64,000 nt of DNA from a virus. The notes beneath the pieces are model-generated. The model ran no database searches. It had not been told where the DNA came from and worked only from the letters and a program-made list of their open reading frames with translations. Below, in pieces: positions 1-64,000 of this stretch. Position 1 is the first letter of the stretch. The number at the start of each line of letters is the position of its first letter. The DNA is taken from the IMG/VR virus record IMGVR_UViG_3300032296_001209, positions 1 through 64,000 of that record; one strand, given 5' to 3'. Made by a program: the position numbers and the translations under genes.

Positions 1-183
1 ACTTATGACAATGTAGAATGGGTATTTCAATTCAACGATGATAATCCAATACTAATATCTAAACCAATTGGAGGAGAAAAAGAATTGATTATCAAACTTG
101 ATAATACATCTCATTCAAATATTTTATTTAGTGATGGTAAAGGAAACACATTTAAAATTTTCGCAAGGGAGCAAACAAAATGA
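1..183 (+). CDS. hypothetical protein, 5'-truncated
   Basis: Frame 1 is open from base 1 to TGA at 181-183; ATGA overlap with the next gene. Confidence 0.7.
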   Translation, partial: TYDNVEWVFQFNDDNPILISKPIGGEKELIIKLDNTSHSNILFSDGKGNTFKIFAREQTK

Positions 184-452
184 CAAACAATAAACAACAA
201 ACGGCGGTAGAGTGGTTCATTGAAGAACTTGAAGAAAAGGGCAAAGCGTATGAGGAAAACCAAATAGTTAGAACTATCAATATATGTATTGATGTCAGTG
301 ATTATATGGAATTAAAACAACAAGCCAATGAAAGACATAAGCAACAAATTATAAACGCTGTTGATGACCAAAATAATTATGATTCGTGGCCGAGTTCAAT
401 TCCCACATTGGGTGAACGATACTACAATGAAACATACGGAGGTAACAAATGA
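180..452 (+). CDS. small phage protein, MTNNKQQTAVEW...YYNETYGG family
   Basis: ORF; paralogous termini shared with 628 and 2895. Confidence 0.8.
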   Translation: MTNNKQQTAVEWFIEELEEKGKAYEENQIVRTINICIDVSDYMELKQQANERHKQQIINAVDDQNNYDSWPSSIPTLGERYYNETYGGNK

Positions 453-631
453 AACTATACACAGAAGAACAAGTTAAACAAATTCTTGATGATTTATTAG
501 ACTATATAAATTCACTGCAAAATAACTATATAGCATTATCAAAAAATGACAAAAAAAAATCAAAAGAAGTGGATGCAATACTTACTGCAACCACATTAAT
601 TAAAATGAGAATTCAATCGTTAAACAAATGA
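449..631 (+). CDS. hypothetical protein
   Basis: ATGA-coupled ORF. Confidence 0.7.
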   Translation: MKLYTEEQVKQILDDLLDYINSLQNNYIALSKNDKKKSKEVDAILTATTLIKMRIQSLNK

Positions 632-906
632 CAAACAATAAACAACAAACGGAGATTAATGCAGTTGAGTACCTTGGTAAGGTTAATCAATTTGCAAAAG
701 AAAACAACACGGATAAGCCAAGACAACAGACGGCAATTGAATGGTTAGAAGAAGAAATGTTAAAACCCAACTTAAGTATGAAAGAAATACTTGAACAAGC
801 CAAAGAAATGGAAAAAGACCAACACATAAAAAGTTGGGAAACTGGTCTAATGAAAGTTGACTTTAATGAATACTACGAACAAACCTACGGAGGAGTTAAC
901 CAATGA
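628..906 (+). CDS. small phage protein, MTNNKQQT family (two QQTxxE units)
   Basis: Paralog of 180 and 2895. Confidence 0.8.
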   Translation: MTNNKQQTEINAVEYLGKVNQFAKENNTDKPRQQTAIEWLEEEMLKPNLSMKEILEQAKEMEKDQHIKSWETGLMKVDFNEYYEQTYGGVNQ

Positions 907-1145
907 GTAAGTATCAACAACAAATTATTGAAGCCCTAAAAAATGGCGCAAAACTTCAATGTACTGAAGGCACAAATTGGCGTGCTTGGCTAAAATACCC
1001 AAACGGAGAAATTAAATATGTTCGTAGAGATTCTGCCAATAAAGTATGTCAGCAATATTCAGATATATTAATATTTGGTAAATATGAAGGTATTAGTTAT
1101 AAGTTAAAAAATAAAAAAGAAACCTACGGAGGAGGTGAGCAATGA
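903..1145 (+). CDS. hypothetical protein ending in the ETYGGGEQ cassette
   Basis: ATGA-coupled ORF. Confidence 0.75.
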   Translation: MSKYQQQIIEALKNGAKLQCTEGTNWRAWLKYPNGEIKYVRRDSANKVCQQYSDILIFGKYEGISYKLKNKKETYGGGEQ

Positions 1146-1399
1146 TGTGGATACTTGGAATCTTAGCTGCTGTTATTCTACTTGGATTAAACAAAATTGA
1201 CAATGATGAACGTGATGAGCGTAGTGACTTGTTCCATTTGTTATTATTTGCACTCATGGCTGTAAGTGTAGTAGCAGGTATGTTAGGAATAAAACAAGCT
1301 GGTGTAAAATCAGATAAGCCTATTAAACCTTCTATTGAAATTGTGTGTACAGACGGTAAGTGTGATACTACCTACATCTATAAAAATGTTAAGAAATGA
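1142..1399 (+). CDS. small membrane protein (2 TM)
   Basis: Two hydrophobic segments. Confidence 0.7.
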   Translation: MMWILGILAAVILLGLNKIDNDERDERSDLFHLLLFALMAVSVVAGMLGIKQAGVKSDKPIKPSIEIVCTDGKCDTTYIYKNVKK

Positions 1400-2040
1400 G
1401 AACCAAATTTGAAATAAAAGACAAAAGACCTGTTAAGGAGAAAGTAACCTTCTTCTTAGCAGGTTTAATGTTCTGGAAAGGACGTAAGAAAGGTATGATT
1501 AATACTATGCATATAGGCTGGAGAGAGATTAGACCTATATTCTTCCCTAAGGGTTTCTATGATAAGTATTCTTACTTAGGTACTATTCCTTACAGTGAAG
1601 ACGGAGATTGTTTTAGAGCTATTTACCCGTTAGTTTTAGCTATGGACTATGAAGCTAAGCCTAAATGGTGCCCTAGATGGTTTCTACGCTTCTTACACTT
1701 GTTTGGTTGTGATAACTCTATTGTAAGAGTTAGAAACAGAAGACTACATAACCTGTTTAGAAATTTAACTAAGGGTATTATATTCTGGGACTATAAGACT
1801 AAGTGGAGTAGTTATGACTTAAGGATTAGTATTTCAGCACCTAAACACTTACAAGACCTAGCTGATGACATAGAAAGCGGATTTTACAGTAGGGGTAGAC
1901 AAGAAGAAATAGTAGCTGAGATTAAAAAACTAGACCCTAATGCAGGTATTATCTGGGGTAGTATTGATAGATTAGAAAAACAACTAGAAGAATTAGAAAA
2001 CAAAAACCATGAAAATAAGAATAGAAAACATAGAGTGTAG
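1396..2040 (+). CDS. hypothetical protein
   Basis: 214-aa coupled ORF. Confidence 0.75.
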   Translation: MRTKFEIKDKRPVKEKVTFFLAGLMFWKGRKKGMINTMHIGWREIRPIFFPKGFYDKYSYLGTIPYSEDGDCFRAIYPLVLAMDYEAKPKWCPRWFLRFLHLFGCDNSIVRVRNRRLHNLFRNLTKGIIFWDYKTKWSSYDLRISISAPKHLQDLADDIESGFYSRGRQEEIVAEIKKLDPNAGIIWGSIDRLEKQLEELENKNHENKNRKHRV

Positions 2041-2380
2041 ATTTATTCATAATACCTATGAATTTGTTAAATGGTATCCTAATAGTTACTATGGTGCAGA
2101 AGCTAAACTAGAGGAAGAGGGATATAAACGTATATCATCTGAAGATGGAAAATTTAGTTTAGCTAAAGATCATCACTATATAGATAGTTCATGCTTTAAA
2201 AACCCGGAAGGTTGTTATGTTATTGCTATAATTACTTATGATGATAGTGAAGACTGTACTGAAATTAGATCTATTGGGGATAGGTTATTAAAACTAACAG
2301 AAGAAGAAAGAATGCATTTCTTTGAAGTTTACCATTATGCTGATAGACAAATTAAAAAAGAAAGACAAAAAGATGAGTGA
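2009..2380 (+). CDS. hypothetical protein
   Basis: 123-aa ORF with A-rich start context. Confidence 0.75.
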   Translation: MKIRIENIECRFIHNTYEFVKWYPNSYYGAEAKLEEEGYKRISSEDGKFSLAKDHHYIDSSCFKNPEGCYVIAIITYDDSEDCTEIRSIGDRLLKLTEEERMHFFEVYHYADRQIKKERQKDE

Positions 2381-2618
2381 TAAAAAAATAAAAACAGTAA
2401 GTATTTCTCAAAATGCATTAGATAATACATTTGAAGATTTGGACATGTTGAGTAGGTTATTAAATGATATGGTCTCAGATATGCATAACGTTAAAGGTGG
2501 ACAGCAAGTACGCCATGCATACATGCTATATAGAGACTATATATTTAAAATCCAACAAGAACTAAAGAAAGGAATACAAGTAGATGAGCAACAAAAAACA
2601 AAAAACCATGAAAAATAA
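2373..2618 (+). CDS. hypothetical protein
   Basis: Start reassigned to ATG 2373 (MSDKK). Confidence 0.65.
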   Translation: MSDKKIKTVSISQNALDNTFEDLDMLSRLLNDMVSDMHNVKGGQQVRHAYMLYRDYIFKIQQELKKGIQVDEQQKTKNHEK

Positions 2619-2898
2619 ATTAAGACTAGTAGCAATTTTCGCAATTGTAATTCTATTCTCATTTATCCCAGAAACATTCCCAGATTTTTTTGGAGACTGG
2701 GTTTGTCAAGGAGGAAAGTATCAGTATATAGAAAATGGACCAGACATCCAGGAAGGATGTATGTATGGAATTAATGCTAGTAATAGTCATAATCCAACCA
2801 TACACTGGGGCTTCAGACATTGGATGTGGACACTATGTGGTGTATCACTATTCATTTGGAACATAGTAGAGTTAATTGATAAAAAATACAGACTATGA
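2608..2898 (+). CDS. membrane protein (2 TM)
   Basis: Start ATG 2608; N- and C-terminal hydrophobic helices. Confidence 0.7.
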   Translation: MKNKLRLVAIFAIVILFSFIPETFPDFFGDWVCQGGKYQYIENGPDIQEGCMYGINASNSHNPTIHWGFRHWMWTLCGVSLFIWNIVELIDKKYRL

Positions 2899-3113
2899 CA
2901 AACAATAAACAACAAACAGCAGTGGAGTGGTTATTTGAACAGATGTTTGACCCAACTTATCCTGCTGGAGAACAAATGGAATGGCTTGAAGAAGCTAAAG
3001 AAATGCAGAAGGCACAACATAAATCAACTTATTTAGCCCAAATGAATCGCAATAACTTCAATTTTGAACATTACTTTTTTAAAACATATGAACACGAAGA
3101 AGATGAGCAATGA
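2895..3113 (+). CDS. small phage protein, MTNNKQQTAVEW family
   Basis: Paralog of 180 and 628. Confidence 0.8.
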   Translation: MTNNKQQTAVEWLFEQMFDPTYPAGEQMEWLEEAKEMQKAQHKSTYLAQMNRNNFNFEHYFFKTYEHEEDEQ

Positions 3114-3406
3114 TAGAAGATATTATTAACCTAACACCAGCTAGGCAGCTGATTAATGACTTTTATTATCAGTTGCCTAACAATGGGTCCCATAAAGAAG
3201 GATTACTAAGTTGTGAGAGAAGATATAATGAAGCAATTACTTGTGCTTTAATATGTGTTAAACAAATAATTGAAAATTATGAGTTTGATTCAATTCATGA
3301 TTTAAAGAATACTAGAGTGATGGATAATATAAACTACTGGGATAAAGTAAAAGACGAATTAATACAAATACAAAATGATCAAATGGAAATACAAACCGGC
3401 AGGTAA
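3110..3406 (+). CDS. small phage protein, TP...AxxCALI...YWxxVK family
   Basis: Paralog of 3657-3830. Confidence 0.75.
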   Translation: MIEDIINLTPARQLINDFYYQLPNNGSHKEGLLSCERRYNEAITCALICVKQIIENYEFDSIHDLKNTRVMDNINYWDKVKDELIQIQNDQMEIQTGR

Positions 3407-3653
3407 CTGTCCAGTACAAGCAGAAGGCTGGTTCTTAAAACATTATTTTTATTTTAGAGCTAGAGGTGAGTACGCTACTATTGAATTCAGTAAGAGTGAA
3501 GATCACCATGATAGATATGAAATCTATAAAAAATATATACTAACTAAAACAGATCAATATATGGCCGGTTGGTTACCTAAGTGGATATGCAAATTACTAA
3601 TCTACAAAGGATGTTTTAAATTCTTATTTAAATATAAATCAATTAAAGATTAG
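3375..3653 (+). CDS. hypothetical protein
   Basis: 92-aa ORF. Confidence 0.7.
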   Translation: MIKWKYKPAGNCPVQAEGWFLKHYFYFRARGEYATIEFSKSEDHHDRYEIYKKYILTKTDQYMAGWLPKWICKLLIYKGCFKFLFKYKSIKD

Positions 3654-3656
3654 AGT

Positions 3657-3830
3657 ATGACACCAAGAGAAAAAGCAGTTGAATTAGTCCATAAGTTTGG
3701 TATGGAGAATCAATACTATGAAAGAGCCAAACAATGTGCCTTAATTGCAGTTGATGAGGTATTAAATGTAATTGATAATTTTGAAATGATTTATTGGGAA
3801 GAAGTAAAACAAGAAATAGAAAAACTATGA
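3657..3830 (+). CDS. 57-aa protein MTPREKAVELV...AKQCALIAVDEV...YWEEVKQEIEKL (absent from ORF track)
   Basis: Translated by hand; paralog of 3110; ATGA overlap with 3827. Confidence 0.8.
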   Translation: MTPREKAVELVHKFGMENQYYERAKQCALIAVDEVLNVIDNFEMIYWEEVKQEIEKL

Positions 3831-4132
3831 GTAAAATAGAACAACCTAAATACAATTTAGAATTAACAGATATCTCTAAATATAAGTTAGTAAGAGAAAG
3901 AGATGGTTTAACTAATGTAGGTCAACAAGTACGTTGGATTGATTGGAGTGAAGATGGTTCTTTTAAAGAGGCACACACAGAACCTGCAGTAGGTAGATCA
4001 CTTATATTAGACCCTCATCCATTTCAATATACTTGGCTGACAACTTCTATTACAGAGATTTTAGAACAAAAAGAAAACTACATTAAGTTTGCAACTAAAA
4101 ATAGTATTTATGAATTATGGCAAAAAGATTAA
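3827..4132 (+). CDS. hypothetical protein
   Basis: Start ATG 3827 (MSKIEQ). Confidence 0.75.
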   Translation: MSKIEQPKYNLELTDISKYKLVRERDGLTNVGQQVRWIDWSEDGSFKEAHTEPAVGRSLILDPHPFQYTWLTTSITEILEQKENYIKFATKNSIYELWQKD

Positions 4133-4404
4133 GTAGAGAAGAAAAACGAGAGAAAGCACTAATTGACATCATCAATCAGATGTTTATCATTGCAGGTCAT
4201 GATGTTACATTTGATGACATCAAAGACCGTAAAGATGATTGGTTTACTGACTGGACTATGACTACTGCACAAGCAGAAGAATGGAAAAAGTGGGGTGTAG
4301 ATTATCTTAGAAAAGAACTAAAGATGAATAAAGGATTAGCAGAGAAAGAGATGATGTGGGTTAATGTACAATGGGGACTTAAATACTCAGATTTTAACAT
4401 ATGA
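4117..4404 (+). CDS. hypothetical protein
   Basis: 95-aa ORF. Confidence 0.75.
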   Translation: MAKRLSREEKREKALIDIINQMFIIAGHDVTFDDIKDRKDDWFTDWTMTTAQAEEWKKWGVDYLRKELKMNKGLAEKEMMWVNVQWGLKYSDFNI

Positions 4405-4637
4405 AAGAACAAGATATAATTAACTTAGGATTTAAAAAGGAGTATGGAGAAAATGAAAGCTTTTATTACTATACATTAGATATTGGTAGTGATTCTCCAT
4501 TAACTTTGATATCTCCTGCAAATGATGAAGTATCAGATGATAACTGGTGGTATGTAACAATATTTAACCATCAGTCTATTAAATTTAAAGAACGGGATCA
4601 GTTAAGAGACTTTATCTATCTTTTAAATAACTTATGA
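4401..4637 (+). CDS. hypothetical protein
   Basis: Coupled ORF. Confidence 0.7.
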   Translation: MKEQDIINLGFKKEYGENESFYYYTLDIGSDSPLTLISPANDEVSDDNWWYVTIFNHQSIKFKERDQLRDFIYLLNNL

Positions 4638-5680
4638 ATAGTATAGATACACAATATCAGATCCTACTTCAATCTATCTTAGATTACGGAGTAGAGAAGT
4701 CTGATAGAACAGGAACAGGTACTAAGTCAATCTTTGGTTACACCATCAGACACAAGATGAGTGATGGATTTCCTCTTCTAACCACTAAGAAGATGCCCTG
4801 GAAGACAATAGTAACTGAGTTATTATGGTTTTTAAAGGGTGATACAAATATTAAGTACCTTTTAGATAACGGATGTAATATCTGGACAGGAGACGCTTAT
4901 AAAGCCTATCGTGAACCTAGACCAAATGATAGAGACGCTTACACTGTAGAAGAGTTTGTAGAAGCGATTAAGACTAATCCTGAGTTTGCTGCTAAATATG
5001 GTGAGTTAGGTCCTATTTATGGTGCTCAATGGCGTAAGTGGGGAGGTTTACAAGACTTGACTGATGATGACCAGCCAATTTATTTGGACCAAATTGCAAA
5101 CCTAATCAACGACCTTAAAACAAACCCAGACTCAAGACGGTTGATGGTTAGTGCCTGGAATGTAGGTGAATTAGACCAAATGGTTCTTCCTCCTTGTCAT
5201 TATGGGTTTCAAGTGTATACTAGAGAGCTCAGTTATGAAGAGAAAAAACTATACACCTATAAGCATTTTAGTAATCAACCACAGTTTGATTTAGATGCTT
5301 TTGAGAAGTTTAATATTCCAAGTAGAGCAATCTCTTTAATGTGGAATCAGAGAAGTTGTGATACATTTTTAGGTTTACCCTTTAATATTGCTTCTTATGC
5401 TCTTCTCTTAACTATTATTGCTAAAGAAGTTAATATGATTCCTGAAGAACTAATTGGTAACTTAGGTGATACACATTTGTATTTAAACCATATTGAACAA
5501 GCTAAAGAGCAAATAGAAAGAGAGTCTTATGATTTACCTACATTAAAGCATCTTAAAGATGATGGCTTTTATAAGTCATTATCAGAAGATCAATCACTTT
5601 ATGCACACTTAGAAAACACTGACTTTATTTTAGAAAACTACACATGTCACCCAACGATCAAAGCACCCCTCTCAAACTAG
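4634..5680 (+). CDS. thyA: thymidylate synthase
   Basis: DRTGTGT, ELLWF, SRR, LPPCH, QRSCDTFLGLPFNIASY and GDTHLY motifs. Confidence 0.97.
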   Translation: MNSIDTQYQILLQSILDYGVEKSDRTGTGTKSIFGYTIRHKMSDGFPLLTTKKMPWKTIVTELLWFLKGDTNIKYLLDNGCNIWTGDAYKAYREPRPNDRDAYTVEEFVEAIKTNPEFAAKYGELGPIYGAQWRKWGGLQDLTDDDQPIYLDQIANLINDLKTNPDSRRLMVSAWNVGELDQMVLPPCHYGFQVYTRELSYEEKKLYTYKHFSNQPQFDLDAFEKFNIPSRAISLMWNQRSCDTFLGLPFNIASYALLLTIIAKEVNMIPEELIGNLGDTHLYLNHIEQAKEQIERESYDLPTLKHLKDDGFYKSLSEDQSLYAHLENTDFILENYTCHPTIKAPLSN

Positions 5681-5844
5681 ATTTAAAAGGATTCACAGCT
5701 AAACAATATGCTGCTCTAATACTTAAAGAAGAGTTAGGATACTCTTATGGTAAAGCAGGTCTTAAAATGGGCATCAACTATAGAGCCTTTGCTAGATTAT
5801 ATAACAGAGCTAAAGTAAAACGTAATGATATCAATGACAGATAA
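5644..5844 (+). CDS. small putative HTH DNA-binding protein
   Basis: GYSYGKAGLKMGIN, a sigma-region-4-like HTH pattern. Confidence 0.5.
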   Translation: MSPNDQSTPLKLDLKGFTAKQYAALILKEELGYSYGKAGLKMGINYRAFARLYNRAKVKRNDINDR

Positions 5845-6007
5845 TAAATGTAATGTGTGTGAGGCCCTTATACCGGATCAGGAAGTTTTCTGTGATAGGT
5901 GTAAGGCTTCACCTTATTACCGTGAGAAGTATTATACCAAACAGGAAAGAATATATGGTATAATAGAAGATAGTAGTGAATACTATGACATGGACGATGA
6001 CTCCTAG
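5825..6007 (+). CDS. small CxxC-CxxC zinc-ribbon protein
   Basis: CNVC...CDRC. Confidence 0.55.
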   Translation: MISMTDNKCNVCEALIPDQEVFCDRCKASPYYREKYYTKQERIYGIIEDSSEYYDMDDDS

Positions 6008-6027
6008 AACACTTTAAAAAACTAACT

Positions 6028-6411
6028 ATGAAAACAAGACTTACATTAATCATCCTAACACCTATTATGTTGTTAGGACTACACCACATCGCTGCAATTT
6101 TTTACAAGTTTAATAGAATGCGGGACTTATATATTAAGAAGTTCCAGTATTACAAAAGAAAGGGTTTAGTTAAAGACTCATACTGTGAGTACTATATACA
6201 AGCCTTTGGTGAATTTAGATTTTGGATGTTTAAAGAGTTTGTGTTTAGAAAGCACTACACTATTAAGCATTTCTTTGAAGATACATATGTATATAAGAAT
6301 ATGTCTGCTTATTACATAAAAGAATCCGGGGATATCCCATTTATGCCAGAACTAAATGGTATCATGGAATACTGGAAAACACAAAGACAGTCACAAAACA
6401 GTAGGGGGTAG
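6028..6411 (+). CDS. hypothetical protein with N-terminal TM
   Basis: 127-aa ORF followed by a terminator. Confidence 0.7.
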   Translation: MKTRLTLIILTPIMLLGLHHIAAIFYKFNRMRDLYIKKFQYYKRKGLVKDSYCEYYIQAFGEFRFWMFKEFVFRKHYTIKHFFEDTYVYKNMSAYYIKESGDIPFMPELNGIMEYWKTQRQSQNSRG

Positions 6412-6430
6412 AAATATCCCCTTTATTTTT
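6403..6430 (+). terminator. intrinsic terminator
   Basis: AGGGGGTA-GAAA-TATCCCCT followed by a T tract. Confidence 0.8.
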
Positions 6431-6438
6431 TATATTTG
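6431..6438 (+). promoter_or_regulatory. Bacteroidota -7 promoter box TAnnTTTG
   Basis: TATATTTG right after the terminator, 6 nt before ATG 6445. Confidence 0.7.
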
Positions 6439-6444
6439 AAAGTT

Positions 6445-6711
6445 ATGACTAACACACAATTACTAATTCAGGAGACATGTGACCAGATTAAAGAGTTACT
6501 AATAGAGAAGAATAGAAAGTATGGTGATTCAGCAGTAAATCCTATCCGGATACTCTCTAAGAGTAGTAATACTGAACAGATTCTTGTTAGAATTGATGAT
6601 AAGCTAAATAGAATTAAGAACATGCAGTCTGATGAAGATGAGGATGTGATTACAGATTTAATTGGCTATTTAGTATTATATAAAGTTGCTAAAAAAATTA
6701 ATAACATATGA
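6445..6711 (+). CDS. nucleotide-modification-associated domain 1 (DUF1599-like) protein
   Basis: KNRKYGDS...RIDDKLNRI...DLIGY pattern. Confidence 0.7.
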   Translation: MTNTQLLIQETCDQIKELLIEKNRKYGDSAVNPIRILSKSSNTEQILVRIDDKLNRIKNMQSDEDEDVITDLIGYLVLYKVAKKINNI

Positions 6712-7367
6712 GAATAGTTTGTATATCTGATACACATACAATGCATGAAGATGTTAATCTTCCTGACGGTGATATCTTAATTCATGCCGGTGACTTTAGT
6801 AATAGAGGTGGTAGACATGATGTAGAAGATTTCTTTGGTTGGTTGATGAGAATTAAACCTAAGTATAGATACATAGTATTTATTGCCGGTAATCATGATA
6901 AATCTTTTGATAGCAAGTATGGTGATATGCCAGACTGGTTAGCTGAAGGTATAGCAGAGTTAGAACAGAATGATATTATCTATTTAAAAGATAGTTCTAT
7001 AGAGTTAGAAGGTGTTACATTTTATGGAATGCCTTGGACTCCTTGGTTCTTTGGAGATACTTGGGCTTTTAATAAGAAAGAACAAGACATGCAGGAAGTC
7101 ATTGATATGATAGAGCCCTGTGATGTATTAATTACACATGGACCACCATTATATACCGGTGATTTAGCAGCTAATAATGGAAAACATGTAGGTTGTCCCT
7201 TATTAAGAGAGAAAATAAATGAGATACAACCCAGATTGCATGTATGTGGACATATACATGAAGGTAGTGGTATCCAATTAGTAGATAGATGTATTCATGT
7301 TAATGCATCACAGCTCAATGAACATTATGAGCTAATCAATGTACCATATTCAATAGAACTGCCATGA
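6708..7367 (+). CDS. calcineurin-like metallophosphoesterase
   Basis: SDTH, HAGD, GNHD, THGPP and GHIHE motifs. Confidence 0.92.
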   Translation: MRIVCISDTHTMHEDVNLPDGDILIHAGDFSNRGGRHDVEDFFGWLMRIKPKYRYIVFIAGNHDKSFDSKYGDMPDWLAEGIAELEQNDIIYLKDSSIELEGVTFYGMPWTPWFFGDTWAFNKKEQDMQEVIDMIEPCDVLITHGPPLYTGDLAANNGKHVGCPLLREKINEIQPRLHVCGHIHEGSGIQLVDRCIHVNASQLNEHYELINVPYSIELP

Positions 7368-7540
7368 AAATAGAATCAACTTACTACAACTTTTTCAGAA
7401 AGAAATTAGGACAAAGGGACTATCCCTACATCTTCTTTTATCCATTACCATTTATTGCTATTTCTAGAACCGGGGTAACCTATAAGTTCAGTGTAACATT
7501 AGGATGGTTATTCTGGACAATTTATCTAAAATTTAAATGA
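7364..7540 (+). CDS. 58-aa hydrophobic protein (absent from ORF track)
   Basis: Translated by hand; ATGA overlaps on both sides. Confidence 0.7.
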   Translation: MKIESTYYNFFRKKLGQRDYPYIFFYPLPFIAISRTGVTYKFSVTLGWLFWTIYLKFK

Positions 7541-8640
7541 CAAAAAGAGACCAAGTACAACAAAATGCATTAATAGAAGTAGTTAAACATAAAAGAAGTA
7601 GTGCTGTAATGAGTATGGGTGCTGGTAAAACTAAACTGGGCCTAATGCATATGCAGTATTATCTACATGATCAAAGCAGATACCTAGTAGTAGCACCCAA
7701 AAGATCTATCTTCCAATCTTGGATTGATGATTGTAAAAAGTTTGAGTGTGAAGAGTTACTAGAGCATATCACCTTTACAACATATTTATCTTTAAGTAAG
7801 AATAAAACAGATTATGACTGTGTGTATCTAGATGAGATGCATAGTCTATTAGATAGTCACCTAGAGTGGCTTGACAGTTACCGGGGAAGAATACTAGGTC
7901 TAACAGGTACACCTCCTAAGAGAGGCTCTAAAGCAGATATAGTATTTAAATACTGCCCGGTTAAGTTTACATATACTGTAGACACCGCAATTGATGATAA
8001 AATTCTTAATGATTATGAGATTCATGTGCATACAATGCCATTGGATACTAGAAATAACATGAAGAAAGAATCTAAGAAAACGGGTGTGTGGTATACATCA
8101 GAGTTTAAGCAGTACACTTTCTGGAATAATAAATTACAGAATGCCAGTAGTGAGAAAGAAGTAAGGTTCTTAAGAATCATGCGCATGAAAACACTGATGA
8201 GTTTACCAAGCAAAGAGAAATATGCTACACAGCTTATGAATAATAGTAATCATAAATGTATAGTATTTGCTAACACAAAAGAGCAGGCTGATAAACTTTG
8301 TAGATATAGTTACCATTCTGGAAATAAGAAATCTGAAGAAAACCTTCAGAACTTTAAAGATGGTGTTATAAACAGACTAAGCTGTGTGCTACAACTTAAT
8401 GAAGGTATTAACATTCCTAATCTTAAGGAAGGTATTATCTTACATAGTTATAGTAATGAGCGTAAGTCTAATCAGCGTATAGGTAGATTGCTGAGACTAA
8501 ATCCGGATGATAAATCTATTATTCATATTTTATGCTATAGTAATACTATAGATGAGACATGGGTAAAAGAAGCACTATCTGATTTAGATCAAAACAAGAT
8601 TACCTGGAAGAACATTAATCAATTAGAATTAGATTTATGA
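7537..8640 (+). CDS. superfamily 2 DExH helicase
   Basis: GAGKT, DEMH, LTGT, EGINIP and QRIGRLLR motifs. Confidence 0.9.
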   Translation: MTKRDQVQQNALIEVVKHKRSSAVMSMGAGKTKLGLMHMQYYLHDQSRYLVVAPKRSIFQSWIDDCKKFECEELLEHITFTTYLSLSKNKTDYDCVYLDEMHSLLDSHLEWLDSYRGRILGLTGTPPKRGSKADIVFKYCPVKFTYTVDTAIDDKILNDYEIHVHTMPLDTRNNMKKESKKTGVWYTSEFKQYTFWNNKLQNASSEKEVRFLRIMRMKTLMSLPSKEKYATQLMNNSNHKCIVFANTKEQADKLCRYSYHSGNKKSEENLQNFKDGVINRLSCVLQLNEGINIPNLKEGIILHSYSNERKSNQRIGRLLRLNPDDKSIIHILCYSNTIDETWVKEALSDLDQNKITWKNINQLELDL

Positions 8641-9026
8641 AAGTATTCACAACAACCTTAGTTAAGAAAGAAGGCAAACTAGATTTTAATAATGATGCTA
8701 TTAAGAAAGTTTATAACCAGTTTGTTGGAGTAGTACCGGATGGTTTTACAGTAAATGTAATCTTTGAATTAAATGGGCCCAAAGCTACACTTGCACAAAT
8801 CTCTAAAGCACATGCTGCATGTAGAGAGATTGCAGTGTTTACCGGGCACAACTTTGAAGATATCAAACTATTGGTTAAAGAGAAAGCAGGATTGATTATA
8901 AAAAATAATAGTGATGGGGAAACCACCACTATTATCAAGTCTTTTGGCGATTGCTCAAAAGAGGAAATGAGTCAAGTAATACAAGTTACTGAAGAAATGT
9001 GCGCCAGTATGGGAATTGGGTGTTAG
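8637..9026 (+). CDS. NinB/Orf-like recombination protein (tentative)
   Basis: TLAQ...EIA..TG...SFGDCSKEEMS pattern. Confidence 0.45.
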   Translation: MKVFTTTLVKKEGKLDFNNDAIKKVYNQFVGVVPDGFTVNVIFELNGPKATLAQISKAHAACREIAVFTGHNFEDIKLLVKEKAGLIIKNNSDGETTTIIKSFGDCSKEEMSQVIQVTEEMCASMGIGC

Positions 9027-9373
9027 TCACCTGATTCCTGTGGTGCATCTTCCTGAGTAGACTCTGCACTTTCAAGATCAATCATCTTCTTGGCCTCTTC
9101 TTCAATCTCTTCTACAGTTTTCATCTCTGTAAGATTATTATCTTTAGCATACTTCTCGATATCATTGATAAGGATAGCTAAAGTTTCATAATGAAACTCC
9201 CAGGGCTCTGAATGTTGTTGATTCTTGATTCTTTCATTAGCAGCTTGTACTTCTTCTTTAGATAAATCTTTTAAGATGTACATCAACAATGCTTGTACAC
9301 GGGTTAAGAAGGCCCCGTTTACTTTAATATCTACTACTGTAGATAATGGTAATACTTCAATTTTTTCTGACAT
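9023..9373 (-). CDS. acidic hypothetical protein, inverted within the plus-strand module
   Basis: ATG 9373 preceded by its own TAnnTTTG box. Confidence 0.75.
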   Translation of the reverse strand: MSEKIEVLPLSTVVDIKVNGAFLTRVQALLMYILKDLSKEEVQAANERIKNQQHSEPWEFHYETLAILINDIEKYAKDNNLTEMKTVEEIEEEAKKMIDLESAESTQEDAPQESGD

Positions 9374-9379
9374 AATACA

Positions 9380-9387
9380 CAAATATA
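9380..9387 (-). promoter_or_regulatory. Bacteroidota -7 box
   Basis: TATATTTG on the minus strand, 6 nt before ATG 9373. Confidence 0.65.
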
Positions 9388-9390
9388 CAA

Positions 9391-10113
9391 ATGAATACAA
9401 CACAAACAATAAACATTAGTGAAACACAAAAGAAATTAACTAATAGATTATTAAATACAGACTGGTATAGCGCTCTTAATCACTTCATTACAAAGAGTGA
9501 GTTTGCAGATATACTAGAGAAACTGGTGTATGAAGTTGAGCAGGGTAAAAGATTTGTACCAAAAGTTAAAAATACTTTAAATGCTTTTATTGAGTGTGAA
9601 TTAAAAGACTTAAAAGTTGTTATTATTGGACAAGATCCTTATCCATGGTTACATCATAGTCATCCAGACGGTACAGTAGCAGATGGTTTAGCATTTAGTT
9701 GCGGTAATAGTATGAAAATACAACCATCACTGCAGTATATCTTTGATGCTTTAGGTAAACCTGAAGAAGATAGAAATCCGGATCTTAAATATTTAGCGCA
9801 TCAAGGTGTATTATTATTAAACACTGCACTTACAGTTGAACTAAATAAGCCGGGAACACATCAAGCTATATGGAAGCCATTTATAAACATTGTCATTGAT
9901 ACAATTAATTTTAATAAATCAGATATTGTTTATATATTGCTCGGTAAAGTAGCTCACCAGTTTGAAGATGTTATCTCTGATGAGAATCTAATACTAAAAG
10001 CTTCTCACCCGGCAAGTGCTGCGTATAACAAAGGTGTGTGGGATTGTAATGATGTATTTAACAAAGCTAATGAGCACTTAAAACAAAAAGATAAAACTGT
10101 AATCAAATGGTAA
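9391..10113 (+). CDS. ung: uracil-DNA glycosylase family 1
   Basis: GQDPY, ADGLAFS, QGVLLLN and SHP motifs. Confidence 0.95.
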   Translation: MNTTQTINISETQKKLTNRLLNTDWYSALNHFITKSEFADILEKLVYEVEQGKRFVPKVKNTLNAFIECELKDLKVVIIGQDPYPWLHHSHPDGTVADGLAFSCGNSMKIQPSLQYIFDALGKPEEDRNPDLKYLAHQGVLLLNTALTVELNKPGTHQAIWKPFINIVIDTINFNKSDIVYILLGKVAHQFEDVISDENLILKASHPASAAYNKGVWDCNDVFNKANEHLKQKDKTVIKW

Positions 10114-10304
10114 GAGACTTTATTGACATGGTAATCTGTACTTATATACATAAGAAGTACAAAGAAAAAAACCCAGCTGTTATAGCCAGGTTTCTTAAAT
10201 TTAAATATGGTGTAAGCTGCAGCTTAGATGTTATCAATAAAAGATATCAATTAGAAAAATGCAGTCTTGATTCTGAAGCCAACATAAAGGGCAATAGCAA
10301 CTAA
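10107..10304 (+). CDS. hypothetical protein
   Basis: 65-aa ORF. Confidence 0.55.
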   Translation: MVRDFIDMVICTYIHKKYKEKNPAVIARFLKFKYGVSCSLDVINKRYQLEKCSLDSEANIKGNSN

Positions 10305-10778
10305 AAGACCATAGAGCTCAATCTTTAATTTTTTAATGTCTGAGCTCTTATCTTTTATGATAAGTTCTTGTTCTTTTATGATGCTATCTCTATCAGCAAT
10401 GTCTTTTTCCAATACAGACTCATAAGATTTATCACGGAGTTTTTGTGTTATGGTATTACTTTGTATAATAGTCCTGGTTTTTTCAGGGCAGTAACTAGTA
10501 ATTACACCATTCTTAATACTGATTCTTACATCATTAACTGTAGTATCCAAGTAAACACCTTTTAGACCATCATGAATGATCTTTGTTTCAATCATGGTAT
10601 CAATATCTGTAAAAGTATCAATATGAGTAACGGTATCAATAATGGTATCAACAACGCAAAGCTTTCTTCTGAAGAATTCTTCTTTGGTTTTACTGATATG
10701 TTTTTCTTTGAAAGCAAGTCTAACAGGGTTACATGCAAGTAATGTAATAGCTAATAAGAGTGATAATCGGTATTTCAT
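10251..10778 (-). CDS. putative unimolecular spanin (lipoprotein with C-terminal TM)
   Basis: Lipobox LLAC at residue 16; C-terminal TM LYGLLVAIALYVGF. Confidence 0.6.
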   Translation of the reverse strand: MKYRLSLLLAITLLACNPVRLAFKEKHISKTKEEFFRRKLCVVDTIIDTVTHIDTFTDIDTMIETKIIHDGLKGVYLDTTVNDVRISIKNGVITSYCPEKTRTIIQSNTITQKLRDKSYESVLEKDIADRDSIIKEQELIIKDKSSDIKKLKIELYGLLVAIALYVGFRIKTAFF

Positions 10779-10783
10779 ATAGT

Positions 10784-11095
10784 TTAAATTTTGGTTTTAC
10801 TTAATTCCTGATCTAAATCACAAATCTCTTCGTGTTTAGCAACAGGAACAAAAAAAGGTAACTTTTCTTCAGGTAGCTCACCCTCATTGGATGCTCTCCT
10901 AAAATAGTTACCCTTGATTAGAGCTAAGTCTTTTTCTAAAGACTCAATTCTAGCTTGCTGTGAGCTTGATACCTCTAAAAGACGTTTTATATCTTGCTTC
11001 ATCTCACGGAGATCAGCCCAAATCATCATCCCAAGAATTGAGACAATTGCAGGACTGGCCCAGATTTTAATTCTGTCAATAACGTTTGTTGCCAT
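10784..11095 (-). CDS. single-TM coiled-coil protein (holin/antiholin-like)
   Basis: TM at residues ~10-27 followed by heptad repeats; adjacent to the spanin-like gene. Confidence 0.5.
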   Translation of the reverse strand: MATNVIDRIKIWASPAIVSILGMMIWADLREMKQDIKRLLEVSSSQQARIESLEKDLALIKGNYFRRASNEGELPEEKLPFFVPVAKHEEICDLDQELSKTKI

Positions 11096-11104
11096 GATTA
11101 AAAA

Positions 11105-11160
11105 GGGTTAGCCTCCCTCTGAGATAACCCATCTTTGGAAACCTGCAGATAGAGGAAGGC
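11105..11160 (-). promoter_or_regulatory. structured 5' leader (pseudoknot or switch)
   Basis: GCCTTCCTCT/AGAGGGAGGC, ATCT/AGAT and GGGTTA/TAACCC pairings just upstream of ATG 11095. Confidence 0.55.
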
Positions 11161-11252
11161 ATCCCCACCTAAATTAAAACTATGAATGATAGAAGTTGTC
11201 AAAAGATATACAGATTTCTAGATAGGTTCTTGTGGATACGATGTTAGTGAGT

Positions 11253-11260
11253 TATATTTG
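11253..11260 (+). promoter_or_regulatory. Bacteroidota promoter (-7 TATATTTG; TTG at 11230-11232)
   Basis: Consensus match with a 20-nt spacer, upstream of the replication operon. Confidence 0.7.
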
Positions 11261-11289
11261 TACTCCCACTATTAATATACAAACCAACT

Positions 11290-11745
11290 ATGAAAGAAAC
11301 AATAAAAAGTGAAGAAGTAGAGGAAGAAATTGCAAAATTTAAAAAGCAATTTCAGGAAAAACACGGCATTAAACTAATTGTATTATCTCCTGCAGATAAT
11401 ATACATAGGCTTACAATACCGGAAGCAGCTGAAATTATTAATAGACACCTGGTTAAGTATAGTGCACTGCATTATAAAAAGCCGGCTAAAAAGAAATCTA
11501 GAAGAGAGGATACAGTTATTCACTCACAGGCATTCTGTAAGATTTGTAAAGATCTTAATTATGGACCTAGTGAAATAGCAAGGTTTCTTGATAAGGATCA
11601 TAGTACCGTTATATACTCTATAAGAAAAGCAAGTGACTTATTATCTATAAATGATAACCGGTTCTTGACTGTATATAATTCTGTTAAACGAGAGATAATA
11701 AATAAAATGTATGGAAGAGATATTCAATATTCTGATTCAGAATAA
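11290..11745 (+). CDS. DnaA C-terminal (domain IV) HTH protein
   Basis: SRRED...EIARFLDKDHSTVIYSIRK. Confidence 0.8.
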   Translation: MKETIKSEEVEEEIAKFKKQFQEKHGIKLIVLSPADNIHRLTIPEAAEIINRHLVKYSALHYKKPAKKKSRREDTVIHSQAFCKICKDLNYGPSEIARFLDKDHSTVIYSIRKASDLLSINDNRFLTVYNSVKREIINKMYGRDIQYSDSE

Positions 11746-12298
11746 GATAACTCCTAATCAGCATTACATGCTACATTGTCTCCGGAATAAAATACAACCT
11801 ACTGCTATTAATCCATATGCAGAGGGAAGAGAACTCAAGTTTAAAGGTTTAGTAAATGATAAGTGGGAACTACTCCCAGCTGCCATTGAACTCCTTGATA
11901 AGATAGATGAGTTCTTTCATGTAAAGAAAGAGGAGACAAGTAAAGTAATTGCCGGTGATGATTTTAAAGAGAACATAGTCAAGTATCTGGACCTATTCCC
12001 TAAACGTAAACTACCAAGCGGTAAACTAGCTAGATCAGATAAGAAGAATATAGAGAGTAACTTCAGATGGTTCTTTAAAACCTTTGAGTATTCTTGGGAC
12101 ACTGTTCTTAAAGCAACGGCTCACTATGTAGACGAGTATGAGAAGAAGAATTATCTATACATGCAAACATCACAGTACTTTATCAGTAAGACACAACCGG
12201 ATAAATCCAAAATGTCAGAACTGGCAAACTATTGTGCAATGCTAATAGATGGTGTAGATATGGATGATGATGATCATTTTAAAGAAAGAGTAGTATGA
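11711..12298 (+). CDS. hypothetical replication-module protein
   Basis: 195-aa ORF coupled to the DnaB-like gene. Confidence 0.7.
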   Translation: MEEIFNILIQNKITPNQHYMLHCLRNKIQPTAINPYAEGRELKFKGLVNDKWELLPAAIELLDKIDEFFHVKKEETSKVIAGDDFKENIVKYLDLFPKRKLPSGKLARSDKKNIESNFRWFFKTFEYSWDTVLKATAHYVDEYEKKNYLYMQTSQYFISKTQPDKSKMSELANYCAMLIDGVDMDDDDHFKERVV

Positions 12299-13257
12299 CA
12301 AAAGAGTTATGGATTCCTAGAAAAGATGGCTTTAAGAAAGCTTTAGAGTACATGAAGGGTAGATCTGATGGAGTTATTAAATCCATACAGACACCCTGGG
12401 CTAAATTTAATGATGCTACTACTAATGGTATTGAGTGGAACACACTTAATGTAATTGGTGGTAGACCAGGTGCTGGTAAAACTTTGATTAAAGACCAGAT
12501 TATCCGGGAAGCATTTGCTCTTAACCCAGATACACAGTTTAGAGTACTAGAGTTCAGCTTTGAGATGATTATGCAGACTTCATGCCTGCGTGATTTTAGT
12601 GCAAGTTTAGGTAAGACTTATAAGTATCTGTGTAGTGCAGAGAACAATAAGCTTACCAATGAAGAGCTAGCTCAGTGTTATGAGTTAGCAAAACAGAAGG
12701 TGCACTATCCTATTGACACAGTTGAACAACCTTGTACTGTAAATGAGATGCGTGATATAGTAGATAAATACATCAATGAATATCAGACAAAGACAATTAT
12801 TACATTGGATCACAGTATCCTATTAAAGAAAGCCCCATACCATAGAGACAAATACGAGATGTTATATGAGTTTGGTGAGATGCTTACTGAAATAAAGAGA
12901 GTGTACCCAATTACTATGATTGTTCTTAGTCAGTTAAACAGAAGTGTAGAGTCACCGGAAAGAAATGAAGATGGTAAGTATGGTAACTACATACTTGACT
13001 CTGATATCTTTGGTGGTGATGCTCTATTACAGCACGCTGACTTAGTAGTAGGTCTTAATAGACCCGCAAAACAAAAAATTAAATACTATGGACCTGATAG
13101 ATATATCATTGAAGATGATAAGACTTTGGTTATGCACTTTCTTAAAGCAAGAAATGGTGATAACCGGATGTCATTCTTTAAGGCCCAATTTGAAAAGATG
13201 AGTGTAACAGAAATGGAGACACCAGCAACACAAGAAAGAAGAATTAAAACCGTATGA
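12295..13257 (+). CDS. DnaB-like replicative helicase
   Basis: GRPGAGKT, FSFEM, LDH, LSQLNR and KARNG motifs. Confidence 0.9.
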   Translation: MTKELWIPRKDGFKKALEYMKGRSDGVIKSIQTPWAKFNDATTNGIEWNTLNVIGGRPGAGKTLIKDQIIREAFALNPDTQFRVLEFSFEMIMQTSCLRDFSASLGKTYKYLCSAENNKLTNEELAQCYELAKQKVHYPIDTVEQPCTVNEMRDIVDKYINEYQTKTIITLDHSILLKKAPYHRDKYEMLYEFGEMLTEIKRVYPITMIVLSQLNRSVESPERNEDGKYGNYILDSDIFGGDALLQHADLVVGLNRPAKQKIKYYGPDRYIIEDDKTLVMHFLKARNGDNRMSFFKAQFEKMSVTEMETPATQERRIKTV

Positions 13258-13802
13258 TAAGCACAAAATCAACACAGAAACTTAGTACGGAAGAAAGAAA
13301 GAAGAGGATACAAGACTTGTATGAATACCAAATGGAAAAATTCATGCAGGAGAATGTATCTGAACCTTTATTTATTCCAAAGATGGCCTACAAACCGGCC
13401 ACAAAAGATGAGAAGCACATTACATTCTTTGCCTCTGAGTTAGAGAGAGCAGAGTATTATGAGGTGCCTAAGAATGTATACACTGAATTTATTAGCAGTG
13501 AGTACATTCCTGAAGATCCCAAGCGTACATTGTACAAGTGGGTATTTAATCCACACTGGAGAACAGAGTATGATATCATTGAAGCTACAGAAAGCATTCA
13601 AGAGAGATACATGATCCCTGTTGCGGAACTTAGAATTGTGCAACAGGCTGCTGCACAAAAAGAAATTAAATTGCCATCATTGGATTTAGGTCCTACAGAT
13701 GAGCCCTTTAATATGCTTACAATTAGAGATCTTGCTGCTATCATGCTGAAGAAGCCGGTTAGTAACAAGCAATGGTTAAATGAAATTATAAAATCAAAGT
13801 AA
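13254..13802 (+). CDS. hypothetical protein
   Basis: 182-aa coupled ORF. Confidence 0.75.
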   Translation: MISTKSTQKLSTEERKKRIQDLYEYQMEKFMQENVSEPLFIPKMAYKPATKDEKHITFFASELERAEYYEVPKNVYTEFISSEYIPEDPKRTLYKWVFNPHWRTEYDIIEATESIQERYMIPVAELRIVQQAAAQKEIKLPSLDLGPTDEPFNMLTIRDLAAIMLKKPVSNKQWLNEIIKSK

Positions 13803-13803
13803 T

Positions 13804-14487
13804 ATGGCATCAAGTATCTTAATCATCGCAGAGAGTGGTGCAGGTAAAAGCACAAGTATTGCAAACCTGGACCCAAAAGAAACATTTATTATTAACGTTG
13901 CAAACAAACCACTTCCTTTTAAAGGATGGAAGTCTAAGTACAAAATCTGGAGTAGGGAAGACCAGAGTGGTAACATGTATACAAGACCCATTGCTAAAGA
14001 AATTGAGGCTTGTCTTAAATATGTTAGTGAGAAAAGACCTGAAATTAAAAACATTGTAATAGATGATTTTCAGTACATTTTTGCATTTGAGTATTTTGAA
14101 AGGGCTGAAGAAAAAGGCTATGATAAATTTACTAGCATTGCCAAAAACATGGCAAGCATTGCAAAACTTCCTATTGTACTACGTGAGGACCTACATGTAT
14201 TTTTCTTAACTCATGCGGAAGAGTCTCAAGACTTAGAAGGCAGAAGAAGATTTAAAGCAAAAACAATTGGTAAATTAGTAGACAACAGTTTAACTTTGGA
14301 GGGACTATACTCCATAGTTTTATTTGGTAAAGTAAAGAAAGATAAGGATGGTAATATAAACTATGTATTTGAGACCCAGAACAATGGTGAGAATACATGT
14401 AAGTCACCAGCCGGTATGTTTGAGTCCTTTGAGATTCCCAATGATTTAGAATTTGTAAAACAAGCAATAATTAACTACGAAAATTAA
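13804..14487 (+). CDS. AAA_24/Sak4-like P-loop ATPase
   Basis: AESGAGKSTS, IVIDD, LTH and TCKSP motifs. Confidence 0.8.
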   Translation: MASSILIIAESGAGKSTSIANLDPKETFIINVANKPLPFKGWKSKYKIWSREDQSGNMYTRPIAKEIEACLKYVSEKRPEIKNIVIDDFQYIFAFEYFERAEEKGYDKFTSIAKNMASIAKLPIVLREDLHVFFLTHAEESQDLEGRRRFKAKTIGKLVDNSLTLEGLYSIVLFGKVKKDKDGNINYVFETQNNGENTCKSPAGMFESFEIPNDLEFVKQAIINYEN

Positions 14488-14492
14488 TAACC

Positions 14493-15173
14493 ATGATTAG
14501 CACTAAAGACGTGCAAGCTACAAGTAGCTCGCCAAAGAAAACCCTGAGCCCCGGTGAACACACCGTAAAAATTAACTCTATTGGATTAGAGAGTGTAAGT
14601 TACAAAGCAGGTGCATATCACCTGATTCTTAATGTAGAAGGTCCTGATATGGGATCAGAATTTGAAGGATTCTTAGTAGACAAAGACAAGCCTAATGGTG
14701 CCCGTTACAAGGGTCAGATTGGTAAAGTTAAGTTTAGCTTTTATCCTTTCTCTGATGGTGAAACCAAAACTGGTATCAAGATCAGTAGAGATTTAAGTAT
14801 TTTACGTGCAATACAGCAATTATGTATTGCCGGAAATAAACTTGAGTGGTTTGAAGAAGCAGATGGTAAGTTTGCCACCATTGAAGATTTTGTTAAAGCA
14901 GCCGGTACAATCATTTCTGATGATACCTTATTTAACATGTGTCTCAATGGTAAAGAGTATGAGAAGAATGGTTATATCAACTATGATTTGTTCTTACCAA
15001 AGTCTAGCAAAGAGGCCTATGCATTGGAATCTGCAGCTGCAAGCCCAAGTAAATTAATCTCTTACAACCCTGAGTTGCATATCAAGAAAGCTAAGGTAGA
15101 AACAGTAGCATCATTTGGTGATACTAATCCTTTTACCACAGGTTCTGATACATCTACAGGATTTGAGTTTTAA
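14493..15173 (+). CDS. putative ssDNA-binding protein (DUF669-like)
   Basis: LSPGEHTVKI; acidic/aromatic C-terminal tail; follows the Sak4-like gene. Confidence 0.55.
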   Translation: MISTKDVQATSSSPKKTLSPGEHTVKINSIGLESVSYKAGAYHLILNVEGPDMGSEFEGFLVDKDKPNGARYKGQIGKVKFSFYPFSDGETKTGIKISRDLSILRAIQQLCIAGNKLEWFEEADGKFATIEDFVKAAGTIISDDTLFNMCLNGKEYEKNGYINYDLFLPKSSKEAYALESAAASPSKLISYNPELHIKKAKVETVASFGDTNPFTTGSDTSTGFEF

Positions 15174-15192
15174 GTTTTAAAGTTTATTATAT

Positions 15193-15222
15193 AAAAGGGG
15201 GATTATATGGTCCCCCTTTTTT
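15193..15222 (+). terminator. intrinsic terminator
   Basis: AAAAGGGGGA-TTATATGG-TCCCCCTTTTTT. Confidence 0.85.
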
Positions 15223-15234
15223 ATTATTGCAGTT

Positions 15235-16203
15235 ATGATTAGTACCAAGATCCTAATTCCGGATATAAAGTCAGTACCTATAGCATGGGTATTTGAGCAT
15301 TATTGTAGATTAGATCAGAAGTTAACTGGTCAAGACATTAAGATTAAATCTATCTTTAACCCTAGTGAAAGAACTCCTAGTATGTGTATCTATTTTAAAA
15401 AAGATAGAGAGAAATACTACTACAAAGATTTCTCTACAGATAAGGGTGGTGATTGTGTTGATTTAGTACAGCAGATACTTGGTATAGATACCCGGTTAAA
15501 TACAATGCATAAGATTGTAAGAGATTACAATGAGTTTGTATTGCATAATAACGGTGGTTATGACTTACAGGTATTTAAACAATACAACAAATACAAGATA
15601 GATAGATATGAGATACGGCAGTGGAATACACTAGATAAAAGTTTTTGGGGTAAATACGGTATAGGGTCTAGAATGTTAGAACACTATAACGTAAAGCCAC
15701 TAACTACTTATACCATGTTTAAAGAAGAGGATGGTGTATATAAAGTCTTAAATATTGAAGGCTCTAATATATACGGTTACTTCAAGAAAGATGGTACATT
15801 AGTTAAAATCTATCAGCCTAAAGTACAAAAGAAGAAGTTCTTAAAAGTAAAAGATTACATACAGGGCAGTGAGCAACTATCCGGTAGTGATTCATTAGTG
15901 ATTGTATCCTCTCTCAAAGATGGTATGTGTTTAAAGAAGATGTATCCCCATATAGATTTTCTGGCACCAGATTCTGAGAATACTATGATCAAGAAAGAGT
16001 ATCTAGATAGTATTAGTAGCAACTACAAGACATGCTATATACTGTTTGATAATGATGAGGCCGGTAACAGATCTACTGTAAAGTATTGTAATCAATTTAA
16101 TTATCTGAAACCTTTATATTTGCAGTTATCTAAAGACATCTCTGATTCAGTAATGGACCACGGATATCTCAAAGTAAAAGAATATATAGATAGTAAGTTA
16201 TGA
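15235..16203 (+). CDS. DNA primase (DnaG/Toprim)
   Basis: Degenerate N-terminal zinc-binding region (ERTPS..YKDFS...GD); FDNDEAG and KDISD motifs. Confidence 0.85.
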   Translation: MISTKILIPDIKSVPIAWVFEHYCRLDQKLTGQDIKIKSIFNPSERTPSMCIYFKKDREKYYYKDFSTDKGGDCVDLVQQILGIDTRLNTMHKIVRDYNEFVLHNNGGYDLQVFKQYNKYKIDRYEIRQWNTLDKSFWGKYGIGSRMLEHYNVKPLTTYTMFKEEDGVYKVLNIEGSNIYGYFKKDGTLVKIYQPKVQKKKFLKVKDYIQGSEQLSGSDSLVIVSSLKDGMCLKKMYPHIDFLAPDSENTMIKKEYLDSISSNYKTCYILFDNDEAGNRSTVKYCNQFNYLKPLYLQLSKDISDSVMDHGYLKVKEYIDSKL

Positions 16204-16577
16204 CAACATTTATTATACCGGGTAATACACCCTCTAGTAAGAATGGTAGAGTATGGACAGGCAGATACAGTATAGCAAGTGCAGCCACAAGAAAGTGGAA
16301 ACTTGCAACTGATGAACACTGGAAATCACAAGCTAAACAGTTTAGAAAAGAATCTAAAGATCTTGGTAAACCATTGTATATAGAGTTTAAGTTCTATAGA
16401 AAGAGCAGACATAAGTTTGACTTGATTAACATAGCACAGGCTGTACAAGATGCAATGGTAAACTATGATTGGATAGATGATGATAACGCTGATGAACTAG
16501 TGCCAGTATTTGCTACTTATGAGTATGATAATAAAAACCCAAGAGTTGAAATTAAAATCCTAAAGAAATGGAAGTAA
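16200..16577 (+). CDS. RusA-like Holliday junction resolvase
   Basis: PSSKN, DLIN...QDAM..IDDD and NPRVEI motifs. Confidence 0.75.
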   Translation: MTTFIIPGNTPSSKNGRVWTGRYSIASAATRKWKLATDEHWKSQAKQFRKESKDLGKPLYIEFKFYRKSRHKFDLINIAQAVQDAMVNYDWIDDDNADELVPVFATYEYDNKNPRVEIKILKKWK

Positions 16578-16795
16578 AAAAGAAGATTAAGGTAATGTAC
16601 GCTTTTAGTCAAGCTGCGGCTCTTTATGTAGACATTCATGGTTGGGATGCATTGTTTAGTAATAAACATGAATCAATGCAGGTAGACTATGATTATGGTA
16701 TTAAGGAATTTGATACCAAGAAAGAAGCAGAGGCTTATGTTAGTGGTGTAAATGATGCAAACGGTTGGACAGACCCTGTAGCAGAGATTGTGTGA
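16568..16795 (+). CDS. hypothetical protein
   Basis: 75-aa ORF. Confidence 0.65.
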   Translation: MEVKKKIKVMYAFSQAAALYVDIHGWDALFSNKHESMQVDYDYGIKEFDTKKEAEAYVSGVNDANGWTDPVAEIV

Positions 16796-17052
16796 AAGAA
16801 TCAGATTTAAAAGAAATTAGAAAGGCTTATATATTAGCCAAAGCACTTAATGTGCAGTATCAATTTATTAGAGAACTTGTAAATCCAGAACTTAAAAAAT
16901 CTGTAAACGAGGCAAAAGCTAAGAACTCCCATGTGATCAAGATTGTAAATAATTATTTCTCTAAGAGAAATGTTACAGGCTCATTTATAGATCAGGAAGA
17001 AGAATTAGCATTTCAGTTTTTAGAGGAACTGGATAAAATTACAAAACTTTAA
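16792..17052 (+). CDS. hypothetical protein
   Basis: Probable GTG start overlapping the upstream TGA. Confidence 0.6.
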   Translation: MKESDLKEIRKAYILAKALNVQYQFIRELVNPELKKSVNEAKAKNSHVIKIVNNYFSKRNVTGSFIDQEEELAFQFLEELDKITKL

Positions 17053-17065
17053 ACCCAAACTTACT

Positions 17066-18205
17066 ATGAAAAAAGACGAAGAACTGGCATTAGCCGGGAA
17101 AGAACTTATGCTTGAACAACCCTTCTATGGTATGTTCTTGATAGGTCTTAACAAAGAATGGAATAACAGAATTCCAACTGCTGGTGTAAGCAAACACAAC
17201 ATTAATTATAAGCTTGTGATTAACTCAGATTTCTGGGCTAGTCTACCACATGACCACAAGAAAGGTCTATTGTGGCATGAGCTTCTACATATTGTGTTTG
17301 ATCACCTTAACTTACGGGATGAGTTTGCAGACAAGAAGTTATTTAACATAGCTGCTGACTGTGAGCTTAATCAGTACATTACTCTAAGCTGTCTTCCAGA
17401 TGGTGCTATCTTACCTAGTTCATTTCCTAACTTGAGACTTGATTACAAAGCAGGTACTAGATACTATTATGATATGCTACAAAAGAATCAAGATGATGAA
17501 GATGTACAAAACATGATAGGTAATGGTGATGATATGCATCCTACATGGGAAGAGTTTGATAACCTAAGTGATTCTGAAAAGAAATTACTTAAGTCTCAAG
17601 CTGAGTATCAACTTAGAGAGGCAGCAGAAGAGTGTCTAAAAGCTAGAGGTCATTTACCTGGAGAAATTAGTGAGATTTATAAAAGAATCACTGCAGTTAC
17701 TCCAAGTAAATTTAACTGGAAAGCTTATCTGAGAAGATTTGCTGGTAACTCTTACATTGTTGAGACTAAGTTATCTAGAAAGAAGATTAACAAGAGATAT
17801 CCGGATGCTCCCGGAATGAAATTTAAACCCAAGAAACATATCTTGGTTGCAATAGATACATCTGGTAGTGTGAGCAATGATGAACTTATAGAGTTCTTCA
17901 ATGAAATTAAACACATGCATAAAACCGGAACAGAGATTACAGTATTACAGTGTGATACAGAGATTACTAGTGTTGAGAGTTATAACCCTAAGAAGGATGT
18001 AGAAGTCAAAGGCCGTGGAGGTACTGAGTTTGATCCCGTACTAGAATATTATAACAAGAATACTAAAAGATACACATGTCTTATTTATTTAACAGATGGT
18101 GAATGTTATACAACAGTTACACCAAGAGGTAGAATGCTTTGGGTTATTTCTTCAAAAGCCCAAATCAATGAGCAACTACCCGGTCCCCAAATTCAATTAA
18201 ATTAA
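17066..18205 (+). CDS. zincin metallopeptidase plus VWA domain protein (DUF2201-like)
   Basis: HELLH, NIAAD, MIDAS DTSGS, GRGGT and LTDG motifs. Confidence 0.88.
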   Translation: MKKDEELALAGKELMLEQPFYGMFLIGLNKEWNNRIPTAGVSKHNINYKLVINSDFWASLPHDHKKGLLWHELLHIVFDHLNLRDEFADKKLFNIAADCELNQYITLSCLPDGAILPSSFPNLRLDYKAGTRYYYDMLQKNQDDEDVQNMIGNGDDMHPTWEEFDNLSDSEKKLLKSQAEYQLREAAEECLKARGHLPGEISEIYKRITAVTPSKFNWKAYLRRFAGNSYIVETKLSRKKINKRYPDAPGMKFKPKKHILVAIDTSGSVSNDELIEFFNEIKHMHKTGTEITVLQCDTEITSVESYNPKKDVEVKGRGGTEFDPVLEYYNKNTKRYTCLIYLTDGECYTTVTPRGRMLWVISSKAQINEQLPGPQIQLN

Positions 18206-18218
18206 AAACCCTAAAAAC

Positions 18219-19400
18219 ATGGCACAAGTAAAATTAAACAGCGCTGAATTAAAAGATTTCATTAAGCACGTAATTAACAACAACAGATTCATTCAAGGTC
18301 AAGGTAAAGTACCAACAGCTTTGAATGTAGTAGGTAATGCAGGTCTTGGTAAAACTACAATTGTCTCTAACCTTGCAAAAGAAGAGGGTATGCAGTTTGT
18401 AAAAATTAACCTTGCAATGATAGAAGAGTTATCAGACCTAGTAGGATTTCCAGTTAAGGAATTCCAGATTGGTAAAGATACTCCTGATGGTCTTAAGACT
18501 AAGTGGGTAACTGAGATGGAAGCTGAGCTAGCAGTTAAGGCCGGGTTTAAACTAACCGGTGCAAGGCGCACTGCTTATTGTGCACCTGAATGGATTTCTG
18601 GTAAAGGTGAGTCTGGTATCTTATTATTAGATGACTACACTCGTGCAGATCCTAGAATGATCCAAGCATGTATGGATTTGATTAACACTCAGGAGTATAT
18701 CTCATGGAAGTTACCTAAAGACTGGACTATCATCCTAACTACTAACCCTGATGGTGGTGACTATCACGTAAATAGTATGGACGTAGCACAAACTACTCGC
18801 TTTATTTCTTGTGACTTAAAGTTTGATGTAGACTGTTGGGCACAGTGGGCAGAAGAAACAGCTATGGATGGTAGATGTATTAACTTCATCTTGAAGCATC
18901 CAGAAGTTGTTACTGAGTCTACTAACCCGCGTGCAATTACTACATTCTTTAATGCTATCTCTAGCTTTGAGAAGTTTGAAGATAATCTACCTATGATCCA
19001 AATGATTGGTGAAGGTTCTGTTGGTGCAGACATGACTAGCTTGTTTACTTTGTTTATCAATAACAAACTGGACCAGTTGATGTCTCCTAAAGACATTATC
19101 TTACATGACAATGAGGACTATATTGTAGGTACTTTGAAGTCTACAGTTGGTAGAGGTGACGATTACCGGGCAGACATTGCTAGTATTATGAGTACTAGGA
19201 TTGTAAACTTTGCCTTGGCGCACTTCAAAACAAATCCTATGAAGAGTGAAGTAATTAAACGTTTTGAGAAATTAGTGGTGGATGAGATATTTGCTATTGA
19301 CCTTAAGTATATGATTGTAAGAAATCTTATTAATGGTAACAAGCAGAAATTTCAAAAGCTTATGTTGAACGATAAAGTTATGGAGTACACAATCCGATGA
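18219..19400 (+). CDS. MoxR-like AAA+ ATPase
   Basis: GNAGLGKT, LLLDD, TTNP; paired with the VWA gene. Confidence 0.85.
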   Translation: MAQVKLNSAELKDFIKHVINNNRFIQGQGKVPTALNVVGNAGLGKTTIVSNLAKEEGMQFVKINLAMIEELSDLVGFPVKEFQIGKDTPDGLKTKWVTEMEAELAVKAGFKLTGARRTAYCAPEWISGKGESGILLLDDYTRADPRMIQACMDLINTQEYISWKLPKDWTIILTTNPDGGDYHVNSMDVAQTTRFISCDLKFDVDCWAQWAEETAMDGRCINFILKHPEVVTESTNPRAITTFFNAISSFEKFEDNLPMIQMIGEGSVGADMTSLFTLFINNKLDQLMSPKDIILHDNEDYIVGTLKSTVGRGDDYRADIASIMSTRIVNFALAHFKTNPMKSEVIKRFEKLVVDEIFAIDLKYMIVRNLINGNKQKFQKLMLNDKVMEYTIR

Positions 19401-20458
19401 AAAATTTGTATTTAAGAATAGATGGTAATAAGTTTCAAAAGAAAGTAGGTGATACTTATTCTCCTTATGGTTTTAGTAGTAGTAACTATAAAGACTTGTT
19501 AGAGTCTCTTAAGTTAGAAAGCGTTAATATTGTAGATCCAACAATCTTTGATGGATTAAATACATCATCACAAAGTCTTGTAGCTGGTGACAAAGTATTT
19601 ATAATGCCGGGGGTAACCATCCCCCGGTATAAAATACGGGAAACTGGTAAAGAGATTGGTTTTGATATAGTAAGAAATCAAAGTAAAGCAACCAAAGTAG
19701 TCTTTAACAAGAAACAGGTTATAGAGGAAATGATAGACAAAAGAAATGAGATGGGAATATCTATTAACAGTGTAAAACAAATGTTTGAAACTTATAATAT
19801 TAGTGTTCCTGAACTAGATGATCCAGATACAGGTAGTTATGTTGTTGTAGACTGGTCATTACTTAGAGGACTTAATCATATCTATAATAGTGTTATATCT
19901 GGCAATACAGATGGTCTAGAAACTAATCATTTTTATACTTATCGCTTTAAAGAAGATGCTTATGAGCAACTAATCAATGATTTGCTAGCTAACACTAAAG
20001 TTATTATCTCTGATAAAGATGTAATGAAACAGTGTAATGGTTCTCAACCACTTAACTCTGAATCTTATGCAAGGTTAGTAAGTATGTTTAGTTCAAATCA
20101 AAATCAGGAAATTGGCTTGGAGTTATTATGTAACTGTGACTATGATCAGTCTATGGTATATATCTTGAAGTTAATGTCTAGATTTGATCTACGTAGTATG
20201 CCCGGTACAAACCATGTAAACTACAAAGCATTTAGACAGTACATGACCACACACTGGAATATTGATCCTAACTATTACAGTGGTGATATTATAGATATTA
20301 TATCTAGACTTGCAGAGGGTGGTAAACTTAAGAGAGAATACTTATCTGAATTTAAAGATGACATTCTAAAACATGTAAAATCATATGGTGAGAATAAAAT
20401 CTTTACCATCAGTGCAATTCAAATGAATGATAAGTACAAAGAAAAAATAGTAGAATGA
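19397..20458 (+). CDS. hypothetical protein
   Basis: 353-aa coupled ORF. Confidence 0.75.
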   Translation: MKNLYLRIDGNKFQKKVGDTYSPYGFSSSNYKDLLESLKLESVNIVDPTIFDGLNTSSQSLVAGDKVFIMPGVTIPRYKIRETGKEIGFDIVRNQSKATKVVFNKKQVIEEMIDKRNEMGISINSVKQMFETYNISVPELDDPDTGSYVVVDWSLLRGLNHIYNSVISGNTDGLETNHFYTYRFKEDAYEQLINDLLANTKVIISDKDVMKQCNGSQPLNSESYARLVSMFSSNQNQEIGLELLCNCDYDQSMVYILKLMSRFDLRSMPGTNHVNYKAFRQYMTTHWNIDPNYYSGDIIDIISRLAEGGKLKREYLSEFKDDILKHVKSYGENKIFTISAIQMNDKYKEKIVE

Positions 20459-21429
20459 CAGATCAAGAGTTAATAGAACAGTTTTATAAAACTAAGTATT
20501 ACATTAGTTACTCAGGACTAAGCAAACTAAGGTTTAGTCCTAGATTGTTCTTCACTCATTACATCCTCCAACAAAAGGAGGAATCGGTTGGTGCACATTT
20601 GGTAGAGGGCAGGTTAATTCACTGCCTTCTACTACAACCGGATGAGTATGATAATCAATTCTATGTAGCTAAAAGTAAACTTCCTTCAGATAATCTTAAG
20701 GATATTGTAGATAAAATATTTAGAGAGCACCCTGAATGTAGTGATTTGTCTAACTTTCAAGATGAAATCTTAAACATTTTAATAGAAAAGAACCTTTACC
20801 AGACGCTAAAAACGGATGAGCAAAGACTAGCCAAGGTAATTACACCAATTACTACTGACTATCTTACTGATCTTATAAATAGTATTGGTAAATCTGTAAT
20901 TGATCAGAGCACATATGATAAATGCTTACGGGTAGTAACTAAGTTTAAAGCTAATCCGGAAGTTAGATATCATCTAGGTCTAGACATTACAGAGTTTGAT
21001 GATGTTAAATTTCATAGAGAGTTACCGGCATCTTGTGATTTAGTTGATTACAAGTTTGGTATCAAGGGTATTCTTGACAGTGTAATTGTAGATGATGTAA
21101 ACAAAGTAATTAAGATAGCAGACGTTAAGACTACTAGCAAAACAATCCCTGAATTCAAAGAGAGTGTAGAGTACTACAACTATTGGATGCAGGCTGCAAT
21201 GTATGTACTACTAGCTAAATGTCACTTCTTAAAAGTTGATTACACTTATCAGTATTCTTTTGTGGTGGTAGACAAGTATGAGCAGATTTATTGCTTTCCT
21301 GTTTCTCAGTTAACACTTGATGACTGGAATGAAAGATTTAGAAAAGCGCTAAATGAAGCACATTATCACTATGAAAATAGAGATTATTCTCTACCTTATG
21401 AGTATATTGTAAACAAAATAATACTATGA
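20455..21429 (+). CDS. PD-(D/E)XK exonuclease (DUF3799/RecE-like)
   Basis: SYSGL, GRLIH, KGILD...DVKT and QAAMY motifs. Confidence 0.82.
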   Translation: MTDQELIEQFYKTKYYISYSGLSKLRFSPRLFFTHYILQQKEESVGAHLVEGRLIHCLLLQPDEYDNQFYVAKSKLPSDNLKDIVDKIFREHPECSDLSNFQDEILNILIEKNLYQTLKTDEQRLAKVITPITTDYLTDLINSIGKSVIDQSTYDKCLRVVTKFKANPEVRYHLGLDITEFDDVKFHRELPASCDLVDYKFGIKGILDSVIVDDVNKVIKIADVKTTSKTIPEFKESVEYYNYWMQAAMYVLLAKCHFLKVDYTYQYSFVVVDKYEQIYCFPVSQLTLDDWNERFRKALNEAHYHYENRDYSLPYEYIVNKIIL

Positions 21430-21986
21430 AAAAATTACATGACAAGTACACACAGAAATCCCGGATATTCTTATACCCGGCACTAAACATTAGAAGAGGC
21501 AGTCATATCAAACCCATACAGACTTACATTGCATGGGAAGAGATTGTATCTCCTACTGATAGAAAACTTATTTGCGTTTATGATATACAAGATAATGAAG
21601 ACTATCAAATCTTTGAGAGGGTTAAGTTGTTTGGTAATGATAAGTTCTGTGAGTTTAGACAGACTACAGATAACAAGGGTATTTATATTTTTACATTTGA
21701 TGACCGGGCTTATGACTGGGATAAATTTGTAAAGGGTAAATATTCTCAACTGTCTGATGCTGCTAAAGATGAGATTGAAAGATTCTATGGTAAAGACTCT
21801 AGTACTTATGAGTACGTGATGAGCTATCTATACCCTGAAGACTATTTTGATATCTATGCAGAGCTGTTAGGAGTCAATGTAAACATCCTAAAAGGTGTTG
21901 GAGAATTGTGTGCTCCGTATCACACTGAAAAAGAAACACTTAAAATACCTGTAGAGAATTTGGAAATGAAAGATTTAATTATTTGA
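21426..21986 (+). CDS. hypothetical protein
   Basis: 186-aa coupled ORF. Confidence 0.75.
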   Translation: MKKLHDKYTQKSRIFLYPALNIRRGSHIKPIQTYIAWEEIVSPTDRKLICVYDIQDNEDYQIFERVKLFGNDKFCEFRQTTDNKGIYIFTFDDRAYDWDKFVKGKYSQLSDAAKDEIERFYGKDSSTYEYVMSYLYPEDYFDIYAELLGVNVNILKGVGELCAPYHTEKETLKIPVENLEMKDLII

Positions 21987-21995
21987 TTTGTGTAT

Positions 21996-22388
21996 ATGAA
22001 AGATAGTATGTTATGTATTAGTTCCGTATGGAACGGTCAGGAGAGTTTTAAAGTTATACCTTTAGTAGAAACTTGTCCTTATGTAGAAATGATTTATGAT
22101 CCAGAAGCAAGCATGTTGGTTATCATCTCTAAAATTATTAAAGATGCTTACCACATGATTCCTAGAATGGATGATAAAGGTGATGTAGTATTTACTAAGA
22201 ACAGAAAGAATCCAGAGAAAAGTTACGCGGAAGAGAGAAGACTGGTTGAGTCTTTCCAAGAATATTATGTACATAAGAAAGAAGAGATCTTAGATATTAT
22301 TGCTAAGTTTGCAATGAATCATGATAACTTTGACTTTAGTATCTTGGAAAAAGAATCAGTAGGAATCACGGGTCCAACTCAAGTATAG
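21996..22388 (+). CDS. hypothetical protein
   Basis: ATG 21996. Confidence 0.75.
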   Translation: MKDSMLCISSVWNGQESFKVIPLVETCPYVEMIYDPEASMLVIISKIIKDAYHMIPRMDDKGDVVFTKNRKNPEKSYAEERRLVESFQEYYVHKKEEILDIIAKFAMNHDNFDFSILEKESVGITGPTQV

Positions 22389-22420
22389 GGTCTTGAGGAT
22401 TGCCATATAAACCAACAATC

Positions 22421-22450
22421 AAGGGGGATGTAATAGTCCCCCTTTTTTTT
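22421..22450 (+). terminator. intrinsic terminator
   Basis: AAGGGGGA-TGTAATAG-TCCCCCTT followed by a T tract. Confidence 0.85.
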
Positions 22451-22458
22451 CTAAAACT

Positions 22459-24441
22459 ATGAAGAGACATTGGGTAATGGATATAGAAACTATGTCAGAT
22501 TTCTTCTGTGCTGTATTTGAGCACTATAAAGAAGAGTCTGTAACAGAGTTTGTAATATCCTTTAAAGAGAATCAGATTAAAAAGCTAGTAGATTTTATTA
22601 ATGAGAACATTAAAAGTGAGGAATGGCATATCAGTTTTAATGGTCTTGACTTTGATGCACAAGTAATACAGTATATCATTGATCATGCTCAGGAACTTAT
22701 TGTACTAGACTCTGCACAAATTACAGATAAACTATACAAAGTAGCGCAAGATATTATCTATAGAAAGAATAATGGCGAGTTTGCTCTGTATAGTCACAAG
22801 CAATTAAAGATTAATCAGATAGATTTATTTAAACTTAATCACTGGGACAATCCGGCTAAAAGCTCTAGTCTTAAGTGGTTGGAGTATACACTAGATTGGC
22901 ACAACGTAGAGGAAATGCCTATACATCATAGTGATAGCATAGACACCATTGAGAAACAAGAGATGGTACTAAGCTATTGTAGAAATGATGTAAAGTTCAC
23001 CAAAAAAATAATGGAGTATAGTAAATCTCAGATTGCTTTACGTGGTGTACTTACAAAAGAATATGGTATTAACCTGTACAGTGCTAGTGAGCCAAGGATA
23101 TCTAAAGAGCTATTTAAGTATTTCTTATCTAAAGCTACCGGGATTAGTAGTTATGAGCTCAACGGTCTTAGAACTAACAGAACTCTTATCAAAGTAAATG
23201 ATATCATTCTAGACTATGTAAAGTTTAAAACACCAGAGTTGCAGGCGCTGCTAGATAAGTTTAGAACTATTGAGTTGGACCCTAAAGAAACTAAAGGTGG
23301 GTTTGCTCATAGTGTAACTTATAAAGGTATGCAGACTGATTTTGGTCTAGGTGGTTTACATGGCGCACGTTCCGGAATCTTTGAAGCTAAGAATGGTATG
23401 ATAATAATGTCATCAGATGTTGTAAGTTATTATCCCAATCTAGCTATTAAGAATAAATGGGCCCCGGCTCATCTTCCTAAAGAAGAGTTCTGTGAGCAGT
23501 ATGAGTGGTTCTTTACAGAGCGTAAGAAGATCCCTAAGAAAGATCCTAAGAACTATGTATACAAGATCATCTTGAACAGTACTTATGGCCTTAGCAACGA
23601 TAAGAATAGCTTTCTGTATGATCCTGAGTTTACCATGCGTATTACTATCAATGGTCAGCTAAGTCTATGTATGCTTTATGAGATGATAGCAGAAGGTATA
23701 CCCGGTGCTATTCCTATAATGCAGAATACAGATGGTCTAGAGATGATGATACCTGAAGAACATAAAGCAAAATATCTTGAGATATGTTCTGAATGGGAAA
23801 CAATCACTCAGCTAGCACTGGAACATGACCAGTATCAGAAGATGATTATTGGTGATGTAAACAATTACATTGGTATAAATACCCACAGGGAAGCAGATCA
23901 AGAGACTTTAATTAGTCTTAAAGAAGATGAGCCCTATTATGTTTATACTGATAATGGTTATTCCCCGGTAAAGTGTAAAGGTAGATTTGAGTTTCACCAC
24001 TTAGCATTACATAAGAATAAATCTTTCTTAATCATCAGAAAGGCGCTCTATAATTACTTTGTATTTAATACCCCGGTAGATAAGACTATTCTAGAATCTA
24101 AAAGCATAGTTGATTTCTGTGGTGGTATAAAAGCAAAAGGTGATTGGAGATTTACAAGTAACTGCATGATTAAGGGTGTGCTCATAACAGAACCGTTACA
24201 GAAAATAGTGAGATACTATATCTCTAATAAGGGTTGTAAGATACTAAAACAACACAGAGATGGTAGAATCATACAAGTAGAATCAGGTAGATGGTTGCAG
24301 ACTACATTGAATAAGTTAGATAAAAAAGATTGGGATGGTTATGATATCAACTATGATTATTATATTAACAATGCAATACGTGAAATTATGAATGTATGTC
24401 CAGAAAAGATAGCTTACCAACAACTAGAACTAAACTTATGA
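22459..24441 (+). CDS. family B DNA polymerase
   Basis: Exonuclease DIE and FNGLDFD; polymerase DVVSYYP, KIILNSTYG and NTDG motifs. Confidence 0.92.
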   Translation: MKRHWVMDIETMSDFFCAVFEHYKEESVTEFVISFKENQIKKLVDFINENIKSEEWHISFNGLDFDAQVIQYIIDHAQELIVLDSAQITDKLYKVAQDIIYRKNNGEFALYSHKQLKINQIDLFKLNHWDNPAKSSSLKWLEYTLDWHNVEEMPIHHSDSIDTIEKQEMVLSYCRNDVKFTKKIMEYSKSQIALRGVLTKEYGINLYSASEPRISKELFKYFLSKATGISSYELNGLRTNRTLIKVNDIILDYVKFKTPELQALLDKFRTIELDPKETKGGFAHSVTYKGMQTDFGLGGLHGARSGIFEAKNGMIIMSSDVVSYYPNLAIKNKWAPAHLPKEEFCEQYEWFFTERKKIPKKDPKNYVYKIILNSTYGLSNDKNSFLYDPEFTMRITINGQLSLCMLYEMIAEGIPGAIPIMQNTDGLEMMIPEEHKAKYLEICSEWETITQLALEHDQYQKMIIGDVNNYIGINTHREADQETLISLKEDEPYYVYTDNGYSPVKCKGRFEFHHLALHKNKSFLIIRKALYNYFVFNTPVDKTILESKSIVDFCGGIKAKGDWRFTSNCMIKGVLITEPLQKIVRYYISNKGCKILKQHRDGRIIQVESGRWLQTTLNKLDKKDWDGYDINYDYYINNAIREIMNVCPEKIAYQQLELNL

Positions 24442-24689
24442 TTAATATAGAAAAACAACCGATTCACAAGACTGAGGTCTTTATTCACAATGGTACTTAC
24501 ATAACTAAGGATGCATGGGAAGATGAGATAGATTTAACACCCTATCCTTTCTCATGCACACTTAGAATAGATCATCTACAACAATCTGTTACTTGTAGTG
24601 TAGTTTGGCCGCAAGTAAAACCACCTGGTACAGAAGCTATAGAAGTAGAGATTGAAAAAAAACTAAGAAAAATCTATGTCAACCCTTAA
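24438..24689 (+). CDS. hypothetical protein
   Basis: ATGA-coupled start at 24438. Confidence 0.65.
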   Translation: MINIEKQPIHKTEVFIHNGTYITKDAWEDEIDLTPYPFSCTLRIDHLQQSVTCSVVWPQVKPPGTEAIEVEIEKKLRKIYVNP

Positions 24690-25170
24690 TGAAAAAGAAG
24701 TATTAAAGATCCAGCTACATAATTTAAAATTAGCACTTAGGAGAAAAGAGGAACAACTTATTAAGATCAAGGAAGAATACAGTAGTGAATTACAAAAGGT
24801 AAAGAAAGATTACGGAGTAAAGTTATTACATCTACGTATTACTCTCTCACCTAAAAAGGAATTAACAGACAATGTTATACCTCTGCTTTGTAACATACTG
24901 CATTCTGTAACAGGTGTATCCGCTAAAGAGATATTAAGTAAGTCCCGCAAAAGAGATTACATTATACCTAGGTATGTGATTATTCATATACTTAGATTAG
25001 AAGGTAAAACACTCCAATTTATTGGAAAAACAATTGGTAATCAGCATCATGCAACTATTATACATGCTATTAGAATTGTAGAAGACTGGCATACATATCC
25101 AGAGTACTACAAGAAAGAAATAGAAATATATAATAAAACAAAGAAAATGTTTGAAGAAATAAAAAACTGA
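24676..25170 (+). CDS. coiled coil plus DnaA domain-IV HTH protein
   Basis: ILSKSRKRDYIIPR...IGKTIGNQHHATIIHA. Confidence 0.8.
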   Translation: MSTLNEKEVLKIQLHNLKLALRRKEEQLIKIKEEYSSELQKVKKDYGVKLLHLRITLSPKKELTDNVIPLLCNILHSVTGVSAKEILSKSRKRDYIIPRYVIIHILRLEGKTLQFIGKTIGNQHHATIIHAIRIVEDWHTYPEYYKKEIEIYNKTKKMFEEIKN

Positions 25171-25179
25171 TTATATTTG
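25150..25179 (+). promoter_or_regulatory. Bacteroidota promoter TTTG-N18-TATATTTG
   Basis: Both -33 and -7 boxes present, upstream of the candidate sRNA and tRNA. Confidence 0.8.
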
Positions 25180-25182
25180 CAT

Positions 25183-25272
25183 TGTCTTCTGATTTTCATA
25201 GTAAGCTGCTCACAAAGTGTATTAGGTCATGCCTGTTTCCTGATACACTTGAGTAGCTTAAGCTGAACACAA
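25183..25272 (+). ncRNA. putative antisense sRNA in the pre-tRNA 5' leader
   Basis: Hairpin 25202-25260; segments complementary to minus-strand mRNA at 32816-32840 and 27049-27070. Confidence 0.65.
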
Positions 25273-25346
25273 TCCTTGGTAGCTCAGTTGGTTAGAGCAA
25301 CTGACTGTTAATCAGTAGGTCACTGGTTCGAGTCCAGTCCAGGGAG
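25273..25346 (+). tRNA. tRNA-Asn(GTT), CCA not encoded
   Basis: Acceptor TCCTTGG/CCAGGGA, D arm, ACTGA-CTGTTAA-TCAGT anticodon arm, GTTCGA T loop. Confidence 0.95.
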
Positions 25347-25364
25347 CAAATAAAAACTAAACAC

Positions 25365-25652
25365 ATGAATACATTTACACTTAGAGGACGAAGAATTCTC
25401 CTTGACAAACCACACAAAGAAACTTTTGGCATTGAATTAACAGAGGCTGCTAAAGCTGAAGTTGATGCTGAGATGATGAAGAAATGGACAGCATTAACAA
25501 TATATGCTGTTGGTACAGAAGTAACTGAAGTAAAAGTAGGAGATAAAATATATATCCCTAGTTACGTTTTACAAAGCGCTGAAATAGTTGATATGCAAGA
25601 TGAAGGCATTAAGATTATGATAGGTGAGCAAGATATTGCCATTATTTGGTAA
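25365..25652 (+). CDS. GroES-like co-chaperonin
   Basis: LRGRRILL, GIEL, AVG..VKVGD and EQDI motifs. Confidence 0.75.
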   Translation: MNTFTLRGRRILLDKPHKETFGIELTEAAKAEVDAEMMKKWTALTIYAVGTEVTEVKVGDKIYIPSYVLQSAEIVDMQDEGIKIMIGEQDIAIIW

Positions 25653-25653
25653 T

Positions 25654-25735
25654 ACTAGGTAACCACTAACCCTCTGGTAGTAGGCGTTGATCAGGATGGA
25701 ATGCTAAGGTCATGTAAGCCCTGCCTAGTTTTTTT
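25654..25735 (+). ncRNA. multi-stem structured element ending in a U tract (terminator or ncRNA)
   Basis: ACTAGGTA/TGCCTAGT outer stem, inner hairpins, T7. Confidence 0.45.
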
Positions 25736-25738
25736 AAA

Positions 25739-26377
25739 ATGAGCACACAAAACGCAAACATCCCTCAAGTAAAGTGCTATATAAGGAACTCTTATATAGG
25801 ACTTGGTGATGGTGTCACTGAAGGATATATGTTTGGTGTAAAGTGTATATTAAATAAACCATTGTTATTTCATTTTCAAAGTAGTTTTGGGGCTGTATTT
25901 TGGATGCAGCCTCTCTCTGCTTTTGTACACAAACCGGACTTTGATAAACTCTCTGATGATGAAGAGACTAGATTAAGTTTATTACAAACCTGGGATTGTC
26001 AAAGTAATTTTTTATCAGTAACAACCTTTGCTTTCTTACAACATAAGAGAGTAGATGTACTATGTAGAGATGGTAAGTGGAGATCCGGTCATTATCTGTT
26101 TACTATAGATGATTACTACGGTGATCTAAATGAGCTTAACTTAGGTTATGCTACAGACAATGACACCAAGTGTTATCAGTTTATACAGTTAGAAGACGGT
26201 AACTACTGTGCACATCCAAACAACTTGCTTAGATGGCATAATCCAGACTTTATTGTTCCCTATGATAAGGACAATATACCCAAGTTAAAAATTAATGCTG
26301 AAGATTACAGCTCAGAAGATGTAGACAGGACCTATGGTAATAGTCCTTACTTCTTCTATAATGATCCTAATCACTAA
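25739..26377 (+). CDS. hypothetical protein
   Basis: 212-aa ORF. Confidence 0.75.
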   Translation: MSTQNANIPQVKCYIRNSYIGLGDGVTEGYMFGVKCILNKPLLFHFQSSFGAVFWMQPLSAFVHKPDFDKLSDDEETRLSLLQTWDCQSNFLSVTTFAFLQHKRVDVLCRDGKWRSGHYLFTIDDYYGDLNELNLGYATDNDTKCYQFIQLEDGNYCAHPNNLLRWHNPDFIVPYDKDNIPKLKINAEDYSSEDVDRTYGNSPYFFYNDPNH

Positions 26378-27053
26378 AGGTCTTATATACTTCTAGTATA
26401 GGAGAAACTATACTATGTCTGTGATTTTGTAATAAAGCAAAGACCTTAAATCCCTGAACATGTTCTTCTATACGTGCTAAGAAACTAAAGCCGGATGTCT
26501 TCTTATCTTTAAGATCTATCTGGGCAATGTCACCACAGATTACCATCTTACTTTCTTTACCCAATCTACCTAGAATAGCCTCCATCTGAGAGTGTGTAAC
26601 ATTCTGGGCCTCATCTACAATGATGAAACTATTTACAAACGTTCTACCTCTTACAAATGCAAAGGGTACAATCTCAATATTACCAAACTCTATCTCTTTA
26701 TCTATCTTCTCTTTGTTATATAGAGCATATAGATTATGATAAATAGGCGCTAACCAGGGGTCCATTTTTTCTTTAATGTCTCCGGGTAAGAATCCTATAT
26801 CTTCTTTAGATACAGTAGGTCTAGTAATAATAATCTTGTCAACCTCTTTGTTAAATAACATATCAAGAGCAACTTGACAGGCTACAAGTGTTTTACCGGA
26901 GCCTGCCATACCTTTTAATACAGTTATTGGATTGTCAAGAATCAGAGACTTAGCTCTTTTCTGCTCCTCATTTAAAGTTATTTGAAACTTAATGGGATTC
27001 TTGGGCCTTCTTTTTGCTTTGAAGACCTCATCTTCATGTGAATTTGATGTCAT
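26367..27053 (-). CDS. phoH: PhoH-family ATPase
   Basis: GMAGSGKT, TRP, GFLPG, RGRTF, DEAQN and GDIAQID motifs. Confidence 0.95.
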   Translation of the reverse strand: MTSNSHEDEVFKAKRRPKNPIKFQITLNEEQKRAKSLILDNPITVLKGMAGSGKTLVACQVALDMLFNKEVDKIIITRPTVSKEDIGFLPGDIKEKMDPWLAPIYHNLYALYNKEKIDKEIEFGNIEIVPFAFVRGRTFVNSFIIVDEAQNVTHSQMEAILGRLGKESKMVICGDIAQIDLKDKKTSGFSFLARIEEHVQGFKVFALLQNHRHSIVSPILEVYKTFSD

Positions 27054-27235
27054 GCTTGTTCTCCGTTACAGCAAGGTATAGCATTTTGTTTACATACCGG
27101 GCACTGATAGTGACCATGTACAAAAATATATTCTACCCTACTATTACAAAATACACAATAATCAGAAGTTTTTATGCATGAGAGACTCTTGCACTCCTGA
27201 TTGTCCGTGGTATTTGCTTCCTGGTTTTTTGTCAT
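27050..27235 (-). CDS. small Cys-rich zinc-ribbon protein
   Basis: CVFC...HGHYQCPVC...CC; start uncertain (overlaps dcd). Confidence 0.55.
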   Translation of the reverse strand: MTKNQEANTTDNQECKSLSCIKTSDYCVFCNSRVEYIFVHGHYQCPVCKQNAIPCCNGEQA

Positions 27236-27695
27236 AAGTCTGGAGAATTTTACCTGCTACACGTTCAAACTTGATTTGACAGATCTTCATGTTAGGATAA
27301 ATACGTAATGGTTTTACCACACGCATCTCTAATACTAGAGATCCCATAAATCCTGAATCAATAAATCCGGCACAGATATGAATATCTAAACCTAATCTAC
27401 CTAGACTAGACTTACCCATAACTGTAGCACAGATATCTTCCTTTACTCCAATAGTTTCATTGCATGAGTAAAGATATAATTCACCTGGCTGTAACACATA
27501 ACCCTCTTCAGGAATCTCAAATTCCTCTACAGGATTAGGTTGTCTGCAGTCTAAAGTATTACCCGTATATATTTTACATTTAGGGTTTAAAGTTAAATCT
27601 ACAGAGTTTGGATTTAAATACTCATGTTTAAAAGGAGAGATTATAATCATACCTCTTTCATGCTCTAATAAAATTTCTGAATCTGCAAGTACCAT
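27162..27695 (-). CDS. dcd: dCTP deaminase
   Basis: NPNSVDL, GKSSLGRLG, AGFIDSGF.G..VLE and KY.GQ motifs. Confidence 0.92.
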   Translation of the reverse strand: MVLADSEILLEHERGMIIISPFKHEYLNPNSVDLTLNPKCKIYTGNTLDCRQPNPVEEFEIPEEGYVLQPGELYLYSCNETIGVKEDICATVMGKSSLGRLGLDIHICAGFIDSGFMGSLVLEMRVVKPLRIYPNMKICQIKFERVAGKILQTYDKKPGSKYHGQSGVQESLMHKNF

Positions 27696-27700
27696 AGTCG

Positions 27701-27719
27701 CAAATATATACTAAATTTG
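27701..27719. promoter_or_regulatory. back-to-back Bacteroidota -7 boxes (divergent promoter)
   Basis: TATATTTG on minus (27701-27708) and TAAATTTG on plus (27712-27719), each 4-5 nt from an ATG. Confidence 0.7.
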
Positions 27720-27723
27720 TGAT

Positions 27724-28350
27724 ATGTCGGATGTAAAATCTGTAATTGGTATACCCACTATAAATAGAGCTGATCTTCTAGAAGGCGCATTAGATTTATA
27801 TGTAAAAAACTGGAAAAGAAATATCTTTATTGTAGATAATGGTAATCAAATTATACAACCAAGACCTATAGTAAAAGTTATGAAAATGTCTCATAACTTA
27901 GGCGTATCTGGTAGCTGGAATCATTTATGTAAAACTTTATTTGCTCAAGGGTATAGTCACGTATGTCTACTCAATGATGATATAGTTTGGAATAAAACCC
28001 AAGACCAGGTAGATAAATTTATAGAGGAGAATCCTACTGACTTTTATGTTGGCACCGGTACGTGGTGTAACATTGTATTACCCAAAACAACTTGGGATAT
28101 AGTGGGACCATTTGATGAAGAGTTTTATCCGGCTTACTTTGAAGACAATGACTATTGTTATAGAATGAGATTAGCGGGACTTAAGAGAATTAACTCTGAG
28201 TTTTTTAACCCAGAAGTATTTAGAAATAGCCAGACTATTGCTAGAGATAGTTCTCTCAATAAAAACTTTGATAGAAACAGAGAAAGATATAAAGAGAAGT
28301 GGGGAGGTTACCCTTTAGAAGAAACATTTAAAACTCCATACAATGAGTAA
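27724..28350 (+). CDS. glycosyltransferase family 2
   Basis: IPT.NR, VDNG, LLNDD, FDE.F..AYFEDNDY motifs. Confidence 0.88.
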   Translation: MSDVKSVIGIPTINRADLLEGALDLYVKNWKRNIFIVDNGNQIIQPRPIVKVMKMSHNLGVSGSWNHLCKTLFAQGYSHVCLLNDDIVWNKTQDQVDKFIEENPTDFYVGTGTWCNIVLPKTTWDIVGPFDEEFYPAYFEDNDYCYRMRLAGLKRINSEFFNPEVFRNSQTIARDSSLNKNFDRNRERYKEKWGGYPLEETFKTPYNE

Positions 28351-28894
28351 AGAATTATATCCAATGCGTGGTCAAGAGTTCTTAGTAAAAGGACTTATTG
28401 ATCTTTGTGACTTTGTATCACAAGCACTTAACAGGCCTACTTATGAGTTAACTATTTGTGAGATAGGTAGTTACAGTGGAGAAAGTACTAGTATTTTTGC
28501 TAGTAGATTTAAATATGTATTAGCTGTAGATCCCTGGATGGATAATTATGATCCGGATGATGCTGCTTGTCATCATGCTGCTTTTAGTGAAGTAGAAAAA
28601 GCTTTTGATCAGCGCATGAGTTTCTATCCTAATGTAACTAAGTTAAAAGCAACAAGTGATGATGCAGTTAAACAATTAAAAGATGCACGTTTTGATGTTG
28701 TTTATATAGATGGTTTACATACATATGAGCAAGTAAAGATTGATATTGCAAACTATGCGCCTCTTACAAACTTTATTGTTGCCGGTCATGATTATAATAA
28801 GACAGATTGGCCAGGAGTATACAGAGCTGTAAATGAATCATTTGACCAACCAATTTATACATTCCAAGATACATCATGGGCCAAGATATTATAA
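28343..28894 (+). CDS. class I SAM-dependent methyltransferase (Methyltransf_24-like)
   Basis: EIGSYSGES, VDPW, YIDGLHTYE and GHDY motifs. Confidence 0.88.
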   Translation: MSKELYPMRGQEFLVKGLIDLCDFVSQALNRPTYELTICEIGSYSGESTSIFASRFKYVLAVDPWMDNYDPDDAACHHAAFSEVEKAFDQRMSFYPNVTKLKATSDDAVKQLKDARFDVVYIDGLHTYEQVKIDIANYAPLTNFIVAGHDYNKTDWPGVYRAVNESFDQPIYTFQDTSWAKIL

Positions 28895-30717
28895 ACCTAA
28901 GTATTATTATACCCTTCTCTAGAAAGACTATTAATCTAGATGAGATAGTAAATAGTATTGGTAATCTTACTAATGCTAATTTAGAAGTAATCATTGTTAC
29001 AAGTGATGATAGAAAAGATGAGGTAGAAACTTGGTTACCTAAAAGTTTAAACATCAGTGTATACTCTACAGATGAACCAACAGTATCCGGTAATAACTAT
29101 AGAAACATAGGTGTTACTAAAGCTACAGGAGATTGGATTTACTTCTTAGATGATGATAACATTGTGCACCCTAACTTTAATGATCTATTAGAGTACATGG
29201 ATAAAGAAAGAGATGTTATATTCTTCTCTCAAATATTTGCAAATCAGAAGCTCAGACTAATGCCCGTTAGTATAGATGTTGGTGGTGTAGATACCGCAAT
29301 GTTTTTAGTAAAGAAATCTGTGATGGATAATCACAAATGGGAGGAAGGAGCATATACAGCTGATGGTATACTAGCTAAAGAACTTAGTGAGTACAACTGT
29401 CAATATATTTATACCCCGTATTGTTTTTATAACTATCAACAAGATACAGTATTTAATGAAAATACGGTCCCCAGTAGAAAGATTCTAGCTTATATGGACT
29501 TTGATTCTCCAACAGGATTTGCTACTGTCTCTCATAATGTACTTGATAGATTAACTCCCTGGTTAATTGAGAATAAAATTAAAGTAGATGTTGCTGCTTT
29601 AAACTATGGTGATAAACCACATGCTAGATATAATCAAGCTATTACTATTATTAATCCAATGGCTTTTGCAGATAATGCAGAAGACTATTATTGGAGAGAT
29701 GGTATATTAAAATTGTTAAGTAATGGAGATTACGATCTTTTTTGGGCTATGAATGATGTACCGGTTATTGGACCAATGGCAGATTTTATAAAACAATCAC
29801 AGATTAAAAGAGAGTTCTATAATAGAAAACCATTCAAGACTATTCTCTATACTCCTATTGACAGTGTACCGTTTGCTAGGTACTTTAATAATTTAAACTT
29901 CTTTGATGAGATTGTTACATACACAGAGTATGGTAAAAGAATGGCACTGGATGCTTTCTATAAGTCTAACAAGAATGTTATTACAGATGTAAAGTTTGAT
30001 ATCATTGCACATGGTACAGATAAAGAAACATTTAAGAAATTAAGTAACAAGAGAGAGCTGCGAAAGAAGTATGACTTACCTGAAGATGCGTTTATCTATG
30101 GTAACTTTAATACTAACTCTCCTCGTAAAGATTTTGGTACAACACTAATTGCTTTCTCTTATCTTAAAAAACAGAGACCGGATATAAACTCTGTTCTCTA
30201 TTTACATACTGAGCCCAATGATGAACAGGGAATTAAAATGTATGTAGCCTGTGAAAGATTAGATTTAAAACCAGGTAAGGATGTATTCTTTCCTTTAGCA
30301 GATAAACATAAAAGAAAGAAATACTCTACCAAAGAGATCAATGAACTCTACAACTGTCTAGATGTATTTGTTACAAGTACTACTGCAGAAGGTTGGGGAC
30401 TAACTGTAACTGAAGCTATGGCTTGTGAGTTACCAATTGTATGCGGTTTACATACATCATTGAATGAAATTACAGACAATGGTGAATTAGTATATGCTGT
30501 AAAGAATATATATGAGCACATACAAATTGAAGACGCAGAAAATATCCGGGAAGTATTAGATCCTAAAGAAACTGCACAGAGAATGATAGAAGCTTATGAG
30601 GATTGCAAATTAGATATTGCAAAAACATTCTACTCCCATAAAATGGAAGAGTATGATTGGGATAAAATAGCTGAACAGTGGAAAGAAAAGTTTAAGAAAA
30701 TACTTTACTTACCCTGA
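28876..30717 (+). CDS. GT2-GT4 fusion glycosyltransferase
   Basis: N-terminal IIIP...FLDDD; C-terminal TGFA, RK and EGWGLTVTEAMAC motifs. Confidence 0.85.
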   Translation: MGQDIINLSIIIPFSRKTINLDEIVNSIGNLTNANLEVIIVTSDDRKDEVETWLPKSLNISVYSTDEPTVSGNNYRNIGVTKATGDWIYFLDDDNIVHPNFNDLLEYMDKERDVIFFSQIFANQKLRLMPVSIDVGGVDTAMFLVKKSVMDNHKWEEGAYTADGILAKELSEYNCQYIYTPYCFYNYQQDTVFNENTVPSRKILAYMDFDSPTGFATVSHNVLDRLTPWLIENKIKVDVAALNYGDKPHARYNQAITIINPMAFADNAEDYYWRDGILKLLSNGDYDLFWAMNDVPVIGPMADFIKQSQIKREFYNRKPFKTILYTPIDSVPFARYFNNLNFFDEIVTYTEYGKRMALDAFYKSNKNVITDVKFDIIAHGTDKETFKKLSNKRELRKKYDLPEDAFIYGNFNTNSPRKDFGTTLIAFSYLKKQRPDINSVLYLHTEPNDEQGIKMYVACERLDLKPGKDVFFPLADKHKRKKYSTKEINELYNCLDVFVTSTTAEGWGLTVTEAMACELPIVCGLHTSLNEITDNGELVYAVKNIYEHIQIEDAENIREVLDPKETAQRMIEAYEDCKLDIAKTFYSHKMEEYDWDKIAEQWKEKFKKILYLP

Positions 30718-30845
30718 CCTCTATACTTAGATTGAGGAGTAGCTTTAGGTCCTACAGACTTGTGAGCTTTACCCTTCTTCTTGTTTACATTTTTAGGTGC
30801 CAAGCTCTTAGCCATGCTGTTACCACCTTTTTTTGCTGCCGCCAT
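30705..30845 (-). CDS. 46-aa basic protein ending KYRGQGK (absent from ORF track)
   Basis: Translated by hand: MAAAKKGGNSMAKS...YRGQGK. Confidence 0.7.
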   Translation of the reverse strand: MAAAKKGGNSMAKSLAPKNVNKKKGKAHKSVGPKATPQSKYRGQGK

Positions 30846-30858
30846 ATATATAATATAA

Positions 30859-31746
30859 TTAAAATACTCGATATAAATTAAACATATCTGTATATATAGA
30901 GTTTAATGGATTAGCACTAGCCCATTGAGCAGTAATGTTTAATGTATTACTTATAGTAGTATTAAATGTAGTATTGTTTAGATTATAAAAACCAATACTC
31001 TCAGGAGAATTACTAGCATTCTTATTGTAAGCAAATCTACCGGATGTTGCAATACTTGCAATACCTGAAGTTCCTATAGATCTTACTGTAAAGTTTACAT
31101 ATAATTCCCAGTTTTTATTTGTTGTAGCCGCCAGAGTCATTAATCCTGTGTCTGCCAATGTAAAACCATTTGACATACAGCGAATCTCTAATTGCTCATT
31201 ATTTACAGAAGATATTTTTCCTGATAGATAAGCAATAAAAGAATCCCCAAGTTTAAAACCACCAGCAGGTACAGTTAATGTACCAACTCCACCATCTATT
31301 AAAGTAGTAGAAACGGTAGTATTTGTAATTACAATACTGTCAGCTGTTTGAGCATATAATCCGGGACTTAAACCACTACCTTGACCATAAGTTAAAAGAC
31401 CATTTGAGGTATTATAATAAACTATATTAGGTGTTGTTACATTTGCAAGATTAGCATTTATAGCACCAACACTAATATTATTTAAAGTTATGTTTCCTGC
31501 AGTAGTTACCTGGTCTAATGTTACATTCCAAGTTCTATTTGCAGATAGATCATAGGTTACACCATTGATTGTAAGTGTTCTACTATTTGGAACACTATCA
31601 TCTGTAGATTGATTTAATGTAGCCGCAAGATATCTTAGATGTACGGTGTCCCTTCTATATTTAATTTCTTTGGTAGCCCGATAAATCTGTTCCGTTTCAT
31701 TGGCCCAAAGATTTAATTCTGCAGCTAATACAGCTAATTTTATCAT
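30859..31746 (-). CDS. putative tail fibre/virion structural protein
   Basis: RTLTINGVTYDLSANRTW and TLDQVTTAGN fibre-like repeats; Thr/Asn rich. Confidence 0.6.
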   Translation of the reverse strand: MIKLAVLAAELNLWANETEQIYRATKEIKYRRDTVHLRYLAATLNQSTDDSVPNSRTLTINGVTYDLSANRTWNVTLDQVTTAGNITLNNISVGAINANLANVTTPNIVYYNTSNGLLTYGQGSGLSPGLYAQTADSIVITNTTVSTTLIDGGVGTLTVPAGGFKLGDSFIAYLSGKISSVNNEQLEIRCMSNGFTLADTGLMTLAATTNKNWELYVNFTVRSIGTSGIASIATSGRFAYNKNASNSPESIGFYNLNNTTFNTTISNTLNITAQWASANPLNSIYTDMFNLYRVF

Positions 31747-31799
31747 AGTTAATCCCTTATATATAATTTACATTATTTTAGGGATAAATAAATGATTTA

Positions 31800-32111
31800 T
31801 TACTTTTTGTCAGGATTGCGAGGCTTGTATTTCCTCTTTTTCTTTGGTTTTACTACTTGCTTTTCTTCTACCTCTTTTTCTTCAGATGTAGAAATAGCTT
31901 CTTTCATAACCTTTTCAGCTGCTTCTACAGTAGAATTTACTGCTGAATTAATTGCTGAATTTACAGAGGATTGAATACCCGCTTTAATCTTTTGATGCAT
32001 TTCATTAAACAATGCATTCTCTTTTTTCTCTAAGCGTAAAGCAAGAATAATTAGAATTATTAGGATAACACCTAATACAATTCCTAAAACAATTTGTGGA
32101 GTCATAATCAT
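31800..32111 (-). CDS. single-TM membrane protein
   Basis: Strong N-terminal TM; TATATTTG box at 32122-32129. Confidence 0.65.
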   Translation of the reverse strand: MIMTPQIVLGIVLGVILIILIILALRLEKKENALFNEMHQKIKAGIQSSVNSAINSAVNSTVEAAEKVMKEAISTSEEKEVEEKQVVKPKKKRKYKPRNPDKK

Positions 32112-32112
32112 A

Positions 32113-32538
32113 TTATTTGTACAAATATAATCTAAAATATTCAAAATCTTCTTCACCACCTTCCTTCTTATATTTTAGAAAGGCATCATATACAGGGCCC
32201 ATAAATTTTGCTTCATCTTCTACAGTTGCTGTATCTAGTCCGGCACTAACCATCTTAATAGCATACATCTCATTTACCTGAGACATTACTTTAACTTGTT
32301 TTTCTGCTACTATTACTGCTTCTTTTAGCTCTGCTTTCTCTTCTACTTTAGTCTCTACTAATTTTTCACTAGTCTTTTGAGCAATCTGAGTTACTTGAGA
32401 AGCAACTTGTAAATTCTTTTCAATCTTCTTAAGCATCATCTCAATATCATCTACAGGAGGTGTTGTAATAGCATTAACCGGGAATGATATTTTAATAGCA
32501 ATAAGGAACGTAATAAAAAAGATAACTAAAATTCTCAT
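32113..32538 (-). CDS. signal/TM plus coiled-coil protein in the lysis cassette
   Basis: N-terminal hydrophobic segment; heptad repeats. Confidence 0.6.
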   Translation of the reverse strand: MRILVIFFITFLIAIKISFPVNAITTPPVDDIEMMLKKIEKNLQVASQVTQIAQKTSEKLVETKVEEKAELKEAVIVAEKQVKVMSQVNEMYAIKMVSAGLDTATVEDEAKFMGPVYDAFLKYKKEGGEEDFEYFRLYLYK

Positions 32539-32813
32539 AACTTTTTAACTGTATTAATGATACGTAATTCTGTAATAGCAGCAGCAAGTGCGCTATCTGA
32601 TTTTTTAAGAGCGTAATTCATCCTATCTATCTTTAATTCAAGATTATTCATCTTCTCATTAGAGATCCTAATCTGATCAGCATAACCCGTTTTAACGTCA
32701 TAGTACAAATAGCTAACAGCCACAAGCATACAAAAAGCAACGGCAGCAACTGGGTTCTTTTTAAATTGGTCAAATGTGACAGGAAAGGCATTGGGTGTTT
32801 TTTTAATAGTCAT
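32535..32813 (-). CDS. single-TM coiled-coil protein in the lysis cassette
   Basis: TM PVAAVAFCMLVAVSYLY plus coiled coil; follows the endolysin. Confidence 0.6.
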   Translation of the reverse strand: MTIKKTPNAFPVTFDQFKKNPVAAVAFCMLVAVSYLYYDVKTGYADQIRISNEKMNNLELKIDRMNYALKKSDSALAAAITELRIINTVKKL

Positions 32814-32839
32814 AATGTCTTCTGATTTTTATAGTAAAC

Positions 32840-33427
32840 TTACTTAATGTCTTTAGATTCAATAAGGGTATAGGTAAAAGAGTTACCACCTAAAGTAGCC
32901 GCTTTTTTACAGATTGCCATAAACGCATCAAAGTCTGCAGATTTCTTGAACACTTGGCAGCCCTCTGACCAGTTTTCCACATAAGTTGAATCTGCACCAG
33001 CCTTGTGAATATTAATACCAAAAATGCCTTCTTGTATCTTTGTTTCATCATAGTTCATGTCTTTATTGGCATCACGGTATACTTTAACATTAGCCTTCTG
33101 TTTAAGGGCCTCATACTTACCTTGGTGTAATCCAAGATGGTGTGAACCAGAATATTGACCGGGCACTAAGCGTGCAACACCAGCAGCATTGTGAAATTCT
33201 TTAACACCCTTAGTTCCGGGATCAGTTGTAGCAGGCCAAATTTTAAATTTCCACTCACCATTTTCTTTGTAAGAAAGAGTTAAGTGATCATCAAATACAT
33301 TGGTTACTTTGTTACCAGTAGAAGAATTACGTACACCAATGATGTTTACATTGAAGTCACCATTCTCAAAGTACTTGTAACCTTTGGCTTTCATTGCAGC
33401 CTCAATTTGTTCTCTAGTATAGCTCAT
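32840..33427 (-). CDS. putative endolysin with YkuD/L,D-transpeptidase-like catalytic motif
   Basis: GINIH...WSEGCQV; flanked by a holin-like gene. Confidence 0.65.
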   Translation of the reverse strand: MSYTREQIEAAMKAKGYKYFENGDFNVNIIGVRNSSTGNKVTNVFDDHLTLSYKENGEWKFKIWPATTDPGTKGVKEFHNAAGVARLVPGQYSGSHHLGLHQGKYEALKQKANVKVYRDANKDMNYDETKIQEGIFGINIHKAGADSTYVENWSEGCQVFKKSADFDAFMAICKKAATLGGNSFTYTLIESKDIK

Positions 33428-33428
33428 A

Positions 33429-33454
33429 ATAGTTTATAGTTTATAGTTTATAGT
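33429..33454. repeat. tandem heptamer (ATAGTTT) x3.7
   Basis: Read directly; immediately upstream of the endolysin ATG. Confidence 0.85.
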
Positions 33455-33464
33455 AAACAGTAAA

Positions 33465-33713
33465 TTACTCCTCAGTTTTAGCTTCTGGCTTCTTCATGAT
33501 TTTCTCAACAGAAGTCAAACCTAAACAACCAAATGCAAGCAATGCAACCGCATCCACCAATGGAGTAGAGGGAGCAAAGTGTGCTTCAGTAAAAGAGTTA
33601 GCATACAGAGTAGCGCAAAGAGTTAAAGTGCAGACTAAGCCACACAGGCGCTTCATGGAAACGGAGCCTTTTTCATCTTTGAAAAGACCACCAATAAAGT
33701 TTAATAGTTTCAT
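33465..33713 (-). CDS. putative holin (2 TM)
   Basis: SMKR followed by two TMs and a charged tail; precedes the endolysin. Confidence 0.65.
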   Translation of the reverse strand: MKLLNFIGGLFKDEKGSVSMKRLCGLVCTLTLCATLYANSFTEAHFAPSTPLVDAVALLAFGCLGLTSVEKIMKKPEAKTEE

Positions 33714-33795
33714 ACGGTATAAATTTTTTTACCGCAGTTGATTCGGGATGCAGCCCTAGATGGTTTTTAGGGTACTACATATATAATATACAAAA

Positions 33796-36700
33796 TTATC
33801 TCCTAATTTGGTACTCCATACCTTTCAAAGCTTTAACTGGATCAATTTGATTACCAGTAAATCCAAACAAGTATCCAAAGTCATTGAAAATTTTAGGTGC
33901 ACCTTCTTTCTGCCATGAGTAAGGACCTACATCTCTTGTATAGTAGGCACGGTTATCATTAGAAAGTAAGTGAAGTAAGTTAGTACCAAAATCTTTATAC
34001 TTATCTACAACGGGACCTAATGTAGGTGCTCCTCCATTGTATACTAATCCTACATATTCTTTTGGATTTAAGAAAGTAATTGTTTCTTGTCTAGTACCCA
34101 TTGTTGCAACAAGTGCATGGTTTACTAACCAGCCACCAGCATTGAAGTTATCAGATAATAAATCACCACTTCTTTGGCGCATCTTTTCAAATCTTTCTTC
34201 ATCATCCGGATCATAGTCAAATAAGTAAGCAATGATAAGAGCCAGTAATGTAATACTAATGCCTTCAGTTACTATCTTCTTAGCAGCATATGCTTCATCA
34301 TCTGTCATATACATATTACCACTAGAGGCTCTAGAAACAAAAGACTTTAAGAATCTAGCAAATGATCTGTAATAACCTTCTGTCATATCTCCACTACGCA
34401 TATTATATCTCAAAGGACTAAATCTATTTACAAACATTCTTGTAAAGAATCTTCTTAATCCTGAGAACATTCTCCATACAGCATACTTATCAAGCATTAC
34501 TTTATCCATTAAAGAATAAGCACCCTGTAAGTCGTTACTCTTTTCCTGTATAGTATTACGCATTGCTTTAAACTCTGCACCACCTGGAGCATATGTTTCA
34601 TCAATACCTGGTTTTAGTTTAATAATTCCCTGACCATCTTTCTCCCAAGCATCTATGTAATTGATCATATTTGTTTGGCCATTTACTGTTTGTGGTATCT
34701 TTTTAAAGATCATCATACCCGCAAACAAAGAAAGTGTACCTTCATTTTCTAACCATTTTCTTGGAGCAGTATATACACCATTTGATATACCTTTACCTGC
34801 TCCAAACATTAAACTATCTGCTAAGTCAGTACCAAAGGATCTACCAAACTCAGTACCAAAACGTTCTTGGAATCTACCTTTGATAGGATCAAAAATCTCA
34901 ACTAACTGATAGTCAATACTTTTCTCACCGGGATTATAGATATTAGCAGAGATGTCTGTCATTATCTTTAAAGCTTTTGACTGTCCTTGTAAATAAGAAC
35001 GCTTGTTAAGATACTTACCACCACCTGATTCAATGATCATTTGTGTAACAGCACCACCAAAGTTTTTAACTGCAGATGGTAAAATGTTAAATGCAAACAT
35101 TCCAAATGAAGATTGTGACTGTAAAATATCTACAGCTTTACTTAATGTAGTAGGCTCAGATAACCAACCGGCTTTTGTTTGTCCTTTAAACTCTCTTTCA
35201 ATAAGAGTATTGATTGCTTCAGCTCTTACGTTCTTACCTTTCTTTGCAACAAAAGATTTAATGTTGTTAGTTACCCAATTATAACCATTTACTTTAGAGG
35301 TATCCTTAATAGAATTCTCAGAGTTATTTACAACTTTCTGTAAAGCTTGAGCAATAGGATTTAACTCAATAAGTTTTTTCTGGTGCTCTAACGAGAACAT
35401 GTATTGCAATAGAGAGTACGGTACATTTAATGATACCTGATCTATATCTAGTTTATATAATCCTTTTACAGGAATAGATGAGATCTCTTCGTCAAACATG
35501 TCAGCTCTAACTAAGTTAAACGCATCATCATAGTTGAAGCCCTGATCAAAATCATCTTGAGATGTTGTTACAGCATCTTTAACTTGCTTAACAAAAGTCT
35601 TTACTTTCTCTGCACCTCTATTTAAACTACCGCCTACTAATTCACTCTTAAGCTTTCTGAATCTTGGAATATCTAAATATAGTCTACTATACTTAGTTTT
35701 ATCTTCCTGGAAAAGAAGTGTGTACTTTGTAATAACATCAAGGACATTTGCTTTATCCGGAGAATTCTTTTGTAAATCATAATAAGCTTTATTGATATAA
35801 GAATCATCCTTTGCTCCTTCTGCTACTGTTCTTGGTAACCAGTTACCACGGTTATCAACGTGCACCCCTACTTTACGCTCTACTTTACCGGTTGTTTTAT
35901 TATACCCAGTTCTGTATTCTTTTTTAACAGCTCTTCTGTAAAAATCCATAGTAGGTATTCTATCTAAAGTAACTTCAGTAGTCTCACCTGTAGATGGATT
36001 TACATCGTTATACGTGTAAGTATTATAGTATTCTAGATCAGAAGGAATTGTTACATTCCAAACATATAATCTTTCATATACGCGCTCATCCTTTTTAGTC
36101 TTACTGTTGTACTTTTCTGTTTCAATGTGATTAGCAAGAAACCATTCTTTAAATTCAGGACTTGCTTTAAAGTACTTAGATAAGAATGCGGGCTTTAAAA
36201 AATTATCTGAGTTATCAGTATTAATTTCACTAATAGTAAAACCAGCAAGTTTAGCAGGATCAATAGCCTCTAGATTATTATTAAATGCAGATAAGTAATC
36301 ATCAGTTGGTTCTTTAGATTGCATATCAGATAGCTGACTATATAAATTTAATAATGTCTTCTTAGTTAATCTATCTACAGCACCTTCTCCCTTTAATTTA
36401 TCTAATTCTTTAAACTCTTCTTTATCATTTATAGATGCTCTTCTGCTTTTAATTAACTTAGCTAGTTCTATGTATCTTTCAAACTGTAGTTTACTTAGAC
36501 CACTAAAGCCAGCCATGTTGTCTTTAATTTTAATCAGTTCTTTCTGTAGTTCTTTTACCCGTTTGATTCTTTCTTCAGACATTTCTGATCCAACAATTTG
36601 TCCATCAGCATTTCTAAATCCTACAGATATATCAATAAGCTCTTCCCAAAGCTCATCTTGCTTTAGTTTACTAGCTGCATCTTTTGGTAAACCATCTACT

Positions 36701-39354
36701 ATAGCTTTAATCTTATCAAGAATAACTTTCTTTTCATCATAGAAGCTTTCTTTAATAGATGTTCTTGTATTAGCTTTAACCCAATCATTAACGTTATCTT
36801 CAAATTCTGTATCACTAGAGAGTAAACCCTGATCTAAAAGATCTTGTTTAAATTGATTTAGCTTAAACTCAAATAGACCAGTGATCTCTTTATTTTCATA
36901 GAACTTACGAGACTCCTCTCTGTACTTTTTTTCTATCTTAGCCATCTCTAATTCATCACCAGTTTTTAATTTACCGGCTTCATCACGTAGTGAAGATAAC
37001 TGACTATACTTCTTCCATAGAATCTTCTTTTGTTCAAAAGCCTCATCTTCTGTAAGATCTTCAAATACCCTTTGATCTACATCAGCAATATCAGCTAGGA
37101 TGTTTTGCTTTCTTTGATATATGATAGAACCTAAATCAGAGTCATAGATTTTTTCTTTTGTATAAAACTCCGGTACAAACTCATCATGCATATAATCACG
37201 AGAGAATTGTCTGTACTGCTTGTTTAGTAATCTTGCTTTCTCTAAGTCTCCAACTCTTTTAGCATCTTCTATATCAAACTGAAACTGGCTTGTTACTTTT
37301 TCAAATGCTTTAAATGGATTAAGTAATACTAACTTAGTAATGGTTTTAGGGTTACCATTCTCATCACGTACAATAACTTCTTGCTCAGATACTAATTCTT
37401 TCATTAGTTCTGTAATGTTCTTATCAGAGTAACCGGCTTGTTTTAATGCTGGTAATAACTCTCTTAAGAAATCATCTTTATTCTTCTTAGCCTTTAACTC
37501 TACATCAGTGTAGGCATTGTCTAAGAATACTGAGAAACTAGCAATAATAGGATCCGGTGAACTTGCAAATGATTCTACATAAGCAGATAAAGCATTAACA
37601 TCACCACGCATTCCTGATAAGTAATCATCAACTGTAGCACGGTTTAATTTTAATCTATCCCACTCTTCTTGTACCTCTCTTATTTGTTTTGGAGTAGCAT
37701 TTTTAGATCTTAACTTCTCAAGCTTATTAGTAAAGTATGTATCTACATTTTTAGATAAGGGCTCAAGTTGTTCTGTTAATACTCCACCAACTCCTTTTTT
37801 ATAAATCTCATTAATAAGTCTGTCAGCTTGCTCTGCTTTCTTACCCATCTTAGCAAATAAAGCAAATAATGAACTATCTGTACGTAAACCGGCATCAGTT
37901 AAACCATTAGTAGTTTCTTGAATAAACTTATTCCAGTTACGTAATAAGATGTCATAATAGAATGTTTGATTGATAACCTCTTTAGTATCACCAAGAGCTT
38001 TCATATCTGTTAACTTATCTATTATTCTATCTAATAAGACATCTGTCTGTAGAGCGCTTCTTACACTAGCTGTAATTTGTTTCTCTCTCTTATCAACTTC
38101 ATCTTTAAATTTCTTAACCTTATCATCTACTGTAGTTGTTTCAGCAACACGTAAGTTATCTACTATATCTTTAAGAATAGATCTTCCTGATTCAGTTGTA
38201 ATTGTGTCTACAACATCAGAATAGTTTTGGTTTGTCCTAATTCTATTTAACTGTGATCTAGAGTTAGAAAAGAATCTATTAACTACTTGAATAAGTACAT
38301 CAGTATTAACTTTATCTAGGTCGTTATACAGAGTTTGATTATTCTTTGCATATAGTACTAGGTCTTCCGGTGTAATAATCTCTGTTGTAAGAATAAAGTT
38401 CTCTCCAACTAACATATCAGCTAACTGATTAAGTGTAGTATCTACAGATAACTTCTCAATCTTTATACCTTTACCAAATATTTTTCTGATTAACTGCTTA
38501 ATAGCAAATAACAGGTTAGAGATAAATGAATTAAATCCAGGAGTAGCAGATACTTTATTAGCTTTCTGTACAGCAGCTTGCTCTAAAGCTCTTACAAATA
38601 CTTCCTGAGCAAAATTAGGGTTAGTAATATCATACTCAGGATATAGTTCAGATACAGTATTTACAAGTGTAGCGCCTTCTGGTGTACTAATAATCTGATT
38701 GTATAGATTATTAAACAACTCATAGTTACTTAAATATAAACTTCTAACTATAGGGTGTGCATATTCATGCAGTACGTGATTTAATTTAAACCCATTCTCA
38801 ATAAGATATACAGTGTCCTGATAATAAAATGCAGGCTCACCATTCCAGGGAGAAGTTGTATCTTTTGTAATCTCTGCGGCTTGCTCAGCAGATATCATCT
38901 TATAGTTAATACCTGTCTGAGATGCTAAGTTATTAGCAAACTTAGTTGCTATCTCTTGAGCTTTTACACCCTCTTGTAACTCTACAGATGGAAACAAACT
39001 ATTTAAAAAGTCTTCATCAGCAACTCTGTAATAGTCAGGACTTTCATCAGTGATATTGTTTTTCTTTTTATACTCTTCCCAGTAATGATCAATAACAAAA
39101 CTTGGAGGATTAACAAATACTCTAGCTGTACCATCCCATGTAATAAAGTCAGCCATATTGGTTCTCCAATACTGATTTAATCCTATTACTGCCTTTACAA
39201 TAGATGAGGCACCGGCTCTTGTATCACCGGCAGCATTAACATAAAATGTAGTTAAACTATCTGTTGGAGATAAGAACTGTCCAACCTCTTTAGCTAAAGC
39301 TTTTTTATATGTCTTTAGTACATCATTCTGTATATCTAATCTACACTTACTCAT
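33796..39354 (-). CDS. giant ejected virion protein with zincin domain
   Basis: HEYAH at 38755-38769; C-terminal hydrophobic helix; start MSKC coupled by ATGA. Confidence 0.75.
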   Translation of the reverse strand: MSKCRLDIQNDVLKTYKKALAKEVGQFLSPTDSLTTFYVNAAGDTRAGASSIVKAVIGLNQYWRTNMADFITWDGTARVFVNPPSFVIDHYWEEYKKKNNITDESPDYYRVADEDFLNSLFPSVELQEGVKAQEIATKFANNLASQTGINYKMISAEQAAEITKDTTSPWNGEPAFYYQDTVYLIENGFKLNHVLHEYAHPIVRSLYLSNYELFNNLYNQIISTPEGATLVNTVSELYPEYDITNPNFAQEVFVRALEQAAVQKANKVSATPGFNSFISNLLFAIKQLIRKIFGKGIKIEKLSVDTTLNQLADMLVGENFILTTEIITPEDLVLYAKNNQTLYNDLDKVNTDVLIQVVNRFFSNSRSQLNRIRTNQNYSDVVDTITTESGRSILKDIVDNLRVAETTTVDDKVKKFKDEVDKREKQITASVRSALQTDVLLDRIIDKLTDMKALGDTKEVINQTFYYDILLRNWNKFIQETTNGLTDAGLRTDSSLFALFAKMGKKAEQADRLINEIYKKGVGGVLTEQLEPLSKNVDTYFTNKLEKLRSKNATPKQIREVQEEWDRLKLNRATVDDYLSGMRGDVNALSAYVESFASSPDPIIASFSVFLDNAYTDVELKAKKNKDDFLRELLPALKQAGYSDKNITELMKELVSEQEVIVRDENGNPKTITKLVLLNPFKAFEKVTSQFQFDIEDAKRVGDLEKARLLNKQYRQFSRDYMHDEFVPEFYTKEKIYDSDLGSIIYQRKQNILADIADVDQRVFEDLTEDEAFEQKKILWKKYSQLSSLRDEAGKLKTGDELEMAKIEKKYREESRKFYENKEITGLFEFKLNQFKQDLLDQGLLSSDTEFEDNVNDWVKANTRTSIKESFYDEKKVILDKIKAIVDGLPKDAASKLKQDELWEELIDISVGFRNADGQIVGSEMSEERIKRVKELQKELIKIKDNMAGFSGLSKLQFERYIELAKLIKSRRASINDKEEFKELDKLKGEGAVDRLTKKTLLNLYSQLSDMQSKEPTDDYLSAFNNNLEAIDPAKLAGFTISEINTDNSDNFLKPAFLSKYFKASPEFKEWFLANHIETEKYNSKTKKDERVYERLYVWNVTIPSDLEYYNTYTYNDVNPSTGETTEVTLDRIPTMDFYRRAVKKEYRTGYNKTTGKVERKVGVHVDNRGNWLPRTVAEGAKDDSYINKAYYDLQKNSPDKANVLDVITKYTLLFQEDKTKYSRLYLDIPRFRKLKSELVGGSLNRGAEKVKTFVKQVKDAVTTSQDDFDQGFNYDDAFNLVRADMFDEEISSIPVKGLYKLDIDQVSLNVPYSLLQYMFSLEHQKKLIELNPIAQALQKVVNNSENSIKDTSKVNGYNWVTNNIKSFVAKKGKNVRAEAINTLIEREFKGQTKAGWLSEPTTLSKAVDILQSQSSFGMFAFNILPSAVKNFGGAVTQMIIESGGGKYLNKRSYLQGQSKALKIMTDISANIYNPGEKSIDYQLVEIFDPIKGRFQERFGTEFGRSFGTDLADSLMFGAGKGISNGVYTAPRKWLENEGTLSLFAGMMIFKKIPQTVNGQTNMINYIDAWEKDGQGIIKLKPGIDETYAPGGAEFKAMRNTIQEKSNDLQGAYSLMDKVMLDKYAVWRMFSGLRRFFTRMFVNRFSPLRYNMRSGDMTEGYYRSFARFLKSFVSRASSGNMYMTDDEAYAAKKIVTEGISITLLALIIAYLFDYDPDDEERFEKMRQRSGDLLSDNFNAGGWLVNHALVATMGTRQETITFLNPKEYVGLVYNGGAPTLGPVVDKYKDFGTNLLHLLSNDNRAYYTRDVGPYSWQKEGAPKIFNDFGYLFGFTGNQIDPVKALKGMEYQIRR

Positions 39355-41102
39355 AATTTGCAACTATTGTATGTTTCATCTTGAACTTCAGGATATCCTA
39401 TTGGGGCATATGTATTAACTGGTTCTGCATTCTCATCCGTATTAAAACTAGTAGTGCCATCAGCAAAAGAGAAATATCTATATCCAGCGTTTGTAAACTT
39501 AAATGCATTATCAATAAAGGGATCATAGTAAATTAAATCTACTATATCTTTTGACCTACCCATTTTAACTTTAGCTTCAAAGATTTGTTTCCAGTCTTTA
39601 AAGTAGTTATCAAATATTTCAGGATAGTTACCTTCTGCAGTACGTACAAAGAAATCAAAAGTATAAGCTATGATGTTACCTTTATCATCATACTGCTTTT
39701 TACCAGCTTCATCTAATATAGGTATAATACCTTGCACGGTTACTGTCTCTTGATTAGCTTTATGGTCTTTACCAATAAATGCATTAGTCATCTCAAAGGT
39801 CGGATATTTTTCAGTAAAAGATTTATACCAATTTTGATCTTCTATAAATTCTTTTACTTTAGCTGTAAACTCATTTTGGTCTTTAATAAATATTCCCTTA
39901 TGATGTAACCAACCATAGAACTCACTATAGTTTTCTTCTTTCTGAACAGTACCTAATTCTATAACCCCATCAATATCATGTATATCTTCATCTATAGCTC
40001 TATAGACGGTGCCATAATATCTTAATACCATAGAACCACTTAACTTATAACCCATACTAGGATTATTAAGCATAAAGTCTATAATTGATTTAGCCTTTGC
40101 ATCTTTAGATAAAGTTTGATTGTACTTTTTTATCTCTAATTGTTTAAATGCTCCTAGATTATTTTTATCAGGAACTAATAAAGAGTCACCAACTTTTTCT
40201 ACACCACGTGTAAAAATATTATAATTACCTTTATAGATATCATCTACTAAATCTAATACTCTATCCTCTAGATCTTGCTGATTAAGTTTATCAAACTTAT
40301 TTCTAAACAAGGACAAAAATAAATCATGAATCTTATACCATAATTTTTGTAGAGCACTGGATTGTTTATCATAAGGATTATACTTAAAACCTCGTTTTTC
40401 AAAATACTGTTTATCTATATCACCATTACCTCGCTCACTTCTAACAAATGTGGTTAAATCTCTTCCGTAAAAATCTGTAAGACCCTCAGTAATAAAATCT
40501 ATAATTACTTGTTTGTGTGCAGTAAAATTAAAAGTTCTATCTGCATACATATCAACAAGATACGCTGGTAAATCACTATCTTTATCTAGATTTTCTTTAG
40601 TAAAAATATCTTCTACCTCTGTAGTATCTTCTAACTTTAATCTATAAGATCTGTATAGATCTTTATACTTAGACCAACTTTTAATATTAAACCAAAGATT
40701 GTTATAGAGCTCACTCTTCTTACCTAAAAAACTAAGCATGATGTTAGCCACTTGCTTTGGTACAATTTCTTCAGCACCATCTCTAATAGCTAAATACTTT
40801 TGTAATAAATCAAATCCAGCTAAAGGATTACCGGGAACATTATTTAATACAGCTTCAGCAACATTACCACCCTCAACTTTAATATTAAGAGCCTTTACAA
40901 AATCTAGTAATATCTTATTAGTTCCTGCAGATAATTTAGGATTAAGAGGAATAGAATTCTTTTTTCTATTTACAATATTCTTATATACAGTAGCTGGAGG
41001 ATTGCCCTCAAACTTATCCCAAAGATAAGTAGCCATCTTTGTACCTTGGAATGCTTCTAACCTTTGAAAGTCAGGATCTGATTTTATAGGACAGGTTGCC
41101 AT
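39351..41102 (-). CDS. virion cargo protein with Pol-beta-type nucleotidyltransferase domain
   Basis: LSGS...HDID...FDFF...K.KMGRSKDIVDL; start MATCP (TAATG overlap). Confidence 0.65.
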   Translation of the reverse strand: MATCPIKSDPDFQRLEAFQGTKMATYLWDKFEGNPPATVYKNIVNRKKNSIPLNPKLSAGTNKILLDFVKALNIKVEGGNVAEAVLNNVPGNPLAGFDLLQKYLAIRDGAEEIVPKQVANIMLSFLGKKSELYNNLWFNIKSWSKYKDLYRSYRLKLEDTTEVEDIFTKENLDKDSDLPAYLVDMYADRTFNFTAHKQVIIDFITEGLTDFYGRDLTTFVRSERGNGDIDKQYFEKRGFKYNPYDKQSSALQKLWYKIHDLFLSLFRNKFDKLNQQDLEDRVLDLVDDIYKGNYNIFTRGVEKVGDSLLVPDKNNLGAFKQLEIKKYNQTLSKDAKAKSIIDFMLNNPSMGYKLSGSMVLRYYGTVYRAIDEDIHDIDGVIELGTVQKEENYSEFYGWLHHKGIFIKDQNEFTAKVKEFIEDQNWYKSFTEKYPTFEMTNAFIGKDHKANQETVTVQGIIPILDEAGKKQYDDKGNIIAYTFDFFVRTAEGNYPEIFDNYFKDWKQIFEAKVKMGRSKDIVDLIYYDPFIDNAFKFTNAGYRYFSFADGTTSFNTDENAEPVNTYAPIGYPEVQDETYNSCKL

Positions 41103-44100
41103 TAGCCACAAATTTCTTTTAATATTTCACCAATTGTATCTTCATCATATCCCATTTCTTCTAGCATTTTAGAATTAATAGCAGATGCTGGATAAATGTT
41201 ACCATCAACTAAAGTTACCTCTTTTTCTTTTACAACTTGATCCTCAGTATCTGGGGCACTATCAGCATCTTCTTCAAAGACCTGATTGATAGGTTGCACA
41301 GAATAAATATACTCTTTAAATTCCGGATCTTCTGCAAACACAGGATTTTTATACCCAAAGTTATAGTATAACTCTTTAAATAACTCCATATAAGCTGGCT
41401 TATCAATATTAGGATCATCATTTAAGATACCATATCCTTCTTTGTTAAAGAGTAATGTTTTACCAGCCTCATATAATTCTATAAGAGTAGTAACAGTATC
41501 CTCTACTAACTTCATATTGTTAGCAGTATCTGCAGCATTTAAGTATTTAGCTTTACCAACAAATGATTCAAAGATTGGTAATCCTATAGTAGTACCAGTT
41601 ACTTTACTAGCATTACCTAAGTAAGTATCTGAAGCAATAACATTAGTTCCGGTATTATCTTTTGCTTTACTATATATACCAACTAGACCTGAGTATTTAT
41701 TAATCAGTCCTATAGTACGCATCTTACCATAAGAATAAGTATATACTCTAGGAGTTAATGTTGAAGATGTACCCTCTGGTAATTTAGGAACTTCATCACC
41801 CATCTTTTCAATAGTATTATCTACTACATAGTTTTTAAACCTGTACTTAGTAATGTTATTTCTAGAGTTCTGCTCACCAAACTTTTTATAGTATCTGTAT
41901 AAAGCAGTATTACCCTTATCACTTTCTAATACTTTAGTGAACTTATCAATGTTTTCTTTAATGATATCTTTAAAGTTATTACTAGATAAGATAGGAACAA
42001 ATGATAAGTATGACTTATTCATACCAGACTGCATGAATCCAAAGATAGATAACTTGTTAAAGAACTCAGAAATCTCTCTATTGATAATAGGATCAGGATT
42101 CTTTTCTACATTTACATCAGATAGTTCTTCAAACTGGATATTCATTTCTTCTAAGAAATCAGGATCTTTTGTATCACCAGTTAAACGTAAGTTTTTAATT
42201 GTTGCATTCTTAGTAGGAGTCTTAATCTGCTGCGAATCATAAACCAGGTAATCAAACAAACTATAGTCTTTATTTTCTATAGCATTCTTTACCATCTCAA
42301 ACTTATCTGGGAAACTATTGGTACCAAAGAACATTGACTTCAGATTGTATACATTATGTAAAGCATCTTGAACAAGACCTTTTTCATAGATATCATCTGA
42401 AAAAATACCTTTATCTCTAGTAGCACGTAAGTATTCTCTCTCTAAAACAAAAGCAGTATACTGTTTTTCAGAACTAAATAAAGGTATAACATCTGTACGT
42501 TTATCAGCTGGTAATTTTGCTAAACCTGTTTCTTCATACTCAGCCTTAGAATAAGTTTTATTATTATACTCCTCACGTAACTTGGCTCTATCTAAATAGA
42601 TCTTACCTTCATAGTATACAGCGCTTCTTTTAAGACCTCTTACCTTCTCTACATCAATAGAATCACTTACAGCATAACCTTTGTAATCTTTTACTGTATT
42701 GATATCTACAGATCCAATACTATTCTGAATGATAAACTGAAGAAGATCATTTCTAAATAAATCTACAAATGATTCTACATCTTTATACTCTTCACGGATG
42801 ATATTATAGTTGTTGTTAATTATATCAGTTAAGTAAGTATTTATGGTATCACTTGCTCTTAATGGGAAGTAATCTTTAAATACGTTTAAGATATAATCCT
42901 GTATAAAGAATGGAGCAATAGAAGATTGATTTTCCATTCTTGTTGTAATCTCTTGAGGTAATCTATTACCCTCCTCTAATTGTTCTAATTTACTTAAACG
43001 ACTCTTTGCTTGGAACAAGTTACCAGACTTCTTAGTATCAACGTTAGTAGAAGAAGAAATTTCCCGCATTACTTGTGCTTGATCCTCTACTTCTAAGAAA
43101 TGTATAAAGGATAACATAGCAAGAGGACTTCTTTTCTCACCATTCTGTACAACCTTTTTAATATTCTCATTAGAGATAGCATAAACATTATAAGCTTTAG
43201 TCATAATGTCTACTGCTGCAGTTAAAGATTTTTTAGAAGCCAATGGATTCTTCATTGTATTTGCATTATACAATTGCTTAAGTAAGAAAGGATCCTTTAT
43301 TTTTTTCTTTAACTCAAGTTTATGCTCAGGATCAAATAAACCATATTTGTTTATTACATACTGTTTTGCTTTAAACTTTAAGAAACCAGGACCTTTAGCA
43401 CTATCTCCAGAAGCATCTAATGATTTAGTGTACATACCATTTAATACTCTGTATGCAGATATATAATCTCTAATTAAAGGTTGTGATAAGAAATAAGAAG
43501 CAGTTTCAACATCAACACCGGCTTGTAACATATACAACAATGTAGGTGTTAACTCGTAGATAGCATTCATATCAAATACCCAAGAGTCTTTTTCAACATC
43601 CACCCATCCATTCATAAGCTGAGATATTACATCTGAGATATAAACAGCTGAATCTTTAGAGTTAAGATCTGATAAAGATATTTTACCATCCTCTGTTTTG
43701 TTATGTTTAAATAGAATACGATTCTTAGCAGTTCTTGTCTTTCCTTTACTATCTAAGAAAGTATAAGTCTTATTTAAATATGCACCAACACGGTTAAGAA
43801 GTACTGAATATTTGTTTGATACAGCACCAATACCTAAAGTTAATTTACCAATGTTATTAGACTCATGCTTATATAAGTTATTCTGAGTCTCAAACATTCT
43901 TGTTGGAGAAATAATAAATTCAGAACTCTGGAACTCAGCTTTAGCTCTTGGATCATATTCTCTATTATATTTTGCTAATTCATCTGCAATTGGTTTAACA
44001 ATATCTGTTTCGTTAGGAGTAATAAGCTGAACAAAGTTTTCCTTAATCTCCATTATACCAATCATAGACTTAATGATCTCATTCTCAATACCTCTTATAG

Positions 44101-47100
44101 TGGTATCATCTGTAGTCATCATAGCTTCTTTACTAAATAAATCATCTAATAAAGACTTATACTCAGAATCTGTAGTAGTATCTTTAGCAATACCTATATT
44201 AGGCATTAGAATACTTAACTTATCAATATCAAAGTCACCACCAGACTTAGCAACTAGTTCAGTTGGAACAATTACAATAGATCCGGCTTCTGGAGGTAAG
44301 AACTCACCAACCTCCATGTATTCAATAGAGTTAAGACCTTGTACAGGAATACGTACACCGATCATTTTGATGGTTTCTCCGTTAATACTTTGCCATAATG
44401 TATCTTTTAGCATTTCATTAAGTCTAGCTAATGTATTTACTGGCTTACCATCTGTATGAATAGTAGTTAAAAGCTTTAAGAAATCACCTTGTAAAGCAAT
44501 CTTTACTTGCATTGGTGTAATCTTACCGTCTACTATATCATAAAAAGCAAGACCATTTGTACCATACTTTAATAGATCTTCTTTAGATGGATTACTAAAC
44601 TTAGGATTCTCAAATCCGGAACTAGATACTTGTACTAACTGCTCACCCCTTACAGTAGGTCTTACAATCTTTCTTTCAATGATTGCAACAAGCTGCTTCT
44701 CAATAGCATTAGAATTGATAATACTATCAAAGTCATACTTTAAACTACCATCCTCATTTACATCTAGAATATCCATCTGATGTTCAGGAACCTCTAAACG
44801 TACTAATTCTTTCTGGATAGCTTTAATTAAATCTTTCGGATCTCCTTTAATTAGTTTACCATCAGCACTAAATTCTAGGCCTACCTCTTTAAATAACTTC
44901 TGCTTATAGAACTTTACATAGTTATCAATAGCTTTCTCATATCGCTCTACAATTGGTTTATATTCTTTCTTAAGAGGTTTACCATTAGCATAAAGGTTAG
45001 TCTCAATAATTGTACGTAACTGAGAAGACAATGTAACTTTACCTTTAAAGTATGGAGCAATGTCTAACTGATTCTTAAAGAAGTTTAAGTTAATACCATT
45101 TATAGGATACTCACCAGAATATAATGTGCGCTTTGTAGCGTCCGTATACATATTAGGAATAGTACCATCTTCTAATGTAATATTAGAGATCTTACTACCT
45201 GACTTATATAATGCATAAGATATACCTTGCTCAAGCAATTGCTTATGAAACTGCTCTAAGTTAGTATCCTTAATAACTGAAGGAATCAAAGGCATCAATG
45301 AAAACTTATGTAATCCAGAAACATTTAGTTTCTCTGTTTTTAAAGGACCATAATAACTGGCTTTTAATACTGGGAAGAACTCAGATGCTTTTCTAGGATC
45401 TACAGAAGCAGGATCATTAATAATCTGGTTATACAAATCTTCTTGTATATCAGACCATTTATTTAAAGATCTTAAGAAGTTACGATAGAAATCAAAAGTA
45501 ATCCAACCCTGACCATCACCTTCAGTAATCTTTTTATAAGGTTTTAAAATCTTTTCAGCTCTATCTTCACTTACTCCAAGACTAGTTAATAACTGTTTGT
45601 AGTGACTATAGTATACTGATTCTGGTTCTACATCATCAAGAACTGTAGTTTTAACAGCTGAATCAAATCTTAACTTTGGTAAACCTTCTTTCTCAGCATA
45701 TGTATTGTTACTTGTATTATTTAAGTAATCAATAGTGTACTTATCTAAAATACTAAAGTCTCCTGTAGAAGCAATAGCTGCATTACGTTTAGGAAACTCT
45801 TCTTTGTCATGCTTAAACTGAGAAGCATCACCATAAAATAGTTGTGTCTCAAAGTTATTAAACCATGAGTTATACGTATAAACCTCATTTACTAACTCTA
45901 ATTGATCTTGAGGATTAATAGCATATATATTAGTTTTATCTAAACCTTTACCAATTCTAGTTTCTTCAGCAATCTTATTTCTAATTTCAGGACTTAGTAA
46001 TACACTTCCAGTAACAGCACTAATCTGAGTCCAGATCTTATAATTAGTTTTAATCTGATTATCAAAATATTTACCTGAATCTTTTTTAATAGCTTTCTCT
46101 AGTTCTTCAGAGTAAACTATATCATCTATAGAATCTGCATTATCTACTAACTCGTAAAGCTTAGCTTTAGTAGGACCAGATAATACAGAATCAAAAGCCA
46201 TAATCTTAGTACCATTCTTCTTAAAACTATCTACGTTTTGTAGTGAAGGAATGTTTTTAATGTACCAGATTCTTTCTAATTCAGCAGATAAGTAGTTTAA
46301 GATAATAGGCATTGCAGAATCATGTCCATATCTAGCTACATCTTTAATAGGTAGTATTAAATTATCTACTCCAGATTCACCGTAGTATTTATTCATACCA
46401 ACACCATAAGAAGAACTTTTACTAGCGTGTCTAGGAAGCTCTGGTGTTTTACCTAAGATAATGGCATGTACATCAAACATAAACTTATCATACTTATTAA
46501 GTTTGTTTGTTTTAATACCTTCAACAGTAATACCATTAAAGTCTCTACGGATACCACTTAAGTTCTCTAAACTAAGAATAACATCTTTTCTTCTATTACC
46601 ATTAGCATCAAAGAGAGAGTTAATGATATAAGAATGTTTAGCATAAGGATTATTATTAGGATGGTAAACACTTAAGTATTGAAACTCAGGATCTTGTAAC
46701 ATCTGATCCATAAACTCAAGTTTATTAAGACCATCAATGATCTGACTTAAAGAGTTTCTTAATGATGTTTCATACTCCATGTTACCTTCAGGATTCATGA
46801 TACCAGTACTAAAATCACTAGAAGTATATCTTGCCTGCAGAGTTAAAAGTTTACTTACATATCCCGCTTGATTACCCTGCTTAGGATCCCTAAAGAACTT
46901 AATAGGGTTAGTAATTATAGTTTTATTTTCTTTAGCTTTTTCTAAAGCTTCTATTAAATAATCAAATGCAATATGTGTCTCCTTGCTTTTTCTATCTACT
47001 ACAGCATTCTCTAGTGCTGCTCTTAAAGTAGGATTATTATCCAAATAGAAACCTATAGCTTTTAAAAAGTCAAATACATTATACTTATTAATTAATGAAA

Positions 47101-50100
47101 AGTCTTCAAGTACCTTATCTATATTTAAAATAGGTGTTGAACCTTTCTTTCTAATTACATACTTAGATTTACTAACTAGGAACTTAGAATTAAAAGTATT
47201 AATGATCTTTGTTGTATCACTAGTAGCTCTCTGAATGTATGTAGAAACTTTAGTTGAACTAGGTTTTCCTTCCTCTTCTTCAATAGAAGTAGAAAGCCTG
47301 TGCTCTATAATAGGAGTTACTGTTTTATTAAATGTTTGAGCAAATCCTAACCAACGTTTAAAGTTAGCATTATTAATTTGAGATTGACTTGGATCTCCCA
47401 ACTTAGCAATTAACTGTGCTACTTCTGGAAAACTTTCTTGTAAGCCAATTAACTTAGTATATATCTCATCAAAACTATTTGAGTTAATTAAGGTTTTAGA
47501 TATGGTACTCCAAGCTTTACCAAACTCAACAAGCTTATTAAAACCTAATCTGTTCTTGATAGGTTCTCCGTTTGCTTTTACTTGGTATAAACTCTTAACC
47601 ATATAAAGAGCTTGTTTAGAAGCTAACTCTTTTAATGATTTATCATTACCGGTACGGTCAAAACTATCTATACTTGGATCTGACTTATCTTCTTCTGCTT
47701 CAAGAACTTTTGCTTCAAATGCTAAGTACTTAGATTTTTGTCTATGATAAGCAATAACACCTGATTTTTCTTTACCAGAAATAACGTTATCTAATTCACC
47801 AAAGTTATTAATAGCATACTCTAAAATCCGAATATTATTTCTATCTACAGTATCAGCACCATCAGGATCATTTTCAACTCTAGCAATTGTATCAGTTAAA
47901 ATATCTTGAAAGTACTGCTTAGTATTCTTATATAAGAAATCTAATGCTCTCTTATCACTATAAATAGCTGAAACGTTTAATCCAGTAGCATTAATAATTT
48001 CTGAAAAAGCACCATCAACTGATTCATTGATTAACCTACTATCTGATAAACTAATACTTGGTTCTTCTTCATTTAATGGATCTATACCTCTATACAAGTT
48101 ACCAAACTGCATGTTCTCTACAGAGTACGCATACTCAAATAGATTACCCAATCTTAAGTTATCATATAACTCTTTTACTAATGGTACAACAGTGGGGTCT
48201 ACAATATCAGTTTGACCGGTAAAGAAAGCTTTTACAATACGCCATAATTTCTGGAAGATGCTCTCATTAGGTTTAACAAGAATTTTCTTACCATCAGATA
48301 ACACATAACCTCTAAAGTCTTCAGCTAAGTATTCTTCTACTTGCTTATCTGTAGCATTAGCTAAATACTTAACTCCTTTTCTTACTGAATTATATAAGCT
48401 TTGCTTTTGATCTTGTGTTAATAGTAACTGAGAGAATGCATGCCATGCTTCATGGTATAACGTAGTGTAATCTTTTTTACCGGCTTTTGTAAATAATGTA
48501 ATACCACTAGAACTAAATAGTCCCAATGCATCTGAGTTAGTTAAAGCAATTGCTTCATTAACCGGAATCATTGTAGAAAGTTTTACTTTCTCACCATCTA
48601 CCATAACCTCTAAAGATCCATACCAATCTTTAATCTTCTTAATCTCTTCAGGTGTAGTATTTACAGTTTTAAATCCGGCTCTTTTTAGACTATTATTAAT
48701 ATCATTAATAAGGTCCATATCAAATGTACCTTTAAAACCAGAGGGTGTAGTATTTACATTCTGATTCTTGATAACAGTTTTAGGTTTAGCTTTTACTTTA
48801 GCTTTTGGTTTGGTTTCTTTAGTCTCTTCTTCAGCTGGTACCTCTTGTTTCTTTTCAGTTGGATACATTTCTTCTAATGCCTCTACTGTAAATTCATACT
48901 GCAGACTGGGATTAAAAGTTTTAATAGTACCATCATTACGTAATACAGTAAATACTACGGTATTCTGTCTTACAAAGTCATTATAGTTAACCTTACTTTT
49001 TGCAAACTTTCCTGACTTATAGTTAGGTACATCTATCTTACCATCAATGTTATCCTTTGATATGTTTATATAAGCAGTAGCTAATTGCTCTGCTATAAAA
49101 TCTTCATCAGCTAAATCCGGATTTTCAGAATCATATATCACATCCTTATCTGAATAGATACTTAACAATGGTTTCTTAGTAGTATTATCATAACTGATAT
49201 TAAAAGTACCATCATTAATATTATAGATGTTCTCTAGTATTCCAAACTTTACAGCGGTTGATACTTTAGGATCTACAATAAGCTTTGCAAGATTCTTAGC
49301 TAACTCAGCAGATGTTTTATTTGGAAATATCTGTACTAGATCACCAAACTTATCTAACTTCAAATATGTTTTACCAAAGTTATCAAACTCTATATTACTA
49401 ATAGTATCTGAAGTAACATTACTTACCTCTGTTAACTTAACAGGAGTATCAGATAATAAGTTAAAACCAGATCTACCACCAACTATATTTAAAGGTAAAG
49501 CTAAAGTCTTATTACCTATGAAGGTCTTAATAAACTTATCTACTAACTGTACTTCTTTAGTTCTTTGATCCTCTAATTGTTTTCTTAAGACATCAGCATC
49601 TGGAATTTCTACTCCAGCTTTAGCAGCCCTAGCAATAGTTCTTTCTACAAGTTCATCTATAGGTGCAAGACTGGTTTCACCACTCTCTATAAATATAAAT
49701 TCTCTTTTACCCTTATTAGTGTTAGGGGTAATGAAATCAGTTACGGGAATAATAGCACCTTCTGCTTCATCCTGACCCTCAATGTTTGTAATATAACCTC
49801 TGCTATTTACAAAGATTTTCTTATATCCATCTTTAGTAAGTGTGGCAAAAGATAACTGTGTAATTCTACTACCTCTAGATGTAATTATATCAGTAGGAAT
49901 CATATAGATCCCTTTGATCTTGGTACCGTTAGATGCGGTTATCTCTATTTGTTCAGCACTATTTAGATTTTGTTTACTTAATCTATCTAGAATAGAACGC
50001 ATAAATGCATATGTAGCAATCTTTTCAGGATCTGGATCTGCCTCACCTATTAGTTCACCCTCATCATTAACCTCTTCTTCTTGACCAGTGGTAACTAGAC

Positions 50101-50545
50101 CGGTAGTATGCTTTGCTTGAAATTCTATATCATTACTTAATTCTGTTGCTTTCTCTAATTGAGAACTAACAATACCAGCTTTCTTTCTTACTTGCTCTAG
50201 TCTTTCTGGACTTAACTCTTTTACAGCAAGGTATTTTTCTACAACAGTAACATCTTCAAAGCTATCTCTAAGATCTAAAACATCATCAGTACTAATTTGA
50301 TTATCTCTAAGATGCTTACGAACATTAGGATTTTTGTTAACAATAGTAGCAACTATTCTTGGAAGTAACTGTATATAGGTTAATCCTAAACTAGGATCAT
50401 TACTGGCAGCAACTACTTGCTCATAAAATTGATTAACGTAATCTTTTAAATTATAAGGTGTTTTGTTATCTGTAATTACAGATAAATCTTTAAAAACTTT
50501 AGCATAAAACTGCTGCTGTTGTAATGCGGATAGTGAGCAATTCAT
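41102..50545 (-). CDS. crAss-like virion RNA polymerase (two-barrel) with zincin domain
   Basis: RIP.Q and GGDFDIDK (44222-44236), EGDGQG, HEAWH (48440-48454); 3147 aa. Confidence 0.9.
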   Translation of the reverse strand: MNCSLSALQQQQFYAKVFKDLSVITDNKTPYNLKDYVNQFYEQVVAASNDPSLGLTYIQLLPRIVATIVNKNPNVRKHLRDNQISTDDVLDLRDSFEDVTVVEKYLAVKELSPERLEQVRKKAGIVSSQLEKATELSNDIEFQAKHTTGLVTTGQEEEVNDEGELIGEADPDPEKIATYAFMRSILDRLSKQNLNSAEQIEITASNGTKIKGIYMIPTDIITSRGSRITQLSFATLTKDGYKKIFVNSRGYITNIEGQDEAEGAIIPVTDFITPNTNKGKREFIFIESGETSLAPIDELVERTIARAAKAGVEIPDADVLRKQLEDQRTKEVQLVDKFIKTFIGNKTLALPLNIVGGRSGFNLLSDTPVKLTEVSNVTSDTISNIEFDNFGKTYLKLDKFGDLVQIFPNKTSAELAKNLAKLIVDPKVSTAVKFGILENIYNINDGTFNISYDNTTKKPLLSIYSDKDVIYDSENPDLADEDFIAEQLATAYINISKDNIDGKIDVPNYKSGKFAKSKVNYNDFVRQNTVVFTVLRNDGTIKTFNPSLQYEFTVEALEEMYPTEKKQEVPAEEETKETKPKAKVKAKPKTVIKNQNVNTTPSGFKGTFDMDLINDINNSLKRAGFKTVNTTPEEIKKIKDWYGSLEVMVDGEKVKLSTMIPVNEAIALTNSDALGLFSSSGITLFTKAGKKDYTTLYHEAWHAFSQLLLTQDQKQSLYNSVRKGVKYLANATDKQVEEYLAEDFRGYVLSDGKKILVKPNESIFQKLWRIVKAFFTGQTDIVDPTVVPLVKELYDNLRLGNLFEYAYSVENMQFGNLYRGIDPLNEEEPSISLSDSRLINESVDGAFSEIINATGLNVSAIYSDKRALDFLYKNTKQYFQDILTDTIARVENDPDGADTVDRNNIRILEYAINNFGELDNVISGKEKSGVIAYHRQKSKYLAFEAKVLEAEEDKSDPSIDSFDRTGNDKSLKELASKQALYMVKSLYQVKANGEPIKNRLGFNKLVEFGKAWSTISKTLINSNSFDEIYTKLIGLQESFPEVAQLIAKLGDPSQSQINNANFKRWLGFAQTFNKTVTPIIEHRLSTSIEEEEGKPSSTKVSTYIQRATSDTTKIINTFNSKFLVSKSKYVIRKKGSTPILNIDKVLEDFSLINKYNVFDFLKAIGFYLDNNPTLRAALENAVVDRKSKETHIAFDYLIEALEKAKENKTIITNPIKFFRDPKQGNQAGYVSKLLTLQARYTSSDFSTGIMNPEGNMEYETSLRNSLSQIIDGLNKLEFMDQMLQDPEFQYLSVYHPNNNPYAKHSYIINSLFDANGNRRKDVILSLENLSGIRRDFNGITVEGIKTNKLNKYDKFMFDVHAIILGKTPELPRHASKSSSYGVGMNKYYGESGVDNLILPIKDVARYGHDSAMPIILNYLSAELERIWYIKNIPSLQNVDSFKKNGTKIMAFDSVLSGPTKAKLYELVDNADSIDDIVYSEELEKAIKKDSGKYFDNQIKTNYKIWTQISAVTGSVLLSPEIRNKIAEETRIGKGLDKTNIYAINPQDQLELVNEVYTYNSWFNNFETQLFYGDASQFKHDKEEFPKRNAAIASTGDFSILDKYTIDYLNNTSNNTYAEKEGLPKLRFDSAVKTTVLDDVEPESVYYSHYKQLLTSLGVSEDRAEKILKPYKKITEGDGQGWITFDFYRNFLRSLNKWSDIQEDLYNQIINDPASVDPRKASEFFPVLKASYYGPLKTEKLNVSGLHKFSLMPLIPSVIKDTNLEQFHKQLLEQGISYALYKSGSKISNITLEDGTIPNMYTDATKRTLYSGEYPINGINLNFFKNQLDIAPYFKGKVTLSSQLRTIIETNLYANGKPLKKEYKPIVERYEKAIDNYVKFYKQKLFKEVGLEFSADGKLIKGDPKDLIKAIQKELVRLEVPEHQMDILDVNEDGSLKYDFDSIINSNAIEKQLVAIIERKIVRPTVRGEQLVQVSSSGFENPKFSNPSKEDLLKYGTNGLAFYDIVDGKITPMQVKIALQGDFLKLLTTIHTDGKPVNTLARLNEMLKDTLWQSINGETIKMIGVRIPVQGLNSIEYMEVGEFLPPEAGSIVIVPTELVAKSGGDFDIDKLSILMPNIGIAKDTTTDSEYKSLLDDLFSKEAMMTTDDTTIRGIENEIIKSMIGIMEIKENFVQLITPNETDIVKPIADELAKYNREYDPRAKAEFQSSEFIISPTRMFETQNNLYKHESNNIGKLTLGIGAVSNKYSVLLNRVGAYLNKTYTFLDSKGKTRTAKNRILFKHNKTEDGKISLSDLNSKDSAVYISDVISQLMNGWVDVEKDSWVFDMNAIYELTPTLLYMLQAGVDVETASYFLSQPLIRDYISAYRVLNGMYTKSLDASGDSAKGPGFLKFKAKQYVINKYGLFDPEHKLELKKKIKDPFLLKQLYNANTMKNPLASKKSLTAAVDIMTKAYNVYAISNENIKKVVQNGEKRSPLAMLSFIHFLEVEDQAQVMREISSSTNVDTKKSGNLFQAKSRLSKLEQLEEGNRLPQEITTRMENQSSIAPFFIQDYILNVFKDYFPLRASDTINTYLTDIINNNYNIIREEYKDVESFVDLFRNDLLQFIIQNSIGSVDINTVKDYKGYAVSDSIDVEKVRGLKRSAVYYEGKIYLDRAKLREEYNNKTYSKAEYEETGLAKLPADKRTDVIPLFSSEKQYTAFVLEREYLRATRDKGIFSDDIYEKGLVQDALHNVYNLKSMFFGTNSFPDKFEMVKNAIENKDYSLFDYLVYDSQQIKTPTKNATIKNLRLTGDTKDPDFLEEMNIQFEELSDVNVEKNPDPIINREISEFFNKLSIFGFMQSGMNKSYLSFVPILSSNNFKDIIKENIDKFTKVLESDKGNTALYRYYKKFGEQNSRNNITKYRFKNYVVDNTIEKMGDEVPKLPEGTSSTLTPRVYTYSYGKMRTIGLINKYSGLVGIYSKAKDNTGTNVIASDTYLGNASKVTGTTIGLPIFESFVGKAKYLNAADTANNMKLVEDTVTTLIELYEAGKTLLFNKEGYGILNDDPNIDKPAYMELFKELYYNFGYKNPVFAEDPEFKEYIYSVQPINQVFEEDADSAPDTEDQVVKEKEVTLVDGNIYPASAINSKMLEEMGYDEDTIGEILKEICG

Positions 50546-50549
50546 ATTA

Positions 50550-53500
50550 TTAACAACCTATATTATTAAAGAAATCATTATTTACATCTTTTTCAGACTT
50601 GTTATTAGTCTGATCTTCAAGTTTCTTAGTGGCTTCCTCATTATCTAAGAAGTCATCTATATTCTGTGAGTTAGTCTCAATAATCTTTTTCTCTTCTGCT
50701 GAAGGAGAAGGAACATCTTTAGTACCAACTACTACATTGGACTCTGTATCATATAATGATTTTACCATTTTTGAGAAATCTTTCTTTAAAATTGTAATGC
50801 GTTTATTAGCATCTTTTGCCGGAGTCATACGCTCACCATACAAAGGTACTACAGTTAACTTAGTTGAAGTAACTTTCTCAACCAAACCAAACTTATTATC
50901 CCCAAATACTAATACATCTCCCACTTTAACATTCTCATACTTTACAGACTTACTCAACTCTTGTTTACGAGACTCAATTGCTTTATTAACTGCATCAATA
51001 TTAGCTGGATCTTCAGCCAGTAAATCTAAATCTAGTTCTTCTAGCATAGTATCTAACTCACCAAGTGACTTGGCTTTACTAATTGTATCTAGGATTGGTT
51101 GTAATGGATCAGTAACTACTTCAGCTTCTATAACCGGTTCTTCTTCTACAGGTTCTTCTGTTTTAACAGGTTCAGCTTTAGGTGCTTCTGCTGGTTTTGC
51201 TGGAGCTTTCTTTTCATTAAATGCTTTAACATCTGCAGCATTCTCAGGATCTTTAAAGAACTTAGTAATAATTCTTCTAGCTGAAGCTGTACGTAAGAAT
51301 CTATCTAAAGGTAATTCTGATTCACCATCAGCTTCTCTAGCAGAATTCTGTTGAGTTAATGCAGATCTAATTAAACCTTGTAGCTTAACTGGTAATGTAT
51401 TAAACTGTTTAACTGATTGAATTAAAGGTACACCCTCTTCTTGCTGTATCTCATCTGATACAGCGGGTTGATCTTCTACCACTTCTTCTTCTGTAACTAC
51501 TTCTTCTGCTGGAGCTTCCTCTGTTACTTCTTCAGTTACAATACCATCAAACTCGTTAATAATACTAAAGATAAGTAAAGATCTTGGATCAGTCTTATCA
51601 AACTCTCTATCTGAATTAAAATCTATAAATACAACATCTAGATCATTAATAATAGTTTTTACAAACTCATCATAATCTTTACTTACATCTTTAGGTAAAG
51701 AAGATAGTTTTATACCATAACCTCTATCAGCTAGATACTGAATAAAATCTCTAACCTTTACAGCATTAATAAAAGACTTTCTAGCATTTTGCATATAAGC
51801 AACTTGCTTTTCTTGTCTATATTTTTGTTGTTCTACAAGTCTATTTACATAATCATAGAAACTCTGTGGATCATATAATGAATTCAGATTCTCTGTAAAT
51901 ATATTTACATCATCTGATAATGAATAGTAATCAGTTATTATATTATAAGCTTCCGCAGCTTCAGTTTTAGAGATAGTTGTACCTGCCTCTTGTGCTAAAG
52001 TATTAAAGTATTTAATAAAAGCATCTCTTAAAAATCTTTTATTTTTTAATTGTTCAGAATCAGATACATCTCCAACTTTCTCAAGATTTGTTTTATATAA
52101 CTCTAATGCTTTCTTCTTAGCTTTTTTATAATTAAGAATCTTTAAAGTTTCTTTATCTGTAGAACCGGTTAATGATTTGATTTCACTATCTAATAAATCT
52201 AACTCTTGTTCAAGATTGTTAGAATTTAATAAGGGTGTAATATCTGAGTATGTTAATTTACCAATTGTACCAATAGCTGTAAGTCTATCAGTAAGCTCAC
52301 CCATTCTTTTCTGGGCTTGCTCTCTACCATGTAAACTAAATACAGCAACCTTTCTTGCTTCTTCAAATGCTTTATAGTTTATTACTTCTTTAACATAAGC
52401 ATCTTTAGTTTCAGGATCTGATAGATTAGTTCTTCTAAATCTATTAGGATTAAAAGGATTTTTATAATCTGAGAATTCTTTATACTGCTCTTTAACTTGT
52501 TTAGCTCTTTCAATACTAACATCTAATACCTTTAAAGCATCTTCATCAGTTACATCTTCAGTTAAATCAAAGGCCTCTTTTAATTCAGAACCCTTCATAT
52601 CTTTTAGATTCTCTAGCTTTTGTATTAAGAGATCAAATTTACCAGATTCTAATGCTGTATAAATACTATTAAACCGTGCCATATCTTTTAGATCATGAAA
52701 AACTTTCTCATCAAAGTTCTTCCTAGCCTCTACCATGTCTGTACCTAATCTAACTTGCGTTAGTAGATTTTCCATATCTAAAGTTAAAACCTTCTGACCA
52801 TTCTTAATAGCATCATCTAATTCAGTAACTATACTTTTAAATCTTTCTTGTTCTGCTTTATATAATTGATTATACTTTTCAGGATCATTTTTAATGTAGT
52901 TATAATAAACATTAGAACCCGCTCTTCTTGATACATTAGCTAAATTACCAGCAATACCGGTAAGACCACCCATCAAAAATCCTGACGCAAATACTTCAAG
53001 ACCTTGCATAGAAGCTTGTCTCTTAGTATTCTCATAGGCATCAGCCAAGTAAATCATAATACCACCAGCTTCTGGGGTATCATATAATCTATCATAATAG
53101 TTCTTAGAAGCACCAGCCACAACCTCTTGAGAAATTTCCTGAATACCTTCAGATAAGTTTCTCTTAAAGTATTGGGCTCCAAAGCTTAAATACTCTTTAG
53201 GTTTTAATAATTTCTTAGCTGCTTCTTTTGCAGTTAAAACTGTAGCACCTTCTGTACTAGCAATAATCTTTTCTCCAGTTAATGCTGATCTAGCAATAAC
53301 ATCATTTGTTGGAGCATTTAGCATTGCTGCTTTACCCTTAAATAAGTTATTAAAGGTGATAGCATTTGTAAGATATATAAGCGGTGTGTTAATAGCACTA
53401 GTGGTAAAACCAGCATCACCAGCTAAACTATATATCCGGTTCATCTCTTCCTGTTCTGGATAGTATCCGTTCTCAGAAACAAACTGATTTATCTTATCAT

Positions 53501-54539
53501 CAATAAATTCATTCTTAACAGCACCACCTTCCATAGAAGCTTCAGCAACTGTATAACCAACTTGCTTAAGATCTAATATAAAATCACCAACGTTTCTTAC
53601 AGCATTAGCATAACCAATTACATTATCTCCAGCATTTACTGTATTCCTAATATTTGTTAAAGTTCTTGGTACAAGCGCTTCTGCAACACTTGTAACTCCT
53701 TGACCCAGCTTGGTAGCATTTAAACCTTTAATAGAGCTATAAGCTTCCCTTGCACCATTAGCGGTGAATAACTTACGCATGTTAGCTAAGTCTTTAGCAG
53801 CTTTAACTGTCTTAGCAGAACTAGCTGCTAGAGCTGCTGGTAAAGTAGCGCCTTCGGTTAATGCTACACTACCTGCAATTACAGCTTCAGTTAATAAATA
53901 GTCTCCAACAATACCTGCTACAAATCCAGATTGCAATAATAAATTAGAGGCAAACTGTGTAGCACCACCTTTAGTACTACCATACTCAGCCATAATTTTA
54001 GCAAACTCATCCGCAGCTACTTCATCTGTCATTGAGAAATCACCGGTGAGCATCTCACCCATTCCTCTGTAGCTAGACTTAACTACAGATAAACCTAGTG
54101 CCGGTACTCCTAATAAGCCTCTACCAAGATCCTCATACCAAGATCTATTTTGATTATAGATCTCATCGTTATTAGCTAAAGGATCAAAACCTAATTTATA
54201 GAAGTTATCATTATCACTATAGTATCTATTAAAGTTAGTTTTCTGATATCCGGATTGAAAAGTTTTAATTTTAGACTTTTCAAAGACAATATCAGATTCA
54301 GTAATAGGAGATCTTAAAACATCCTTAGTAATATCAAAAGGATTATTCTTATTATAATTTACTTCAAATCCTCCAGTAGGAACTGCTGGTATACTTACAT
54401 CTTCATTATAAGGAACTAATGGTGCACCGGGTGGTAATGAATTCATACCATCTACAAATACCATATCTGGTCCTTGTAATGAATTAGGTATACCGGTTTC
54501 TATACCTGGAGGTGGTAAAATGTTTTCAAAATCTGCCAT
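50550..54539 (-). CDS. giant ejected virion protein
   Basis: 1329 aa; Gly/Ala-rich membrane-active segments; upstream of the vRNAP gene. Confidence 0.7.
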   Translation of the reverse strand: MADFENILPPPGIETGIPNSLQGPDMVFVDGMNSLPPGAPLVPYNEDVSIPAVPTGGFEVNYNKNNPFDITKDVLRSPITESDIVFEKSKIKTFQSGYQKTNFNRYYSDNDNFYKLGFDPLANNDEIYNQNRSWYEDLGRGLLGVPALGLSVVKSSYRGMGEMLTGDFSMTDEVAADEFAKIMAEYGSTKGGATQFASNLLLQSGFVAGIVGDYLLTEAVIAGSVALTEGATLPAALAASSAKTVKAAKDLANMRKLFTANGAREAYSSIKGLNATKLGQGVTSVAEALVPRTLTNIRNTVNAGDNVIGYANAVRNVGDFILDLKQVGYTVAEASMEGGAVKNEFIDDKINQFVSENGYYPEQEEMNRIYSLAGDAGFTTSAINTPLIYLTNAITFNNLFKGKAAMLNAPTNDVIARSALTGEKIIASTEGATVLTAKEAAKKLLKPKEYLSFGAQYFKRNLSEGIQEISQEVVAGASKNYYDRLYDTPEAGGIMIYLADAYENTKRQASMQGLEVFASGFLMGGLTGIAGNLANVSRRAGSNVYYNYIKNDPEKYNQLYKAEQERFKSIVTELDDAIKNGQKVLTLDMENLLTQVRLGTDMVEARKNFDEKVFHDLKDMARFNSIYTALESGKFDLLIQKLENLKDMKGSELKEAFDLTEDVTDEDALKVLDVSIERAKQVKEQYKEFSDYKNPFNPNRFRRTNLSDPETKDAYVKEVINYKAFEEARKVAVFSLHGREQAQKRMGELTDRLTAIGTIGKLTYSDITPLLNSNNLEQELDLLDSEIKSLTGSTDKETLKILNYKKAKKKALELYKTNLEKVGDVSDSEQLKNKRFLRDAFIKYFNTLAQEAGTTISKTEAAEAYNIITDYYSLSDDVNIFTENLNSLYDPQSFYDYVNRLVEQQKYRQEKQVAYMQNARKSFINAVKVRDFIQYLADRGYGIKLSSLPKDVSKDYDEFVKTIINDLDVVFIDFNSDREFDKTDPRSLLIFSIINEFDGIVTEEVTEEAPAEEVVTEEEVVEDQPAVSDEIQQEEGVPLIQSVKQFNTLPVKLQGLIRSALTQQNSAREADGESELPLDRFLRTASARRIITKFFKDPENAADVKAFNEKKAPAKPAEAPKAEPVKTEEPVEEEPVIEAEVVTDPLQPILDTISKAKSLGELDTMLEELDLDLLAEDPANIDAVNKAIESRKQELSKSVKYENVKVGDVLVFGDNKFGLVEKVTSTKLTVVPLYGERMTPAKDANKRITILKKDFSKMVKSLYDTESNVVVGTKDVPSPSAEEKKIIETNSQNIDDFLDNEEATKKLEDQTNNKSEKDVNNDFFNNIGC

Positions 54540-54547
54540 TATAATTA

Positions 54548-57115
54548 TTATTCAGTAATCTGATCAAACCTACTAAGGAGATTATTAAAGTATATAGAAT
54601 TCATATTATCCTGAATAAAAGGATCTATTCTTCCAGTTGCTGAATTAAATGCTGTTCCTGATGCAGAAATACTACCGTCATTATTCTGAGTAAATGTAAT
54701 ATCAATATTACTAATAGGATTCTTATATCTATAAGAACCACTGTTATTTAAAATCATTTGCCTATCAGATGTCTCTAATCTAGTAGCAATAGGATTTGTA
54801 ACTATCTCTCTTGGAATAACTGCTGTAATACCTCTAGCAATAATTTTATTATATTGATCTACGCTAATAATACCAGATTCTTTTAAAGCTTTTAATTCTT
54901 TATCAGCAGAGCTAGGTCTTACAGTTAATGAATGATAACTATTATTACCTAAAGCTCTTCCTGCATAATCATATGCAATAGCTGTTTTATCTACAGCCAT
55001 CTTAGAACGCAAGTTATTAAAGTAAGCTTTCAATGCAGGTAATGATTCCATATCTGCAAATATGCCTTGACTCTGTTCTGTAATATCAGCAGCGTTACCA
55101 GCTCCTACTTTAACTATTGGATTATTTACATCATTCATAACACCAATAAATCCAATGGTGGTTGGTGACATAAACTTCTTAGGATCTGCAACACCGGTTA
55201 CATAGTTAGAAATATACTGACCATCTCCTCCTGCACCTACAGGTCTGTACCCTGCTTTATTCTGAGCTAGATTTACATATTTAGCTTTATACTCTTCAGA
55301 AACATCCGCATAGTTCTCAGCAAAATTTTCAAATGACATAGGATAACCAGAACTAGTTAATACTTTATATGCAGAATTAACATCTCTTAATGATCCTTCT
55401 TTGCTAAACATAGCTCCTAAAATATTTGGATTAAACTCATTGCTAGCAATCATATTACTAACTACTACTTTATTATTACTCGCTACTACAGAAGAATTAG
55501 TATAAGCTAATTGCTTTCTATCATTTACAGCAATTAATAAAGGCGCCATTTTATTACTCAAGTTAGGATCAGCAGCTAACATATTCTCTATTCTTTGCTG
55601 AATCTTATTAAGTCCACTCAAACCAATTTTACCTTGTTTAAGTGCAGTCATATTAAATCCAGCACCAGATACTGCAGACTCAATAGCACTCTGTAACTTA
55701 GGATCATTAGTATTATAAATACTTTGTGCTAGTGCAGAAACACTTTTTGAGTATTGTTGCCAGCTAGTATTAAACTCTTGTCTATCTGCAGCAAGTGGAT
55801 CACCAGAAACACCAGCTTGATAGCTTGTAGAACCTGCCATAAATTGATCTTGTGCACCGGCTGCCATTGCCATCTTCTCTCTTTCAAAATCTTGTCTAAT
55901 CTTTTCTTTCTTTGTCCAAGTAGAAAACTCTAAACTATTTTTAAATGCTTCAAGTCTATAAGGATCAGCCTCTCTTTTAACAGAGTAATTTTTATAGGCT
56001 TCTGTTTCAGAAGCTTTAGCTAATTGATCAGAAATAAAACTTGTAGCTTTAGAAGCTTGAAAAGCTCTACCTAATAAATCTACATCTTGTGTTTCAACAG
56101 CTGTAGTAATCTGTTTGATTCTATCTTCTAGATTAGTAACTATTTGATCACCAGTAGCTTTTTCTTTTGCTAATGCCTGATACTGCGCTTGCTCTTTTTG
56201 AGAGAGTCTATCACCCCTATTTATTCTAGACTCATATACGCTTAACTTACTAGATGTTTCAGATACACTTTCTTTAATATCTTCTAATCTAGACATATCA
56301 TTTTCTAAAGCTACGTCAGCATTATTAATATAATACTCTTGCTTAGCAGCATTAATATCACCGTTATATTTTTGATTTGCTAATGCAGTTATATCATTCA
56401 TTGATCTAACATATGCATCTTCCTGAGCATAAGCTCTAACGTTAGGATCAGCTCCTAATGCCATACTTAAATACTGCCTGATTACATTTATAGACTTTGG
56501 CCCACCAGTAGTAGTAATATTATATCCACCTTTTAGTTCTTCAACAGATATGTTTTTAAAATCATCACCAATTAATTCATGAGCCATCTTTGCAATATTT
56601 ACAGCTGGCACATACTTAGGTAAAGGCATTTTATATGCTTTATCTTGAGGTGCTGTTCTAAATTCCATCTGTTTATACTCTAGCGCTTGTACTCCAACTG
56701 GAGACCATTTGGCTTGTGTTTCTTCATCACCGGCAATCCTATATGCTTCTGCTTCAGTTTCACCTTGCCTTTTAGCTTTAGTAAACATGATATCATACTG
56801 CATCTTCTTGTCATCTACAAAAGGTTGAAATACCTGTTGTGCTAATTGTACATTAGCTGGATCTGAAAGATCTAAAGATGTAATTTGTTGAATAGCTTTC
56901 TCAGAGTTCTTCAAGAAGTTATCTCTTGCTTCTCTATTATCATCTCTTGTAAGATCAGCATATACAATACTACCATATGCACCACTTAATTTATTAAGTG
57001 CGCTATCATACCTAGCCTGTCTTGTTGCTAAAACCGTATTAAGAAAATCAAAATTGGGTTTATAAGGCTCAGCCTTTGGTATATAATCGGTAAGACCTTG
57101 AATGTAACTAGCCAT
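54548..57115 (-). CDS. putative virion cargo/ejection protein
   Basis: 855 aa, Cys-free, helical; synteny with the ejection genes. Confidence 0.6.
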   Translation of the reverse strand: MASYIQGLTDYIPKAEPYKPNFDFLNTVLATRQARYDSALNKLSGAYGSIVYADLTRDDNREARDNFLKNSEKAIQQITSLDLSDPANVQLAQQVFQPFVDDKKMQYDIMFTKAKRQGETEAEAYRIAGDEETQAKWSPVGVQALEYKQMEFRTAPQDKAYKMPLPKYVPAVNIAKMAHELIGDDFKNISVEELKGGYNITTTGGPKSINVIRQYLSMALGADPNVRAYAQEDAYVRSMNDITALANQKYNGDINAAKQEYYINNADVALENDMSRLEDIKESVSETSSKLSVYESRINRGDRLSQKEQAQYQALAKEKATGDQIVTNLEDRIKQITTAVETQDVDLLGRAFQASKATSFISDQLAKASETEAYKNYSVKREADPYRLEAFKNSLEFSTWTKKEKIRQDFEREKMAMAAGAQDQFMAGSTSYQAGVSGDPLAADRQEFNTSWQQYSKSVSALAQSIYNTNDPKLQSAIESAVSGAGFNMTALKQGKIGLSGLNKIQQRIENMLAADPNLSNKMAPLLIAVNDRKQLAYTNSSVVASNNKVVVSNMIASNEFNPNILGAMFSKEGSLRDVNSAYKVLTSSGYPMSFENFAENYADVSEEYKAKYVNLAQNKAGYRPVGAGGDGQYISNYVTGVADPKKFMSPTTIGFIGVMNDVNNPIVKVGAGNAADITEQSQGIFADMESLPALKAYFNNLRSKMAVDKTAIAYDYAGRALGNNSYHSLTVRPSSADKELKALKESGIISVDQYNKIIARGITAVIPREIVTNPIATRLETSDRQMILNNSGSYRYKNPISNIDITFTQNNDGSISASGTAFNSATGRIDPFIQDNMNSIYFNNLLSRFDQITE

Positions 57116-57135
57116 TATCTATATTATAAATATAA

Positions 57136-57143
57136 CAAATATA
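57136..57143 (-). promoter_or_regulatory. TAnnTTTG box
   Basis: TATATTTG on the minus strand in the intergenic gap upstream of 57115. Confidence 0.5.
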
Positions 57144-57169
57144 AAGTTAAACTATTAAACCTCTAATAT

Positions 57170-60100
57170 TTAAGAGCCCTTAGTTTTCCTTCTGTTAGAC
57201 ATTGCAGATTGTGCTGCTAAAATATTACCACGCTCATCTACATCTATATCTCCGAATATACTTTTAACCATAGCAGCCTGAACTGTAGGATTCTTAGTAT
57301 CAATTCCCATTTCAGTTAAGTATTTTGCTAAATCTTTACCCTTTTGTCCAGGTGGAAGTTTTTGAGCTGGTGTATAATAAGTTTTAAGAGCAGCAGGATC
57401 AACAAAGAAATTAGGATATAAACTGTTCATTTGATCTGTTATAAATCTATTTTCTAATGCAGCATTTACATAATCAACAGCCTCTCTTCTACCAGCTCTT
57501 CTAGCATTATCATATTGCTGATTAGTAGCAACAGTCTTATCATAGAAGTCATTAGCAGCTAATTGATTTCTAAAGTTAGCTTCATTGATTAATTGCTTAT
57601 TAGCTTGCTCAAACTGATTAGCTACACCAACATTTAAGTTATTATATCTACCTAAGATATTAGCAGCATTAGCTAAACCTTTACCTTGTACTTCAGAGAA
57701 CCTTGTATTGAAAGCTTGTGGTCCAGTAAACTGAGCCAAGTTTGCACCAGCAATATTAGCCATCTCAGCATTTGCTGCTAACTCTCTATTAGGATCATAG
57801 AATGTAGGCTCCATAGGCTCTGCAGTAAACTGTGCCATTCTAGGATAGTATCTATTGATACTAGCTAAGTCACCAACAGCAGCTGCAGTATTTAATACAT
57901 CTTGAGGATAGAAACCAATAGGTGGTCTTTTTGGAACCGGTGGAGGATTTAATTGTCCTGGCTCAAGAGGATCTCTTGGGGTATTTGGAGTATTTGGAGT
58001 CTCTGGAGTTTCATCATCAAAATAGTTTGGAACAGAATAAGTTACTCTACCAAATTTTACATCTCTTTGATAAGGATCTTTACTATTAGGATCTTTTGGT
58101 TTAAAGTAAGCTTTACCTGTGGCTTTAATAGATTTTTCATTAACCTTATCTTGGAACCATCCTGCAGCTTTATTACCAACAGTTTCTAAATTTTTTAATC
58201 TATCTGGATCATTGTCTACAGTTTCTAAATCTTGTTTAAATTTATTAAATCCTCCTGGATATTCTTTTTCAATCCAATCACCATGTCTGTCTTGAAAATC
58301 TTTCCACTCTGCAGAACTTAAAGTTCCTTCAGTTCTAGCTGAAGCTTCAGCACTTGGTAAATAAATACCTGTATTTTTTACACGAGGTTGATTAGCAAAC
58401 TGTCCTGCAGGAATTCTGGTATAGATAACTTTATTACCTTTTCTAACTCTCTCATCAATTGCAGTTCCAATTTCTGGAGAACCATATTGTGTAAACTTTG
58501 TATCTTCTGCGGTTCTGACTTTTCTAGTTCCTGGTATTTCATTACCTGCCTCATCAACAAGATATTTCTGATCACCTTCATAATACAAATAAGCTTTCTT
58601 TCCTGTTGTTTTACTAGTTCTTTCTTCAATAAAAACTTTAGCATATGGATTTGGCTTTGCTACTTCTTGAGGAGTTTCTCCTGCAGTTTGATACTGTGGA
58701 ATATTACCACCATATTCATAATCGCCCCATTCTGAACTTACAGGATCTGTACTGGGTTTAGCTACATTAACTTTAGGCTTTGGTGTTTGAGCAGCAGGTT
58801 TAACTTTTTGTGTTACAACCGGTTGTTTAACTGGTGCTGGGGCAATGGTATCTACTTGTTGTTTAGCAAACGGTTGATTAAGAGTATTTAAAAACTCTTG
58901 TCTTCCTTTATCTACTCTTTCAATGTAAGATGGAATACCACTAGATTTAATAACTAAATCAATTGCAGCTTCTGGATTATTAAATGTATAATCTTGAAAT
59001 CTCTGAGGAGACATATTTTGTGAAGATACGCTATATGGTGCAGCTTGCATATTAGCTGTAGGTTTAACTTGCCATCTACCATCTTTATATTCTATATCCT
59101 GAGCTGTATATGGTGTTGTTCTATTAACTGGAACATTTGGTGTTGCTCTCTGAGTAATTCCAGTATTTGGATTACCAGCGTAGTAATTTCTTTTTAATTT
59201 TTCAAACTCTGCCATACCATCCATTCTACTAATACCATTTTGAGCTTTAGGAATACCACCATACATAGCCATTGCCATACCTTCTTCAGGAGATGGTGGT
59301 AAGAACTGTGCTGGATCTAATCCTACTTTATCCATATATGGTACAGCAATTTGTGGAACACCTTGAGGAAATCCTTTCTGTGATTCTTGTACAAGAGCTA
59401 ACTTACCTAAGTTAGAGATATAGTTATCAGCCATCATAACAGCTGTCTTTTTACGTAAGGGATCGGTCTCAGAATATAAGCCTTCACGCAACTCTTTATT
59501 ATTAAGATCAAACTTCTTAGAAATTTTAGCTGGAGTATAACCACCTTTCTTAGCAGCAAACCCAAAAGATTCTAATATAGCGGGATCTTTAATCTTCATA
59601 GCCTTTGTATCTGAATAAATAAAACTATCTGGAGTAGCTTTATCTCCAGCTAATGGAGTACCACCTTCTGAGTGACGCTTACCACCAATCTTAAAGAACT
59701 CAGGAATTGTACTATTAGTACCTTTACGTACTAGAGTCTCTCCCTTCTCTGCTTCTAATACAGAGATAGATCTAGGATCCGGTCCTAATGTCTGACCATA
59801 TTGTTCTTGTGGTTCACCTTCAGTAGCACCATTAAACATGTTCATCATGTAAGCTGAGTTACCATATAACTGATTAACAGCTTTAGCATCTTGAGTACCA
59901 CCATATCCAGCTTGTGGTAAACTTGTAATTTTTACTTTTCTTTTCATTTCTCCACCCATTTGGGCCTCTTTATTATAACCTTTAATTATAGCTTCATCCG
60001 GTCTAAAGTCTAAACCAAAACCAGGAGTATTAGTTAAGTAATCTCCTCTATTACCAGAGTAATCTTCCGGTCTAACATTATATAAGTTATCAGCTAAAAA

Positions 60101-60793
60101 CTGATCTCTAAAATCTTCTTCAGTACTTCTATCTTGAATCTTTCTAGCAACAGAACTAAATATATCTGTACCAGCTAATAACATAGGACCCACATAAGGA
60201 TTACCTTTTTGATTAGGTTTTTTTGTTTTAATATCGCCAAATGGTTCTAAGCCCATTAACTTCCTAGTATCTTCAGGAATCTGATCAGTATAAGATTTTC
60301 TAATAGCATCCTTTGTACTAAGAATGCCAGACTCTAATTTAGTATTTCTAGGATATAAGCTTAAAGAACGTCCTCCCATAGATGTAGGCAACTTACTATA
60401 ATCAATAGGAGTTGTATTTTCAAAAAATAAAGGTTCTCCAACACTAGTTTTTGGTGCAAAAGATGAAGGGCGTAGACCTTGAATGCTTGGCATACCTACA
60501 TTAAAAGATCCTGTAGTATTAGGATCTCCTTGATATACATCAGCATAAAATGAAGGATTAGTATTTAAATTAAACGCAGGCATTCCTACATTAAAGTTAC
60601 CACTAGTATTATTAATACCAGAATAAACATCTGCAGAAATTGCTCCAGAGGTTGGTGCACTTCCAAAAGACGGATAGGGATTATTTTTTTGCCAGGTGGC
60701 TAAATAATCTGGACGTAGCACATTAGGTGCAGGTAAGTTATTAAATCCGTATTGAGCTTTAGGTAAGCTCTTAACCCTTACTTTCTTTTTCAT
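57170..60793 (-). CDS. virion cargo protein with xxxGG repeats
   Basis: 1207 aa, low complexity; EAEKGE...HSEGG motif; internal duplicate of the N-terminus. Confidence 0.65.
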   Translation of the reverse strand: MKKKVRVKSLPKAQYGFNNLPAPNVLRPDYLATWQKNNPYPSFGSAPTSGAISADVYSGINNTSGNFNVGMPAFNLNTNPSFYADVYQGDPNTTGSFNVGMPSIQGLRPSSFAPKTSVGEPLFFENTTPIDYSKLPTSMGGRSLSLYPRNTKLESGILSTKDAIRKSYTDQIPEDTRKLMGLEPFGDIKTKKPNQKGNPYVGPMLLAGTDIFSSVARKIQDRSTEEDFRDQFLADNLYNVRPEDYSGNRGDYLTNTPGFGLDFRPDEAIIKGYNKEAQMGGEMKRKVKITSLPQAGYGGTQDAKAVNQLYGNSAYMMNMFNGATEGEPQEQYGQTLGPDPRSISVLEAEKGETLVRKGTNSTIPEFFKIGGKRHSEGGTPLAGDKATPDSFIYSDTKAMKIKDPAILESFGFAAKKGGYTPAKISKKFDLNNKELREGLYSETDPLRKKTAVMMADNYISNLGKLALVQESQKGFPQGVPQIAVPYMDKVGLDPAQFLPPSPEEGMAMAMYGGIPKAQNGISRMDGMAEFEKLKRNYYAGNPNTGITQRATPNVPVNRTTPYTAQDIEYKDGRWQVKPTANMQAAPYSVSSQNMSPQRFQDYTFNNPEAAIDLVIKSSGIPSYIERVDKGRQEFLNTLNQPFAKQQVDTIAPAPVKQPVVTQKVKPAAQTPKPKVNVAKPSTDPVSSEWGDYEYGGNIPQYQTAGETPQEVAKPNPYAKVFIEERTSKTTGKKAYLYYEGDQKYLVDEAGNEIPGTRKVRTAEDTKFTQYGSPEIGTAIDERVRKGNKVIYTRIPAGQFANQPRVKNTGIYLPSAEASARTEGTLSSAEWKDFQDRHGDWIEKEYPGGFNKFKQDLETVDNDPDRLKNLETVGNKAAGWFQDKVNEKSIKATGKAYFKPKDPNSKDPYQRDVKFGRVTYSVPNYFDDETPETPNTPNTPRDPLEPGQLNPPPVPKRPPIGFYPQDVLNTAAAVGDLASINRYYPRMAQFTAEPMEPTFYDPNRELAANAEMANIAGANLAQFTGPQAFNTRFSEVQGKGLANAANILGRYNNLNVGVANQFEQANKQLINEANFRNQLAANDFYDKTVATNQQYDNARRAGRREAVDYVNAALENRFITDQMNSLYPNFFVDPAALKTYYTPAQKLPPGQKGKDLAKYLTEMGIDTKNPTVQAAMVKSIFGDIDVDERGNILAAQSAMSNRRKTKGS

Positions 60794-61341
60794 GTCTTAT
60801 TTTTTAATATACTATCACAAAAGAAATATAATTCATCTAAAGTTAAATCTGATTTCATTTGATTTATAGCCATGCAAACAAATTGTATATTACCTTGGAT
60901 ATATCCTTTTTTACTATCAATTCTATCTATACTTAAGTTAGTTAAAATTCTACCTTTATTACTTAAATATGTCATATCAATTTGAGATAAAGCACATTTA
61001 CCTTCTTGCTTATTCCATATTTCTTTTAAATAATCTAAATCAATATTAACTTCTAACTTTAAACGATTCGCTCTATCTTTTAATCCTAAAAATCTTTTAT
61101 TTAATAACTGTTCAAAAGTAGAATTATTATTACTTAATAATCTTTTTTTATACTGTGAGTGCTTACAATCCTTACATCTTCTATCTTTACCATCTCTATA
61201 AAAAATATTACTCTCTTCAGAATTATTATCAAACAAATTAATATCTTTATAGTCTTTGCATTTATAACAATACAAATTCCCTAAATCATCTTTTTGTTTA
61301 AATTTAGTTCTGTGTCTTCTTTTTTTATCAGATGTATTCAA
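60790..61341 (-). CDS. free-standing HNH-type homing endonuclease
   Basis: CxxC...CxxC; GKCALS; SIDRIDSKKGY..GNIQFVC..INQMK; visibly more AT-rich than neighbours. Confidence 0.8.
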   Translation of the reverse strand: MNTSDKKRRHRTKFKQKDDLGNLYCYKCKDYKDINLFDNNSEESNIFYRDGKDRRCKDCKHSQYKKRLLSNNNSTFEQLLNKRFLGLKDRANRLKLEVNIDLDYLKEIWNKQEGKCALSQIDMTYLSNKGRILTNLSIDRIDSKKGYIQGNIQFVCMAINQMKSDLTLDELYFFCDSILKNKT

Positions 61342-63727
61342 CTTTGTATCCTTTATTAATTAAATCTTGTATTTCTTCATCAGATAATTCATATTCTTCA
61401 CCCATAACATAACCACCATTCTGATAATTTCTTCCACCAAATACATGAGCAAAGTTAGCTCTTTTAACTTGTGTTGCACTATAGTCCTCTTTATTTGCAA
61501 GTACCTTTCTAGCAAACTCTTGCACACCCATACCGGCTCTATTAGCTGACTCAGTAAACTTACCTTTATTAGCAGGATTAATATTTATACCACCATAAGC
61601 CATTTGAGGAGATTGGCCTTGTTGTGCTTCTTGAATAGCCTGCATAATCTTTTGAATAGCTTCTTGTTGTTCTAAAGGTGGTAAAGATTGTAACTGTGCC
61701 ATAAGTTGTTCAGGATCTGTTTGAGTCATTTGTGCATACATCTGAATAGCTTGCATAACTTCATCTTGTTGACCACCCTGTTGATATACTTTACCTCCAC
61801 ACTCATAACAAGGTTGACCACCTTTCATCATCTGGTACATAGCATCTATATCCATTTCACCACCATACATGTCAGTATCACCACCATACATTCTTCTACC
61901 CATTTTACGGAGTTCTTTATTTGATGGAGTTTGACCAGTGCCTAGTCTTGGATCATTAGAATTCATGAACTCTTGATAACCTCTTTGCTTACGACCAGCT
62001 CTAATTTCAGAGGCAATAATACCAGCGGCAGTTCCAATACCTAAACCAATACCAGCTATTGTATCATTACGTTTCTTTTTCTTAGCAGCAGCTTCTGCAG
62101 CGGCAGCTTTTTGTTCTTCTGTTAAAGCTGGACCACCTTCTTGAAATCTACGGGCTTGTTGATCAAATGCAGACTTCTGTAAATTAGTACCTTGATTTAA
62201 TACTTTACCAGTATTAGGATCTACAGCTTGACTAAATGTAGTTGAACTAGAAATAGTTCCTGGTGCAGAATTAAATATCATACGTCCTGTCTGATCTACA
62301 GCTGATTGAGGATTAGAGGACTGATAATAAGAATAAATGTCATTACGTGATGGTGCTTGTTTTACACCAGCTTTATTAAATTGCTGAAGCTGTTGATTAT
62401 AATATTGTTCAAATCTAGGATCATTATCAATACCAGGAGACATAAATGTATTAATAGGGGCAGAACCATAAGTTCCTCCTTCTGCCATATTAGATAATAT
62501 CTTAGCTTGTACGTAAGGAGGTAATGCTTGGAATCCAGCATTAGTTGGTTGACCACCTTTAGCATAACCATAGTCATCTAACTTATCTAAGTTACCAGCA
62601 GCGGCAAAACGAGCACGTGCAATTTCAGGAGGCATCATCTCACCACCATTAGCCCAAGTACCAAAACGTTTGTGCCAGTATAAAGGAGAGAATGGATCTG
62701 TAGCCTTAGCTGAGTTTTTACCACCCATTCTATTCCAGAAATTATCTTTACGTTTCTTAGAACCATGCTGGCTAAAGTCTTTCATACCAACATAACCACC
62801 ATGTACAATTTTATACTTATCACCCTTCTTAGCTAATACCATCCATTTCTTACCAGCTCTATCAGATTTTCTTTTAGCACCTACTTTACTAAAGCCTCTG
62901 TTCTTATAACGCTGAGGAATACCACCCATCTTCATCTCTTCCATCTCACCCATGTTCATATCAATATCTTCTTCCTCTTCCTCTCCTTCTTCCTCTCCTT
63001 CTTCAGAACCTTCATTGAATTGAAGATAGTCAGCAACAGAAGAAATATAATCATCAGCTAAAGTTAATTTACTAGCTACCCAAGGCTCAACCTCTGATTC
63101 ACCATTAATAAAGTTTTGCAATCTAGCAATCTTATCATTCATAGCCATTATCTGACCCATTGCCATTTCACCACCTTCATCATAATAGTTATCACGCATC
63201 ATCATACCTACACCACCCATCTGCATAGCTGGCATACCCATAACATTCATAGCTAACTTTGCCATCTGCATTTTATCTTCACCATTTCCTTCTGCATTAT
63301 CCATAGCAGTTCCGGCAGCCATTGCACCATTAACCATAAAATCACCAATAGCATTCGTAGGATTGTTAGCTCTATCCTCATTCATCTTATTATAATAAGA
63401 AGCCATGTTACCATCATAGTTAGGATATTGGAATATTTGTTGTTGCTCCATACCACCACCGGTTTGAGCTTTTCTATATCCACCACCACGGTTCTTGTAA
63501 GTCTTCACAAGCCATGCAGAACCATAAGCTGAAGGCCAGGTATCAAATTTAGCTTTAGCCTCGGATTTAACACGAGAATATAATCCAGGATTAGTGGGTA
63601 CATTACCACCTTTCTTCATCTCTCTGGCTTCAGGATAAGCTTGAAAGAATGCTTCTTCTGTAGGAAACATAGAATAGAATTCTTCCTCAGAATTAACACC
63701 AGCCATTTGTAAAAATTTATCTTTCAT
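61328..63727 (-). CDS. modular xxxGG-delimited virion cargo polyprotein
   Basis: About 16 xxxGG motifs separate short modules; ATG 63727 preferred over TTG 63754. Confidence 0.7.
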   Translation of the reverse strand: MKDKFLQMAGVNSEEEFYSMFPTEEAFFQAYPEAREMKKGGNVPTNPGLYSRVKSEAKAKFDTWPSAYGSAWLVKTYKNRGGGYRKAQTGGGMEQQQIFQYPNYDGNMASYYNKMNEDRANNPTNAIGDFMVNGAMAAGTAMDNAEGNGEDKMQMAKLAMNVMGMPAMQMGGVGMMMRDNYYDEGGEMAMGQIMAMNDKIARLQNFINGESEVEPWVASKLTLADDYISSVADYLQFNEGSEEGEEEGEEEEEDIDMNMGEMEEMKMGGIPQRYKNRGFSKVGAKRKSDRAGKKWMVLAKKGDKYKIVHGGYVGMKDFSQHGSKKRKDNFWNRMGGKNSAKATDPFSPLYWHKRFGTWANGGEMMPPEIARARFAAAGNLDKLDDYGYAKGGQPTNAGFQALPPYVQAKILSNMAEGGTYGSAPINTFMSPGIDNDPRFEQYYNQQLQQFNKAGVKQAPSRNDIYSYYQSSNPQSAVDQTGRMIFNSAPGTISSSTTFSQAVDPNTGKVLNQGTNLQKSAFDQQARRFQEGGPALTEEQKAAAAEAAAKKKKRNDTIAGIGLGIGTAAGIIASEIRAGRKQRGYQEFMNSNDPRLGTGQTPSNKELRKMGRRMYGGDTDMYGGEMDIDAMYQMMKGGQPCYECGGKVYQQGGQQDEVMQAIQMYAQMTQTDPEQLMAQLQSLPPLEQQEAIQKIMQAIQEAQQGQSPQMAYGGININPANKGKFTESANRAGMGVQEFARKVLANKEDYSATQVKRANFAHVFGGRNYQNGGYVMGEEYELSDEEIQDLINKGYKVEYI

Positions 63728-63732
63728 TTTAG

Positions 63733-64000
63733 TTATTTGTATTTGTTTAGCCAACCGGTTTGACCACCTTCTTTGCGGTATGTTGGTGTAGTATTATTTA
63801 ATAGATCGTAATAGTTTTTAATTCTTCTAGTATAAACACTATCTCCTTGTGCATCTCCTGATTTTAAAGTATTAGGTGATTGCCAGGCATAACCAATTCT
63901 TTCAGCAACACTTAAATCAGCATTACCTTTTGTTTTCATTGTAACTACCAAGCTACCATTTTTAACAGATACTTTATATTTATCTGCTGCACCTGCTGTT
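63733..64000 (-). CDS. C-terminus of a truncated virion protein (ends RKEGGQTGWLNKYK)
   Basis: Frame is open to the window edge. Confidence 0.7.
   Translation of the reverse strand, partial: TAGAADKYKVSVKNGSLVVTMKTKGNADLSVAERIGYAWQSPNTLKSGDAQGDSVYTRRIKNYYDLLNNTTPTYRKEGGQTGWLNKYK

Follow-up and report, generated by a model that had tools for sequence, protein, structure and literature searches.

The c4 antisense RNA of phages P1 and P7 is excised by RNase P from a longer transcript, and its exposed segments pair upstream of a gene start, thereby blocking translation. Small RNAs also arise as by-products of tRNA processing, such as 3'ETS-leuZ of the Escherichia coli glyW-cysT-leuZ transcript and the small stable RNAs of the T4 tRNA cluster. 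In T4-like phages, promoter/stem-loop cassettes known as PeSL are located in a hyperplastic region and represent multi-copy recombination points (PMC2839356, PMC4122927). In Bacteroides thetaiotaomicron, the small RNAs (sRNAs) GibS and FopS each have a canonical promoter and carry a single-stranded 5' seed ahead of a hairpin, which in FopS is a terminator; they repress by start-region pairing on mRNAs that lack a Shine-Dalgarno sequence, and extended seeds are usual in AT-rich RNA (PMC7366714, PMC11697453).

A leader of related organization is present upstream of a tRNA-Asn gene in a freshwater crAss-like phage. The window (the whole stretch of DNA analysed, 64,000 nucleotides) comes from a virus record of 97,353 bp, of which it forms the first 64 kb, and most of the sequencing runs that contain it are freshwater metagenomes. 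Relatives were gathered by protein-anchored and pattern searches, yielding 7 viral contigs and 9 metagenome loci; most of them were found with the upstream helix-turn-helix (HTH) protein as the query, and the linkage of this protein to the leader is thus not independent. The leader was compared across nine relatives or ten relatives' loci, and contig comparisons were made with assembled contigs. Among GenBank phages, the searches returned only tRNA matches and no relative of the leader locus. Across the phage clade, 25150-25260 is conserved as a unit of promoter, 5' segment, and hairpin: all three are present in 10 of 10 relatives' loci, directly 3' of the same HTH gene. The unit occurs in one copy per genome (BLAST against 230 loci totalling 1.68 Mb and the genome), and a PeSL-like repeat family was ruled out on this ground. 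The features of the locus are as follows.

24676 to 25170, plus strand: upstream gene, 164 aa, DnaA domain-IV-type HTH (Pfam Bac_DnaA_C, 6e-13; NCBIfam DnaA, 4.9e-11)
25150 to 25179, plus strand: putative Bacteroidota-type promoter, TTTG-N18-TATATTTG (motif and conservation)
25183 to 25207, plus strand: segment 1, predicted single-stranded 5' end of the transcript (23/25 to 32816-32840)
25202 to 25260, plus strand: long hairpin, 59 nt (-32.7 kcal/mol, z = -5.2)
25260 to 25347, plus strand: lineage-variable cassette, a 13-nt linker and tRNA-Asn(GTT), the tRNA at 25273-25347
25365 to 25652, plus strand: downstream gene, 95 aa, divergent Cpn10/GroES-like (weak NCBIfam GroES match, E = 0.078)

The promoter motif and the tRNA-Asn gene that follows it, both described in the earlier note, were confirmed at 25150-25179 and 25273-25347, respectively. 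The -33 TTTG (25150-25153) sits within the final codons of the 164-aa HTH gene and is separated by an 18-nt spacer from the -7 box, TATATTTG (25172-25179). The window shows no enrichment of the bipartite pattern (3 occurrences versus 2.3 expected). The -7 box TAnnTTTG is concentrated approximately 5-fold in non-coding DNA, usually 5-33 nt upstream of start codons, and GATTATATTTG is found again ahead of other genes, e.g. at 32129 on the minus strand. The box at 25172-25179, which lies in non-coding DNA, is invariant in ten relatives. Judged from motif and conservation, the leader has its own putative promoter directly upstream.

The minimum-energy fold leaves most of segment 1 unpaired, and the conserved core of the segment spans 25184-25204, GTCTTCTGATTTTCATAGTAA. 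Segment 1 is 95-100% identical in six lineages and 87% identical in one, whereas the gene flanking the leader in those six lineages is only 70-77% identical at the DNA level, indicating that segment 1 is under a constraint of its own. The reverse complement of segment 1, CTTACT ATG AAAA TCAGAAGAC, resembles a translation start, and AACT ATG AAA is common at the start regions of this phage. Two coding interpretations were rejected: a minus-strand small ORF from the ATG in the reverse complement (MKIRRQ...) is shifted out of frame by 1-nt indels in L226 and L227, and a plus-strand leader peptide from TTG/ATG at 25182 would end after 3 codons in L102 and after 6 in L228, with L226 lacking a start codon.

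The hairpin with its CAU-containing 12-nt loop, also described previously, was confirmed, and its fold energy was equalled by none of 200 shuffles. It is composed of an outer stem (25202-25212/25250-25260), an inner stem (25216-25226/25239-25249), and the loop (25227-25238), and four pairs have changed on both sides across the relatives, one example being GTGTATTAGG/CCTGATACAC versus GTGTACTAGG/CCTAGTACAC. In 5 of the 10 relatives, a U-run, TTTTTTAT, directly follows the stem, resembling an intrinsic terminator, so that promoter, seed, and terminator are arranged as in a small-RNA gene. The stem in the window is followed by AAGCTGAACACAA with no U-run, and a terminator scan lists none there; an intrinsic terminator or attenuator was therefore ruled out in the window, where no GC-rich stem directly precedes a U-run. 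The clade of L002, L004, and L226 has neither a U-run nor a tRNA, and the hairpin continues into the 5' UTR of the 95-aa gene, so that a discrete 3' end is not evident in that clade. A cmscan search of 24000-34000 against Rfam (E up to 1) detected only the tRNA and one unrelated sub-threshold match, a result that covers GibS and FopS only if they are included in release 15. A CIRCE operator (TTAGCACTC-N9-GAGTGCTAA) was rejected by eye because of its wrong spacing: the outer stem arms of the L002 type match at 7/9 each and are approximately 44 nt apart, and those of the window type fit worse.

In most relatives, the leader is the direct 5' UTR of the Cpn10-like gene, whose 95-aa product shows 43% identity over 40 aa to a relative matching Pfam Cpn10 at 4.6e-13 (its structure model, with a mean pLDDT of 40, was too poor for use). 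This arrangement would also be expected if the leader acted only in cis, as a 5' UTR of the downstream operon with a stabilizing or regulatory hairpin and a protein- or ribosome-binding 5' segment, and if its likeness to the lysis region described below were a neutral relic; we consider this explanation, the leading alternative to an sRNA, possible, though on the doubtful side. It accords with the clade that lacks a terminator and with the predicted minimum-energy folds of relatives, in which the 5' end of segment 1 pairs with codons 7-11 of the Cpn10-like ORF. It is also in line with a contig from an RNA library, which extends from the upstream gene across the leader into the Cpn10-like gene and, by bridging the leader, fits a plain 5' UTR; this contig is an assembly that shows neither ends nor strand, and DNA carry-over is possible. 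To our knowledge, 5' stabilizers do not usually begin with a free tail of 20 nt before their hairpin, which counts against a role in cis only.

The contig just mentioned, the only one from an RNA library that covers the leader, derives from a relative without the lysis-region copy and does not bear on RNA expression from the window. Its 5'-UTR-like extent and the clade of L002, L004, and L226, with no evident 3' end, both speak against an sRNA.

The tRNA-Asn(GTT) gene at 25273-25347 was called by ARAGORN and scored 72.4 bits against the Rfam tRNA model. ARAGORN found no intact tRNA in any of the 10 relatives' loci, including those that are 99-100% identical to the window. In L222, whose HTH protein is 100% identical, a 181-nt small-ORF segment takes the place of exactly 25260-25347, and in 99% identical contigs from two DNA runs, 25259 is joined to 25348 through 181 other letters. 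Two distant lineages retain no more than the initial 20 nt of this tRNA, which has been cut there by an HNH endonuclease gene, so the linkage of leader and tRNA is old. The linkage has been repeatedly lost, and the tRNA is dispensable for the conservation of the leader. Given the tRNA-Asn downstream, RNase P would free the leader in the window, and such release can apply to this lineage only; maturation by tRNA processing, which the earlier note had proposed, is not a conserved property of the leader.

The most extensive match to segment 1 lies 7.6 kb away in the lysis cassette. The features concerned, together with the second-best partner of segment 1, are given below.

32535 to 32813, minus strand: 92-aa lysis-cassette gene, candidate target of segment 1 (N-terminal hydrophobic stretch, then a polar region, by eye)
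32816 to 32840, minus strand: spacer from the endolysin stop to the AUG of the 92-aa gene, complementary to segment 1 RNA at -27 to -3 of the AUG
32840 to 33427, minus strand: endolysin-like gene upstream of the spacer, 195 aa (phrog_3000, 3.9e-39; endolysin phrog_33083, 7e-13)
17060 to 17072, plus strand: second-best partner of segment 1, start region of a DUF2201 (VWA/metallopeptidase-like) gene at 17066-18205 (Pfam DUF2201)

Segment 1 (25183-25207) and 32816-32840 agree at 23 of 25 positions on the same DNA strand, and the leader RNA is therefore antisense to the minus-strand lysis mRNA in the 26-nt spacer that separates the endolysin stop (32840-32842) from the AUG at 32813. Both the coordinates and the antisense position upstream of the lysis-gene AUG had been reported before and proved correct. 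The 25-nt match is more than chance. No other 25-mer of the leader matches either strand of the window with three or fewer mismatches, and the duplex of segment 1 with the lysis start region reaches -26.3 kcal/mol versus a best value of -23.2 kcal/mol among 300 dinucleotide shuffles. When leader and spacer were cofolded, the hairpin was retained and segment 1 paired with the spacer, with a net gain of about -21 kcal/mol. Across the whole 97-kb genome, 11 direct and 0 inverted 25-mer pairs with two or fewer mismatches were found, and the others were runs of similar gene starts and coding repeats. Coincidence in AT-rich DNA might still be invoked, since approximately 0.13 direct 25-mer pairs are expected genome-wide from base composition without any prior hypothesis and a single pair is hence not impossible. 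Against this, both copies reside in the roughly 3% of DNA that is non-coding, the duplex energy was reached by none of the shuffles, and the same pair of copies recurs in a second lineage that is approximately 82% identical here, which refutes coincidence; we regard a chance origin as exceedingly improbable.

The second-best partner, at 17060-17072, forms 13 contiguous pairs over the AUG and 7 more (-21.2 kcal/mol), and 0 of 300 shuffles reached this second-best value. Thus, the two best partners of segment 1 are both located at or just upstream of start codons. A stretch of 12-13 nt of the site at 17060-17072 is retained in two relatives without compensatory change; because leader and target differ between lineages and only one state pairs, the 17066 gene provides no compensatory support. 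As for a host target, an exact complement of 21 nt of segment 1 is absent from 185,579 prokaryote genomes, and real targets may be inexact.

A second guide had been proposed in the leader, directed at the start codon of phoH.

27049 to 27070, minus strand: PhoH start region, proposed as the second target and judged a non-target (PhoH gene at 26367-27053; phrog_170, 6e-68)

The 17/22 match of segment 2 (25226-25247) to 27049-27070 does exist, but twelve other 17/22 matches to leader 22-mers occur in the window, and 9 of the 22 nucleotides lie inside the hairpin stem. Shuffled controls separated the two segments: segment 1 surpassed 300 of 300, whereas the duplex of the free 22-mer of segment 2, which ranks first among start regions, was reached by 3.5% of shuffles, and that of the 12-nt loop alone by 60%. 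The PhoH start is near-invariant in the relatives, with one position changed within the 22-nt site, while the CAU of the leader loop has become UAU in most of them and the loop of L228 is wholly different; by our count, the match drops from 17/22 to 13/22 and 12/22. Because covariation between leader and PhoH is absent, PhoH was rejected as an antisense target, its match being at chance level, partly in a stem, and decaying in relatives.

These results bear on the model of the earlier note as a whole, in which a tRNA-leader sRNA released by RNase P uses two guides to time translation of the lysis gene and of PhoH. The intact tRNA-Asn directly following the leader in the window genome, the 20-nt tRNA stump in two distant lineages, the real complementarity of guide 1, and the first rank of the free guide 2 all agree with it. 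Its requirements conflict with the tRNA-free loci of even the closest relatives and with a second guide that is partly buried, at chance level in its loop, equalled twelve times elsewhere in the window, and diverging from a PhoH start that barely changes. The model is largely refuted with respect to PhoH and to dependence on the tRNA, a multi-target sRNA of this kind is not borne out, and we consider the model as formulated highly improbable.

The spacer is located exactly at a mosaic breakpoint. Homology of the window to G002-G005 ends exactly at the endolysin stop (32837-32840), after which these genomes carry a different, lipoprotein-like gene, and G002 and G005, which are complete genomes, lack the 92-aa gene as well as any further copy of segment 1 at 19/22 or better. 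Since complete relatives keep segment 1 without a second copy or the 92-aa gene, its conserved function cannot be control of the lysis gene, and the lysis pairing is possibly a lineage-specific addition and not the reason for which segment 1 is conserved. The only relatives sharing the 92-aa cassette and the spacer are G006 and G007, in which a GIY-YIG endonuclease gene has been inserted between the endolysin and the spacer. The spacers of the window and G006 differ at 2 of 25 positions (92% identical), an identity that by our reading is no higher than that of the adjoining 5' end of the 92-aa gene. Among the contigs of the sequencing runs, no listed piece bridges 32742-32840.

Conservation of segment 1 where the extended phage target is absent is an observation that speaks against an sRNA.

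The 92-aa protein has no Pfam, PHROG, or NCBIfam match; it has 341 relatives in metagenomes, with P0002-P0011 being 91-99% identical. In approximately 300 other phages, its homologue usually follows, with an ATGA overlap, a small membrane-protein gene ending in ...YYYKKIKE. The window spacer aligns to the 3'-terminal 22 nt of the holin-like gene that other phages carry at that position (p about 0.005), and the reverse complement of segment 1 also aligns to holin-like 3' ends (p about 0.004). The whole leader shows no significant similarity to holin-like genes (p = 0.19), and the flanks of leader and spacer past the 25 nt align no better than shuffles (best p = 0.07 in 12 comparisons). Judging from this likeness, a holin-like gene has probably been deleted here, leaving the spacer as a relic of its 3' end, and segment 1 may derive from an old capture, in inverted orientation, of the junction at which the holin-like gene met the 92-aa gene.

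If the leader acted in cis only, the 25-nt likeness would be a leftover without regulatory effect, both copies stemming from a holin-like 3' end joined to the 92-aa gene. The resemblance of the spacer and of the reverse complement of segment 1 to holin-like 3' ends (p about 0.005 each), the breakpoint at the spacer, and the conservation of segment 1 in genomes that lack the target copy all suit such a history. An old neutral duplicate should drift, however, and the two copies differ at only 2 of 25 positions within each of two genomes that are approximately 82% identical. Moreover, one substitution is common to both copies in one lineage: in G006 and G007, TCTTCTGATT has become TCTTCTAATT (G-to-A) in the leader and the spacer alike. 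In stability, the cognate duplexes (-32.5 and -30.9 kcal/mol) equal or exceed those with leader and spacer swapped (-31.6 and -25.4 kcal/mol). Guide-target covariation was thus seen as one concordant change for segment 1, but the spacer copy is absent in G002 and G005, and no covariation was found for PhoH; the concordant change concerns one site in one lineage pair, for which coincidence is estimated by us at approximately 0.08 and gene conversion would look identical.

The shared 25 nt might also act at the DNA level, with segment 1 as an operator bound by a phage protein, e.g. the adjacent DnaA-domain-IV HTH protein, and the lysis copy as a second site; orientation relative to transcription would then be irrelevant. 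Relative to the promoter, segment 1 spans roughly +1 to +25, where operators are classically found, the HTH gene adjoins it in every relative's locus, and both copies have the same DNA orientation. That linkage is not independent, because the relatives were mostly found via the HTH gene; furthermore, segment 1 is non-palindromic and unlike a DnaA box (by eye), no promoter is evident at the second copy, and most genomes contain a single copy. An operator is accordingly judged improbable.

We tentatively favour, with somewhat less than even confidence, an sRNA-like phage leader that is built like GibS and FopS and would pair with start regions, the pairing with the lysis mRNA being a lineage-specific addition. 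A host-type promoter would produce a transcript with a single-stranded 5' segment of approximately 20 nt followed by the long covarying hairpin, and we infer that this would give rise to a discrete RNA species that pairs in vivo and represses through the pairing. The same unit would double as the 5' part of the downstream transcript; it is followed by the tRNA-Asn in the window and, depending on the relative, by a terminator, by a small ORF, or directly by the Cpn10-like gene. The best partner of segment 1, in the window and one further lineage, would be the 25-nt spacer before the 92-aa gene, where a duplex spanning -27 to -3 would cover the site at which ribosomes land and thereby reduce translation of that gene. 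In these lineages, the leader may act as an antisense RNA in the timing of lysis. A more far-reaching version would hold that the leader is a clade-wide, host-style 5'-seed sRNA, that its seed is an ancient inverted capture of the holin-like/92-aa junction, that it represses the 92-aa lysis gene wherever the relic spacer persists, with the sites co-evolving, and that a terminator and RNase P cleavage at a tRNA are interchangeable means of forming its 3' end; taken together, these proposals are unlikely.

If the leader is a working sRNA, it would be a phage example, from an uncultured crAss-like lineage, of the recently described 5'-seed, start-blocking sRNAs of Bacteroidota. In that case, the locus would also illustrate how an antisense regulator can originate as an inverted copy of its own target, and that 3'-end formation by a terminator or by tRNA processing is interchangeable. 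If the leader is only a 5' UTR, it would be a conserved, structured leader at a gene-swapping hot spot and otherwise ordinary. Either way, the claims of tRNA processing and of two targets fail.

With PeSL, the unit shares a promoter and a stem-loop with indels of neighbouring elements at its edges (tRNA, small ORF, HNH gene, and GIY-YIG gene); unlike PeSL, it occurs once per genome, and only 25 nt are repeated, which include neither the promoter nor the stem. 3'ETS-leuZ and the T4 RNAs need a tRNA context, whereas the leader is conserved without a tRNA. The resemblance to c4 lies in a proposed phage antisense RNA with a possible RNase P route in the window lineage; c4 targets its own operon transcript with two loop segments, whereas the leader has a single credible segment, whose candidate target lies on the opposite strand at a distance of 7.6 kb, and could be released by RNase P in this lineage only. 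Compared with GibS and FopS, the unit is phage-encoded, present once per genome, and without an Rfam match at E up to 1, and its 59-nt hairpin is much longer, lacks a U-run in the window and in one clade, and also belongs to a 5' UTR. Like GibS and FopS, it combines a promoter, a 5' segment, and a hairpin, and its segment 1 is the complement of a start-like sequence; this shared layout, together with the location of the two best partners at gene starts, is what leads us to favour an sRNA-like leader.

The plus-strand block at 27708-30705, which is surrounded by a minus-strand region of the window, comprises three genes encoding a GT2 glycosyltransferase, a methyltransferase, and a GT2+GT1 fusion. 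Contigs of two DNA runs skip this block cleanly, joining 27708 to 30705 with 7 letters between, and the block is therefore a swappable cargo module. In contigs of three DNA runs, the 230-nt stretch 31368-31599 is missing, with AACAG between the flanks; this skip marks an indel variant within a gene that lacks annotation (30859-31746; 295 aa). In the closest relatives (L222:10585-10770 and contigs of runs X3 and X5), a small hydrophobic ORF occupies the place of the tRNA cassette, the interval replaced in the X3 and X5 contigs lying between window positions 25259 and 25348. The internal start region of this ORF, CTTACTATGAA, is complementary over 11 nt to segment 1, the 5' segment of the leader, in the same transcript.

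Both copies of the 25-nt element are adjoined by free-standing homing-endonuclease genes in the G006/G007 lineage. The intervals concerned in the relatives are as follows:
L110:2671-3348 (G006), homing-endonuclease gene
L102:972-1310, homing-endonuclease gene
L229, about 7440-7900, region with the tRNA-Asn stump
In the G006/G007 lineage, a GIY-YIG/NUMOD gene is placed between the endolysin gene and the spacer, and after it comes a short copy similar to the 3' end of the endolysin gene; an HNH gene cuts off tRNA-Asn past its first 20 nt. A stump made up of these first 20 nt is also present in the distant locus L229.

Many window genes begin with (A)ACT ATG AAA (e.g. 6028, 11290, 17066, 21426, and 22459), and many TAnnTTTG boxes lie just 5-33 nt upstream of ATG, which together suggest that 5' UTRs are very short or absent in this phage and that its start context is Kozak-like. 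Two GGGGGA...TCCCCC hairpins that carry T-runs, identified by a repeat finder as a 50-nt inverted pair, resemble intrinsic terminators and are situated where plus-strand gene blocks end:
15176-15225, GGGGGA...TCCCCC hairpin
22414-22463, GGGGGA...TCCCCC hairpin

Upstream of the Cpn10-like gene, the arms of the outer stem (TAATCACTC...GAGTGATTA; L002:3530-3584 and its equivalents in L004 and L226, loci of the same clade) each match the arms of the CIRCE chaperonin operator at 7/9 positions. This likeness is probably coincidental; the arms are separated by ~44 nt in these three loci, whereas the spacing in CIRCE is 9.

Follow-up and report, generated by a model that had tools for sequence, protein, structure and literature searches.

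Conserved terminal cysteines suggest a head-to-tail tether of ejected proteins in crAss-like phages

The closest described counterpart of the locus analysed here is found in the Anabaena phage A-4L (A4, Saffermanviridae), where the proteins gp27 and gp26 are disulfide-bonded in the virion according to the available part of a cryo-EM report on the pre-ejectosome (PNAS 2025; PMC12002296). There, the bond is said to stabilise the ring of the pre-ejectosome. In the A-4L sequence, the sole Cys of gp27 lies at residue 1715 of 1717 and the sole Cys of gp26 at residue 5. No mention of a general Cys rule, of split/fusion equivalence or of cassettes was found in the available sections of the paper (PMC12002296). 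For the Schitoviridae, the ejection proteins (N4 gp50 vRNAP, DEV gp71-gp73) are reported to be wholly Cys-free, as the initial annotation of our locus had stated for the N4 polymerase, and this suppression of Cys has been attributed to passage through the periplasm (PMC11445570).

In the Crassvirales, gp67, gp66 and gp65 of phi14:2 and gp47, gp50 and gp49 of crAss001 are present in virions, as detected by mass spectrometry; no mention of terminal Cys was found in the available phi14:2 and crAss001 papers. In crAss001 virions, subunits of the tail and portal vertex are linked by disulfides, according to a paper that also describes LC-MS/MS of non-reduced virions (PMC10172136). Drobysheva et al. 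noted that the crass polymerase block also occurs as fused polyproteins, and the literature proposes their cleavage into parts. We found no description in the literature of a terminal-Cys tether for this order.

The window, i.e., the whole stretch of DNA analysed, comprises 64,000 nt (positions 1 to 64,000) of the IMG/VR record IMGVR_UViG_3300032296_001209, a 97-kb genome record that is 81% complete. On the minus strand, block 33796-54539 holds four genes, A to D, whose translations contain six Cys in all among 6,911 residues. These genes and their upstream neighbours are as follows:

50550..54539, minus strand: protein A, 1329 aa, putative first link; its sole Cys is the last residue (codon 50553-50555; tail ...NNIGC), and the N end is without Cys
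41102..50545, minus strand: protein B, 3147 aa, crAss-type two-barrel virion RNA polymerase; Cys3 (50537-50539) and Cys3146 (41108-41110); ends MNC... and ...EICG
39351..41102, minus strand: protein C, 583 aa, putative middle link, ATG at 41102; Cys4 (41091-41093) and Cys581 (39360-39362); ends MATC... and ...NSCKL
33796..39354, minus strand: protein D, 1852 aa, putative last link, ATG at 39354; Cys4 only (39343-39345); head MSKC..., C end without Cys
54548..57115, minus strand: Cys-free protein of 855 aa upstream of the chain; junctions without Cys on either side, not clasped
57170..60793, minus strand: Cys-free protein of 1207 aa with a basic N end, not clasped; matched to the crAss001 cargo protein gp45 by position only

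All six Cys are terminal and each faces a neighbouring protein, as initially annotated; every Cys codon coordinate was checked and no internal Cys had been missed. It had also been noted, correctly, that the first protein is devoid of an N-end Cys, the last of a C-end Cys, and the 855- and 1207-aa proteins of any Cys; the latter two are Cys-free in relatives too. A TTG lies three codons 5' of the ATG in both C and D, and use of this alternative start would only renumber the Cys from 4 to 7, so that the pattern is unaffected. The stop and start codons of B/C and C/D overlap (TAATG and ATGA, respectively).

How marked is the depletion? The remaining ORFs of the genome have a Cys content of 1.40%, from which about 97 Cys would be expected in A-D instead of the six seen (binomial P ~5e-34). 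The depletion acts at the protein level, since TGT/TGC is plentiful out of frame (88, 180, 25 and 109 occurrences in frame 2 of A, B, C and D, against 1, 2, 2 and 1 in frame). Terminal Cys are rare elsewhere, with a Cys within the first six residues in 2 of the 80 other ORFs and within the last eight in 4 of them. Cys abounds in other structural proteins of this genome, with 45 in 1090 aa and 23 in 506 aa.

The profile of B, built from 22 homologues, matches the phi14:2 gp66 RNAP (PDB 6VR4, E 2e-45), its tblastn matches are Crassvirales polymerase genes only, and the DFDID catalytic motif (residues 2104-2108; 44222-44236) is invariant in the 22 homologues. B also contains a zincin-like HEAWH motif at 48440-48454. 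Beyond about residue 120, the body of D is a homologue of phi14:2 gp65 according to hhalign (probability 98.4%, E 8e-15) and includes a nearly invariant zincin-like motif, HEYAH (residues 196-200; 38755-38769). For A, the profile comparison with phi14:2 gp67 is not significant (probability 3.4%), and it is position and Cys pattern alone that agree. By homology with the phi14:2 and crAss001 proteins found by proteomics, A-D are presumed to be located in the virion.

C carries a candidate nucleotidyltransferase-fold domain at about residues 330-545 (39468-40115), with a GS...DxD motif (39969-40037) whose G356, S357, D376 and D378 are invariant in 22 sequences. When a model of residues 330-545 was compared using VIA-align, the matches were LnuA (Z 9.1; 131 residues, rmsd 3.0), ANT(2'') (8.1) and MenT1 (8.1); Foldseek matches are weak and fall in the same nucleotidyltransferase class. 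The model thus supports a nucleotidyltransferase fold of the Pol-beta superfamily, LnuA/ANT(2'')/MenT-like, and motif and fold together back the label of NTase protein that C had been given from its translation. The tail (residues 549-583) is predicted to be disordered. Complex prediction for whole C with the last 200 residues of B, run without alignments, returned 'no answer' (score 0.00), which speaks neither for nor against binding. None of the four proteins could be assigned to a PHROGs or Pfam family or matched, as a single sequence, to a PDB entry; the ESM Atlas gave no usable match for C, and megablast of the region against the phage collection no match.

Counting Cys positions in crAss-like relatives, the check that the initial annotation had proposed, reveals that the end Cys are conserved and face neighbours. 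In the A family, one Cys at -1 to -8, with the N end free of Cys, is seen in 39/42 members; internal Cys amount to one in 60,862 residues. Both end Cys are present in 92 of the 120 B homologues, where 43 internal Cys are found in 442,373 residues. The N-end Cys is missing from 27 B relatives, and 24 of these retain the one at the C end; their single internal Cys is located in conserved core motifs, not at a junction. They were considered as A-B fusions, a reading left unsupported, as neither phmmer nor the A-family HMM detects A-like sequence in them, their N-terminal extension included. The D family has the N-end Cys in 71/74 members and a C-end Cys in none of the 74. For C, both end Cys occur in 29 stand-alone relatives, from a set of 54 family members below 1,300 aa of which some are probably fragments. 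Counted from the N end, the end Cys is most often residue 3-4, and from the C end, -1 to -3.

Cys are found on both sides at all 21 junctions examined in 14 crAss-like genomes, namely the window (3 junctions), L007 (2), L016/L020 (2), L024, L025, phi14:2, crAss001, IAS virus, p-crAssphage, crAss002, cr118_1, cr52_1, cr108_1 and cr3_1. In phi14:2, the Cys are at -1 in gp67, at 3 and -2 in gp66 and at 3 in gp65; in crAss001, at -3 in gp47, at 5 and -9 in gp50 and at 5 in gp49. These three crAss001 proteins have masses of 262.5, 276.9 and 154.5 kDa, respectively. The rule is obeyed even in crAss001 and IAS virus, whose first gene (gp47 and gp058, respectively) is encoded on the strand opposite to the other two. 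Residues and codons flanking the end Cys vary between lineages, while the Cys itself is retained. Judged from these sequences, the end-Cys rule holds across the whole order Crassvirales. Exceptions exist: P0098, for which no relative was found among viral contigs, P0099 and P0107 have no end Cys at all. Internal Cys occur in gut lineages (10 in IAS gp056; 7 in p-crAssphage gp44 besides its N-end Cys), p-crAssphage gp47 and crAss002 gp30 have a lone C-end Cys without an obvious partner, and the public annotation of crAss002 gp33 has a wrong start.

Where the C domain is fused to the D body (n = 18), an N-end Cys without a C-end Cys is found in 17/18 cases and a Cys at the fusion point in none of the 18. 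Forms of C fused onto the end of a giant protein retain the C-end Cys. Split and fused forms are equivalent in gene structure, and the putative clasp would be interchangeable with a peptide bond. A second kind of rearrangement is seen in the relative L020, where blastn break points delimit a missing segment:

39438..41202, minus strand: 1,765-bp cassette present in the window and missing from L020

The cassette runs from the last 33 codons of B (its Cys tail) through the stop/start overlap into C, of which it takes codons 1-555. A tail of 28 residues remains outside (39354-39437); it is the one facing D, and in L020 (P0021) the B tail matches the C tail of the window, i.e., the D-facing tail, so that the tail-head pair is kept. 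This supports the view that, on loss or gain of a link, a C-terminal tail and the head opposite it stay together, and it speaks for the initial suggestion that extra cargo could be added by way of two terminal Cys. The N-terminal slot of D is variable as well, with 40 to about 1,050 residues that, in relatives, comprise LysM, ART, ATPase or NTase modules.

A head-to-tail tether of the cargo proteins is well supported by these comparisons, and we consider it probable, with some reserve, that A-D are joined via their terminal Cys, most likely by disulfides, into one injectable thread. In this model, A, B, C (as a nucleotidyltransferase-fold effector) and D (gp65-like, with its zincin motif) would be internal virion proteins that pass unfolded through the tail. 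Internal Cys would be selected against, as for the ejected proteins of N4-like phages, and one Cys retained within 1-8 residues of each end that adjoins a neighbour in the chain. Within the mature virion, the C-end Cys of one protein would form a bond, most likely a disulfide, with the N-end Cys of the following protein, resulting in a single N-to-C oriented thread, A-B-C-D, with side stubs a few residues long. Such a thread could go through the channel as if it were one polypeptide, each protein on leaving drawing the next into the portal; feeding one after another would fix the order and a 1:1 ratio, and reduction in the cytoplasm would finally undo the clasps and release the enzymes. The clasp would be portable, with links gained or lost in the form of cassettes. 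Threading in order, a fixed stoichiometry and release through reduction in the cytoplasm had been part of the initial annotation and we infer them here in the same way. Its reading of a C-to-N chain stands in part: Cys only at neighbour-facing ends, the absence of junction Cys in fusions and the co-travel of tail and head agree with it, while Cys counts alone do not separate neighbour pairing from other pairings.

With which partner would each terminal Cys bond? Disulfides between non-neighbours, as N-N and C-C dimers or networks, or with B and C closed on themselves and the A tail joined to the D head, would also accommodate an even number of Cys in every arrangement, the several copies of each crAss001 cargo protein estimated per virion (PMC10172136) and the fact that partners are not identifiable from sequence alone. 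We regard such pairings as unlikely. The two ends of one protein are mutually independent, since the B relatives without an N-end Cys mostly keep the C-end one and the C+D fusions keep the N-end one only; the former also disfavours self-cyclisation of B. Furthermore, both junction Cys are missing together in fused forms, the L020 tail stays with the head it faced, an N-end Cys never occurs in the first protein nor a C-end Cys in the last, and the A-4L pair is, in the available part of its report, a C-tail joined to an N-head. Slightly less likely still is that the terminal Cys anchor the cargo to an immobile component of the virion (portal, inner capsid or Cys-rich tail proteins) until triggering. 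The Cys-rich structural proteins of this genome, the many structural disulfides of crAss001 and the lone C-end Cys of p-crAssphage gp47 and crAss002 gp30 would fit such an anchor, which leaves unexplained the Cys-less outer ends of the block, the joint loss of junction Cys on fusion and the equal numbers of tails and heads in each genome examined. A covalent bond to a fixed part would, in addition, have to break outside the reducing cytoplasm.

The chemistry of the bond can be questioned too. Virion assembly occurs in the reducing cytoplasm and many hosts are gut anaerobes, which counts against a disulfide and favours a role without any Cys-Cys bond: a metal clasp, a lipid or other modification, or a ratchet via transient mixed disulfides with host periplasmic thiol oxidoreductases. 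No thioredoxin or glutaredoxin gene was found in the 81%-complete record; the search for Erv1 gave no match either, nor did its control. Nevertheless, we give these chemistries as little credence as the anchor: a typical Zn site needs more ligands than one Cys per end can offer, neither a lipobox nor a signal peptide is present at the N ends, a role at a single end does not predict paired loss on fusion, and the only solved case, A4, is a disulfide in the available part of its description. Asn at position 2 blocks Met removal through the specificity of methionine aminopeptidase, and B has Asn at this position; with the missing lipobox, this led to the rejection of lipoprotein-type or native-ligation chemistry at the N end. 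By analogy, the end-Cys bond in Crassvirales is probably a disulfide, and reversible. That the whole pattern reflects chance, wrong gene starts or a nucleotide signal at overlapping stop/start codons is scarcely credible. The B/C and C/D overlaps and misannotated starts such as that of crAss002 gp33 could suggest it, but it is refuted by the strength of the depletion, the plentiful out-of-frame TGT/TGC, the persistence of the Cys amid differing residues and codons and the position of crAss001 gp47 and IAS gp058 on the other strand, far from the partner's start. A translational-coupling artefact is rejected because the rule holds for genes on opposite strands.

Returning to the head-to-tail tether, a broader proposal, which we hold tentatively and just short of an even chance, is that a portable Cys tail plus Cys head replaces a peptide bond and enables podophages of unrelated lineages (Crassvirales, Saffermanviridae) to build a modular injected train. 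Recombination could then splice effector cargo in frame, or remove it, with delivery order undisturbed; the 1,765-bp cassette would be one such event and the N-terminal slot of D a cargo exchange site. The question addressed is how a short-tailed phage exports several proteins of 150-350 kDa from its head in the right sequence when the channel measures a few nanometres across. A covalent, reversible tether, if true, would be a simple answer, the cargo acting as one polypeptide up to its arrival in the reducing cytoplasm. Among the Crassvirales are the most abundant human gut viruses. The 'polyprotein' forms of their polymerase block would be read differently, the free interconversion of fused and split gene arrangements would be explained, and a natural route is suggested by which phages add injected effectors, e.g., the nucleotidyltransferase of the window.

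Compared with the Schitoviridae, the window similarly encodes a giant virion polymerase that would be ejected with partners and shows strong Cys suppression. The complete absence of Cys typical of the Schitoviridae operon is not found here, although the internal positions do comply: Schitoviridae proteins have, as reported, no terminal Cys, and their polymerase is of another kind, whereas the window combines a two-barrel polymerase with six conserved terminal Cys. The tail and portal disulfides of crAss001 indicate that crassvirus particles do carry inter-protein disulfides, as proposed here, but those are fixed and connect Cys-rich shell proteins, unlike end-to-end links of ejected proteins. 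Crass fused polyproteins have the same domains as the split forms, joined by peptide bonds, as do the C+D and giant+C forms; this suggests that split forms are re-joined by clasps, the opposite of the relation assumed in polyprotein cleavage.

A4 resembles the window in having consecutive giant internal proteins with a sole Cys near the upstream C end and the downstream N end. It differs in having one pair, without an RNA polymerase, where the window has three junctions, and in that its bond was seen in particles, as the available part of the report describes, while that of the window chain is predicted. BLASTP of A4 gp26 and gp27 against A-D gives best E values of 0.6 or worse and the A, C and D profiles have no match; with no detectable sequence similarity, the window chain can be said to work like the A4 pair, without membership by descent being shown. 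The blocks gp67-gp66-gp65 of phi14:2 and gp47, gp50 and gp49 of crAss001 follow the same Cys rule as the window, and phi14:2 shares with it the two-barrel polymerase (gp66, PDB 6VR4, with DFDID) and a homologue of D (gp65). Unlike either phage, the window encodes a fourth link, the nucleotidyltransferase-fold protein, which is located after the polymerase and before the gp65-like protein, and its B also carries a zincin-like motif.

The source record is 97,353 bp long with a G+C content of about 33%, and the window covers its first 64 kb. Six very large genes follow one another on the minus strand between 60.8 and 33.8 kb, and the last four encode the proteins A to D:

50550-54539, minus strand: A, 1329 aa; the sole Cys is the last residue
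41102-50545, minus strand: B, 3147 aa; Cys 3 and Cys 3146
41102 (ATG) to 39351, minus strand: C, 583 aa; Cys 4 and Cys 581
39354 (ATG) to 33796, minus strand: D, 1852 aa; Cys 4 only

The initial annotation had proposed that these are ejection proteins chained head (N end) to tail (C end) by disulfides between terminal Cys, giving a chain of four links. Translation of all genes, with every Cys codon in A-D checked by coordinate, reproduced its count exactly, and the 855-aa and 1207-aa proteins directly upstream of A, which it had thought Cys-free, contain none. Further upstream, a 183-aa ORF (60790-61341, minus strand) overlaps the start of the 1207-aa gene and carries two CxxC pairs (Cys 25, 28, 56 and 59), a possible zinc ribbon. 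It is preceded by an 808-aa protein (61328-63754, minus strand) matching DUF5872 and DUF5754. The plus-strand half of the window holds a single tRNA gene, tRNA-Asn (GTT), at 25273-25347 (plus strand).

The Cys pattern in A-D is highly non-random. The other 81 ORFs (23,794 aa) contain 1.40% Cys, so that about 97 would be expected in the 6,911 residues of A-D, where six are observed (P ~5e-34). Read out of frame, these genes contain TGT and TGC frequently, which rules out base composition as the cause and indicates selection on the protein. Among other ORFs, Cys falls within the first six residues in only 2 of 80 and within the last eight in 4 of 80.

Searched singly against Pfam, PHROG and PDB sequences, none of the four proteins gave a match. 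Alignment of B with 21 homologues revealed an invariant DFDID and a HEAWH motif; the family profile matches phi14:2 gp66, a virion RNA polymerase of known crystal structure (6VR4, E 2e-45), and tblastn with the B core returned Crassvirales polymerase genes only. On these sequence grounds, B is a crAss-type virion RNA polymerase. D shares homology in its body with phi14:2 gp65, a zincin protein associated with the polymerase (hhalign 98.4%), and has a nearly invariant HExxH at residues 196-200. The chain contains two separate zincin-like HExxH motifs, HEAWH in B (48440-48454, invariant in 22 homologues) and HEYAH in D (38755-38769), whereas for phi14:2 the literature, as far as accessible, places the domain in gp65 only. 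C has invariant G-S...D-x-D residues, and the C-terminal domain of its structure model (pLDDT 76.8) resembles small nucleotidyltransferases (LnuA, Z 9.1; ANT(2''), 8.1; MenT1, 8.1); the earlier label "NTase" thus holds as a predicted fold assignment. Disorder is predicted for the final 35 residues of C, which include Cys581. For A, no relatives of known function were detectable, and similarity to phi14:2 gp67 was not significant. Since homologues of the cargo proteins were detected by mass spectrometry in virions of phi14:2 and crAss001 (crAss001: PMC10172136), we infer that A-D are packaged in the virion.

The terminal Cys are also conserved among relatives. In the B family (n=120, down to 22% identity, 2,000-5,200 aa), 92 members have Cys at both ends, with 43 internal Cys in 442,373 residues; three (P0098, P0099 and P0107) have Cys at neither end. 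Of 42 A relatives, 39 have a single Cys, located at -1 to -8, and none has one at the N end. D relatives show the converse arrangement (N-end Cys 71/74, C-end Cys 0/74). The positions vary little: N-end Cys sit at residue 3 or 4, and C-end Cys at -1 to -3. Four B relatives (P0097, P0100, P0101 and P0113) share an internal Cys in a conserved core motif (..TDAFGxCTFDWYR..), at a position that is Ile in the consensus and in B of the window; this is a lineage-specific buried substitution and not a junction.

Cys flanks both sides of all 21 gene junctions examined in 14 genomes and never occurs at the outer ends of the block. The set spans Steigviridae, Intestiviridae, Suoliviridae and the environmental clade of the window, and comprises the window, five related contigs (one of them 37% identical), phi14:2, crAss001, IAS virus, p-crAssphage, crAss002, cr118_1, cr52_1, cr108_1 and cr3_1. 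The crAss002 junction follows the rule after its start is shifted: gp33 (L011:17139-29876) probably starts 32 codons downstream of the annotated position, at Met33, which gives a head (MSCTPSN...) that faces the sole Cys of gp32, at -2. The first protein of crAss001 (gp47) and that of IAS virus (gp058) have a C-end Cys only, although their genes lie on the strand opposite to that of the other two; this excludes overlapping stop and start codons as the cause of the pattern. IAS virus gp055 and gp056 (L012:14129-23111) overlap at a run of N bases and may be a single gene, its product starting MSLYC and ending ...NLCxK, that is split by ambiguous sequence. The cr108_1 polymerase (NC_055878.1; L030:17782-18073) is annotated as two CDS separated by a 290-nt gap within the catalytic motif (...AKAGSD / LYDIDK...). 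As no Cys flanks this break, an intervening element or faulty annotation looks more likely than a protein junction. Two cargo proteins upstream of the polymerase block, p-crAssphage gp47 (L010:4790-7363) and crAss002 gp30 (L011:6444-8117), each have one C-end-proximal Cys (-2 and -8), with no Cys-headed protein downstream of either, in contrast to their Cys-free 1207-aa and 855-aa counterparts in the window.

Which ends pair with which? Each protein could instead close on itself through its own two Cys. However, the C-end Cys is kept in 24 of 27 B relatives that lack the N-end Cys, and 17 of 18 fusions of C to a D-like body have a head Cys but no tail Cys. The two ends of one protein are thus mutually independent, which argues against self-closure. 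Pairing between neighbours is favored by the 115 representative relatives of the C domain surveyed for split and fused forms: 29 stand-alone forms carry a Cys at each end, none of the 18 C-D fusions has a Cys at the fusion point, and C fused onto the end of a giant protein keeps its C-end Cys. The Cys pair and the peptide bond therefore replace each other. A relative (L020; protein P0021, representing a 12-member sequence cluster) has no counterpart of window positions 39438-41202 (1,765 bp), where B has its final 33 codons, followed by the overlapping stop and start and by C codons 1-555. Its polymerase consequently terminates in the 28-residue tail that belongs to C in the window, directly facing an unchanged D head. 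Judged from these sequences, the tail goes with the head it faces and not with the body carrying it, and the segment is a cleanly delimited link cassette, naturally deleted or inserted.

The conserved body of D begins at about residue 100-140, and in relatives it is preceded by a variable stretch of 40 to ~1,050 residues, invariably capped by a Cys head; some of these relatives have precomputed Pfam matches to LysM, ART-PolyVal or HATPase_c_3. The NTase module occurs as a separate clasped link (window), fused to D, fused to a giant protein, or not at all.

A junction-specific tether between neighbours is the best-supported reading. In this model, clasps (a tail Cys facing the next head Cys) would join A-B-C-D into a single N-to-C oriented thread. 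Because each Cys lies within a few residues of the chain end, the junction would have only short stubs and might fit through a narrow channel. Each protein's trailing end would pull the leading end of its successor into the portal, and cytoplasmic reduction would then free the polymerase, NTase and zincin proteins. Clasp oxidation would have to occur despite a reducing assembly compartment and anaerobic hosts. We consider the full model, putative disulfide included, somewhat probable, and have much greater confidence that the end Cys were selected as junction partners.

Depletion of Cys from ejected proteins has been described in N4-like phages (PMC11445570). Within our incomplete coverage of the literature, no mention of terminal Cys in crassvirus cargo was found. 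In crAss001 particles, disulfides link subunits of the tail and portal vertex (PMC10172136). Other structural proteins of the present phage are rich in Cys (up to 4.5%); three of structural size lie outside the window, at record positions 80147-83419 (45 Cys in 1090 aa), 84725-86245 (23 in 506 aa) and 94662-97352 (26 in 896 aa), the opposite of the cargo block and reminiscent of the disulfide-stabilised crAss001 tail. The closest precedent is Anabaena phage A-4L, in which the gp27-gp26 Cys pair is disulfide-bonded in the virion by cryo-EM (PMC12002296). With no sequence similarity to A-D detectable in gp26 or gp27, relatedness by descent is unsupported; the sequence rule is nevertheless identical, the sole Cys of gp27 (1717 aa) lying at 1715 and that of gp26 (1114 aa) at 5, and the window's chain may work like the A-4L pair.

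Follow-up and report, generated by a model that had tools for sequence, protein, structure and literature searches.

Gly-Gly seams divide a probable crassvirus cargo protein into small, exchangeable modules

The window analysed here, a stretch of 64,000 nucleotides, derives from an uncultured, freshwater, crAss-like phage that exists as a metagenome record only, with a genome of 97 kb. It contains a gene whose product is made of about a dozen small modules (~13 segments were defined, 26–114 aa long and alternately very basic and very acidic), with a recurring Gly-Gly motif at the seams between them. The gene lies at 61328..63727 (-) and encodes a protein of 799 aa (88.5 kDa) from the ATG at 63727. 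Its longest open reading frame begins at TTG 63754, and the end coordinate of 63727 in the original prediction was borne out, being the ATG at which the homologues begin (MKDKF...). The Gly-Gly seam pattern is real and widespread. The protein probably travels in the virion and is injected, and we see about an even chance that it is a crassvirus cargo-type chain, built like beads on a string, whose joints are uncut, flexible, and recombinable.

All 16 pentapeptides that had been listed for this protein are present in the translation of 61328–63754 (-), along with four more GG pairs (NRGGG, IVHGG, NRMGG, and HVFGG). The protein has 22 GG dipeptides against 10.4 expected and 13 copies of [MYFW]xxGG against 1.65 expected, and none of 2000 composition-preserving shuffles reached either count. 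A genome-wide ORF scan found 0–4 copies of [MYFW]xxGG in each of the other genes, the exceptions being two fibre proteins with 20% Gly. Relatives conserve the motif, at a mean of 11 copies per 681 aa (121 proteins) and with the logo [MY]-[QAKM]-[YMKE]-G-G-[EQI]. There are preferred residues at positions -3, -1, and +1, R, F, L, and A are depleted directly after GG, and, in relatives, about a quarter of the unique segments between motifs do not exceed 20 aa. We found no published description of the seam motif in the literature. At the DNA level, 16 of 20 GG pairs are encoded by GGTGGT, and GGT accounts for 80% of the gene's Gly codons, so a seam signal beyond codon usage was unsupported.

It is barely credible that the motif has no function, arising as a by-product of Gly/Met/Tyr/Gln-rich low complexity or from internal starts after Shine-Dalgarno-like GG codons. 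Such an origin would suit a protein with 11% Gly and 6.7% Met, in which about half of the seams have a Met among the three residues that follow GG, but it is at odds with the shuffles and with motif positions that fall on module borders across hundreds of divergent proteins. Internal translation starts at the seams were rejected, since the GG codons are GGTGGT rather than GGAGG and the phage has AT-rich gene leaders without a Shine-Dalgarno sequence.

The position of a seam relative to its module can be read at the DUF5754-type module, which was found in 362 representative clusters. Proteins consisting of this module alone are encoded by genes that start M(A/P)IPxRYK and end ..FGTW; their first residue is the one after GG, and their last is the Trp with which the next motif opens. 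In a set of 139 representative proteins, the embedded module has GG at most 5 aa upstream in 131 of 132 cases and is followed by WxxGG in 127 of 127, while eight proteins terminate at the Trp without xxGG and three begin with the module. A set of 64 ORFs taken from viral contigs obeyed the same rule. AF2 modelled the module at pLDDT 80, with a fold that reaches Trp89 and a connector, ANGG, that falls below 50. In our reading, each module would end in a bulky hydrophobic residue of its own fold, followed by a disordered four-residue connector, x-x-Gly-Gly, and then by the next module. The whole-protein AF2 model places the seam GG pairs that were checked in coil between helices; its mean pLDDT of 40 makes it unusable for fold search. 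The DUF5754 fold gave a best Foldseek E of 1.3 against the PDB, where VIA-align returned no Z >= 2, and matched only uncharacterised viral proteins in BFVD.

We propose that the modules, one of which bears a hydrophobic helix, would be strung out from a leader at the N-terminus to a tail at the C-terminus, both of them constant. All of the following features lie on the (-) strand. The leader (MKDKFLQMAGV..AREMKKGG, 63605..63727) is acidic and helical, ends in seam 1, and is N-terminal in every case within the close family. Module M1 (63455..63604, net +7) is the N-half of DUF5872 (Pfam E 7.5e-10) and ends RGGG..AQTGG; it has a homologue in S-BM3 and an intein-like insertion in the relative P0041. 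Modules M2 and M3 (63170..63454) are acidic, Met-rich, and family-specific, reading IFQYPNY.. and then VGMMMRDNYYDEGG, with the closing seams MQMGG and YDEGG. M4 (62921..63169, net -20) comprises EMAMGQ..EPWVASKLTLADDYI.. and a Glu-rich run, closing with MKMGG. Its EMAMGQ..ADDYI portion is a recurrent module in many relatives and matched no library family at a credible E-value, giving two PHROG matches at ~0.05 with no stretch passing alone. M5 (62642..62920, net +19) is the DUF5754-type module, IPQRYKN..HKRFGTW plus the connector ANGG, with Pfam and PHROG matches. M6 (PPEIARARF..YAKGG) and M7 (NAGFQALP..MAEGG) follow at 62474..62641; in relatives they are placed after the hydrophobic module instead.

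The C-terminal half continues with M8 (62132..62473), a Gln/Asn/Ser-rich module of 114 aa that closes with FQEGG and is missing from many relatives. M9 (61880..62131) contains a Gly/Ala-rich hydrophobic helix, IAGIGLGIGTAAGIIA, at residues 566–584, and closes with RMYGG. A transmembrane helix had been predicted; one hydrophobic helix is indeed present (mean Kyte-Doolittle 1.63), while its transmembrane status is borderline, and we treat it as a candidate membrane segment. Directly after this RMYGG comes a tandem seam array, DTDMYGG-EMDIDAMYQMMKGG-QPCYECGG-KVYQQGG (61772..61879), so that five motifs fall within ~44 aa (residues 621–661) with no module between them. M11 (61589..61771) is Gln-rich and helical (QAIQMYAQ..), with the closing seam MAYGG, and M12 (INPANKGKFT..KRANFA, 61412..61588) matches phrog_20603 and also occurs, at differing positions, in gut crassvirus C1 cargo proteins. 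The C-terminal tail, YVMGEEYELSDEEIQDLINKGYKVEYI (61331..61411), is of a type conserved in many relatives (64 of 139 proteins), and is a candidate address or anchor peptide and a better candidate for a tag than the seam motif.

Three segments that the original prediction had picked out as self-contained were confirmed by the per-module search: PTNPGLYSRVK..WLVK is the DUF5872 N-half, KSDRAGKKWMV..PLYW belongs to DUF5754, and INPANKGKFT..KRANFA is phrog_20603. At least these three modules have independent homologues, and the suspected resemblance to stand-alone small basic genes was also correct, as several modules occur in that form in phages and giant viruses. The notion of an expandable cassette held up when relatives were compared. 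They gain, lose, and reorder modules at the seams, with 117 distinct module strings in 298 proteins, order changes included, and a GG lies no more than 6 aa away from 72% of homology breakpoints, versus 27% at random. Relatives with shared modules add enzyme domains, namely tail lysozyme, SET, Pol-beta nucleotidyltransferase, and heme oxygenase. Because all seams share one peptide, mostly with GGTGGT codons, they could act as in-frame joints at which recombination adds, removes, and reorders modules.

The source phage was identified as a crassvirus by Pfam matches to crAss ring 1, ring 2, and muzzle in the region a short way upstream of the gene. The seamed gene is the second after the muzzle gene (PF25731, genome 69170–73894), giant genes follow, and it sits in the cargo block that stretches from the muzzle gene to the virion RNA polymerase genes. 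The gene between it and the muzzle gene encodes 1810 aa (3' end at 63733..64000 (-), the whole gene running to genome 69165) and has a DUF5872 C-half, GG..WLxxYQxGG spacers, and the terminus GGQTGWLNKYK. On the other side, a 1207-aa cargo-slot gene (57170..60793 (-)), syntenic in ~55 relatives, has a few equivalent seams (AQMGG, AGYGG, AMYGG, and YEYGG). Of 80 related viral contigs, ~55 share the order muzzle, 1810-aa, seamed, 1207-aa, and 855-aa gene. In crAss001, the cargo genes gp45 and gp46 come directly after the muzzle gene (PMC10172136), and the seamed gene occupies the equivalent slot.

The portal-binding domain PF25725 (crAss_CARG1, gp45 ~425–552) had no match at E <= 1 in the 97-kb genome and was absent from Pfam scans of the seamed protein and of the 1207-aa neighbour, which leaves gene position and shared modules as the grounds for packaging. 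The 1207-aa neighbour was considered as a gp45 homologue from a resemblance by eye, for which BLASTP, PF25725, and a PDB sequence search gave no support. PDB sequence searches with the seamed protein and the products of the 1207-aa and 855-aa downstream genes found nothing, nor did a megablast of 24 kb of this phage against GenBank phages. In the reading that we favour, the protein would be packed in the particle and expelled via the tail ahead of the DNA, and flexible seams would let the long chain thread the narrow portal and tail channel bead by bead.

A plain hinge does not need a fixed motif length or preferred residues at -3, -1, and +1, and it leaves the five tandem motifs with nothing between them unexplained. 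Taken with the short segments, these features suggest that something recognises the motif. One candidate, which we think improbable, is docking: Phi-x-x-GG would be a short linear motif bound repeatedly by a symmetric part of the virion or by the loading machinery, with the portal, tail-barrel rings, muzzle, or inner capsid as partners, and would keep the chain within the cargo zone or determine its exit order. The motif is conserved as a unit and forms tandem arrays without modules, and crAss001 gp45 binds the portal, the tail barrel, and probably the muzzle via separate short segments in 12 or 6 copies, the ordered portal-bound segment starting at an AFGG seam (PMC10172136). However, modules at the C-terminus lack xxGG without exception, as expected of a connector rather than of a motif that binds by itself. 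The connector is also predicted to be disordered, no partner is known, and the conserved C-terminal tail is the better address candidate. The loss of xxGG at protein-terminal modules likewise makes it unlikely that the motif is a packaging tag, as had been suggested.

The other candidate is a polyprotein, in which the seams would be cut by a Gly-Gly-specific protease, either an unrecognised one of the phage or one of the host, in the capsid or after injection, freeing the modules as small independent proteins; we regard this as less likely than uncut joints. If modules were released from one chain, one address tag would load the whole peptide set. Several observations are in its favour: the stand-alone DUF5754 genes encode the very product expected from cleavage after GG, xxGG is present only if another module follows, and the motif has a fixed length and preferred flanks, including the depletion of R, F, L, and A after GG. 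The motif also resembles known GG-type sites, such as those of adenovirus ((M/I/L)XGG↓X), ASFV pp220/pp62 (GG↓X), ubiquitin precursors, and double-glycine leaders. Processing has moreover been proposed for polyvalent phage proteins (PMC5512222).

Cleavage at the seams is nevertheless not supported, and the idea of a maturation-protease site found no backing in either the protease searches or the gp45 structure. No match for a C39 (PF03412), C48, S78, S78_2, or MPTase-PolyVal (PF18818) peptidase was found in the phage's own genome, and S78, C39, and C48 also drew no match in 14 relatives (completeness at least 90% for 13). Matches to ClpP and to MPTase-PolyVal were weak and sub-cut-off, in each case confined to one of these relatives (both below cut-off for MPTase). 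Clan CE was searched with the Peptidase_C48 profile, and the S77 search carries no weight, as its control matched nowhere. In the published crAss001 virion model, gp45 residues 425–552 start at AFGGW and run uncut through two more GG pairs, and the paper on the structure says nothing of proteases, scaffolds, or cleavage (PMC10172136). This start is the seam after the M12-like module of gp45, which is homologous to the one here; that seam (NAFGG) is not a strict [MYFW]xxGG, and the motif count in gp45 is 3 versus 1.4 expected, a non-significant enrichment. The 2018 crAss001 paper and its supplements assign no band to gp45. Cutting after every GG would also put at risk RMGG and VHGG, which are invariant within the DUF5754 module, would yield fragments of 7–14 aa with no obvious use from the five sites in 44 aa, and would have to proceed at seams where Pro follows GG (FQEGGP). 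We therefore entertain only tentatively that crAss-like phages load one tagged precursor from which an unrecognised protease frees changeable basic and acidic proteins in the capsid or host, the enzyme then being perhaps an unannotated conserved cargo protein. If true, seam cleavage would bring to tailed phages a Gly-Gly polyprotein processing of the ASFV/adenovirus kind that is, to our knowledge, so far unknown in them.

Few known phages are as abundant as crassviruses, whose injected non-DNA content is almost unexplored. As a universal border mark, the seam allows hundreds of cargo proteins that are otherwise unreadable to be split into units by a simple rule, and it makes 'cut or hinge' an answerable question. 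The probably injected module set is reshuffled quickly, as would be expected of front-line proteins for host takeover. The function of the modules would be of wide interest, since DUF5754 and DUF5872 are common to giant viruses and cyanophages.

Among known systems, crAss001 C1 (gp45; Bayfield et al. 2023, PMC10172136; PF25725) is alike in size (90.8 kDa versus 88.5 kDa here) and in being encoded in the block that follows the muzzle gene. Both proteins have one Gly-rich hydrophobic helix, near the N-terminus in gp45 and in the C-terminal half here, and both contain an M12-like module (NKGKFT..KRA.FA) and an FQALP..AEGG module. C1 proteins have aromatic-GG seams at module borders, as here, whereas the seam motif is ~4x denser in the seamed protein and strictly Phi-x-x-GG. 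The M12 module alone matches gp45 (BLASTP 0.008), and whole-protein similarity is insignificant. M12 also matches the cr108_1 cargo-slot protein (tblastn 2e-9), itself a clear gp45 homologue (2e-45); gp45 carries its own M12-like copy at another position, and in both C1 proteins the module is GG-flanked.

Polyvalent proteins, known from phages and conjugative elements (Iyer, Burroughs, Anand, de Souza, Aravind 2017, PMC5512222), likewise combine many unrelated domains per polypeptide, lie among virion genes, are presumably delivered with the DNA, and show extensive mosaicism. They have 2–15 distinct domains in a virion or transfer gene context; here there are ~13 modules, at least three of them with independent families. 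Their description mentions no uniform junction motif ('linker' and 'glycine' have 0 matches in the text; PMC5512222). The modules here are much smaller, and the Pfam scan of the seamed protein found no enzyme domain typical of polyvalent proteins (nuclease, methylase, ART, lysozyme, or peptidase, including MPTase).

In ASFV pp220/pp62, cut by pS273R, and in adenovirus precursors, cut by adenain, a hydrophobic residue lies a few positions upstream of GG, as at the seams. The products include small basic proteins packed with DNA. Here the hydrophobic residue occupies P5/P3 instead of P4, and the clan CE (C48) protease of those systems was found in neither the phage's own genome (0/1) nor the relatives (0/14); the same counts apply to the C39 peptidase (PF03412) of double-glycine leader systems. 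Giant viruses and phages have small basic DUF5754 and DUF5872 modules of the same kind as separate genes or short chains, for example in Chrysochromulina parva virus BQ1 (PMC12085832) and in a 338-aa protein of Synechococcus phage S-BM3. In the freshwater and marine crAss-like phages sampled, the uniform seam instead links most of the modules into chains within the cargo block, and some of these phages also encode a stand-alone DUF5754 gene.

The ORF at 61328-63754 on the minus strand translates to 808 aa, and the ATG at 63727 (MKDKF...), which is the start used by homologues, gives a protein of 799 aa and 88.5 kDa (61328-63727). All 16 of the xxxGG pentapeptides named in the original prediction were found in this translation. 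The protein contains 22 GG pairs (10.4 expected) and 13 copies of the junction motif Phi-x-x-GG, scored as [MYFW]xxGG and called the seam here (1.65 expected); neither count was reached in any of 2000 shuffles. In a scan of 87 ORFs from the 97-kb genome, the remaining genes had 0-4 copies each, except for two fibre proteins with 20% Gly. Given these counts, shuffles, and the ORF scan, the motif is real and specific to the seam gene, with a weaker presence in the two genes beside it. The logo from 440 distinct contexts reads [MY]-[QAKM]-[YMKE]-G-G. Preferred residues after GG are E, I, and Q, with R, F, L, and A avoided. A literature search found no publication on a Phi-x-x-GG junction in cargo-slot proteins.

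The virus record is 97,353 bp long and an estimated 81% complete, and the window is its first 64 kb. Pfam identified the crassvirus tail ring protein 2 (genome 74748-75404), ring protein 1 (73885-74748), and muzzle protein (69170-73894). After the muzzle gene, on the same strand, come an 1810-aa protein, the seam gene, an HNH endonuclease, and then proteins of 1207, 855, 1329, 3147, 586, and 1855 aa. In crAss001, the muzzle gene is followed by genes for two cargo proteins, gp45 (C1) and gp46 (C2), and for the subunits of the virion RNA polymerase. Mass spectrometry has detected both cargo proteins and the polymerase subunits in virions. Of 80 viral contigs retrieved through the DUF5754 module of the seam protein, about 55 share the gene order muzzle, 1810-like, seam protein, 1207-like, 855-like. 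The HNH/endonuclease VII-type ORF (window 60790-61341, minus strand; phrog_3322, E 2.6e-22) sits between the seam gene, whose 3' end it overlaps by 14 nt, and the 1207-aa cargo gene. Only two (L036, L039) of the roughly 55 syntenic relatives had an HNH match, downstream of the seam gene at another junction, and the ORF looks like a mobile homing-endonuclease insertion. Genes of this phage have AT-rich leaders without Shine-Dalgarno sequences, which we take to suggest a Bacteroidota host.

Split at its seams, the protein yields a leader, about 12 modules (M1-M12), and a tail, with strongly alternating net charge (M1 +7, M4 -20, M5 +19, M9 +8, M11 -6, M12 +5). The self-contained mini-proteins proposed originally gained support from three modules with independent families: M1 matches the N-half of DUF5872 (E 7.5e-10), M5 matches DUF5754 (E 2.2e-7), and M12 matches phrog_20603 (E 1.5e-5). 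Further matches of M5 are phrog_9979, phrog_7595, and phrog_220 ('minor head protein and DNA pilot'). A giant virus of Chrysochromulina carries small individual genes annotated as DUF5754 and as DUF5872 (PMC12085832). Since the C-half of DUF5872 was found in the neighbouring 1810-aa protein (E 7e-12; genome 63733-69165, L002:733-6165, window part 63733-64000, minus strand), the Pfam family comprises two modules; a 338-aa protein of cyanophage S-BM3 has both halves in one chain, in reversed order. In P0041, a 903-aa homologue, an intein-like insertion of ~300 aa lies in the DUF5872 N-half at the counterpart of window 63455-63604, between ..FDRWP and SAYGSAW; its first residue is Cys, its last residues are ..VTITGN, and the next residue is Ser. 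No Hint or intein match to this insertion was found in Pfam at E < 1e-3; a real intein there would imply that the module contains a conserved functional core. The most acidic module, M4, with its Glu run, directly precedes the most basic, DUF5754 (window 62642-63169, minus strand), and the two often occur together in relatives (string 'DE'), a pairing that could be intramolecular charge masking.

Modelled alone with AF2, the DUF5754 module has a confident fold (pLDDT 80, pTM 0.67), which matched no solved structure. Its look-alikes in BFVD are uncharacterised phage (e.g. ICP1 ORF125) and giant-virus proteins, and include proteins labelled XkdF and ChaB, while a 100-member Nucleocytoviricota cluster in the ESM Atlas has DUF5754 fused to an Erv1/Alr thiol oxidase. 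This fusion and the XkdF/ChaB labels hint at a virion-assembly or head-internal role across very different viruses. When 1.84 billion representatives were searched exhaustively, 362 clusters contained the module; its identity to the query is 71-94%, and it can lie anywhere along proteins of 108-2662 aa. Among 139 representative proteins, GG lay at most 5 aa upstream of the module in 131 of 132 embedded cases and WxxGG directly followed it in 127 of 127; eight proteins stop at the module's Trp without xxGG, and three open with the module. For 64 viral-contig ORFs, the corresponding counts were 62/64 upstream and 59/59 downstream, with five stopping at Trp. Stand-alone DUF5754 proteins (91-108 aa) begin M(A/P)IPxRYK, corresponding to the position right after GG in chained proteins, and end ..FGTW, whose Trp opens the next WxxGG when chained. 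The modelled fold extends to Trp89, while ANGG has pLDDT <50; together with the terminal forms, this indicates that the bulky residue is part of the module and x-x-G-G a disordered connector. The connector occurs only where something comes next. On four viral contigs of 47-105 kb from more distant phages (L071, L073, L075, L081), a stand-alone DUF5754 gene directly follows a weakly muzzle-like gene (23-25% identity) and ends in one seam and a 10-15-aa tail (..KWEEGG YLPLMGTYKTKMK).

Module content and order vary among relatives with breaks at seams, in keeping with the expandable cassette first suggested. Alignment of 24 relatives showed modules present, missing, or relocated as wholes, with gaps beginning at seams. 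Of 355 internal homology breakpoints, which are not independent events, 72% fell within 6 aa of GG compared with 27% at random, most frequently at MAEGG, WANGG, FQEGG, and RMYGG. Across 298 proteins, simple signatures for 15 modules resolved 117 different strings, among them reorderings such as EfGhT, EhTGf, and ETGh; both leader and C-terminal tail keep their end positions.

The most likely reading, to which we give an even chance, is that this is a cargo-type protein, ejected and built of small beads on uncut, flexible, uniform seams. Such seams would ease threading of the beads through portal and tail and would double as in-frame recombination joints. The crAss001 cargo is thought to traverse portal and tail partly unfolded (PMC10172136). 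A pure hinge is at odds with the motif's conservation as a unit and with the tandem arrays. Among 1224 unique segments between motifs, 295 have lengths of at most 20 aa. It is rather doubtful that the seams are cleavage sites, cut for example by an unrecognised protease or after injection, although the predicted products equal the stand-alone forms, the connector is found only between modules, motif length is fixed with preferred flanks, and the motif resembles known GG sites. No terminase, portal, or major capsid gene was identified in the record, and PHROGs was negative for nine submitted ORFs beyond the window. Because the head module may lie in the portion that is missing, absences from this record mean little by themselves, and the protease searches were therefore repeated in complete relatives. 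HK97-type S78, C39, and C48 peptidases were missing from the phage's own genome and from 14 relatives (13 at least 90% complete), which counts against cleavage. XkdF-type S78_2 and MPTase-PolyVal were likewise missing from the own genome; among the 14 relatives, MPTase-PolyVal gave weak sub-cut-off matches in one and ClpP a single sub-cut-off match in one. The crAss001 structure paper, also weighing against cleavage, never mentions protease, scaffold, or cleavage, and its model has gp45 residues 425-552 in a single chain (PMC10172136). By our own indexing, this chain starts AFGGW and passes QGG and EGG; AFGGW is the seam after an M12-like module, the counterpart of the HVFGG seam in the seam protein, and the chain is thus unbroken through a homologous seam. 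Furthermore, RMGG and VHGG inside DUF5754 are invariant, and cutting at the five motifs in residues 621-661 would yield fragments of 7-14 aa. With no S78, C39, or C48 peptidase in the own genome or 14 relatives and a continuous gp45 seam, the maturation-protease site of the original prediction was not upheld.

That the seam is an independent docking motif is quite improbable, as it is missing after C-terminal modules. Better address candidates are two C-terminal tail types: ..L..L...GY.FEII or ..GYGIEYLD, conserved in 64 of 139 DUF5754-bearing proteins, and GG.T.WL..Y[NK], found in the 1810-aa protein. This 1810-aa protein is a second cargo-slot chain with spacers GGETGWLDEYQTGG, GGQTNWLDIYQDAG, and NGGWLNNYQDGG and the C-terminal end GGQTGWLNKYK; by eye, it has Cys...His amidase-like and lytic-transglycosylase-like (..AISAQESEGG..) segments, neither confirmed by Pfam. 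In the 1207-aa protein (window 57170-60793, minus strand), the N-terminus MKKKVRVKSLPKAQYG is repeated internally directly after a seam (AQMGG, then EMKRKVKITSLPQAGYGG). Similar 'SLPKxQxG' peptides start many cargo-slot proteins in relatives, and such a peptide may serve for docking or be a gene-fusion trace.

The cr108_1 protein, a gp45 homologue (2e-45), has an M12 module 63% identical to that of the seam protein. This module follows the portal-binding domain in cr108_1 and precedes it in gp45, with GG on both flanks in each, and lies at the extreme N-terminus in cr127_1. Bona fide C1 proteins obey this seam rule as well. The defining C1 portal-binding domain (PF25725) was not found for the seam protein, which is therefore filed as cargo-slot, polyvalent-type rather than C1: the two have modules and seam rule in common, whereas the portal-binding domain belongs only to C1. 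In further relatives, these modules are fused to a tail lysozyme with a peptidoglycan-binding domain, to a SET domain, to a Pol-beta nucleotidyltransferase, or to a heme oxygenase, and these enzyme-domain fusions follow the same theme as the polyvalent proteins (Iyer et al., PMC5512222).
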